DNA of 37,074 nt, taken from NCBI GenBank assembly GCA_036259375.1, contig DATABW010000285.1, positions 1-37,074 of the forward strand. The letters are read 5' to 3'. The stretch's first letter is position 1. Every line of letters begins with the position of its first letter. The notes below the pieces were generated by a model. The model was not told the origin of the DNA and searched no databases. It saw nothing but the letters and a program-made list of their open reading frames with translations. Shown here in pieces: positions 1 through 37,074 of this stretch. Position numbers and translations under genes: made by a program. Source of the DNA: Woeseiaceae bacterium (GTDB lineage: Bacteria; Pseudomonadota; Gammaproteobacteria; Steroidobacterales; Woeseiaceae).

Positions 1-95
1 GGGACGTCGAGCGAGATCTGTCGCAGCAGGTACAGCTTGTTCTCTCCTTGCGGCACGGACTTTTCGATGTTCTTCGTGTGAATCAAGGATTCCAT
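1..95 (-). CDS. ABC transporter ATP-binding protein, N-terminal fragment (continues beyond window start)
   Basis: Reverse complement of 95..1 reads ATG GAA TCC TTG ... = MESLIHTKNIEKSVPQGENKLYLLRQISLDV. This resembles the pre-Walker-A N-terminus of LolD/MacB-type NBDs (compare IELTGVKKIFYTDEVETHALAGVHAEI in the ATPase at 25048..25788). It is absent from the ORF track because it is truncated. Confidence 0.5.
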   Translation of the reverse strand, partial: MESLIHTKNIEKSVPQGENKLYLLRQISLDV

Positions 96-171
96 GTCAT
101 TTCCCGTTTCCAAATCATGTTTTCGCGCAGCGCCCGCATCGGGGTGATTCGCCGGCGCGCCGCGCGGGGAT

Positions 172-210
172 GCAGCGGGCCCGCCTCACCACCGCGGCCC
201 TGACCTGACC
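172..210. repeat. Degenerate half-copy of the spacer palindrome family
   Basis: gcagcgggcccgcctcaccaccgcggccctgacctgacc aligns by eye with the left half of the 24982..25040 copy (gcagaagcgtctcacgggcggcctgacctcag). Confidence 0.3.
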
Positions 211-265
211 AGCCTTTGGGCGGCATAGCGAACGTCGTATGCAGCAGGGTTTCCATGACGGCTTC

Positions 266-2749
266 CTATGCGTGGCGTAGGGCATCCACCGGTGCAACGC
301 CGGTTGCGCGGCGGGCGGGCAGGACCGTGGCCAGCATGGCGACGGCGAATACACCGAAGCCGACCGCCGCGAACGTCGCTGGATCGGTGGCCGTGACGCC
401 GTATAAAAGGGATCCGAGCAGTCGTGTAGCAGCCAACGCAACAGCCAGCCCGATTGCCAGGCCGAAGGCCGCCAGCCGTGCCCCCTGCCCGGCCACGAGC
501 CCGATCACGTTCCCGCGGCTCGCTCCCAGCGCCATCCGGATGCCCAGTTCCGCAGTTCGCCGGGACACGATGTAGCTCAATACACCGTGGATACCGATGC
601 CCGCCAGCACAATCGCCACTGCGGCGAAGGCGCCGAGCAACAGCATCGTGAAACGCTGCCCGGAGACGCTGCGGCCGATCGTTTGCCGGAGCGGTTCGAC
701 ACCGAAGACTGCCAGCTCCGGATCGACATCGTGGATAGCCGAGCGCACGGAGGCCGCGAGAGCATCGGGGCGGCTACTCGTTCGCACCAGCAGCACCTCC
801 GAACCCAACGCGGGTGTCTGCGCAAGCGGCGTGTAAACGGCCGCCGGCGTGTCCGCCGTCAGCCCGTGGATTTTCTCGTTGGCGACAATACCCACAATGC
901 GCCTGTCGTCGCCCCAGAAGGCAATTCGCTGACCGATCGGATCCTGGTCCGGAAAATACCGGCTGGCGGCCGCCTCATTGATCAATGCCACCGTCGGCGC
1001 GTCGGTGCTGTCGGCTTCCGCGAATGCACGCCCGCGGTGCACGGCCAGGCGGACGGTATCGAAGTAGCCCGGCGTTACGCGCCGGATCGAAATTTCGGCG
1101 AAGCCCGCGGATTCCGCTTCCCGGCCCACGATCTGGAAAGAGTTGGTGAACCCCTGGTCCAGCGGGTGGCTGCCGGCGATGGCCGCGGCTTCCACACCGG
1201 GCAAGGCGTGCGTGCGCTCGAGCAGCGCGGCATTAAAGCGGTGCATCTCGCGGAAGTTCGGCCAGGTTGCGAAATCGGCGGGATAGCGGCTCTCCGGAAG
1301 CTGGAACTCGGCCTTGAGCACCTGCTCGGCACGAAATCCGGGATCGACCGCGAGGATCTGCCAGAAACTCTTCATCAGCAGCACTGCGCCCACGAGCAGC
1401 ACGACGGCGCCGGCGAGCTCGGCGACGACCAGGGCGGAGCGCAGCAGGCCGCGACCGGAGCTCTTCGTCCCGCCGGCCTCGGACTGCAATCCGCCTGTAA
1501 GATCGGCACGGCGGGCCTGCAGCGTCGGCACGAGGCCGAAAGCGACGCCGACAACCAACGAGATCGCCAGCGCTACGCCGAGCGGGCGCCAGTCGACGCC
1601 AACGGTCTCCAGCCGCGGAATGTCACCCGGCGCAAACCCCAGCAGCAGCTCCGTCCCCAGAACGGCGAGAACGACACCCGCCGCGCCCCCGACCAGTGCC
1701 AACAGGACGCCCTCCACCAGGAACTGCCGGGCCAACCGGCCGCCGCCGGCGCCGAGCGCCGCGCGAACCGCGACTTCCCGCGCGCGCCCGGACGACCGCG
1801 CCAGCAGCAGGTTGGCGACGTTGGCGCAGGCGACGAGCAGGACCAGCCCGACCGCGCAGAGCAGCACGAGCAATGCCGGGCGCACGTCGCCGAAGATGAC
1901 GGTGTCGAACGGCTCTACGTTCACACCGCGTGCGTCGTTCTCGGGGTACAGCCTTTCCAGCTCGGCGGCGATCGCCGCCAGCTCGAGCTGCGCAGCGTCG
2001 GGACCTGCTCCCCTGGTCAGCCGCCCGGCCACGAACATCGGGTGGGTATCGCGCGACCATTCTTCGGTGCTCTGCTGCAGCGGCATCCACACGCCGACCT
2101 GCTGGCGCCCGCCGCGATCCGCGAAACCGCGGGAGTAAGCCGCCGCTCCCAGGATCTGCAGCATCCCGAAGTCCGCGGAATCCGGAACGACGCCGACGAT
2201 GCTGTAGGCGACACCGTCCAGCCGTACCGTCCCGCCGAGCACTCCGGTATCTCGCCGGTAGAGCCGCTCCCATAGCCTTTCGGAGATCAGGACGACGTGG
2301 CCGCCGCCCGGCGCGGTTTCCTCAGCCGTGAAGGTTCGGCCGATTATCGGCTCGATGCCGAGCATCGGAAGCAGCTCGTGCGTGGACGACACGGCCGGCA
2401 GCCGCAGCGGCTCGCCACCCGCGTGTGTCAGGTTGACGTCGCCCGCAGCGAAGCCGGCCATTGTCTCGAAGGTTTCGCTTCGATCGCGGAAGTCGAGGTA
2501 ATCGGGAAGCGACGCCGGCTCGCGCGTCGTTCCGCTGTTTCGATCCGTCTCCCAGACCATCATCAGCCGTTCGGTTTCCGCAAACGGCGCGGGACGCAGC
2601 AACACGCCGTCGACGACGGAGAAGATCGCGGTATTGGCGCCTATGCCCAGTGCCAGCGTAACCACCGCGACAAGTGTAAACCCGGGGTTTTTCGCAAGCT
2701 GCCGAACGGCATAGCGAATGTCCTGGCCAATATTCGTTGTCAACTTCAC
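266..2749 (-). CDS. ADOP-type duplicated MacB/FtsX permease, paralogue 1 (827 aa)
   Basis: N-terminal TM1 signature [37 protein letters not shown]. Two FtsX-type blocks ([15 protein letters not shown]; [14 protein letters not shown]), each preceded by a long periplasmic segment. C-terminal tail VDALRHA. GTG start at 2749 with GGAGGG 7 nt upstream. Confidence 0.9.
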
Positions 2750-2806
2750 TTGCCAGCCCTCCGGGCGGCATGCCGCAGCTCCTGCAAAAGAGGCTCCAAG
2801 GCGGAT

Positions 2807-3130
2807 TTATCCCGTCTTGCAAATCCGGGCGGCGGGCGATTGCGCCCGACACATCCGCTTGATGTTCTCGGCCTCCCGCACGATCACCCTGGCACGTGCG
2901 ATGATCTCCTGGCCTACCGGGGTAATCCGGATAAGATTTTTTCCATGGCGCACGAATATCTCCACGCCGAGTTCCTCTTCCAGCTGCTTGAGTTGCTTGC
3001 TGACACCCGGTTGGGAGGTGTAAAGGCTGTTTGCTGCGGCGGTCATGTTCAGTCCGTTGTCGGCAATCGCAACCACGTATTTCAGTTGTCGTAGTTTCAA
3101 AGCGAAGTTCCTTTCCAATACTCCATTCAT
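2807..3130 (-). pseudogene. CysB/Cbl-like LysR-family regulator, HTH domain only (effector-binding domain missing)
   Basis: MNGVLERNFALKLRQLKYVVAIADNGLNMTAAANSLYTSQPGVSKQLKQLEEELGVEIFVRHGKNLIRITPVGQEIIARARVIVREAENIK closely parallels E. coli CysB residues 1-85 ([49 protein letters not shown]...). The ORF stops after 107 aa, whereas LysR proteins are about 300 aa. ATG 3130 overlaps the upstream TGA (ATGA). An alternative TTG start at 3100 gives (M)KLRQLKYVV. The segment is visibly more AT-rich than its neighbours. Confidence 0.6.
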
Positions 3131-5553
3131 TCGTGGCGCAGCGCCGCCACCGGCTCCAGTTTTGCGGCCCGATGCGCCGGGAGCCAGCACGCGACGAGCG
3201 CCGCCAGCAGCAGCACCCCGGCGGACGCGGCAAACGCCACGGGATCGTAGACGCCGACGCCGTGCAGCAGGTTGCCGAGCACGCGCGCGAACGCTAGCGA
3301 AGCGACCGCACCCGCGGCGAGACCCGCCAGCACGGTGCGAAGACCGCGCAGGACGATTTCTCGCTCGATACGTCCGTCGGTCGCGCCCAGCGACTTGCGA
3401 ATTCCGATCTCGCCCGTAGCGCGCACCACCTGCTGCGACAGCACGGCGTACAGCCCGACCAGCGCCAGCAGCAAGGCGCTGATGCCGAATGCGGCGATCA
3501 CGGCGAGGCGAAAGGCGCTGTCGCGGTACAGCCACGCAATAAAGGTCTGGAGCGGATCCACCCAGTCCACCGCGGAGTTCGGCGCCACCTCGGCCAGCCG
3601 GCGCTTCAACGGCTCGACGAACGTCGCAGGATCGCCGTCCACGTGCACCAGGGGCGAAACGATGCGCCGCGGCAGCTGGCGCAAGGACAGGTACATCTCG
3701 AAGCGGTGCAGCGCATTCTCCATCGGTCCGCCGAATTTGGCGTCGCGAACCACGCCCACGACCCGGTATTCGGAGCCGTTCAGGCGAACGAGCTGGTTCA
3801 GCGCCTGCTCCGAACCGCCGAACTGCGCGGCAAGTGACGCGCTGATGATGGCGCTGTTCGTCTCCAGCCGATCTTCGCGCCCGTCGAAGCCTCGCCCTGC
3901 CACCAGCGGAATCGCCAACGCGTCGAAGAAGCTGTCGCCGACGATGAAGTTACTGACGCGCAGCCCTTCCGGCTCGTCCGTCTCAATGGCCGCGTGCTGC
4001 AGCCGCCCCACGACGGGTTCGATGAGCGGCGCCGTCGGCCACACGAGACCTACGTCTCTCACGCCCTGCTCCGAGCGAAGCGTCGATTCGAGCCGCTCGT
4101 AGAACGCCGGCAGCCCCTCGTCGTCCGGTACATCGGCAGTGTTCACGAACAAGCCCATCCGCAAGCGGTTTTCGGTCGCGAAGCCGAGATCGGTGTCGCC
4201 GAGCTCCAGGTACGACCGGCCGAGGAGCGCGGCCGCGGTCACCAGCATGAGCGTCAACGCCAGCTCCACGCCGACGAGCCGCGAGCCCCAGCGGCTGGCA
4301 TGACCGGAGCCCGCCACCTTCGAATTTCCCTCACGCAGCGCCTCGGCCGCATCGACGCGGGCACCCAGCCAGGCCGGCAGCGCGGCCGCCGCGAAACCGG
4401 CCAGGAGGAGCACGGCGAAGGTCACTGCCAGCGTCGGCAGCTGCGGCGCCGGCTCCAGGTAACCGGGCACTGTGACGTCCGCGATTCCGAGAAAGAAATT
4501 GAGCAGCGGCGCCGCGAGGAGAACGCCCACGACCCCGCCGACGAACGCCAGCAGCATCGTTTCGCCGAGCACCTGCACCAGCAATTGCCGGCGCCCGGCG
4601 CCCAGCGCGCCGCGAACGGCGAACTCATGCCGCCGCTCGAGTGTGCGAGCCAGCAGCAACAGCGCCACGTTCACGACGGCGATTCCGAGCAGCAACAGGG
4701 CCGCCAGTCCGAACGCGGCGCTGGCGGTGCGGAACGGCGAACGCCAGTTCGCGCCGAACGGCTCGACGGTAAAGACGTGATCGTTTGCGAACGCGTCGAA
4801 TTCCCCTTCCAGCGCCGCGTTCAACGCATCGGCCTGCGCCTGCGCCTGTGCAAGCGTGGCTCCCGGCGCGAGCCGGCCCAGCGCGAGGAGGGCCTGCGCC
4901 GAGCGATCCTCCTGCAGCTCGTCGGTGAAGTAGTTCTCGAGTGGAATCCAGAACTCGAGATCGGGCATGTCCTCTTCGGTCGTGCCCACGAACTCGGGCG
5001 GCAGTACGCCGACAATCGTGTAAACGGCACCGGTGCCGTCGACCTGGTAGCTCACCCGCAGGGGCTGTCCCAGTACCTTCTCGTCGTAATTGAACTCGCG
5101 TCCCCAGGTGTCGTAGCTGAGAAGCAGTACGGCATCACCCCGCCGGTGTTCTTCCGCGCTGATCATGCGGCCGATGTATGGCTGGACGTCGAGCAGGTCG
5201 AAATACCCGGCGGTGATCGCCTCACCCTCCACCCGCCGCCCGATATCGCCCTCCCGGTGCCAGACCAGCCGCGCCCGTGCCGCGCTCTCGAGGGCGTCCA
5301 GCGCGGTGAGTCGCTCGCGAAGATCGCCGAAATCCCGGTAAGCGAGCATGTCGCGCTGCTCCGTACCGGCCTCCGAGTTCCAGATCCGGACGAACCGGTC
5401 GGCATCCGGGAACGGCGGCGCACGAAACGTCGTGAGGTCGATCAAGGTCGCGACCGCGGCGGTGGCGGCCATGCCGAGCGCGATGCAGAAAACGACCGCC
5501 AGGCTCAGTCGCGGGCTGCGGCGCAGGCCGCGGAACAGGATATTGAGATTCAC
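3127..5553 (-). CDS. ADOP-type duplicated MacB/FtsX permease, paralogue 2 (808 aa, divergent TM1)
   Basis: GTG start at 5553 with AAGGAG 9 nt upstream. TM1 is LSLAVVFCIALGMAATAAVATLID. FtsX blocks LLLLGIAVVNVALLLLART and RATGEIGIRKSLGA. C-terminal tail VAALRHE. Confidence 0.88.
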   Translation of the reverse strand: MNLNILFRGLRRSPRLSLAVVFCIALGMAATAAVATLIDLTTFRAPPFPDADRFVRIWNSEAGTEQRDMLAYRDFGDLRERLTALDALESAARARLVWHREGDIGRRVEGEAITAGYFDLLDVQPYIGRMISAEEHRRGDAVLLLSYDTWGREFNYDEKVLGQPLRVSYQVDGTGAVYTIVGVLPPEFVGTTEEDMPDLEFWIPLENYFTDELQEDRSAQALLALGRLAPGATLAQAQAQADALNAALEGEFDAFANDHVFTVEPFGANWRSPFRTASAAFGLAALLLLGIAVVNVALLLLARTLERRHEFAVRGALGAGRRQLLVQVLGETMLLAFVGGVVGVLLAAPLLNFFLGIADVTVPGYLEPAPQLPTLAVTFAVLLLAGFAAAALPAWLGARVDAAEALREGNSKVAGSGHASRWGSRLVGVELALTLMLVTAAALLGRSYLELGDTDLGFATENRLRMGLFVNTADVPDDEGLPAFYERLESTLRSEQGVRDVGLVWPTAPLIEPVVGRLQHAAIETDEPEGLRVSNFIVGDSFFDALAIPLVAGRGFDGREDRLETNSAIISASLAAQFGGSEQALNQLVRLNGSEYRVVGVVRDAKFGGPMENALHRFEMYLSLRQLPRRIVSPLVHVDGDPATFVEPLKRRLAEVAPNSAVDWVDPLQTFIAWLYRDSAFRLAVIAAFGISALLLALVGLYAVLSQQVVRATGEIGIRKSLGATDGRIEREIVLRGLRTVLAGLAAGAVASLAFARVLGNLLHGVGVYDPVAFAASAGVLLLAALVACWLPAHRAAKLEPVAALRHE

Positions 5554-5571
5554 CGGGTGTTCACTCCTTAA

Positions 5572-8106
5572 TCATTCCTCGCGCAGCACGCGCATGGGTT
5601 CGACGCGAGCAGCGCGCCATGCCGGCACGAAGCTGGCGGCCAGCGCAATCAGCGCGAAGAACAGCGCCGTGGCCAGGTAGGTCGGCAGATCGGTCGGCGT
5701 CACGCCCACGAGGAAGCCGCTGATGCTGCGACTCAATCCGACGGCCGCGACAGCGCCCAGGGACAGCCCGGCCGCGGCCAGCGCCAGTCCATAGCGCAGA
5801 AAAAGGTGAAAGATGTGGCGGCCCTCCGCGCCGAACGACATGCGCACGCCGATTTCGGCACGGCGGCTTCGAACCACGTAATAAATTACCGCATAAAGGC
5901 CAATGGCGGCGATCACCAGCGCGGCCGCGCCGAAGGCACCGATCAGCTGCAGCGCAAAACGTGTCCGCGCCATCGAATCGGCGAGGTAATCGCCCATCGG
6001 CCTGATCTTCGCAAGCGGCAGGCGAGCGTCGAGCCGGGCGAGCTCCCGCTTGATCTGCGGCACGAGGCTCAGCGGCTCGAGCTCGGTGCGCACGACCCAG
6101 TCGTTGATGCCGCCGACGGCGCCGGCGGTGCCATTGGCGAAATAAATTGTCTCGCGCGGCACCTCGTGCAGGCTTTCCTGTGCCTGGTGCCGCACGACGC
6201 CGACGACCTCGTAGGACGTCATCTCCGGGGTCGTCAGGCGCACCCAGACCCGCTGACCGATCGGGTCGGCGCCGGGCCAGGATTTCTGCGCCAGCGTATC
6301 GTCGACGACGACATACGGTCGCGCGTTCTTGTCGTCATCGCGTGTCAGGTAGCGTCCGGCCAAAAGCTCCGCCTGCGTCGTCTCGAAGTAGCCCGGCAGC
6401 ACCACGCGGTAATGCGCCTGGCTGAACTCGCTGGATTCATCGACCGCTGCGGCAGTGCTGTAGCGGCCGTGGAAAGGCTCGCCCGCCAGCGGCAGCGGCG
6501 TGATGCCTGACGCTGCCACCACGCCGGGAAGGTTCGAGAGGCGCTCCTGGAACGCTTCGAAGAAACGGCTTTGCGATTCGGGATCCGGGTAGCGTGTGAA
6601 CGGCAGGTTCAATTCGAAGGTCAGGAGCGGCTCCGCGTCGAAGCCGGGATCGACGCGTTGCAGTTCCATGAAGCTCCGGATCATGAGCCCTGTGCCGATC
6701 AAGAGCACGAAAGACAACGCGATCTCTCCCACGACCAGCCCGGTCCGCAGCCGGTTTCCACCGGAGGACCCGGCCATGCCGGTCCGCTCCTTGAGTTGAT
6801 CCACGATGCGCAGGCGGGACCCGTGTACCGCGGGGACGAGTCCGGCGAGAACGGTCGTCAGCGCCGCAACGGCGATCGTGAACAGCAGCACGCCCCCGTC
6901 TATACCGGCGGTGTCGAGTCGCGCGATGTTGTCCGGCGCGGAAAGCAGCAGTAGCTTCAGGCCGGCGAACGCCAGCAGCGCGCCGGCCGCCGCTCCGGCC
7001 AGCGCGAGGACGCCCGCTTCGAGCAACATCTGCCGGATGAGGCGGCCGCGTCCCGCACCAAGAGCGGAGCGTACCGACAGCTCCCGTATGCGGCCCGCGG
7101 CACGCACCAGCAACAGGTTCGCCACGTTTGCGCAGGCAATCAGGAGAACGAAGAACGCGGCGCCGAACAGCGCCCACAAGGTCGCCCGGACATCCGCGGT
7201 CAACTCGGTATCGAACGGCCGGACCCACTTGCGCGAGCCCCCGGCTGCGAAGGACGGCTCTACCTCGCTGAGACGCGCGGATATCGCGTCCATCTCGTCC
7301 TGGGCCTGCGCGACCGTCACGCCGTCTTTCAGACGGCCGATCATTTGCATGAACACGTTGTTCCGCGGCGCGGCGGCGAGATCGACCCGCGACGGCACCC
7401 AGATGTCGATGTCCGACGCCACGCCCGCCGGCGCCGGCATGTGCAGGCGGAAATTCGGCGGCAGCACGCCCACGATCTCGACCGGGCCGCCGCCCAGCTC
7501 GACGATTTCACCGACCGCTCCCGGATCGCCGCCGAACTCGCGCTGCCACAAGCCATGACTGATGATGGCCGTGCGCGGCGGTGCAAACGCGTTCCCGGGA
7601 GGCGGAGTGCCGGGCGGCACGTCGGAGGCGCTGAAGGCGCCGTCCTTCGCATCGAATCCGCGGCCGAGCATCGGCTCCACGCCCAGCACGGACAGGAAAT
7701 TCCAGGTCGCTATGCCCGCAGTCAGTTGCCGCGGTTCGGCGCCGTCGCGCACGAAAGGCTGACCGAAGCTGAAGACGCCGGCGAGATCCTGGAAGAGTTG
7801 CGACTGTTGCCGATAATCCTCGAGGTTGGTCGGCGACTCCGGGAAATGCATGACATCGCGCGCGGCAAGCTCGCCCCAGATCATGACCAGCCGGTCCGGC
7901 TCGCGATACGGCAGCGGATCGAGCAATACCCGGTTCACGACGCTGAATATCGCCGTGGTGGCGCCAATGCCGAGGGCGAGCAGCAACACGGCGCTGGCAA
8001 AAAGCGCGGGGCTTTTCAGCAACGAGCGGAACACGTGCTTCAAATCAAAAGCCAGGTTTGTCACTAGAGCATCCTCGATCGCTGGTCGGCTGAGTTCTCG
8101 CCGCAT
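5572..8106 (-). CDS. ADOP-type duplicated MacB/FtsX permease, paralogue 3 (844 aa, or 830 aa from GTG 8064)
   Basis: [37 protein letters not shown]; [16 protein letters not shown]; [13 protein letters not shown]; tail MRVLREE. GTG at 8064 has a GAGGA 7 nt upstream and matches the N-terminal length of the other paralogues better than ATG 8106. Confidence 0.88.
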
Positions 8107-8138
8107 GGCGGCGCGCGACGGCGACGCCGGGTCAGTGT

Positions 8139-8166
8139 CTGCAGTGTGATCTTCACGGGCAATGCC
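8139..8166. repeat. Degenerate half-copy of the spacer palindrome family
   Basis: ctgcagtgtgatcttcacgggcaatgcc resembles the left half cagaagcgtctcacgggcggcc of the 24982..25040 copy. No matching right half was seen. Confidence 0.3.
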
Positions 8167-8173
8167 GCCACGC

Positions 8174-10585
8174 CTATTCCTCCCGCAACACGCGCATCGG
8201 CTGCGTGCGCCCTGCGCGCCAGGCGGGTATTGCCGTCGCAGCCAGCGCCACGGCGAGCAGCAGCGCGGCGACGCCGCCGAAGACCAGGGGGTCCAATGGA
8301 TGCACCTCGTACAACAGCGCGCCGAATCCGCGCGTGATGAGCGCGGTCAGCGCCAGCCCGATGCCGATACCCGCCAGCGCGAGCAGCATTCCCTGCCGCA
8401 GGACGAGGCTGAGCACGGTTCCGCCGCTGGCACCCAGCGCCATGCGCACGCCGAATTCGCGCCGTCGTTGCGCCGCTGCATAGGACAGCGTTCCGTACAC
8501 GCCGATTACGGCGATGAGCAACGCCGCCGCCGCAAAGGCGCCGACGAGCGCTGCGGTCGAGCGCGCCGGCTGCAGGGAGGCATCGACCAGCGCCGTCATC
8601 GGGCGCACGCTGTCAACGGCGACCGTCGGGTCCAGCGCCGCCACCGCATCGCGCAGCGGCCCTGCCAGCAGCAACGGATCGCCGGCGGCTTGCAGGGCAA
8701 GAAACAGCAGGCGCTGGGGATAGAGGTACAGCGGCAGGTAGGCCGCCGGCGTCTGCCGCTGGTCGACACCGAAGAACCGCACGTCGTCGACGACGCCGAT
8801 GATCGTGAGCCAGTTGCCGTCGCCGGGATCGCCCGGCGTTACGCGCTGACCCACCGCGTCGGTGCCGCCGAAATACTGCCGCGCGAAAGCTGCGTTAACG
8901 ACGATGTGCCCTGCGCTTCCGTTCCGGTCCTGCTCGGTGAAAACGCGCCCCTGCACCGGGCGGATATTCAGCGCTTCCAGATAGCCGGGAGTCACGATGC
9001 TGTACCACATGTGCGCGCGCCCGTCCCGCCGCTCCGTCGGCCGGCCTTCGATGAACAGGCTGGCATCGGTATTGAGGTCCGCCAGCGGCAATGAATGCGT
9101 CAGGCCTGCTTGCCTGACGCCGGGCAGCGCCCCCAGCCGCTCGTCGAGCGCGTGCTGGAAAGCCCGCAATGCGTCCGCATCCCCGTAGGAGGCCTCCGGC
9201 AGGGTGATGGTCGCGGTGAGGACACCGTCGGCCCGGAAGCCGGGATCGACCGCTTCCAGCTTGACCAGGCTCCTGGCGAACAGGCCGGCGCCGACGGTAA
9301 GCGCGAGCGCCAGCGCGAAGTTGGCGACCACCAGCACGTTACGCGTGCGCGACGATATCGAGGTGTTTCCGCCACGCTCGCCGCCACGCAGTACGCCGAC
9401 GGGATCGGCACCGCCGGCCCGGAACGCCGGAATCAGACCGAACGCGATACCGGTAACGAGGCCGGCCAGCACCGCGACCGCAAGCACCCGCAGGTCGATG
9501 ACGGGCGCGACGTACTCGGTGATGCCGCCCGGCAGCTGGCTGTGCATTGCGCTTATCGCGAGTTCGGCGAACAGGAGCCCGAGCAAGGTGCCGCCGAGCG
9601 AGAGCAGCACACTTTCGAGGACCACCAGCTTCATCAGCGCCCCGCGCCGCGCGCCCAATGTGCCACGGATCGCAAGCTCGCGCGCCCGGCCGGCCGCCCG
9701 CACCAGCAGCAGGTTCGCGATGTTCACGCAGGCCACGAGCAGCACGAAACCCACTGCCGCCCACAGCACCAGCAGGCGGAGGCGGACGCCGTCCACTACA
9801 GCATCCTTCAGCGGCTGGACGTAAATGCCGATATCTTCGTTCGTCTCCCGGAACTCACTGCTGATGCGCGCGGCGATGGTGCTCATGTCCGCGGTTGCGC
9901 TTTCGATGTCAGCGCCAGGCGCCAGCCGCCCGATGACGCGCAGGAAGGCACTGCCCCGCCCCTCGCGTTCGGCTTGCAATAACGTCCAGACGTCGCGATC
10001 GGGCATGAACGGAAAGGAGAAGCCGCGCGGCAGCACTCCGATGATGCTGTAAGGCTCGCCATTGAGCGTCAGCGTCTGCTGCAATACGCCGGGATCGCTC
10101 TTCAGCTCGCCCCGCCAGAAGGCATTACTGACGACCGCCACGTTCGGTCCGTTCGGCACGTCCTCCTGCGCGGCGAACCCACGACCGATCTGCAATCGGA
10201 TACCGAGCACGTCGAAGAACGAGTGGCTGACCCCGGCCCCGGCCAGCAGGCGCGGATCGCCGAACCCCGTCAGAGCCGGGCTCGTCTCCTCGTAGGCCGC
10301 CATGTCCTCGATCGTGCGGGACTGCTCCCGCCAATCGGCGAAATCCGCGGGGTTGGTGTAGTCGTCACGCTGCGCGCCTCGCTTGCTCCAGTCCGCCCAT
10401 ACGGCGACGAGGCGTTCCGGCTCCGGATACGGCAGCGACCGGAGCAGCGTCTGGTCGACCAGGCTGAAGACCGCCGTATTCGCGCCTATCGCGAGCGCAA
10501 GCGTCAGCAGCGTCACGACGGTGAACACGGGCGTGCGCCGCAATCCGCGGAGCACGTGTCTCAAATCGAGCGAGTTCAGGAGCAT
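8174..10585 (-). CDS. ADOP-type duplicated MacB/FtsX permease, paralogue 4 (803 aa)
   Basis: [37 protein letters not shown]; [16 protein letters not shown]; [13 protein letters not shown]; tail MRVLREE. ATG 10585 is preceded by AAGGAT. Confidence 0.9.
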
Positions 10586-10598
10586 CGCTTATCCTTAT

Positions 10599-10913
10599 TC
10601 AGCGCGGCCGCCGCGAACACGTCGAGCAGCAGCATGTAAAACCGCGGCTGTGCCACCGAATCGGCAGGCGCTGCTCCATCTTCCGCAGGTCGTCCAGCGG
10701 CAGTTGGCTATCGATTAGATGCAGCTCGTCGCGAATCGGTTTGGCAAGCAACGCCGGCGGCAGCGGCTTCAGCAGCACGCTGTTGACGACGCTGAAAATG
10801 GCCGTGTTTGCGCCAATGCCGATGGCGCGCGTCAAAACCGCGACCGCGCTGAAGCCCGGGCTCTTCAGCAGTGCCCGAATGGCGTAACGAAGATCGTGCA
10901 GCACGCTACTCAT
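10599..10913 (-). pseudogene. Decayed ADOP permease copy (N-terminal 52 aa joined to a C-terminal segment, then frameshifted and truncated)
   Basis: [52 protein letters not shown] is a normal ADOP N-terminus. It is followed directly by [31 protein letters not shown], which corresponds to the end of the second periplasmic domain (compare [25 protein letters not shown] in paralogue 5). A frame change near 10662 exposes [22 protein letters not shown], the next TM helix. The sequence then runs into the RBS and ATG of paralogue 4. Confidence 0.75.
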
Positions 10914-13347
10914 GCCGCAGCACCGTGTTGGGATCGATGCGTGACGCGCGCCAGGTCGGTATCCAGGCGGCGAGCAGCGCCACCGCCGCGAGGGTGAGTG
11001 GCACGGCGACGAACGTCCAGCCGTCGAGCGGCGTCACGCCATACAGCATCCCGCCGAGCGCGCGCGTGACCACGGCAGCGATCGCCAGGCCGGCGGCGAT
11101 GCCGGCGGCGGTCAGCGCGAAGCTCTGCTTCAAAACCAGCCCGGCGACGTCGCGAGCCCGGGCGCCCAGCGCCAGGCGGATGCCCAGCTCCCGCGTTCGG
11201 CGGCCGACGAGCCAGGCCATGACGCCGTAGATACCGACCGCGCCCATCACCAGCGCGACAGCCGCAAAAACGGCGAGCAGCGACATCATCAGCCGTGGAC
11301 GCGCGAGCGACTCCGACACGACCTGATCCATGGTGCGAAACTCGCCGAGCGGCAGCGCGGGATCGATGTCTGCGACGGCCTGTCGTACAGCGCCTGCGAG
11401 CGCGGTCGGCTCGCCGGGCGTGCGCACGACCAGCGTCATCCCGCGGACCGGACCGCCGTTGTCCCAGAACCGGAACTGCTCGTGCGACAGGTACATCTGC
11501 GACTGCGGCGGCTCGTCGAATCCCGCGTGCCGCACGTCACGCACGACTCCGACCACCGTGACCCAGCCGGGCGCCGCGCCGCCACCCAGCAATATCCGCT
11601 GCCCGAGCGGGTTCTCGCCCGGCCAATAGCGCAGCGCGGCGGTCTCGTTGAGGACGACGACGCCCGGAGCGTCGACGCCGTCAGTCGGCTCTATGCCGCG
11701 ACCGGAGATCAGCGGAATCCGCAGTGCGTCGAGGTAATCGGGCGTGACCGCCTGCCAGTCGGCTTTCGGGGAAACCGCATCGTCGGGAGTTTCACGCCCC
11801 CCGATCTCGAAGTTGAGGTCGCCCAGGTCCGTCGCGAGCGGCAGGTTCGAGACCGCACCCGCCGCCGTGACGCCCGGCAGCTCCCCGATCCGCTCGAGCA
11901 GGCGCGCGAAGAACGGGCTCACGTCCGCATCCGCATAATCCGACGGCGCAAGGCTGAGATCGGTAGTCAGCACCCCGTCGACCCGGTAACCGGGGTCCAC
12001 TTCGCTGAGCTCGGCGTAGCTCCTGACCAGCAGGGTGGCACCAATGACGAGCACGAGCGCCGCCGCGATTTCACCAATGACCAGCGCTGCGCGCAGCGGC
12101 TGCCGACCGCCGGTAGCCCGCCCGCCGCCGTCGTGCAAGGCGGCCGCGGGATCGGTCCGGCTCGCGGCGAGCGCCGGCAGTATGCCGAGGAGAACGCCTG
12201 TGAAACCCGTCGTCGCGGCCGTGAAGACCAGCACCCGCCAGTCGATCGTGACGGTATCGATACGCGGCACGTCCGGTGGTTGCAGTGCGACGAGGAGCTC
12301 GATGCCGCCCGCCGCCAGCGCCACGCCAAGCACGCCGCCCAGCCCCGCGAGTACCAGGCTTTCGACTACGAGCTGGCCGAGAATGCGACCGCGGCCGGCG
12401 CCCAGCGCAGTGCGAAGCGCGAGCTCGCCGCGCCGCGCCTCGGCCCGCGCGATCAGGAGATTCGCGACGTTCGCGCAGGCAACCAGCAGCACGAGGCCGA
12501 CGGCGCAGAGGAGCACGAACAGCGCCGGCCGTATCGGACCGACCACGTCCTCCGCCAGCGGGAACGCCGTCGCGGCGAACTGCATATCCGCCGGGTAGTC
12601 GCCCGGATGCTGCTCGACCATGCGGCCGGCGAGCGCGCGAACCGCGGTGGCCGCGTCCTCCACCGATACGCCCGGCGCGAGCCGCGCGACGCCCGCGAGG
12701 AAATGGCTGCCTCGGTTGGGAATTGTCGTGCGGTCGATACCGAGCGGCAGGTAGACCTCGGTCGCCTGGCCGTCGGTATAGTCCTCCGGCATCCGGAAAC
12801 CGGCCGGGAGCACACCGACGATCGTGCGCGGGCTGCCGTTCAGGGTCACGCGGCTGCCGACGATGTCTTCGGCGCCGCTGAAGCGGCGCTGCCACAGGTC
12901 GAAGCCTATGATCGCGACATCATGCTCCGGCAGTTCTTCTTCGGCCGTCAACGTCCGGCCGAGCACCGGTCGTGCTCCCAGCGCCGGCAGGACCCCGCTC
13001 GATACGAACGCGCCGCGGAGGCGTTCCGGCCGGTCGCCGCCGGTAATGCTCGGCGACGAAAACGCGTACACGCCCAGGGAAGAGAACACGTCGAGCTCGT
13101 CGCGGTAGTCGAAATACTCGGCTGGCGAGATGCCGGCGTCCGGCTCGCCTGCCCAGCTCGTCTGCAGGCGGACGATACGCTCGGGCTGCGCGTAGTCGAG
13201 CGGCTGGAGAACGACGCCATTCACCACCGAAAAAATGGCCGTGTTCGCACCGATTCCGAGGGCGAGGGTGACGAGCGCGACTGCGGTGAAGCCCGGGCTC
13301 TTGCGCAGCATGCGCAAGGCGTGGCGGACGTTGTGCATGGACGTCAT
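10906..13347 (-). CDS. ADOP-type duplicated MacB/FtsX permease, paralogue 5 (813 aa from ATG 13347)
   Basis: [42 protein letters not shown]; [16 protein letters not shown]; [14 protein letters not shown]; tail NTVLRHE. ATG 13347 has GAGGAGG upstream and lies 10 nt after the stop of paralogue 6. The 68-codon extension in the ORF track overlaps paralogue 6 and is Arg/Cys/Ser-rich junk. Confidence 0.9.
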
Positions 13348-13357
13348 GGCCTCCTCT

Positions 13358-15859
13358 TCACTCGTAGCGCAAGGCCTGCAAGGGATCGACGCTCGACGCG
13401 CGGCGCGCCGGCAGGTAACCCGCAGCGGTGATGACGGCGCCGAGCACGAGCACGGCCGACGCGAGCACGGCCGGCTCGTAACCGGAAAGGCCGAACAGCA
13501 CCGACTCCGCTGCGCGTCCGAGCAAGACTGCCAGCACGAGCCCGGCGGCACCGCCGATCAGCCCCATCCAGCCGACCTGCCTCAGCACCATCGACCGCAG
13601 CCGTCCCGGTGTCGCACCCAGCGCCTGCCGAAGTCCGAGCTCGCGCGTCCGCTGCGCAACGGAGTACGCCAGCACGCCGTACAGGCCCGTCGCGGCCAGC
13701 AAGGTCGCGAGCAGCGCAAAGCCGCCGGAAAGCATCCCGATCATGCGGTCGAGGAAAGTGTTGTCGCGGATGACGTCCGGCAGCGTCGCCAGGCCGTTCA
13801 CCGGCAGGTTGGGGTCCAGCCGTTCGACGACCTGGACCATCGAGGCGAGCATGTCGCCGGGCTGGAGGCCGCTGCGCACGTAGAAGTTCAGGAACCCGAG
13901 CTCCTCGTCCTGGTAACGCGGGAGGAAGACTTGCGGCGGAATCTCCTCCTTCACCTGGCTGTACTTCGCATCCGCGACGAGGCCGACGATCTCGATGCCG
14001 AGCTCGCCCCCGGAGCCGAAGGCCATCCGTTTGCCGATGACGTCGTCGCCCAGGCCGAACTTCTGCGCAAAGCTCTCGTTGACGATCGCGACCTCCGGCC
14101 GTCCTGCCGCATCGGCTTCGCTGAAATCGCGGCCCGAAAGGAGCGGTATCCCGAGCGTCCGGAAGAAGCCCTCGCTCACCTTGTTGTACTGTGCGTTCGT
14201 GTCGTCGTCCGGCGCCGCTTCGAAACCCTCCACCGAGACGTTGCCGCCCCAGCCGTCGCCGACGACGACACCGACCATCGCGGAGGCGACACTGGTGACG
14301 CCGGGCAGCGCAGCCAGCTCTTCCTCGATGCGCCGGAACAGCGCGGCCGAGCGCTCCGGTGTGTAACCGGAGAGCACCGGCGCCACGCCGAAGCTCGCGA
14401 CCGAGTCGGCCTCCAGGCCGAGGTCGACCCGCGCCACATTGGCGAGGCTCTGCGCGAAGAGGCCGGCCAGCACGAGCAGCACCATCGAGAAGGCAATCTG
14501 CACGGTTGCGAGCGAGCGGCGGAACCGCGCCATGCCGCGGCCGCCGGATTGTTGTCCTGCCTGCTCCTTCAGGACCGCGCCCGCCGGCGTGCGCGTGGCC
14601 GCCAGCGCCGGGAACAGGCCGAAGAAAAAGACCGTGACGAGCGAGATACCGCCGGCGAAAGCGACGGCCGCGCCGCTCAGGCTCACGCCCAGGTCCGCCG
14701 CCGCTTCCGCGGGCATGATGGCGGCAATCAGGCCCAGCGTGGCCGCGGCGATCGGCAGGCCGGCCAGGCAGCCGAGGAGGCCGAGAAGACCGGCCTCGGT
14801 TACGAGTTGCGCCACCATCTGCCGGCGGCTGGCGCCGATCGCCGAGCGCAACGCCATCTCGCCGGCGCGCATCGCGCCGCGGGCGAGCAGGAGGTTGGCG
14901 ATGTTGACGCAGGCGATGACCAGCACCAGCGCCGTGACGCCGAAGAGTAGCGTCAGCGGCAGGCGGGCGTCGTCGGGGGTCCGGCTCTGCCCCCGCGCGC
15001 CCGGCGCGAGCACGATGCTCTTTTCCCGGAAATCCGCAATGAACCGCTCGGACGAGTCGGCGTTGAGGGGCACCTCGATCTCGTTGATGATTGCGCGGTA
15101 GGGGCCGTTGATGGCGGCCTGCGCCTGCTCCATCGTCACGCCCGGTTTCAGGCGCGCGAACAGGTACGCCCAGTAGGATCGGCGGTTTTCGGAGTCCTCG
15201 GGGAAATACGGCTCCATCAAGCCGCGCATCGTCAAGGGCACGAACACCTGCGGGCGATTCCCGAGGCTCGCGCCGGAAAAGCCTTCCGGCGCGACGCCGA
15301 TTACCGTGAGGCGCTGCCCGTTCACCGTCAGCGTCGTCCCGAGCACGGAGGCGGAACCGCCGAAGTTGTTCTGCCAGTAGTCGTGACTGAGGACGGCGAC
15401 CCGGCGCTCGCCGATCTTCGGCTCGTCCTCCGGGCCTATCAGCCGCCCCAGCGCCGGTGTCAATCGCAGCACGGGGAAGTAATCGCCGTTGACGACCACA
15501 CCCTCACCCGCGATTGCGGGCGTCCCTTCGGCGGCTATGTTCGCGGAGAATCCCCGATGGGCGGCGATGCCGGTGAACACCGTCTGCTCACGCTGCAGGT
15601 CGCGCAGCATGGGATAACTGAACACCTGGTCGCACTCGCCGATGCCGCTGCAGGACACGGATCCCGACTTCGGGCCCGGCGAGCTGAGGATGACCAGGCG
15701 TTCCGGCGCGGGCACCGGCAGCGGCTCCAGCAGCATCTGGTGGAACAGCGAAAACATGGCCGCATTCGCGCCCACGCCGAGGGCAAGCGTCAGTACGATG
15801 ATCGCCGCAAGGCCCGGGCGCTTCGCCAGCTGGCGTGCTGCACTCTTGAGATTGTTCAT
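13358..15859 (-). CDS. ADOP-type duplicated MacB/FtsX permease, paralogue 6 (833 aa from ATG 15859)
   Basis: MNNLKSAARQLAKRPGLAAIIVLTLALGVGANAAMFSLF; [16 protein letters not shown]; QRTRELGLRQALGA; tail LQALRYE. ATG 15859 is preceded by GGGGGAGGAA. Confidence 0.9.
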   Translation of the reverse strand: MNNLKSAARQLAKRPGLAAIIVLTLALGVGANAAMFSLFHQMLLEPLPVPAPERLVILSSPGPKSGSVSCSGIGECDQVFSYPMLRDLQREQTVFTGIAAHRGFSANIAAEGTPAIAGEGVVVNGDYFPVLRLTPALGRLIGPEDEPKIGERRVAVLSHDYWQNNFGGSASVLGTTLTVNGQRLTVIGVAPEGFSGASLGNRPQVFVPLTMRGLMEPYFPEDSENRRSYWAYLFARLKPGVTMEQAQAAINGPYRAIINEIEVPLNADSSERFIADFREKSIVLAPGARGQSRTPDDARLPLTLLFGVTALVLVIACVNIANLLLARGAMRAGEMALRSAIGASRRQMVAQLVTEAGLLGLLGCLAGLPIAAATLGLIAAIMPAEAAADLGVSLSGAAVAFAGGISLVTVFFFGLFPALAATRTPAGAVLKEQAGQQSGGRGMARFRRSLATVQIAFSMVLLVLAGLFAQSLANVARVDLGLEADSVASFGVAPVLSGYTPERSAALFRRIEEELAALPGVTSVASAMVGVVVGDGWGGNVSVEGFEAAPDDDTNAQYNKVSEGFFRTLGIPLLSGRDFSEADAAGRPEVAIVNESFAQKFGLGDDVIGKRMAFGSGGELGIEIVGLVADAKYSQVKEEIPPQVFLPRYQDEELGFLNFYVRSGLQPGDMLASMVQVVERLDPNLPVNGLATLPDVIRDNTFLDRMIGMLSGGFALLATLLAATGLYGVLAYSVAQRTRELGLRQALGATPGRLRSMVLRQVGWMGLIGGAAGLVLAVLLGRAAESVLFGLSGYEPAVLASAVLVLGAVITAAGYLPARRASSVDPLQALRYE

Positions 15860-15924
15860 ATTCCTCCCCCTGGTGCTCCCATCCGGCAATAATCGTAGGC
15901 CCGGCCCTGATTACGCGAGATCCC

Positions 15925-17460
15925 ATGCTGTTTCTGAAACTGGCGGAAACGTCCGATGCGGTAGCGGCGACGCGCAGCCGCCTGAAGAAGATCGACCTGC
16001 TTCGCGACTGTCTCGAGCAGTTCGGACCGGCTGAAATCGAAACCGGCGTCGGCTACCTGGCCGGCAGCCTGCGCCAGGGACGCATCGGGCTCGGCCCGGC
16101 CATCGTGCGCGACGTGCTCGCAGCCGAGGCCGCCAGTGAGCCCACGCTCAGAATCGGAGACGTGGACAACGCGTTCGAGGAGATCGCGGGGTTTTCCGGC
16201 AAGGGGTCGGCTGCCGCACGAAAGCGCCGGCTCCGCGACCTTTTTGCCAGCGCCACGGCGACGGAACAGGATTTTCTCGCTCGCCTGGTGCTCGGCGAGC
16301 TGCGGCAGGGTGCGCTGGAAGGCGTCATGGCGGACGCGATCGCCAGGGCCGCCGACTTGCCGGTCCGCGAGGTACGCCGCGCGGTGATGCTCGCCGGCAA
16401 TCCGGCGCTCGTGGCGGAAGCCGCCCTGACCGAAGGCCGCGCGGGACTGGAGGCGTTCCGGCTGGAGCTGCTGAAGCCGGTGCAGCCGATGCTCGCCCAG
16501 ACGGCGGAAAGCACGGCGGCGGCTCTCGACGTGTTCGGCGAAGCGGCGTTTGAATACAAGCTGGACGGCGCCCGGATCCAGGTGCACAAGGCCGGCGGGG
16601 ACATCCGCATCTTCACCCGGCAGCTCAACGAGGTTTCCGTGCGCTTGCCGGAGATCGTCGATGCGGTCCGGAAATTGCCGGCGCGCGCGCTGATTCTCGA
16701 CGGCGAAGTCATTGCGCTCCGCGGCGACGGCACGCCGCACCCGTTCCAGGTCACGATGCGGCGTTTCGGCCGCAAGCTCGATGTCGAAGGCCTGCGCGAA
16801 TCGTTGCCCCTGGACGCGTTCTTTTTCGATTGCCTGCACGCTGACGGCGAGGACCTGCTCGACCGGACGGCCGCCGAGCGTGTCGAGGCAATGTCCCGCG
16901 CACTGCCCGCCGGGCTGCGGATCCCGCGGCTCGTGACGTCGGACCGAGAGGCCGCCGCCAGTTTCCTGGAGCAGGCGCTCGCCGCCGGGCACGAAGGACT
17001 GATGGCCAAGGCGCTGGACAGCCTTTACGAAGCCGGTAATCGCGGCGCCGGCTGGCTCAAGATAAAACCCGCGCACACGCTCGACCTCGCCATCATCGCC
17101 GCGGAATGGGGCAGCGGCCGCCGCCGCGGCTGGCTGAGCAACCTGCATCTCGCCGCCCGCGATCCGGACAGCGGCGACTTCGTCATGCTCGGGAAAACGT
17201 TCAAGGGGATGACGGACAAGATGCTCGCCTGGCAGACGAAACGCCTGCTGGAGCTCGAAACCGGGCGCGAGGGACACGTGGTGTACGTACGCCCGGAGCT
17301 CGTCGTCGAGATTGCCTTCAACGACCTGCAGGCCAGCCCACACTATCCGGGCGGCATGGCGCTGCGCTTCGCTCGCGTCAAACGCTACCGTGAAGACAAA
17401 GGGCCGGAAGACGCGGACACCCTCGACACCGTGCGGCAGATCTTCGAGCGACGGGCGTGA
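15925..17460 (+). CDS. ATP-dependent DNA ligase (three-domain Lig I / LigB-like, 511 aa)
   Basis: Ligase motifs are seen in order: adenylation site EYKLDGARIQVHK (KxDG), ILDGEVIAL, FFFDCLHADGEDL, EGLMAK, WLKIKP, and C-terminal RFARVKRYREDK. Confidence 0.93.
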   Translation: MLFLKLAETSDAVAATRSRLKKIDLLRDCLEQFGPAEIETGVGYLAGSLRQGRIGLGPAIVRDVLAAEAASEPTLRIGDVDNAFEEIAGFSGKGSAAARKRRLRDLFASATATEQDFLARLVLGELRQGALEGVMADAIARAADLPVREVRRAVMLAGNPALVAEAALTEGRAGLEAFRLELLKPVQPMLAQTAESTAAALDVFGEAAFEYKLDGARIQVHKAGGDIRIFTRQLNEVSVRLPEIVDAVRKLPARALILDGEVIALRGDGTPHPFQVTMRRFGRKLDVEGLRESLPLDAFFFDCLHADGEDLLDRTAAERVEAMSRALPAGLRIPRLVTSDREAAASFLEQALAAGHEGLMAKALDSLYEAGNRGAGWLKIKPAHTLDLAIIAAEWGSGRRRGWLSNLHLAARDPDSGDFVMLGKTFKGMTDKMLAWQTKRLLELETGREGHVVYVRPELVVEIAFNDLQASPHYPGGMALRFARVKRYREDKGPEDADTLDTVRQIFERRA

Positions 17461-17470
17461 TCCGGAATTG

Positions 17471-17533
17471 CAGGAGCCCGTTTCCAGGGCGACGCGGCAT
17501 CGACGTGCGGGCCGCCCGTGAGACGGGCTCCTG
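17471..17533. repeat. ~63-nt imperfect palindromic spacer element (REP-like), archetype copy
   Basis: caggagcccgt (17471..17481) is the exact reverse complement of acgggctcctg (17523..17533). The inner arms gggcg/cgccc also pair. It contains the core cccgtgagacggg (17515..17527). It lies between the convergent stops of the ligase and paralogue 7, with no U-tract. Confidence 0.7.
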
Positions 17534-17557
17534 AATGTCCGATACGCGCCCCGACCC

Positions 17558-19984
17558 TTATTCATACCGCAAAGCTTCCATCGGGTTCACGCGCATCGCG
17601 CGCAGCGCCGGGACCAGGGACGCGAGCAACGCCACGGTAAGCAGTATCAGCGCAACCCCCAGCAGGGTCGACGGATCGAACGGCGACACGCCCGCCAGCA
17701 TCGCCGACAGCAACCGCGCGAATACGACGGCGCATGCGAGTCCCACGGCCAGCCCAATGCCGAGTTGCCAGGCGCCCTGGCCGAGGATCATGTTGAGAAT
17801 GCGGCCGTCGAGGGCCCCGAGCGCGCGGCGCACGCCGATTTCGCGGGTGCGCTGGGCCACCGAGTACGCGAGCACGCTGTAGATGCCGGCCGCCGACAAC
17901 GCGACGGCGACGAACGCGAAGATGCCGAACAGCGTCGAGACGATGCGCGACGTGAAGTGCCCCGCCCACACCCAGTCGTCGAGCGTACGAACCCAGTAGA
18001 CCGGAATGTCGGCATCGATCTGGCGTACCGTCTCGCGCAAGGTTTGCGCGAACGCCAACGGCTCACCGCGTGTGTCGACCGCAACCGTGAGGAACCGCTG
18101 GGGCACCTGCACGAGTGGCACGAAAACCGAGGGCCGCTCCGGATCGTCCAGCGCGTCCATCGTCGTCGCTTCGGTGACGCCGACGATGGTATGCCAGCGG
18201 CTGTTTGCGTCCTCCGCTTCCCCGAGCAGGATCTGGATCTCCTGACCGACCGGGTCGCCGTCGGGAAACACTGCCTGTGCGAACCGCTGGTCGACAATGA
18301 CGACCGGCTCGCTTCCCGCGTGCTCGCGGGAATCGAACCAGCGGCCTTTCAACAGGTCGAGGCCGAGCACATCGGCAAAGTTGTTCATGACGCCGGCATA
18401 GGTCGCCCAGGGCAGCTGCCCCGATTCAGGCATTTCCATTGCGCGCGTGCGGTAGGGCACGCTCCATGAGTCGAGGCCGGGATACGAGTACGCCACGGTG
18501 GCTCCGACTACGTCCGGATCCCGGTTCAGCCGCTCGACCAGTTCTTCGAAGAACCGGAACTGCGATGCCCCGTCCGGGTACTGCGCCTCCGGCAGCCCGA
18601 TGCGCCCCGTCAGCAGCTGCGTATTCTCGATGCCGAGCGGGCGCGAGTTGAGGTTCAGGACGCTCTTGATCATCAACCCGGAGCTGACGAGCAGGATGCA
18701 TGACAGCGCGATCTCCGCCGTGACCAGAGTGCGGCTCAATCGCGACGCCGACGCGCCGCTACCCTTCGCGCCTTCCTTCAGGTATTCGTTCACATCCGTG
18801 CGGGTGGCGCGCAGCGCCGGCGCAAGCCCGGCGATCACGCCCGCGGCCACGGCTACGCAGGCGGCGAACAGCATGACCCGCCCGTCGAGGTCGAACGTGA
18901 CCCAGAACGGCAACTGGATGCCGGCCGCGACGAATGCTCGGTCCGTCAGGTCGAGACCTGCGTCGGCGAGGAACCAGCCAATGGCCGCTCCGATCGACGC
19001 AAGCACCACGCTTTCCGTCAGCACGTGCACGAGAATGCGCCAGCGGCTGGCGCCGAGCGCGGCGCGCAGCGCGATGTCCTTCTGACGCGCCGAGGTCCGC
19101 GCAAGGATCAGGTTTGCAACGTTCGCGCACGCGATCAGCAGCACCAGCAGCACCGCGATGAACATGGCCGAAATGCTCGTGCGGGCTTCCTCGGCGATGT
19201 ATTCCTGCTGGAACGGCTTGATGACGGTCGTGATGTTTTCGTTGGCTTCGTAACGCTCGGCGAGCGCCGCAGCGATGTTGGCGAACTCGGCGCGCGCCTG
19301 CTCCAGCGTCACCCCGCGCTTCAGACGCCCGAATGCCTCCACGGTCATGCCTTCGCCACGATCGATCTTCGACAGGTCGACGATGAGCGGCACCCAGATT
19401 TCCTGCGCCAGCGGGAACGCGAAGCCCTCGGGCATGACGCCGACCACGGTGCTCGGGACGCCGTTCACGCGCACCGTCCGGCCAAGAATGCCCGGATCGC
19501 CGTCATAGCGGTTGAGCCAGGCCTCGTAACCCAGCACGATCACGGGCTCGGCGCCGGGCGCGCTATCGGCGGGCACGAGCGTGCGGCCGATATGGGCGTC
19601 CTGCCGGATGACCTCGAAGGCCGAGGGCGTGATGAACGCGCCCTCGTAGCGCTCCGGCAGCTCGCCCCCGGACAGGTTGACCGTACCGACGTAGAAGGCC
19701 GCCAGTGTCTCGAAGCTCTGCTGCACTTCCCGCCAATCGATGAAATCGTGCTGCGTCACTTCCATGCTGTCGAACCCGTGCAGCGGATTCGCACGCTCGA
19801 TGTGCATGATGCGGTCGGCATTGGGGTACGGCAGCGGCGTCAGCATGTACGCATTGACGACGGTGAACATGTACAGGGTCACGCCGAGCCCCAGCGCGAG
19901 TATGCCCGCGGCCACAGCGGTGAATCCCGGGCTGTGCCGCAGTTGGCTGAGGGTCAGTCGAATTTCGTGCCAGATCGCCCGCAT
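17558..19984 (-). CDS. ADOP-type duplicated MacB/FtsX permease, paralogue 7 (808 aa, divergent TM1)
   Basis: [37 protein letters not shown]; [16 protein letters not shown]; QRTREIGVRRALGA; tail MEALRYE. ATG 19984 is preceded by AAGGAAG. Confidence 0.9.
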   Translation of the reverse strand: MRAIWHEIRLTLSQLRHSPGFTAVAAGILALGLGVTLYMFTVVNAYMLTPLPYPNADRIMHIERANPLHGFDSMEVTQHDFIDWREVQQSFETLAAFYVGTVNLSGGELPERYEGAFITPSAFEVIRQDAHIGRTLVPADSAPGAEPVIVLGYEAWLNRYDGDPGILGRTVRVNGVPSTVVGVMPEGFAFPLAQEIWVPLIVDLSKIDRGEGMTVEAFGRLKRGVTLEQARAEFANIAAALAERYEANENITTVIKPFQQEYIAEEARTSISAMFIAVLLVLLIACANVANLILARTSARQKDIALRAALGASRWRILVHVLTESVVLASIGAAIGWFLADAGLDLTDRAFVAAGIQLPFWVTFDLDGRVMLFAACVAVAAGVIAGLAPALRATRTDVNEYLKEGAKGSGASASRLSRTLVTAEIALSCILLVSSGLMIKSVLNLNSRPLGIENTQLLTGRIGLPEAQYPDGASQFRFFEELVERLNRDPDVVGATVAYSYPGLDSWSVPYRTRAMEMPESGQLPWATYAGVMNNFADVLGLDLLKGRWFDSREHAGSEPVVIVDQRFAQAVFPDGDPVGQEIQILLGEAEDANSRWHTIVGVTEATTMDALDDPERPSVFVPLVQVPQRFLTVAVDTRGEPLAFAQTLRETVRQIDADIPVYWVRTLDDWVWAGHFTSRIVSTLFGIFAFVAVALSAAGIYSVLAYSVAQRTREIGVRRALGALDGRILNMILGQGAWQLGIGLAVGLACAVVFARLLSAMLAGVSPFDPSTLLGVALILLTVALLASLVPALRAMRVNPMEALRYE

Positions 19985-20004
19985 TTTTTCTTCCTTAAAG
20001 GCCG

Positions 20005-20049
20005 GATCGCCCGTGAGACGGGTTCCTGCAGGAGCGCCTCACGGACGCC
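20005..20049. repeat. Spacer palindrome family, permuted/compact copy
   Basis: gatcgcccgtgagacgggttcctgcaggagcgcctcacggacgcc has the family right-end motif (cgcccgtgagacggg.tcctg) abutting the left-end motif (caggagcgcctcacgg) across a CTGCAG centre. ccgtgag (20011..20017) pairs with ctcacgg (20038..20044). Confidence 0.6.
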
Positions 20050-20074
20050 CCGAACTCCAACAGCGTTTCAACGT

Positions 20075-22498
20075 TCATTCCTGCCTCAACGCCGACGCCG
20101 GATTGACCCGCGCCGCACGACTCGCCGGCAGCCAGCCGGCCAGAAGCGCCACCGAAACCAGCAGCAGCGCCACGCCGCCGAAAGTCGCGGGATCCGCGGC
20201 GCCGACTCCGTAGAGCAAGGTCGAGAGGACGCGGCTCAGCAGGAAAGCCGCCGCGAGCCCCAGGACGAGCCCCGCCAGCGCGGGCGCGACGCCCTGCGCA
20301 ATCGTCATGCGCAACACGCTGCCCGCGCGTGCGCCCAGCGCCATGCGAATGCCGATCTCGTACGTGCGCCGGCTGACCGCGTAGGCGATCACTCCGTAAA
20401 CGCCCAGCGCTGCAAGCACCATCGCCAGGCCCGCGAAGCCGCCCAGCAACAGCGTGAAGAAGCGTGGTCGGGTCACGGTTTCGGAAACGACCTGCTGCAT
20501 CGTGGTGATATTGGAAACCGGCTGGTTCGGGTTGATGTCCCAGATGGTCTCTCGCACGGCCGACGCCACCTGCAAGGGATCGGCAGCGGTCCGAATGAAC
20601 AGCTTCATGCTCGAGCGCGGCAACAGGAAAGCAGGCGCATACACCGCCGGCGCGGCCTCGCGCGCAATCCCGTCGTTGCGCACGTCGCCGACGAGGCCGA
20701 CGATGCGCAACTCGGTTTCGCCGAGTCGCAAGGTTTCACCGAGCGGGTTCCGGCCGGGCAGGTAGGTCCGGGCGAACGCCTCGTTGACGACCAGCACCGG
20801 CGCGCCGGCCGTTTCGTCGGCGTGGGAGAAGTCCCTGCCCTGTAGCAGCGGAATTCCGAGCGCGCGGAAATACCCCGGCGTGACGATCAGGACACCGGAC
20901 TCCGGCGCGACCGGCTCCGCGCGGCCGGGAACCGTGAAGGCATAGCCTTCGCCGCCCCCGTGCAGCGGCACGGTCTTGCTCCCGCCGACCGCGATCACAC
21001 CGGGAAGGTTTTCGACGCGGCTGAGAATCTCCCGCCGGTAGGCGCTACGCCGATCGTCGTCGAAGATGACTTCCGAGGGGGTCGAAATGCTCACGCTGAG
21101 CACGTTCTCGCCGGTAAAGCCCGGATCGACGTGCGTCAGGTTCCAGAAACTGCGAATCAAAAGCCCGGCGCCGACCAGGAGCACCACCGCCAGCGCCGTC
21201 TGCGCGATGACGAGCGCGCCGCGCATGTCCCGGCTGCGCCGGCCGGCGGAGGAGGAGCGCCCACCCTCGCCCAGCGAATCCTGGAGATCGGGCTTCGAGG
21301 CGGCGAGCGAGGGCGCGAGGCCGAAAAGCACTCCCGTCAGGATGGAGGCCGCGAGGGCGAAGGCGACCACGCGCAGGTCCAGGTCGACCTGGTCCGGCCG
21401 CGGGATAGTGTCCGCGCTGAGCGCCACCAGCGTGTCGAGACCGGCGTAAGCCAGTCCGAGCCCGAGAGCGCCGCCCAGCAGGGCGAGGACCAGGCTTTCC
21501 GTCAGCAGTTGCCGCACGATCCGCCCGCGATCGGCGCCCAGGGCCGTACGGATGGCGAACTCGCGCGCGCGGGCACTGCCGCGGGCGAGCAGCAGGTTGG
21601 CGAGGTTCGCGCAGGCGATCAGGAGCACGAGGGCCACCGCGCCGAGCAGCACGAGCAGCGCGGGCCGCACGTCACCGACGAGTGACGCTTTGAGGCTCTG
21701 CACCGTCACGCCGTTCCAGCCCTCGTTGCTGTCCGGATATTCCCTCGCGAGGCGCTGCACGACGGTATCGGCGGCCGCATCGGCCGATTCGGGCGTCATC
21801 CCCGGCGCCAGCCTGCCGACGACGTCCAGCCAGCGGAGATCGCGCCTCCTCGGAATGTCGTCCTCGCCGATCAAGGACAGCGGAACCCACATCGCCGCTT
21901 CCCTCGAGGGGAAGTCGAACTCCGCTGGCATGACGCCGATGATTGTGAACGCGTCGCCGTCCAGCGAAACGGTCTTGCCGACGATGCGCGGGTCCGCGCC
22001 GAACCGGCCCTGCCATAAGCCATGGCTCAACACCACGACATTGTCGGCGCCGGCTACGTTTTCCTCCGCTCCCGGCGTCCGGCCGAGCTCGGGGGCCACG
22101 CCGAGCAGCGGGAAGAAACCGGCGGAGACGAATGCAGTGTCGAGTTCCTGCGGCGCCTCGCCGCCGAGGAGGCTCGTCTCGCTCTGCCCCGGAATGAAGT
22201 AGTACGCCGCCAGCCCGGCAAACGCCGAATTGCCCCGCTGCAGGTCCTCGAAATCCGGCGGCGAAAACGCGCCCCGCGTCACGGCAAAACCGTCCTCCGG
22301 CGCATCGTGGAACACGCGCACTAGCCGGTCGGGATCCGCATACGCCAACGGCTGCAGCAGCACGTTGTGCACGACACTGAAGATGGCGGAATTGGCGCCG
22401 ATGCCGAGAGCGAGTGTGAGAACGGCCACGGCGGCGAAGCCGGGGCTCTTGCCTAGCGATCGAAACGCGTAACGCAGGTCTTCCAGCAAGGTATTCAT
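20075..22498 (-). CDS. ADOP-type duplicated MacB/FtsX permease, paralogue 8 (807 aa from ATG 22498)
   Basis: [43 protein letters not shown]; LLIACANLANLLLARG; [14 protein letters not shown]; tail ASALRQE. ATG 22498..22496 overlaps TGA 22497..22495 of paralogue 9 (ATGA). The 1020-aa ORF-track version is an out-of-frame overlap with paralogue 9. Confidence 0.9.
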   Translation of the reverse strand: MNTLLEDLRYAFRSLGKSPGFAAVAVLTLALGIGANSAIFSVVHNVLLQPLAYADPDRLVRVFHDAPEDGFAVTRGAFSPPDFEDLQRGNSAFAGLAAYYFIPGQSETSLLGGEAPQELDTAFVSAGFFPLLGVAPELGRTPGAEENVAGADNVVVLSHGLWQGRFGADPRIVGKTVSLDGDAFTIIGVMPAEFDFPSREAAMWVPLSLIGEDDIPRRRDLRWLDVVGRLAPGMTPESADAAADTVVQRLAREYPDSNEGWNGVTVQSLKASLVGDVRPALLVLLGAVALVLLIACANLANLLLARGSARAREFAIRTALGADRGRIVRQLLTESLVLALLGGALGLGLAYAGLDTLVALSADTIPRPDQVDLDLRVVAFALAASILTGVLFGLAPSLAASKPDLQDSLGEGGRSSSAGRRSRDMRGALVIAQTALAVVLLVGAGLLIRSFWNLTHVDPGFTGENVLSVSISTPSEVIFDDDRRSAYRREILSRVENLPGVIAVGGSKTVPLHGGGEGYAFTVPGRAEPVAPESGVLIVTPGYFRALGIPLLQGRDFSHADETAGAPVLVVNEAFARTYLPGRNPLGETLRLGETELRIVGLVGDVRNDGIAREAAPAVYAPAFLLPRSSMKLFIRTAADPLQVASAVRETIWDINPNQPVSNITTMQQVVSETVTRPRFFTLLLGGFAGLAMVLAALGVYGVIAYAVSRRTYEIGIRMALGARAGSVLRMTIAQGVAPALAGLVLGLAAAFLLSRVLSTLLYGVGAADPATFGGVALLLVSVALLAGWLPASRAARVNPASALRQE

Positions 22499-24963
22499 TG
22501 GTGGCGCAGCGCGGCGACCGGGCTGATGCGGGTCGCCCTCAAGGCCGGCAACGTGCAGGCCGCCAGCCCGACAGCGACCAGCAGGAGCGGTACCAGCAAG
22601 TACGTGAGCGGATCGAACGTCGAGACCCCGAAGAGGAGTGACGCCAGGAAGCGCGTCAGCGCGAAGGCGGCCAGCACTCCGAAGACCAGCCCTGCCCCCA
22701 CCAGCCACGCACCCTGTCCCAGCACCAGGCCGAGCACGTTCGACGACTGCGCGCCGAGAGCCATGCGCACGCCGAGTTCCGTGGTGCGCTGGCCGACGAC
22801 GTACGCGAGCACGCCGTAGATGCCGACAACGGCGAGCAGCACCGCGACCACCGCGAACACGGACAGGAGCAGGGTGGGCGCCCGCTGGCTGCCGAGTGAC
22901 TGCTCGATGCGCTCGCTCATGCTCATCATGTTGAAGACCGGCTGCTCGGGGTCGACCGCGAGCACGGCCGCGCTGATCTGCCGGCCCGCGGAGGCCGCCG
23001 GCAGCACCGTCCGGACAACCAGCGATGCCCAGCCGGGCGGCCGCTGACGGTAAAAGTGATAGTAGGTTTCCTTGGACGGGGCTTCGTGCAGCCGATCCCC
23101 TTTGATCGTACCGACGACCCCCACGATGGTGGACCACACCGGTTCGCCGTCATCGTTCTCCTGGTTGCTGATGCGCCGGCCGATCGGGTTCTCGTCCGCG
23201 AAATACTTGTCGGCCAGCAACTGGTCGATGATCACGGCGTGCGGCGAGTCGACTCCGTCCAGCGCGGCGTCGAACAGGCGCCCGCGCAGCAACGGGATGC
23301 CCATGGCGCGGAAATAGTCGGCGCTGACCGTACGGGAGTGGCCGTGGGGCGAGCTTTCGCCGGCGGCGAGCGTTCGGCCTTCGATGTCGTAGCTTGCCTG
23401 GTTACCGTCCTGGTTGAAGGGCAGGACGTTGGTCGCGCCGGCGGCAACGACGCCCGGCTGGCGCTCGATGCCGGCAAGCACGGCATCGAGGAAGCGGCGG
23501 CGCTCGTTGTCATCGCTGTATTTGCTGCCGGACAGCTCCATCTGCACGGCCACGACGTCTTCCGGATTGAAACCCGGCGATTCGTTCAGCAGCTTTTCGA
23601 AACTTCTCAGCAGGAGCCCCGCGCCGATCAGCAACGTCGCCGCCATCGCGACCTGCAGGGAGACCAGCACGCCGCGCGCGAACAAGGCGCCGCGGCTCGC
23701 GGTTTGCCCGCCGCCCTCCTTTACCACCTGTTGCAGGTCCAACCGCCACAAGGCGATCACGGAGATGAGGCTGAACGCGATCCCGGCCGCCACGGAGACG
23801 AAGAATGCGAATGCCAGCACCCAGGGATCGATGACGACGTCGAAATTCTGCGCGCTCCGGTCGATGCCGAACAGCTCGATCAACCGAATCACGATCCAGG
23901 ACAGCGACAAGCCGACGAAGCCGCCGCCGAGCCCCAGCAGCACGCCCTCGAACACGAGCTGCCGGCTGACCCGCAGCCGTTCCGCGCCCACGGCGGCGCG
24001 CACCGCCAGTTCCTTGGCGCGTCCGAGGACCCGCGCGAGCATCAGGTTCGCGACATTGGCGCAGGCGATCAGCAGCACGAACACGACTACCCCCTGCAGC
24101 ACGAGCAGGGTAAGCCGCACGTCCCCCACCTGGTACTCCCGCCAGGTTTGCGCGCGGCCCGTAAAGCCGGTGCGCTCCAGGAACTCCGCGTAATCCGCTG
24201 CGCGTTCGGAGGCGCCGACGAAGCGGTCCTTGTTGGACTGCACGATCGCGTCCATCTGGGCATCGAGCTGCGCGATGGTCGCACCCGGCTTCAGCCGCCC
24301 GATGCTCGTCGAAAACTCCCAGCCGCGCGACTCGTCGGAGACCATCTCAGGCGTGAACGCGAACGGCACGTAGAGATCGACGTCGCGGTTCGGGAAGGAA
24401 AAACCCTGCGGCATGACGCCGATGACGCGGTAGCTGTCGCCGTTCAGCCGGATATCTTTGCCGACGATGCCGCGATCGCTGCCGAAGCGATTCGACCAGA
24501 CCTCGTGCGTGAGGATCGCCACCCGCTCGTTGCCGGGTACTGCCTCGTCTTCGCTGAAGGAGCGGCCGATCAACGGGCTCACCCGCAGCGTCGAGAACAG
24601 CGACGGCGAGGCAACCAACCCGAGCAGGCGCTCCGCCGCGCCGCTGGCGGCGAGATTGAACGAGCTCCAGGTGTAGAGGGCCGAGTCCGCGAGCGCGCTG
24701 GCCTGTTCGCGCCGGTCGAGGTAGTCCGGAACGGAGACGCCGGCATTCTCCAGCCCGTTGCCGGGGTAGGTATTGTGGATCTCGACCAGGCGTTCGCCGT
24801 CCGGGTACGGCAGCGGCTTCAGCATGAATGCGTTGATAACGCTGAAGATCGCCGTATTGGCGCCTATGCCGAGGGCCAGCGTCAGTACGGCTGCGATGAC
24901 GAAACCGGGCCTTGCGCGAAGCGCGCGGTAGGCGAAGCGGACGTCGTCAATAATCGCTCTCAT
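22495..24963 (-). CDS. ADOP-type duplicated MacB/FtsX permease, paralogue 9 (822 aa)
   Basis: [37 protein letters not shown]; [16 protein letters not shown]; [14 protein letters not shown]; tail VAALRHQ. Confidence 0.9.
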   Translation of the reverse strand: MRAIIDDVRFAYRALRARPGFVIAAVLTLALGIGANTAIFSVINAFMLKPLPYPDGERLVEIHNTYPGNGLENAGVSVPDYLDRREQASALADSALYTWSSFNLAASGAAERLLGLVASPSLFSTLRVSPLIGRSFSEDEAVPGNERVAILTHEVWSNRFGSDRGIVGKDIRLNGDSYRVIGVMPQGFSFPNRDVDLYVPFAFTPEMVSDESRGWEFSTSIGRLKPGATIAQLDAQMDAIVQSNKDRFVGASERAADYAEFLERTGFTGRAQTWREYQVGDVRLTLLVLQGVVVFVLLIACANVANLMLARVLGRAKELAVRAAVGAERLRVSRQLVFEGVLLGLGGGFVGLSLSWIVIRLIELFGIDRSAQNFDVVIDPWVLAFAFFVSVAAGIAFSLISVIALWRLDLQQVVKEGGGQTASRGALFARGVLVSLQVAMAATLLIGAGLLLRSFEKLLNESPGFNPEDVVAVQMELSGSKYSDDNERRRFLDAVLAGIERQPGVVAAGATNVLPFNQDGNQASYDIEGRTLAAGESSPHGHSRTVSADYFRAMGIPLLRGRLFDAALDGVDSPHAVIIDQLLADKYFADENPIGRRISNQENDDGEPVWSTIVGVVGTIKGDRLHEAPSKETYYHFYRQRPPGWASLVVRTVLPAASAGRQISAAVLAVDPEQPVFNMMSMSERIEQSLGSQRAPTLLLSVFAVVAVLLAVVGIYGVLAYVVGQRTTELGVRMALGAQSSNVLGLVLGQGAWLVGAGLVFGVLAAFALTRFLASLLFGVSTFDPLTYLLVPLLLVAVGLAACTLPALRATRISPVAALRHQ

Positions 24964-24981
24964 TGTTGTTTCCCCGCCTTG

Positions 24982-25040
24982 CAGAAGCGTCTCACGGGCG
25001 GCCTGACCTCAGTTTCGAATCGCCCGTGGGAGGCTCCTAC
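24982..25040. repeat. Spacer palindrome family copy (~59 nt)
   Basis: cagaagcgtctcacgggcggcc ... atcgcccgtgggaggctcctac. The right arm matches the reverse complement of the left arm at about 12 of 14 core positions. It lies between the ATPase stop and the start of paralogue 9. The flank ggctcctacaSctccgtt is shared with the 34644..34707 copy. Confidence 0.65.
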
Positions 25041-25047
25041 AGCTCCG

Positions 25048-25788
25048 TTAATTCACTCCCACCCGGATTTCCTCGTTGGCTCGCAGTTCCTCCAGCGTTT
25101 CCTCGTCGACCACCTGCCCGTCGAACATGGCGATGCGCCGCTTTGCGCATTCGGCGAAGCGCGGGTCGTGCGTCACCATGCAGATGGTCGCGCCGTCGGC
25201 GTGCAGCTCGTCCAGCAGCTTCATGACGGCGTCGCCGTTCTTCGAGTCCAGGTTTCCCGTCGGCTCGTCGGCGAGCAGGATGGAGGGCTGCCCCACGAGC
25301 GCCCGCGCCACCGCGCCGCGCTGCTGCTGACCGCCGGAAAGCTGCGCCGGATAATGTTTCACCCGGTGCGACATGCCGACGCGGTCGAGCGAGGCCATCA
25401 CCCGCTCCTTGCGTTCCGCACGCGCCATGCCGTCGCGGTAGGTGAGCGGCAACTCGACGTTCTCGAAAACCGTGAGATCCCCGATCAGGTTGAAAGCCTG
25501 GAAGATGAAGCCGATTTCCTTGTTGCGGATGCGTGCCCGCATGCCGGCGTTGATATCCTCGACGGACGTACCGTTCAGCGTGTACCGGCCGTCGCTCGGC
25601 GTATCCAGCAGCCCGAGGATACTGAGCAGCGTGGATTTGCCGCAGCCGGACGGTCCCATTATCGCGACGTACTCGCCGCTGTGGATCTCGGCGTGCACCC
25701 CGGCGAGCGCGTGTGTTTCCACCTCGTCGGTGTAAAAGATTTTTTTCACCCCCGTCAGCTCGATCAACGGCTGCTCTTTGTCACTCAT
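25048..25788 (-). CDS. ABC transporter ATP-binding protein, LolD/MacB NBD type (246 aa)
   Basis: Walker A GPSGCGKST, signature LSGGQQQR, Walker B ILLADEPT, H-loop MVTHD. RBS GGGGAAAG lies upstream of ATG 25788. Confidence 0.95.
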   Translation of the reverse strand: MSDKEQPLIELTGVKKIFYTDEVETHALAGVHAEIHSGEYVAIMGPSGCGKSTLLSILGLLDTPSDGRYTLNGTSVEDINAGMRARIRNKEIGFIFQAFNLIGDLTVFENVELPLTYRDGMARAERKERVMASLDRVGMSHRVKHYPAQLSGGQQQRGAVARALVGQPSILLADEPTGNLDSKNGDAVMKLLDELHADGATICMVTHDPRFAECAKRRIAMFDGQVVDEETLEELRANEEIRVGVN

Positions 25789-25814
25789 TTCGGCTTTCCC
25801 CTAGGTCAGTGATG

Positions 25815-27068
25815 TCAATTCAGTTCGATCCGATCGTGGTCGTCCCACTGGGACGTATCCGAGAGCACCACGCTGTCGCCTTCCTGCAACCCGTCGAGAA
25901 TCTGTACGCGGTTGACCGACACCTTGCCGAGCGTCACCGGCACACGCACGGCCATGCCGGATTCCGGTTGCACGCGGAACAGGCGCAGCGTGGAGCCCGG
26001 TTGCCCGTAGGCGGGCCGGCCGACGTGCAGCACATCTCCGAGCCGCTCGATCAGGATCGTGCCGTCGACGGACAGATCCGGACGCGCGCCGGGCGGCAGA
26101 TCGCCGACGATCTCGACGTCCACCTGCACCGTGCCGTTCTGCACGGCCGGGTCGATGCGGCTCACCCGTCCCTCGACGATGCCGTTGCGCGTGTCGATCT
26201 GGACCGTCTGGTTCACGCGAATGTCCTTCGCCTGCGTCTCGGCGATGCGGAGCTCTGCCATCAACTCGTCCGGCCGCGCCACCCGCGCGATATTGGTGCC
26301 GGGCGTCACGCGCTGCCCCGATTCGACTTCCAGCGTTTGCAGCACGCCGTTTATTCCGGCACGCACGTGCAGGTTCGCGAACTGCTCTTCGCGCATCGCG
26401 AGAGCCTGGCGTTGCTGCTCCAGCCGCACGTCCGCGGCACGCAACTGCGCATCCACGGACTGCTGCATGATCTGCACCCGCTCCCGCTCCACCTCGAGGC
26501 GGACCTTCAATTGCTCGGCCGCAAGCTCGGCCCGCCGGTGATCGATGGCGGGAATGATGCCCTGCTCGGCGAGGTGCGCCTGCCCCTCGGATTCGAGGCG
26601 CGCGCCTTCGTATTGCGCGTTGACCGACGCCAGCTCGGCGCGCTGGTCGAGCACTTCCGACTGCAGCCGTACCTTCAGCGCCGCGTAATCGGCCTCGGCG
26701 GCGGACACGGCCGCGCGGGCTTCGGCGACCAGTTGCTCGAGCTCCGGGTTGCTCATCTCGACCAGCACCGTGTCCGGTTCGACCACGGCTCCCGGCTTGA
26801 CCAGCACCCGGTCCACACGCGCCTCGCTGGCCGCGGCAACCCAGCGGATTTCGCGCGGCACCAGCACACCGGGTCCGCGCACCTGCAGCAGCATCTCGCC
26901 GCGTTCCACGGTGTCGATGTACAGCGCCGCGCGCTCCACCGACGGCGAAGCAGGCTCGAGCGTCGCCACGAAAATCGCAAGCGCGGCGAACGCCGTGACC
27001 GCGGCGGCGGAGTAACTCCACCGCCGCGTCTGGCGTTTCCGTTTCAGGTCTTCCCGGACGAAGTCCAT
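25815..27068 (-). CDS. HlyD/MacA-type periplasmic adaptor (membrane fusion protein, 417 aa)
   Basis: N-terminal anchor WSYSAAAVTAFAALAIFVATL. Lipoyl-like hairpin flanks (VRGPGVLVPRE...VKPGAVVEPDTVLVEMSNPELE). Long coiled-coil (EADYAALKVRLQSEVLDQRAELASVNAQYEGARLE...). C-terminal beta-barrel segments. The gene is 26 nt upstream of the ATPase gene. Confidence 0.85.
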   Translation of the reverse strand: MDFVREDLKRKRQTRRWSYSAAAVTAFAALAIFVATLEPASPSVERAALYIDTVERGEMLLQVRGPGVLVPREIRWVAAASEARVDRVLVKPGAVVEPDTVLVEMSNPELEQLVAEARAAVSAAEADYAALKVRLQSEVLDQRAELASVNAQYEGARLESEGQAHLAEQGIIPAIDHRRAELAAEQLKVRLEVERERVQIMQQSVDAQLRAADVRLEQQRQALAMREEQFANLHVRAGINGVLQTLEVESGQRVTPGTNIARVARPDELMAELRIAETQAKDIRVNQTVQIDTRNGIVEGRVSRIDPAVQNGTVQVDVEIVGDLPPGARPDLSVDGTILIERLGDVLHVGRPAYGQPGSTLRLFRVQPESGMAVRVPVTLGKVSVNRVQILDGLQEGDSVVLSDTSQWDDHDRIELN

Positions 27069-27112
27069 GTCGGCTGTTCCCGCTCCCTCTCTGCAACTGC
27101 TGCCGTACTGTT

Positions 27113-27128
27113 TGCACAGGGCGTGCCA
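27113..27128 (-). promoter_or_regulatory. Candidate sigma-54 (-24/-12) promoter for the MFP-ATPase-permease unit
   Basis: The minus strand reads C-TGGCACG-CCCT-GTGCA-A, against the consensus YTGGCACG-N4-TTGCW: correct spacing and one mismatch. The -12 element lies 44 nt upstream of ATG 27068. Two GTGTTCGG direct repeats (27153..27160 and 27180..27187) lie just upstream. Confidence 0.45.
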
Positions 27129-27313
27129 GCTTTGAAAACGGCTGAAACCGGCGTGTTCGGCGGCATCCGGGTCTCGGCGGTGTTCGGATTCGGGACGCTA
27201 CGACCGGAATCGGACACTGTTGAGGCGACCGATAGGCCACATCGGCATTTCGCAGAACTTGCCTCGGAACACGCGGTCGCAACGTCGAGTCATCAACAGG
27301 GGGGATGCACGGC

Positions 27314-28387
27314 ATGAAGGTTTGGATGCGCTGGGGCGCGATTTCGTTGTACCTGCTGCCCGCCGCAGACGCGTTTGCCGGCGATGCGTATTCCGTCGAG
27401 CTCGTTCCGCTGAAGCCGGACATCTACCTGGTGCGGCGCCCCGATCCGCTGCGGGAGCCGGTCGAGCCGAACGCCCTCTTCGTCGTCAATTCCGATGACG
27501 TCATCGTGTTCGAAGGCGGCGGCGCGCCCATCGTGGCCGAGCGCACGATTGCGCTCATCAGGAGCGTGACGGGCAACCCGGTGAGCCATGTCGTGAACAG
27601 CCACTGGCACGGCGACCATAACCTCGGCAACCAGGTCTATCGCGCGGAATTCCCCGGCGTGAAATTCGTCGCCCATCCCGAAACACGGGCGGCGATGACC
27701 GGCCCGCCCATGGACTACGTCGAGCGCTACGGTCCTATGCTGGACCAGCTGATCGAGGACTGGCAGGGCCAGCAGGACCGTGACGAACTGCCGCCCGCCA
27801 GAAGCGAGCTGCTGCCGGATCTCATGCTGATGCGAGACGAGTTCGACAGGGTCACCGTTGTGGCGCCCGACCTCATGGTCACCGATCGCCTGGTGCTCCG
27901 GAGGGGAAATCGCGAGATCCAGGTCCTGCATCTGGGCCGCGGCAACACGCCCGGGGACCTCGTGCTCTGGCTACCGGGCGAACGCGTGCTGGCGAGCGGG
28001 GACCTGGTCGTGCACCCGATTCCTTACGGGTTCGGCAGCTTTCCGGCGGATTGGATCGCGACGCTCGAGCGACTCGCCGGATTCGACTTCGACCTGCTGG
28101 TTCCGGGCCACGGCGCCATACAGCACGACGCGCGCTACATCCGGCGCCTGCAGGCGATGCTCGCGGAGGTACGCCGCCAGGCCGCCGAGTCGGTTACCGC
28201 GGGTATCGGCCTGGAGGCTACGCAAGAGCAGCTCGACCTCGCCGGCTTCGAAGCGGAATTCGCCGGCGACGACGAGGACCGGAAGCGCAAGTTCGACGCC
28301 TGGTGGCGACGGCCGATCGCCCGCTCCGCCTGGCTGGAAGCGTCGGGCGAGGAAATCAGGCAGGGCGCCTCCGACGAGACGGGATAG
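27314..28387 (+). CDS. Secreted MBL-fold metallo-hydrolase (357 aa from ATG 27314; the ORF track starts at 27305)
   Basis: Signal peptide MKVWMRWGAISLYLLPAADAFA|GD. Metal-binding motif VVNSHWHGDHNLG (HxHxDH). Later GDLVVHP and VPGHG motifs. AGGGGGG lies 9-15 nt upstream of ATG 27314. Confidence 0.85.
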   Translation: MKVWMRWGAISLYLLPAADAFAGDAYSVELVPLKPDIYLVRRPDPLREPVEPNALFVVNSDDVIVFEGGGAPIVAERTIALIRSVTGNPVSHVVNSHWHGDHNLGNQVYRAEFPGVKFVAHPETRAAMTGPPMDYVERYGPMLDQLIEDWQGQQDRDELPPARSELLPDLMLMRDEFDRVTVVAPDLMVTDRLVLRRGNREIQVLHLGRGNTPGDLVLWLPGERVLASGDLVVHPIPYGFGSFPADWIATLERLAGFDFDLLVPGHGAIQHDARYIRRLQAMLAEVRRQAAESVTAGIGLEATQEQLDLAGFEAEFAGDDEDRKRKFDAWWRRPIARSAWLEASGEEIRQGASDETG

Positions 28388-28389
28388 CG

Positions 28390-28824
28390 CTATTCCGCGA
28401 CGGTTTCGCCGCTGCCGCCCATTTCGGCGGGCAGGTCCTTCATCTTCGGCAGTCCGTCCCGCATGGGCAGCCGCGTATCCGTGTAATGCACGTGCAGCCC
28501 CGCCTCGAACGGGAAATCCGGGATGACGGCCGCATAGACGTCGGTCACGCCCATCGAAGGATGCTCGGTGAGGACGTGGCCCCCGCAGGTCCTGCACCAC
28601 TTGCGGATGCTCGCGGGCGTCTTGGAATACGACTCGAGGTGGTCCCCGCCCTGCGTGATCTGCACCGCGTCCGGCGGCCACAGCGTGAACGCATTGACCG
28701 GCCCGGCAGACCAGCTCCGGCAGGAATCGCAATGACAATATCCCATGCCGACAGGCTCGCCGGTCACGCTCATCTGGATGGCGCCGCAAAAGCAGCTCCC
28801 GTTGAAGCTTTTCTGATCGCTCAT
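28390..28824 (-). CDS. GFA-family (glutathione-dependent formaldehyde-activating / CENP-V-like) zinc protein (144 aa)
   Basis: Cysteine pattern GSCFCGAI ... CHCDSCR ... CRTCG is typical of the GFA domain (PF04828). The gene starts 16 nt downstream of the TerC-family stop, with a GAGG RBS. Confidence 0.85.
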   Translation of the reverse strand: MSDQKSFNGSCFCGAIQMSVTGEPVGMGYCHCDSCRSWSAGPVNAFTLWPPDAVQITQGGDHLESYSKTPASIRKWCRTCGGHVLTEHPSMGVTDVYAAVIPDFPFEAGLHVHYTDTRLPMRDGLPKMKDLPAEMGGSGETVAE

Positions 28825-28840
28825 GATGTGCCTCGTTGCG

Positions 28841-29758
28841 TTATGGTTTGCGGCCTTCCGGAGCCAGCCGCAAGCTGATGACGATCGTCGTCAGGAGAAT
28901 GGTGGCAATGATGCCGACCGAGAGCATCGGCGGCACGTGTATCCAGTCGTGTGTGACCAGTTTGAAGCCGGCGAATGCGAGCACCGCGGCGAGGCCGTAG
29001 TGCAGGTAACGCACTTTCTCGAGCGAAGCGACCAGGACGACGTAAAGCGATCGCAGCCCGAGGATGGCAAAAGCGTTCGAGCTGTAGACCAGGAATTCGC
29101 GGCGCGTAACGGACAACGCGGCCGGCACCGAGTCGATAGCGAACAGGATATCGCTCAACTCCAGCCCGATGATCGCCACCAGGAGCGGAGTAATGAGCAA
29201 CTTGCCGTTCTCCCGGACGAAGAGCTTCTGGCTGGTCCGATCCTTGCTCATCGGCAGGTGGCGCGAAAGCCATTCAACAAGTTGATTTTCCACCACCTCT
29301 TCCTGGGGCTCGCGCATTGCACGCCAGGCGGCGAAGAACAGCAGCGCACCGAAAACGTAGGTGATCCACTGCCATCGTTCCATCGCCGCGACGCCGAGGA
29401 AGATGAAGATCCCGCGGAAGACGAGCGCGCCGAAGATTCCCCAGAGAAGGGCCCGGCGCTGGTTCTCCAGTGGAATCTGCAGCGTCTGGAAGATCAGCAG
29501 GAATACGAAGAGGTTGTCGAGGCTCAGGCTCTCCTCGATCAGGTAGGCGGCGAGATATTCCTGCGCTGCGTCGGCACCCATCAATCCCCAGACGAAAAAG
29601 GTGAATCCGAGACCGATGGAGATCCAGACGCAGCTCCACATGATGTCCTGCCGGCGCGAGCGGCCGTGAGCCCCCCGGTGCGTGTAGAGATCGATCGCAA
29701 GCAATATGAAGAGGGTGGCTCCGAACCCGATCCACGCCCACTGCGGCACTTCGTTCAT
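28841..29758 (-). CDS. TerC/Alx-family integral membrane protein (305 aa)
   Basis: Paired TerC motifs EESLSLDNLFVF and ELSDILFAIDSVPA, with multiple TM helices. Confidence 0.9.
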   Translation of the reverse strand: MNEVPQWAWIGFGATLFILLAIDLYTHRGAHGRSRRQDIMWSCVWISIGLGFTFFVWGLMGADAAQEYLAAYLIEESLSLDNLFVFLLIFQTLQIPLENQRRALLWGIFGALVFRGIFIFLGVAAMERWQWITYVFGALLFFAAWRAMREPQEEVVENQLVEWLSRHLPMSKDRTSQKLFVRENGKLLITPLLVAIIGLELSDILFAIDSVPAALSVTRREFLVYSSNAFAILGLRSLYVVLVASLEKVRYLHYGLAAVLAFAGFKLVTHDWIHVPPMLSVGIIATILLTTIVISLRLAPEGRKP

Positions 29759-29870
29759 CTTGTCACTGGCATTTCGATACCACAGCCTTGCACGGCCGAC
29801 CGCCGAGAGGTCGGCGAAAATCCACTAATTGAAAGCGAAACAGGACCTGCAGGAGCCGGCGCCCGAGCGA

Positions 29871-31259
29871 CTACTCCGCGGTCCCGACGGCCAGTCGGCT
29901 GTTTCGCACGGAATACCCGCCGTAGATGACGAGGCCCAGCGCCATCCAGATTGCGAAATACTGCCAGGTCGCGAGGTCCAGGTTCAGCATCAGATACACG
30001 CAGGCCGCCACACCGAGGAGCGGAAACACCGGGCTGAACGGGACGCGGAACGGGCGGTGCAGGTCCGGGCGGGTCCTGCGCAATACCAGCACGCCGACGC
30101 AGACGATGACGAACGCGAACAAGGTGCCGATGTTGACGAGCTGCGCGATCGCACCGATGGGCGTGAACCCGGCGGCGCAGGACGCGACGATGCCGATGAT
30201 GGCGATGACGAATACAGGCGAGCGTGTCCGCGGGTGTACCGCGGCAAACCGCTCCGGCAGCAATGCATCCCGCGACATCGCGAAGAGCACGCGCGACAGT
30301 CCGTAATACATCACGAGCATGACCGTCGTGAGCCCGGCAATCGCGCCGGCGGCGACCACTGCGGCTCCCCAGCGGTGGCCCAGGCTGAGCAGCGCCGCTG
30401 AAACCGGCGACGGATTGTTCAGCGTGGAATACGGCGCGACTCCGGTCAGCAGCCCTGCGACAACCATATAAATGAGCGTGCAGATGGCAAGCGAGCCGAT
30501 GATGCCGATCGGCATGTTGCGCTGCGGCTGTTTCGTTTCCTCCGCGGCCGTCGAGACGGCATCGAACCCGATATAGGCGAAGAAGATGAGCGCGGCGCCA
30601 TCGACAATCCCCTGCCAGCCGAACGGCATGAAGGGCGTCCAGTTATCCGTGTCCACGTTGCCGACGGCGATGACGATGAAGATCGCTATCGCCATGAGCT
30701 TTATGAAGACGACGGCAGCGTTGAACCGTGCGCTGTGCTTGACGCCGAACGCGAGCAGGACGCCCAGCAGAAGGATAATCAGCATCGCCGGCAGGTTGAC
30801 GATCCCGCCGGTGTCCGCGCCGGGCGCCGACAAAAGGGCAGCCGGCAATTCGATGCCGGCCGCAGTCAGGGCATTGTTGAAATACCCCGACCAGCCGACC
30901 GCTACGGCGGAGACGGCCATCCCGTATTCCAGCACCAGTGCCCAACCGATGATCCACGCGACGATTTCGCCGAGCGCCGCGTAAGCGTAGCCGTAGGCGC
31001 TGCCGCAGCCGCCGACCGCGGCCGCGAGCTCCGCATAGCAGAGACCGGCAAAAACGCAGGCGAAACCCGCCAGCACGAAAGAGAGGACGAGTGCCGGTCC
31101 GGCCTGGGTCGCGGCGGCGACGCCCGTCAGGACGAACACGCCTGCGCCGATGATGGCCCCGATCCCGAGCAGCACGAGATCGCCCGCGCCCAGCGTGCGG
31201 AGCAGGCCGGTTTCACCGTGCACATCGGTGCCGATCGCCTTGGTGCGAAACAAGTCCAT
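29871..31259 (-). CDS. APC-superfamily amino-acid permease (cationic amino-acid transporter-like, 462 aa)
   Basis: LLRTLGAGDLVLLGIGAIIGAGVFVLTG ... CYAELAAAVGGCGSAYGYAY ... about 12 TM segments. RBS GGGGAG lies upstream of ATG 31259. Confidence 0.9.
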   Translation of the reverse strand: MDLFRTKAIGTDVHGETGLLRTLGAGDLVLLGIGAIIGAGVFVLTGVAAATQAGPALVLSFVLAGFACVFAGLCYAELAAAVGGCGSAYGYAYAALGEIVAWIIGWALVLEYGMAVSAVAVGWSGYFNNALTAAGIELPAALLSAPGADTGGIVNLPAMLIILLLGVLLAFGVKHSARFNAAVVFIKLMAIAIFIVIAVGNVDTDNWTPFMPFGWQGIVDGAALIFFAYIGFDAVSTAAEETKQPQRNMPIGIIGSLAICTLIYMVVAGLLTGVAPYSTLNNPSPVSAALLSLGHRWGAAVVAAGAIAGLTTVMLVMYYGLSRVLFAMSRDALLPERFAAVHPRTRSPVFVIAIIGIVASCAAGFTPIGAIAQLVNIGTLFAFVIVCVGVLVLRRTRPDLHRPFRVPFSPVFPLLGVAACVYLMLNLDLATWQYFAIWMALGLVIYGGYSVRNSRLAVGTAE

Positions 31260-31557
31260 CTCGACTCCCCGTGTCGCCCTTCAGTTGGCCACGAACTCTA
31301 TCACAGAGAATTGGACCCGAACCGCAGTTTTCCCTTGCGGACGAGGCCGCTATTCAGGGCGAAATGCGCGGCTCACGCACCGACGCGGCCGACGGTTCGC
31401 CCTCCCGCAACGAAGACGAGGCGGGGCCGGATCGGCTACACTGGGGGGCCTTTGAAACCAGAAACCGACACCCGACTGCTCCCCCCTCCCGCCTGCTGCC
31501 TGGCGCAGGTATGCGCCTGCCAGACCGATAAAGATCCGCCAGCCTTACACGCCCGCC

Positions 31558-32685
31558 GTGCACTGGATGCAAACACAGTCGCAGCACGACGGCGTGAAGC
31601 TGAAATGGCGGGGGGCAGCGCACGTGCGCCTGGCTGACTTCATCGCCGCCCACAAGGACCAGGTGATCGAGCGCTGGCAGGAACACGCGCCGGAGCGATT
31701 GCACCTGATGCTCGACAGGTCGGCGCTTCTGGACCACCTGCCCCATTTCATCGACGATGTCATCGAGGCGCTGCGGTCGAAGGCAGGAGGCTGGCCGCAC
31801 ATCGAAAGCGCGGAGGGGCATGGCCGGCAACGGCTGGAAGTCGGCGTCGATGCCGGCAGCCTGATACGCGAGATGCACCTGGTCGGCGAGACGGTTGCCG
31901 ACCTCGCGAAGGAAAAGGGCGAGGACTTCGCGGTCGATGACCTGCTGCGCATGACGTACATCATCGGCCTCGGCGCGGCCGCGTCCGTCAGCGCTTACGC
32001 CGCGCTGCGCGACAAGCAGCTCGCCGACCAGGCGGCGCAACATTTCTCCTTCATTGCTCACGAGATCCGGAACCCGCTGCACAGCGCGCGGCTCGCCGCA
32101 CAGGTTCTGGCCCGGGTCCCGGAAGCCGAACGCGTCCCTCACCTCGAACGGCTCGACCGCGCGCTCGCCCAGCTCGAAGAGCTGGTCGACGACTCGCTGA
32201 TCGAGGCCCGCCTGTTCGGGGAGCCCCGCCTGAACGTGGAATGCTTGCGGTCCATCGAGCTGGTCGAGAGCGCTCACGACGACCTGGCCGGCCAGATCGC
32301 CGACAAGGGCCTGCTCCTGAGCAACCGGGTGGAGGACTTCACGCTGGAGGCGGATCGCACGCTGCTCGGCTCCGCGCTGATCAACCTGATGCGCAACGCC
32401 GTCAAGTTCACCCGCAACGGCGGCCGCATCGCCGTGACCGCGAAGCACACCGACAGCCGTGCCGTGTTCACGGTGCGGGACGAGTGCGGCGGCATTCCTG
32501 AAGACTTCATGCCCAAACTGTTCAAGCCTTTCGTGCAGGCGGACTCCGGCAAGGGCGGTTCGGGTCTCGGCCTGATGATCGTGAAGCAAGCCGTGGAAGC
32601 ACACGGCGGCACGATCGACGTGGAGAACGAGCCCGGCAAAAGCTGCTGCTTCACCGTCGAGCTGCCGCGCACACAGCCCGTCTAG
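31558..32685 (+). CDS. Soluble sensor histidine kinase (375 aa; GTG 31558, first ATG at 31567)
   Basis: H-box FSFIAHEIRNPLHSA. N-box LINLMRNAVKFT. G-boxes RDECGGIPED and GSGLGLMIVKQAVEAHGG. The N-terminal ~170 aa has no TM segment (LADFIAAHKDQVIERWQEH, RsbRD-N-like by eye). Confidence 0.85.
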   Translation: MHWMQTQSQHDGVKLKWRGAAHVRLADFIAAHKDQVIERWQEHAPERLHLMLDRSALLDHLPHFIDDVIEALRSKAGGWPHIESAEGHGRQRLEVGVDAGSLIREMHLVGETVADLAKEKGEDFAVDDLLRMTYIIGLGAAASVSAYAALRDKQLADQAAQHFSFIAHEIRNPLHSARLAAQVLARVPEAERVPHLERLDRALAQLEELVDDSLIEARLFGEPRLNVECLRSIELVESAHDDLAGQIADKGLLLSNRVEDFTLEADRTLLGSALINLMRNAVKFTRNGGRIAVTAKHTDSRAVFTVRDECGGIPEDFMPKLFKPFVQADSGKGGSGLGLMIVKQAVEAHGGTIDVENEPGKSCCFTVELPRTQPV

Positions 32686-32700
32686 GAGTCTCGCCGGCTC

Positions 32701-33441
32701 CTAAACCGCGTCATGGAAAATGATGCCGAGCGTGCGGCGCCGGCCGCTGCGAAGGCGGCTCACACCATGGCGCATGTTGACCCGGTAGTAGCCGCGCGCA
32801 CCCTCCACCGGCCGGAGATGAACCGCGAACACGACGGCGTCGCCCTTCTGCAGCGGCACGACCTCGGGGCGCGACTGCATCCGCGGCCGCTGCTCGGTCA
32901 AAACGAACTCGCCGCCGGTGAAATCCTTGCCCGGCTCGGACAGCAGCACCGCAAGCTGCAGTGGAAAGACACGTTCGCCGTACAGGTCCTGGTGCAGGCA
33001 GTTGTAGTCGCCGGATTCGTACGAGAGCAGCAGCGGCGTCGGCCGTACCTGCCCTGCTTCGCGGCAGCGCGCGATGAAGTCCGGATGCTTTTCCGGATAG
33101 CGGGCGTCGATCTTCAGGGCCGCACTCCAGCGATTCGCAATGCCGGCCAGGTGCTCGTACATCGAGGTCCGCAGAAGCGATACGGGCTCAGGCAGCGGAT
33201 AGCTGAAGTACTTGTACTCGCCGCGACCGAAATTGTGGCGGGCCATCACGACGCGGCTCCTGAACCGGGATTCGTCTTCGTACAGCGCCGCCAGTCCGTC
33301 ACACTCCCGCGGCGTGAGCAGCGCGGCGACTGTCGCCGATCCGCGCGCATCCAGGTCCGCGGCAACACCTTGCCAATCGACAGTATCGACGCGGGCCGCC
33401 AGGTCCGCCACAGCTTCGAAAGGCCGTCCCGGCGCGCTCAC
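32701..33441 (-). CDS. 2OG-Fe(II) oxygenase-like protein of the ada-linked type (246 aa)
   Basis: HxD facial-triad candidate CLHQD, distal MRHGVSRLRSGRR, and GGEFVL. GTG start 33441 overlaps the ada TGA (GTGA). It resembles the family usually annotated as an oxygenase acting on damaged DNA (PF09859), from memory. Confidence 0.7.
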   Translation of the reverse strand: MSAPGRPFEAVADLAARVDTVDWQGVAADLDARGSATVAALLTPRECDGLAALYEDESRFRSRVVMARHNFGRGEYKYFSYPLPEPVSLLRTSMYEHLAGIANRWSAALKIDARYPEKHPDFIARCREAGQVRPTPLLLSYESGDYNCLHQDLYGERVFPLQLAVLLSEPGKDFTGGEFVLTEQRPRMQSRPEVVPLQKGDAVVFAVHLRPVEGARGYYRVNMRHGVSRLRSGRRRTLGIIFHDAV

Positions 33442-34526
33442 GTTTTGGCTTCGGCTTGCAACAGCGCGCGCTTCCGCTCGACGCCCCAGCGATAACCTGA
33501 AAGGCCGCCGTCCGTCCGCACCACGCGATGGCAGGGGATGGCTACGGCGAGGACGTTGGCGCCGCAGGCCTGCGCCACGGCGCGTGCCGACCCTGGCGCG
33601 CCGATGCGCTCGGCGATCGCGCGGTAGCTCGCCCGATCGCCGGCCGGGATGTCCCGCAGCGCCTGCCAGACCCGCTGCTGGAAGGCCGTGCCGCGCACGT
33701 CCAGCGGCAGGTCGAGTCCTACGGCAGGCGCCTCGACGAAACCGACGACCCGGGACACGACTTCTTCGAATTCCGCGTCGCCGCCGATGAGATTGGCGCG
33801 GGGAAACAGGTCCTGCAGGTCGCGGGCCAGCGCGTCGGGATCGTCACCGAGCAGTATGGCGCAAATCCCGCGCTCGCTTTGCGCGACCAGGATCGCGCCG
33901 AGGGAACATTCACCGATAGCGAAACGGATGTCGACATTCGCTCCGCCGGACCGGTAACGGCGCGGCGTCATGCCGAGGACGGCGTTCGATCTCTCGTAGA
34001 ATCGTGCGTTCGAGCCATAGCCAGCGCCAAAGATCGCGTCCGTCACGCTATCGCCGCTCGCAAGCTCCCGGCGCAGGCGCCGTTCGCGATGCGCCGCCGC
34101 GTACGCCTTGGGCGTCAACCCGGTCGTTTTGGGGAACAGGGGGGGGAAGTGATGGCGGCTCAATCCGGCCCCGGCCGCCAGCTCGGCAAGCGCAGGAACC
34201 GGTCGCGATGCTTCGATCGCCTGCTCGATGGCCCGGCAGGCCTTCACGACCTTCTCCGTATGCCGGGCCGCGAGCGCCTGCTCGTCGGGCCGGCATCGTT
34301 TGCACGGCCGGAAGCCGGCGCGTTCCGCGTCCTCGCGGGTCGCGTGAAAGCGTACGTTCTCCGGCCGCGCCAGCCGCGCGCCGCAGGACGGGCGGCAGTA
34401 GACCCCTGTCGTTGCGACCGAGTACCAGAAACGGCCGTCGGCGTCGCGGCTGCGGGCGACCACGGCGGCCCAGCGGGGATCTTCAACGGTGGCGGCGAGT
34501 TTCGCTTCCCTGGCGGTGGTGTTCAT
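33438..34526 (-). CDS. ada: Ada: bifunctional methylphosphotriester/O6-alkylguanine DNA methyltransferase and AraC-type activator (362 aa)
   Basis: Zn-Cys4 N-domain (YCRPSCGARLARPENVRF...GFRPCKRCRP). AraC HTH (AGLSRHHFPPLFPKTTGLTPKAY). MGMT active site IPCHRVV. Confidence 0.92.
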   Translation of the reverse strand: MNTTAREAKLAATVEDPRWAAVVARSRDADGRFWYSVATTGVYCRPSCGARLARPENVRFHATREDAERAGFRPCKRCRPDEQALAARHTEKVVKACRAIEQAIEASRPVPALAELAAGAGLSRHHFPPLFPKTTGLTPKAYAAAHRERRLRRELASGDSVTDAIFGAGYGSNARFYERSNAVLGMTPRRYRSGGANVDIRFAIGECSLGAILVAQSERGICAILLGDDPDALARDLQDLFPRANLIGGDAEFEEVVSRVVGFVEAPAVGLDLPLDVRGTAFQQRVWQALRDIPAGDRASYRAIAERIGAPGSARAVAQACGANVLAVAIPCHRVVRTDGGLSGYRWGVERKRALLQAEAKT

Positions 34527-34643
34527 GCGGGTGACTCTTTCTTAACGGGTTCGCGGTGAACTCTATCGAGCAGAAGACAGCGCCGCACTCCGGTCCTTGC
34601 TCTCGAATTCGGAAACACGGCAGGAGTCGATGGGATACCGCTG

Positions 34644-34707
34644 CAGGAGCCCGTTCATGGGCGGCACGGCCGCAGATGTTGCTGTCGCGCGTGAGAAGGG
34701 CTCCTAC
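34644..34707. repeat. Spacer palindrome family copy outside the permease array (~64 nt)
   Basis: caggagcccgttcatgggcggcacggccgcagatgttgctgtcgcgcgtgagaagggctcctac is collinear and equal in length with the 17471..17533 copy. The first 12 nt are identical, and cgtgag sits at the same offset. It overlaps the stop codon (34704..34706) of the hybrid kinase gene. Confidence 0.6.
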
Positions 34708-36758
34708 ACCTCCGTTCGACGCGGGAGTTCCGACAGCAGCTTCGCCAGCACCGTGTGTTCGACGGGCTTGACGAAATGATCGTCGAAGCCTGCCGCGCGC
34801 GACTCCTCACGATCCTCTGCCTGCCCCCAACCGGTCAGCGCGATCAGCACGATGTCGCTGCCCCAGGATTCCTGCCGTATTCGCCGCGCCACTTCATAGC
34901 CGTTGAGTTGCGGCATACCGATGTCGAGCAGGATGACGTGGGGCCTGAGACTCTCCGCCGCTTCGAGCGCTGCGAACCCGTCGTGGGCGGTGTGGGTATC
35001 GTGACCGGCATGCGCCAGCAGCATCGCGAGCGAATCGGCGGAATCGCGGTTGTCGTCGACAACGAGGATCCGGCGTGCCGCGCCGGGGAGCGCATCCCCG
35101 CCCTTATCGCCGGACGCTTTCGTCCTTGCCTCCACGACCGGGAGCCGCAAAACGAACTCGCTGCCGCGACCGGGCCCGTCGCTGTGCACCTCGACCGTGC
35201 CGCCGTGCATCTCGACGAGGTTCTTCACCAGTGTCAGGCCGATGCCGAGTCCGCCCTGGCTCCGTTCGTGCGAGGTGTCGACCTGTCCGAACATCTCGAA
35301 AATGTGAGCCCGCATCTCGCGCGGAATCCCGATCCCGGTGTCGCGGACGCGAATTACCACAGCCTCTCCCTGCCGCTCGACGATGAGACGGATGCGGCCG
35401 CTCTCCGGCGTGTACTTGGCAGCGTTGTTCAACAGGTTCGACACTGCCTGCGCCAGGCGCGTCAGATCGGCGTTCACCCAGATCGTCTTCGATGGCAGCG
35501 TCACCGTGAACTCCTGGCCCGATGCTTCTATGAGCGGCCGGCTGGTCTCGACCGCACTCTGGATGACCACGGCCAGCGCCACGCGCTCCTTCCGGAGCTC
35601 GAACTTGTTGCGACTGATGCGCGACACGTCCAGCAGGTCGTCGACCAGGCGGACCAGGTGAGTGACTTGCCGTTCGATCGTTTCGCGCGCCTGCTCGGCC
35701 ACATCGCCGTCGATTCCCGCAAGCCGCATGATCTGCACGGAATTGCGTATGGGCGCGAGGGGATTACGCAATTCATGCGCGAGTGTTGCCAGGAATTCAT
35801 CCTTTCGCCGATCGGCATCGGCGAGCGCCTCCTTCGCCTCTATGGCATCTTCCATCACATTGAGGGCCGCCTGGCGCGCGTCGCGTGCTTCGGCGATGCG
35901 GGCGGCCAGCTCGGCATTGGTCTTGCGCAGCCGCTCCTCGTTTTCGCGAGCGGCATCGGCAAGCTCATTCTGGCGCTGATTGCCCTCCCGCAGCATCCGT
36001 AGCTCGTCCATCAACCGCTGGCTGATGTGGCACGACTCGGCCTCCGGATCGTTCAGCAGGTGCTTGGCCAGCGCATCGTTCCTGGCGAGCAGCTCCCGGA
36101 CGTCGTCCTCGAGCTCCAGTGTCTCGTGCACCCGCGTCCAGTAATGCGCTGTCCGGACAAAGCAGAGAAGCACCAGCAGGTATTCCGAACGCGCTGCGCC
36201 CAGGATATGCCGAACTGCAGCGAGGCAGTCCGGCGCTTCGGCCGTCTCCAGGAACACGTGCGCGGCGCAGGCAAACAGCGCTTCGTCCATTTCGGATTCG
36301 GGCGGCGGCAGTTCGGGCAGGGGCGCCGCGGCGGCCTTGCAGCGATCGATGTGGCGTTCGAGCGCCGGGCCTCTCGGCAACGGCCGCCGCAGCAGCTGCA
36401 ATGTCTCCTCCAGGCTCTGCACCGGCGCGCGCTCATCGCCCGCCGGACGACCGAGCCCGGTCAGGAACCCGACGTGGCGGATGACGCAGTAGCGAACATC
36501 GCAAAAGCGGGACAGGTAGACGAACAACCGCTCCTTGAACAGCGCATCCAGCGGGTTGTCCAGGTAGGCGAATTTCGCAAATCCCCACAAATTTGCAGTG
36601 ATTTCCGGCCTCTGCGGCGGCAGCCGGAAGAAGTTCGGCAGAACGCCGAGTCTTCCCGCGATCTCCTCCTGCAGCTGCCGCGATCCCGGCGCCTCGTCGG
36701 TTGCGGCGCATTTCGGGAGGACAGCGGCCATGTCGCCGCCGCGGGGTGCTCTAGGCAT
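34704..36758 (-). CDS. Hybrid sensor histidine kinase / response regulator with AhpD/CMD-like N-terminal domain (684 aa; alternative ATG 36731)
   Basis: N-terminal [21 protein letters not shown]...[21 protein letters not shown] fits the carboxymuconolactone-decarboxylase/AhpD motif (S..n.C.YC...H). A coiled coil follows. H-box [16 protein letters not shown]. HATPase LNNAAKYT and [10 protein letters not shown]. Receiver domain [14 protein letters not shown]...[12 protein letters not shown]. Confidence 0.88.
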
Positions 36759-37074
36759 CGGCAGCTTCCGTGTCCGCCTCGAAATGCAGCGGGTAACGCG
36801 CCGGCTGTCCCAGCTGATTGCAAAGCCCGTTGATTTCTTTCTTCAGCTCGATCATCCGCAGCTCCCGCCCGACGGCGGCACGATTGAACCGGCTGAGTTC
36901 GTGCGTTTTGTTACGCAGCTGCTCCTCGGCACGATTGCGTTCAGCGAGTTCCTTCCGCGCCTCGTCGAATAGCCGCGCGTTGTCGATCGCGATCGTGCCG
37001 AGGAGCAGCTGCGTAACAAAACGCACGAACTCAGCCGGTTCAATCGTGCCGCCGTCGGGCGGGAGCTGCGGATG
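36751..37074 (-). CDS. Partial signalling protein: end of a GAF-like domain plus conserved coiled-coil tail (N-terminus beyond the window; sequence above ~36991 is suspect)
   Basis: The frame is open to the window edge: ...IAIDNARLFDEARKELAERNRAEEQLRNKTHELSRFNRAAVGRELRMIELKKEINGLCNQLGQPARYPL... IAIDNARLF is a typical GAF C-terminal end. The stop at 36751 overlaps ATG 36758 of the hybrid kinase. The first 28 visible codons are the antisense of codons 31-58 (see inverted repeat). Confidence 0.5.
   Translation of the reverse strand, partial: HPQLPPDGGTIEPAEFVRFVTQLLLGTIAIDNARLFDEARKELAERNRAEEQLRNKTHELSRFNRAAVGRELRMIELKKEINGLCNQLGQPARYPLHFEADTEAADA
36853..36935. repeat. Left arm of perfect 83-bp inverted repeat
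   Basis: catccgcagctcccgcccgacggcggcacgattgaaccggctgagttcgtgcgttttgttacgcagctgctcctcggcacgat is the exact reverse complement of 36992..37074. Confidence 0.95.
36992..37074. repeat. Right arm of perfect 83-bp inverted repeat (cut by the window end)
   Basis: Base-by-base reverse complement of 36853..36935, with a 56-bp spacer (36936..36991). The repeat may extend beyond the window. Confidence 0.95.

Follow-up and report, generated by a model that had tools for sequence, protein, structure and literature searches.

The 37,074-nucleotide stretch of DNA analyzed here (the window) carries what we take, with a probability of roughly 55%, to be an almost complete regulated Type VII (MacB-class) ABC locus of a soil Woeseiaceae gammaproteobacterium, a system for efflux or extraction in which interchangeable fused-dimer permeases would run on one engine. 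This reading is built on established gene content, fold, conservation of the ATPase-docking segments, purifying selection, promoter motif conservation, and synteny.

Gene organization of the locus

Nine intact open reading frames for ADOP permeases of 803-844 aa, all on the minus strand, span positions 266-24963. Transcription would proceed from a sigma-54 promoter through an HlyD/MacA-type adaptor gene, ATPase1, and the permeases P9, P8, and P7, then past an opposite-strand ligase insert to P6, P5, a relic, P4, P3, and P2, and lastly through a LysR HTH-only gene and P1 to ATPase2. The first-pass annotation had described a single co-oriented array of permeases; the array is neither uninterrupted nor orphan. 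The adaptor and MacB-class ATPase genes lie immediately upstream of the permeases on the same strand, separated by 26 and 84 nt, and at the far end of the array there is a second ATPase gene; being headed by an adaptor and an ATPase, the array is not orphan. Furthermore, the ligase gene (plus strand), the LysR HTH-only gene, and the relic sit between permeases. An Acidobacteriota or Gemmatimonadota host, as had been assumed, is contradicted by the nearest relatives of the ligase, adaptor, and permeases, all of which are Woeseiaceae (Gammaproteobacteria).

The tight junctions reported earlier are present, with 10 nt at P6|P5, 18 nt at P3|P2, and a 4-nt ATGA overlap at P9|P8. Palindromic repeats had been placed in the larger spacers, which is correct for those of 84, 90, and 97 nt. 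The repeats are inverted copies of a REP-like unit, approximately CTGCAGGAGCCCGTCTCACGGGCG, found at 24980..25041 in the 84-nt ATPase1|P9 spacer, at 20003..20052 in the 90-nt P8|P7 spacer, and, with 44-nt arms, at 17453..17551, where the ends of P7 and the ligase gene converge. The 1698-nt gap between P6 and P7 contains the plus-strand ATP-dependent DNA ligase gene (15925..17460; NF002868, 756 bits). This gene interrupts the array as an interloper and is no part of the transporter; it lies between ADOP genes in the related loci L001-L004 and L008, is missing from the arrays of L161, L165, and L166, and adjoins Ada/oxygenase genes in L006 and L009. The 377-nt P2|P1 gap contains the LysR/CysB-family gene (2807..3130, minus strand; 107 aa; PF00126, 68.6 bits), which encodes an HTH-only protein matching residues 1-87 of CysB NF009326. 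It overlaps the P2 stop codon in an ATGA, has a GC content of 0.55 versus 0.67 for the window, and is kept at the equivalent position in L167 and L166 with dN/dS of 0.07-0.18.

The relic in the 320-nt P5|P4 gap (10599..10913, minus strand; tblastn), already suspected at first reading, is real: an ADOP N-terminus with TM1 (∼50 aa) occupies 10913-10671 (minus strand) and is followed by degenerate sequence, inside an open 104-codon ORF at 10913-10599. Eight paralogues match it by tblastn (E down to 2e-14), and it is 60-72% identical to P1, P5, P8, and P9 over ∼45 aa; a Pfam search of the ORF gave no match. A possible second relic, weakly similar to the ADOP C-terminal tail (RAARRRITPMRALREN), lies at 119..181 on the minus strand; at blastp-short E values of 0.28-0.55 it is suggestive by position only.

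Adaptor, ATPases, and promoter

The first gene of the cassette (25815..27068, minus strand) encodes a 417-aa HlyD/MacA-type periplasmic adaptor (membrane fusion protein) that scores 98.4 bits against TIGR01730 (cutoff 94.9), also matches PF13437 and PF16576, and aligns over its full length to DarC. Its identity is 90-91% to the L003 and L004 proteins and 63-65% across genera. ATPase1 (25048..25788, minus strand; 246 aa; PF00005) is an ABC ATPase of the MacB/LolD/DarD class, with NCBIfam scores of 246 bits for DarD, 228 for the MacB NBD, and 219 for LolD, best PDB matches to Spr0694, MJ0796, the MacB NBD, LolD, and YbbA, and 93-97% identity to its relatives. At the other end of the array, the N-terminus of a second MacB-class ATPase, ATPase2, is found at 1..95 on the minus strand, where the contig end cuts the gene. 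The fragment matches 28 of 31 residues of the 223-aa ATPase sited after the last ADOP gene in L167, as well as ATPase2 of L163 and a second ATPase class in L095, L122, and L151. P1 is probably the last permease of the locus. Judging by synteny with relatives, ATPase2 may be succeeded, just past the contig end, by genes for a response regulator of NtrC type and a histidine kinase.

A sigma-54-type promoter, TGGCACGCCCTGTGCA, is located at 27113..27128 on the minus strand, 45 nt upstream of the adaptor ATG, and is the sole match in the window to TGGCAC-N5-TTGCW at ≤1 mismatch. The same element precedes the adaptor gene by 26-60 nt in L003, L004, L161, L165, L163 (Wenzhouxiangella), and L164 ('Halomonas denitrificans'), so that seven loci, representing at least four genera, conserve the motif. 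The cassette may be controlled by sigma-54 together with a two-component system. Counting against our main reading, the ligase insert separates P6-P1 from the promoter ahead of the adaptor, and no sigma-54 site for P6-P1 was found past the insert, only a conserved sequence block.

Family assignment and predicted structure of the permeases

Profile searches with TIGR03434, PF12704, and PF02687 match all nine proteins, in agreement with their initial assignment as ADOP (MacB_PCD plus FtsX) permeases. The TIGR03434 match is end to end in each, and eight of the nine score 808-991 bits, above the cutoff of 622.3. On the minus strand these are P9 (22495..24963; 822 aa; 873.7 bits), P8 (20075..22498; 807 aa; 991.5 bits), P7 (17558..19984; 808 aa; 832.2 bits), P6 (13358..15859; 833 aa; 808 bits), P5 (10906..13347; 813 aa; 920.6 bits), P4 (8174..10585; 803 aa; 852.2 bits), P3 (5572..8106; 844 aa, or 830 aa with a V15 start; 826.9 bits), and P1 (266..2749; 827 aa; 881 bits). 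The P3 alignment to the model begins at residue 19. The most divergent, ADOP-like member, P2 (3127..5553, minus strand; 808 aa), falls just under the cutoff at 608.6 bits. Every permease contains two PF12704 and two PF02687 domains and retains both copies of the RxxExGxRxALGA coupling-helix motif intact, P2 included. The divergent TM1 helices noted earlier in P2 and P7 were also seen.

The AlphaFold2 model of P8 (pLDDT 84.8, pTM 0.76) shows eight TM helices and two periplasmic domains and places the coupling helices at residues 311-319 and 712-720. Each permease is a fused pseudo-dimer, with two MacB halves in one chain of eight TM helices; it has a pair of Porter/Sabre periplasmic domains, a pair of major coupling helices, and a helix at the C-terminus. 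A Foldseek search with the P8 model returned YbbP first, then MacB, Spr0695, LolCDE, BceAB, YtrEF, and HrtBA. The MacB-like function suggested by the first-pass annotation is therefore a fair analogy, given the match of this predicted structure to YbbP, MacB, LolCDE, and BceAB.

Divergence and selection

The paralogues are 27-44% identical and so are not recent copies; together with their persistent orthologues, this supports the earlier view of an old, diversified family rather than a recent amplification. Mean pairwise identity is 34% overall, 40-47% in the TM blocks, and 27-30% in the periplasmic domains, with the coupling-helix motifs best conserved (59-62%). The latter conservation suggests that one common type of NBD serves as docking partner for all nine permeases. 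The periplasmic domains are indeed the least conserved segments, as had been proposed, but they are not beyond alignment (Pfam MacB_PCD E-values of 1e-30 to 1e-40). Nor are they hypervariable, since they are alignable and under purifying selection (dN/dS ∼0.13-0.30); between orthologues they evolve just ∼1.5-2 times faster than the TM blocks (dN of 0.17-0.20 versus 0.09-0.13). Per-domain dN/dS values of the permeases are mostly 0.1-0.3 (range 0.01-0.39) and are approximate because dS, at 0.5-1.4, is near saturation. At similar dS, ATPase1 (0.03-0.06) and the adaptor (0.07-0.09) are much more constrained than the permeases or the ligase (0.13-0.18). ABC ATPases generally evolve slowly, and the conservation of ATPase1 is thus weak evidence that it is shared.

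Orthologues and recurrence of the cassette

P4, P5, P6, P7, and P9 each have orthologues of 72-84% identity in related Woeseiaceae genomes: P9 in L001 and L002 (76-79%), with the L003 counterpart shrunk to a 67-aa relic; P7 in L001, L002, and L003 (81-84%); P6 in L001 (two copies), L002, L003, L008, and L161 (75-80%); P5 in L008 (78%); and P4, as a partial orthologue, in L001 (72%). P1 and P8 have homologues of ∼80% identity in public data. For P8 these are 78-83% identical in metagenomes, with 67% in a Longimicrobiales MAG, and downstream of the P1 orthologue in L167 (79%) come genes for ATPase2, a response regulator, and a histidine kinase. Permease copy number and order vary among close relatives.

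The adaptor-ATPase-(ADOP)n layout is also present in L084, L092, L101, L147, L149, L161, L163, L164, and L165, and such cassettes recur across metagenomes and Gemmatimonadota. Those of gammaproteobacterial relatives finish with a sigma-54 two-component system, and a sigma-54 response regulator and histidine kinase terminate the cassette in L163, L164, L166, and L167. Many metagenomic ADOP genes occur singly and lack an ATPase gene within 10 kb; the family can therefore use unlinked ATPases, a point against our main reading. The nine-permease layout is of a kind common in public data; a ten-paralogue ADOP cluster from Psychroflexus torquis (genomic island 43) was published in 2014 (PMC3914696). 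The earlier concern that such arrays might be routine and already characterized is borne out for the first part and not for the second: the layout is functionally uncharacterized in the literature found, in which there was no functional study of any ADOP protein.

Proposed mechanism and alternatives

By the mechanotransmission mechanism drawn from PMC5985334 and PMC12646458, two copies of a shared ATPase would bind each permease, and substrate would probably reach an unlinked duct in the outer membrane by way of a shared adaptor. The nine long-kept paralogues would then provide nine specificities on one engine, with a corresponding diversity of substrates. We infer the sharing of ATPase and adaptor among the permeases, as well as the direction and nature of transport.

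The permeases might instead be periplasmic extraction or mechanotransmission machines akin to LolCDE, YbbAP-TesA, or FtsEX, not efflux pumps. They would then draw a lipid, a lipoprotein, or another hydrophobic compound out of the inner membrane, or drive a partner in the periplasm, and only some of them would be served by the adaptor. We regard this as unlikely, although it deserves the most weight among the alternatives. YbbP is the top full-length structural match and YbbAP has been proposed to pull out hydrophobic compounds for the hydrolase that it binds (PMC12646458), an acyl-CoA thioesterase gene lies within the published Psychroflexus ADOP cluster (PMC3914696), and an outer-membrane factor gene was found neither in the window nor ahead of the adaptor gene in seven related loci, which also counts against our main reading. 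The conserved HlyD/MacA-type adaptor at the first position of the cassette, however, points to a tripartite conduit, and neither the window nor the related cassettes contain a gene for a hydrolase, LolA-like, or EnvC-like partner. It is rather improbable that the transporters are mainly Bce-like sensing modules whose activity is read by an intramembrane-type histidine kinase at the cassette end, the paralogues extending the set of signals able to induce the sigma-54 operon. The L167 kinase does have two N-terminal TM helices joined by a ∼7-residue loop and lacks a periplasmic domain, and BceAB, also of Type VII, forms complexes with its kinase (PDB 8g3a, 8s5g; PMC9169098, PMC11009047), but the kinase and regulator fall outside the window, the regulator is NtrC-type rather than OmpR-type, and ADOP permeases have eight TM helices and two periplasmic domains versus ten and a single domain in BceB. 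Least probable is that the array has simply arisen as a by-product of tandem duplication and that its copies are largely redundant, each using ATPases encoded elsewhere, with an adaptor/ATPase adjacency relevant to P9 only. Copy number and order do differ among close relatives, L003 and L004 contain relics as the window does, and many metagenomic members of this 'orphan' family are solitary, but the paralogues are not recent, single ones are kept as orthologues under the constraint described above, and different genera and phyla show the adaptor-ATPase-(ADOP)n order.

Comparison with known systems

The shared-engine transporter that we favor resembles the tripartite efflux pump MacAB-TolC (E. 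coli, A. baumannii, A. actinomycetemcomitans; PDB 5nik, 5gko, 5lil) in its Type VII fold, Porter/Sabre periplasmic domain, coupling helix with the RTxEIGIRxALGA motif, adjacent MacA-type adaptor gene, and unlinked outer-membrane factor. MacB is the best sequence match among solved structures (E of 2e-21 per half). In MacB, however, the NBD is fused N-terminally and the permease is a homodimer of 4-TM chains, whereas here there is one 8-TM chain with a separate NBD gene, and nine permease genes stand behind one adaptor and one ATPase gene. The top full-length Foldseek match, YbbP of E. coli YbbAP-TesA (PDB 9ge6-9ge8; PMC12646458), is likewise a fused permease of pseudo-symmetric build; it has paired periplasmic domains and paired coupling helices, and binds two copies of a separate ATPase. 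It differs in having ten TM helices, including a linker pair (TM5/6), versus eight in ADOP, and in sequence (14% identity, no phmmer match at E < 0.001); YbbAP is single-copy and has no adaptor, and the window has no TesA-like partner.

The darobactin exporter DarBCD (NF038007, NF038008, NF038010) combines an adaptor with a separate MacB-class ATPase and a long FtsX-type permease (777-position model), and DarD is the best NCBIfam match for both ATPases. All scores are far under the equivalog cutoffs (246 versus 375, 78 versus 450, and 24 versus 700), DarBCD has a single permease, and genes for a RiPP precursor or a radical-SAM enzyme are absent from the window. Bce modules (BceAB-BceRS) are like L166 and L167 in that a Type VII transporter adjoins a two-component system whose kinase has no periplasmic sensor, but BceB is a single permease with ten TM helices and one extracellular domain, works without an adaptor, and is found with an OmpR-type regulator in Firmicutes hosts.

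The closest relationship is to the ADOP family itself (TIGR03434, 'acidobacterial duplicated orphan permease'), with the end-to-end HMM match and the same duplicated MacB_PCD plus FtsX architecture. The Psychroflexus torquis cluster (PMC3914696) is also a large tandem set of diverged paralogues with ATP-binding transporter genes nearby. In comparison to this family and cluster, the locus described here is distinguished by its gammaproteobacterial host, the adaptor and ATPase at its head, the conserved sigma-54 promoter, the embedded LysR HTH-only gene, and the terminal two-component system of its relatives.

Nine ADOP-type permease genes and their intergenic regions

Nine large permease paralogues, all encoded on the minus strand, occupy positions 266-24963 as the first-pass annotation had proposed: P1 (266-2749), P2 (3127-5553), P3 (5572-8106), P4 (8174-10585), P5 (10906-13347), P6 (13358-15859), P7 (17558-19984), P8 (20075-22498), and P9 (22495-24963). 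Hidden Markov model searches matched each protein end to end to TIGR03434 (acidobacterial duplicated orphan permease, ADOP), and two MacB_PCD (PF12704) and two FtsX (PF02687) domains were assigned by Pfam to every one of the nine polypeptides. The expected family assignment thus held for the domains in 9/9 proteins but for the TIGR03434 cutoff in only 8/9 (808-991 bits), as P2 scored 608.6 bits, slightly under the curated value of 622.3 bits for full-length membership; on its profile score, P2 is classed as ADOP-like and outside formal ADOP membership. Among full-length ADOP homologues, a considerable group (870-900 aa) carries ∼80 additional N-terminal residues, and none of the nine window proteins has this extension. 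The single relic paralogue that had been reported beside the intact genes was also located: an ADOP N-terminus at 10913-10671 (minus strand) lies within a still-open ORF of 104 codons (10599-10913). This ORF, which begins with an 8-nt overlap of the P5 stop, codes for the amphipathic N-terminal helix together with TM1 and may give rise to a small membrane protein. For a putative relic of an ADOP C-terminal tail at 119-181, the similarity was without statistical significance. The notion of a pseudogene graveyard is ruled out by the nine full-length genes, their intact motifs, and the purifying selection acting on their orthologues.

The tight junctions described earlier were confirmed (10 nt, 18 nt, and one ATGA overlap), and the palindromes attributed to the wider spacers were found in those of 84, 90, and 97 nt; the 377-nt and 1.7-kb gaps hold genes. 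The three spacers contain inverted copies of one REP-like unit (about CTGCAGGAGCCCGTCTCACGGGCG; pairs at 17453-17551, 20003-20052, and 24980-25041), which might set differential mRNA stability or serve as a partial terminator within the operon. The 1.7-kb P6-P7 gap is filled by a plus-strand ATP-dependent DNA ligase gene (15925-17460; NF002868, 756 bits), so that the array is not the single uninterrupted one initially described. A ligase gene also lies between ADOP genes in the related loci L001-L004 and L008, is missing from the arrays of locus L161 and of a Woeseia sp. contig (L165, L166), and adjoins Ada/oxygenase repair genes in the more distant relatives L006 and L009. On the basis of the arrays lacking the ligase and of these repair-gene neighbors, we regard the ligase gene as an interloper. 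The Ada and DNA-repair oxygenase genes of the window (32701-34526, minus strand) stand 15 kb from the ligase gene rather than beside it as in L006 and L009, and the repair cluster therefore seems to have been pulled apart through rearrangement or array growth. The 377-nt P2-P1 gap holds a 107-aa gene (2807-3130, minus strand) encoding the HTH domain of a CysB-family LysR regulator (HTH plus linker) and nothing else. An HTH-only gene of 99-123 aa is found at the same array position in three genomes (the window, L167 at 9696-9995, and L166 at 14994-15365), with a dN/dS of 0.07-0.18 and a GC content consistently ∼10 points under that of its surroundings. Its conserved position and low dN/dS identify it as a functional small gene and not debris, and conserved orthologues evolving at this rate rule out a dead LysR relic. 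PADLOC assigned no anti-phage defense family to the permease, adaptor, or ligase and returned only generic ABC hits for the ATPase. Neither tRNA or tmRNA genes nor Rfam families at gathering score were found in the window, and an integrative element or riboswitch is therefore not indicated.

Adaptor, ATPase, and regulatory elements

Upstream of P9, 84 nt from its start and on the same strand, is a gene for a MacB/LolD/DarD-class ABC ATPase (ATPase1; 25048-25788, minus strand). The best profile matches of ATPase1 were DarD, the MacB ATPase domain (NBD), LolD, YbbA, DevA, and FtsE, and its closest solved structures were Spr0694, MacB, LolD, and YbbA, placing it in the MacB/LolD/FtsE class of NBDs that is characteristic of Type VII (MacB superfamily) ABC transporters. 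An exact-sequence search with ATPase1 retrieved no recorded contig. It is preceded by the gene for an HlyD/MacA-type periplasmic adaptor (25815-27068, minus strand; TIGR01730 above cutoff, HlyD_3, HlyD_D23). At the left window edge, a second ATPase gene (ATPase2) begins 170 nt past P1 and is cut by the contig end; window and contig are coextensive. ATPase genes adjoin ADOP genes also in L001, L003, L004, L161, and L163-L167. Among L001-L004 and L008, the ATPase gene is upstream where the contig reaches that far (L001, L003, and L004), as is the adaptor gene in L003 and L004. In four metagenomic loci (L147, L132, L158, and L151), two to three ATPase genes of two distinct classes are interleaved among the permease genes, and the ATPase:permease ratio is therefore variable. 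No gene for an outer-membrane factor (TolC-like) was found in the window or upstream of the adaptor gene in seven related loci; the ORFs at that place in L084, L101, L122, L137, L147, and L149 are unrelated housekeeping genes (e.g., BipA, DnaA, GH127, and a lectin). In E. coli, tolC is unlinked to macAB.

A sigma-54-type promoter, TGGCACGCCCTGTGCA, is situated 45 nt upstream of the adaptor ATG. This was the sole near-perfect sigma-54 site in a motif scan of the window, and the element is conserved ahead of the adaptor gene in seven loci, among them those of Wenzhouxiangella and "Halomonas denitrificans". The region preceding P6 yielded no sigma-54 site. A two-mismatch site upstream of P1 (2783-2798) was rejected as not conserved, L167 having only 5 nt there; fourteen sites of this quality are expected by chance in the window. 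Scans of positions 1-20000 for sigma-70 promoters and terminators gave nothing exceeding the shuffle expectation. The ligase gene and P6 diverge from a 65-nt stretch (15860-15924) that includes a conserved block, GGCCGGGCCTnCGATTATTGCC, with equivalents in L001, L002, and L003. This block fits no sigma-54 or sigma-70 consensus; as a candidate promoter or operator, it could serve the array's downstream half. In L167 and L166, the array ends with an ADOP gene, the HTH-only gene, a further ADOP gene (the P1 orthologue in L167), ATPase2 (223 aa), an NtrC-type sigma-54 response regulator, and a histidine kinase. The ATPase2 fragment of the window is identical to ATPase2 of L167 at 28/31 residues, and we therefore infer that the regulator genes lie shortly beyond the window edge. 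In the terminal kinase of the cassette, ∼7 residues separate two N-terminal TM helices and a periplasmic domain is lacking; by this predicted topology it is of the intramembrane-sensing type, reminiscent of BceS, yet its partner regulator is NtrC-type. A literature search found no paper tying sigma-54 to MacB-type arrays.

Predicted fold of the permeases

An AlphaFold2 model of P8 (pLDDT 84.8, pTM 0.76) predicts a fused pseudo-dimer of eight TM helices with two periplasmic domains. In the first half of the model, helix 19-48 is followed by a periplasmic domain and helices 278-309, 324-360, and 375-401, and the second half repeats the pattern (417-455, periplasmic domain, 676-710, 725-761, and 770-795). 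Each modeled half thus has the Type VII architecture of four TM helices, in which stalk helices raise a large periplasmic domain inserted between the first two. The major coupling helix of that class, between TM2 and TM3, is also present: the model places coupling helices at 311-319 and 712-720, and the RxxExGxRxALGA coupling-helix motif occurs twice per protein, is intact in 9/9, and marks the best-conserved segments (59-62%). The ALRxE C-terminal tail noticed earlier corresponds to the C-terminal helix of the model. A Foldseek search with the P8 model placed YbbP at the top, with a full-length match, ahead of MacB, Spr0695, LolCDE, BceAB, YtrEF, and HrtBA, all Type VII structures being matched; the closest solved relative by sequence is MacB.

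Divergence, selection, and turnover of the paralogues

The paralogues are 27-44% identical, in agreement with the view of an old, diversified family, and at this distance their synonymous sites are saturated. Split by domain, identities were 27-30% for the periplasmic domains, 40-43% for the FtsX blocks, and 47% for TM1, so the periplasmic domains are indeed the least alike. Between orthologues, dN was 0.17-0.20 for the periplasmic domains and 0.09-0.13 for the TM blocks, and dN/dS over all permease domains was ∼0.01-0.39 (mostly 0.1-0.3), with dS values of 0.3-1.6 (domain means 0.7-1.0) that are close to saturation. The periplasmic domains are the fastest-evolving parts of the permeases and are under purifying selection, for which reason their description as hypervariable was overstated. 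At comparable dS, constraint on ATPase1 (dN/dS 0.03-0.06) and the adaptor (0.07-0.09) is much stronger than on the permeases or the ligase.

Ligases of Woeseiaceae soil MAGs (Gammaproteobacteria) share 76-83% identity with that of the window, and the adaptor, P1, and P8 likewise have their closest relatives in Woeseiaceae; the host is thus not of the acidobacterial lineage that the ADOP name specifies, and the family is spread across phyla. Orthologues of P4, P5, P6, P7, and P9 in the L001-L004/L008 group are 72-84% identical. In L001, P6-like and P7-like genes occur twice each and P8 is missing, P9 of L003 is reduced to a 67-aa relic, and P7 of L004 is present only as a relic. These differences in content between relatives represent birth-and-death turnover of old paralogues. 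Longimicrobiales (Gemmatimonadota) MAGs supply the nearest P8 and P1 homologues outside Woeseiaceae, at 63-67% identity. Horizontal transfer of the whole array from Gemmatimonadota was rejected, as the Longimicrobiales array L162 is close to P8 only (67%), with its other genes at 39-44%. Identity among paralogues within the array (≤44%) is far below that of P8 and P1 to their Longimicrobiales homologues, and because these two are nearer to the latter than to any array paralogue, the comparison suggests that single permease genes were transferred between phyla.

Occurrence of related arrays

Of the 162 genes in 80 metagenomic ADOP loci, 94 had a same-strand ADOP neighbor, and three or more ADOP genes were present in 10 of the 33 loci of ≥12 kb. 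Adaptor, ATPase, and then four to seven ADOP genes are encoded in L084, L092, and L149, and one Longimicrobiales MAG has an ATPase gene ahead of eight or more ADOP genes. On the Woeseia sp. contig, eleven permease genes were observed and one more was inferred from a gap; the cassettes of the cultured Wenzhouxiangella sediminis and "H. denitrificans" have three and two permeases, respectively. A 42-kb cluster of ten highly translated ADOP paralogues was reported in 2014 for Psychroflexus torquis (PMC3914696). Large arrays therefore recur in relatives, metagenomes, and P. torquis, but they come without functional characterization in the literature, in which we found no functional study of the ADOP family and nothing under TIGR03434; the family is named in just two of the papers located, and neither deals with function. 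With P8 as query, ∼75,000 representatives of 50%-identity clusters were found at E ≤ 1e-30; soil Acidobacteriota, Gemmatimonadota, and Bacteroidota carry the family in abundance, as do, from the present data, Gammaproteobacteria.

Discussion

The array itself is confirmed; the locus, however, is not contiguous, nor is it orphan. Rather than an oddity, it is a further member of a catalogued and widespread family in a recurrent cassette, and ADOP-type permeases are among the largest bacterial membrane-protein families without an assigned function. New here are the system context rebuilt from relatives and a testable hypothesis. The conserved context comprises a sigma-54 promoter, an adaptor, one or two ATPases, an expandable permease set, a small HTH protein, and a two-component system, and it turns the "orphan permease" label into a testable model of efflux or extraction by a shared engine. 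Using the published Type VII mechanism of ATP-driven mechanotransmission as the basis (PMC5985334, PMC12646458), each permease would bind two NBDs, with ATP moving its periplasmic domains, and conservation of the adaptor is suggestive of a tripartite path to an outer-membrane duct encoded elsewhere. We tentatively propose, at a probability of roughly one in three (∼0.35), that up to a dozen interchangeable fused-dimer permeases of differing specificity share, and compete for, a common engine made up of one adaptor and one or two ATPases, that the whole battery is switched on by a dedicated sigma-54 two-component system, and that the membrane-embedded kinase may read transporter activity. The small cassettes of cultured W. 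sediminis and "H. denitrificans" make genetics and biochemistry feasible. If such an engine is shared, "orphan" ADOP permeases in general would be clients of shared ATPases.

As part of the ADOP name, "orphan" denotes a permease without an adjacent or fused ABC ATPase gene, whereas here ATPase1 is 84 nt from P9 and ATPase2 is 170 nt past P1. Bce-type systems have a 10-TM BceB with a single extracellular domain, a topology from which the modeled window permeases differ, and an OmpR-type regulator, whereas that linked in relatives of the window is NtrC-type; the likeness to BceS is limited to the missing periplasmic domain of the kinase in those relatives. YbbP of YbbAP-TesA has 10 TM helices (PMC12646458) as opposed to the eight predicted for the window permeases; a phmmer search of these permeases against YbbP gave no match, and no SGNH or TesA-like gene was found in the window. 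As in MacAB-TolC, the adaptor is encoded with the transporter, but MacB has its NBD fused to the N-terminus of a homodimerizing 4-TM permease, whereas the window permeases are without PF00005 and have their two halves fused. Should the shared-engine reading be true, the cassette would be the exporter-side counterpart of the shared energizing module of group II ECF transporters.
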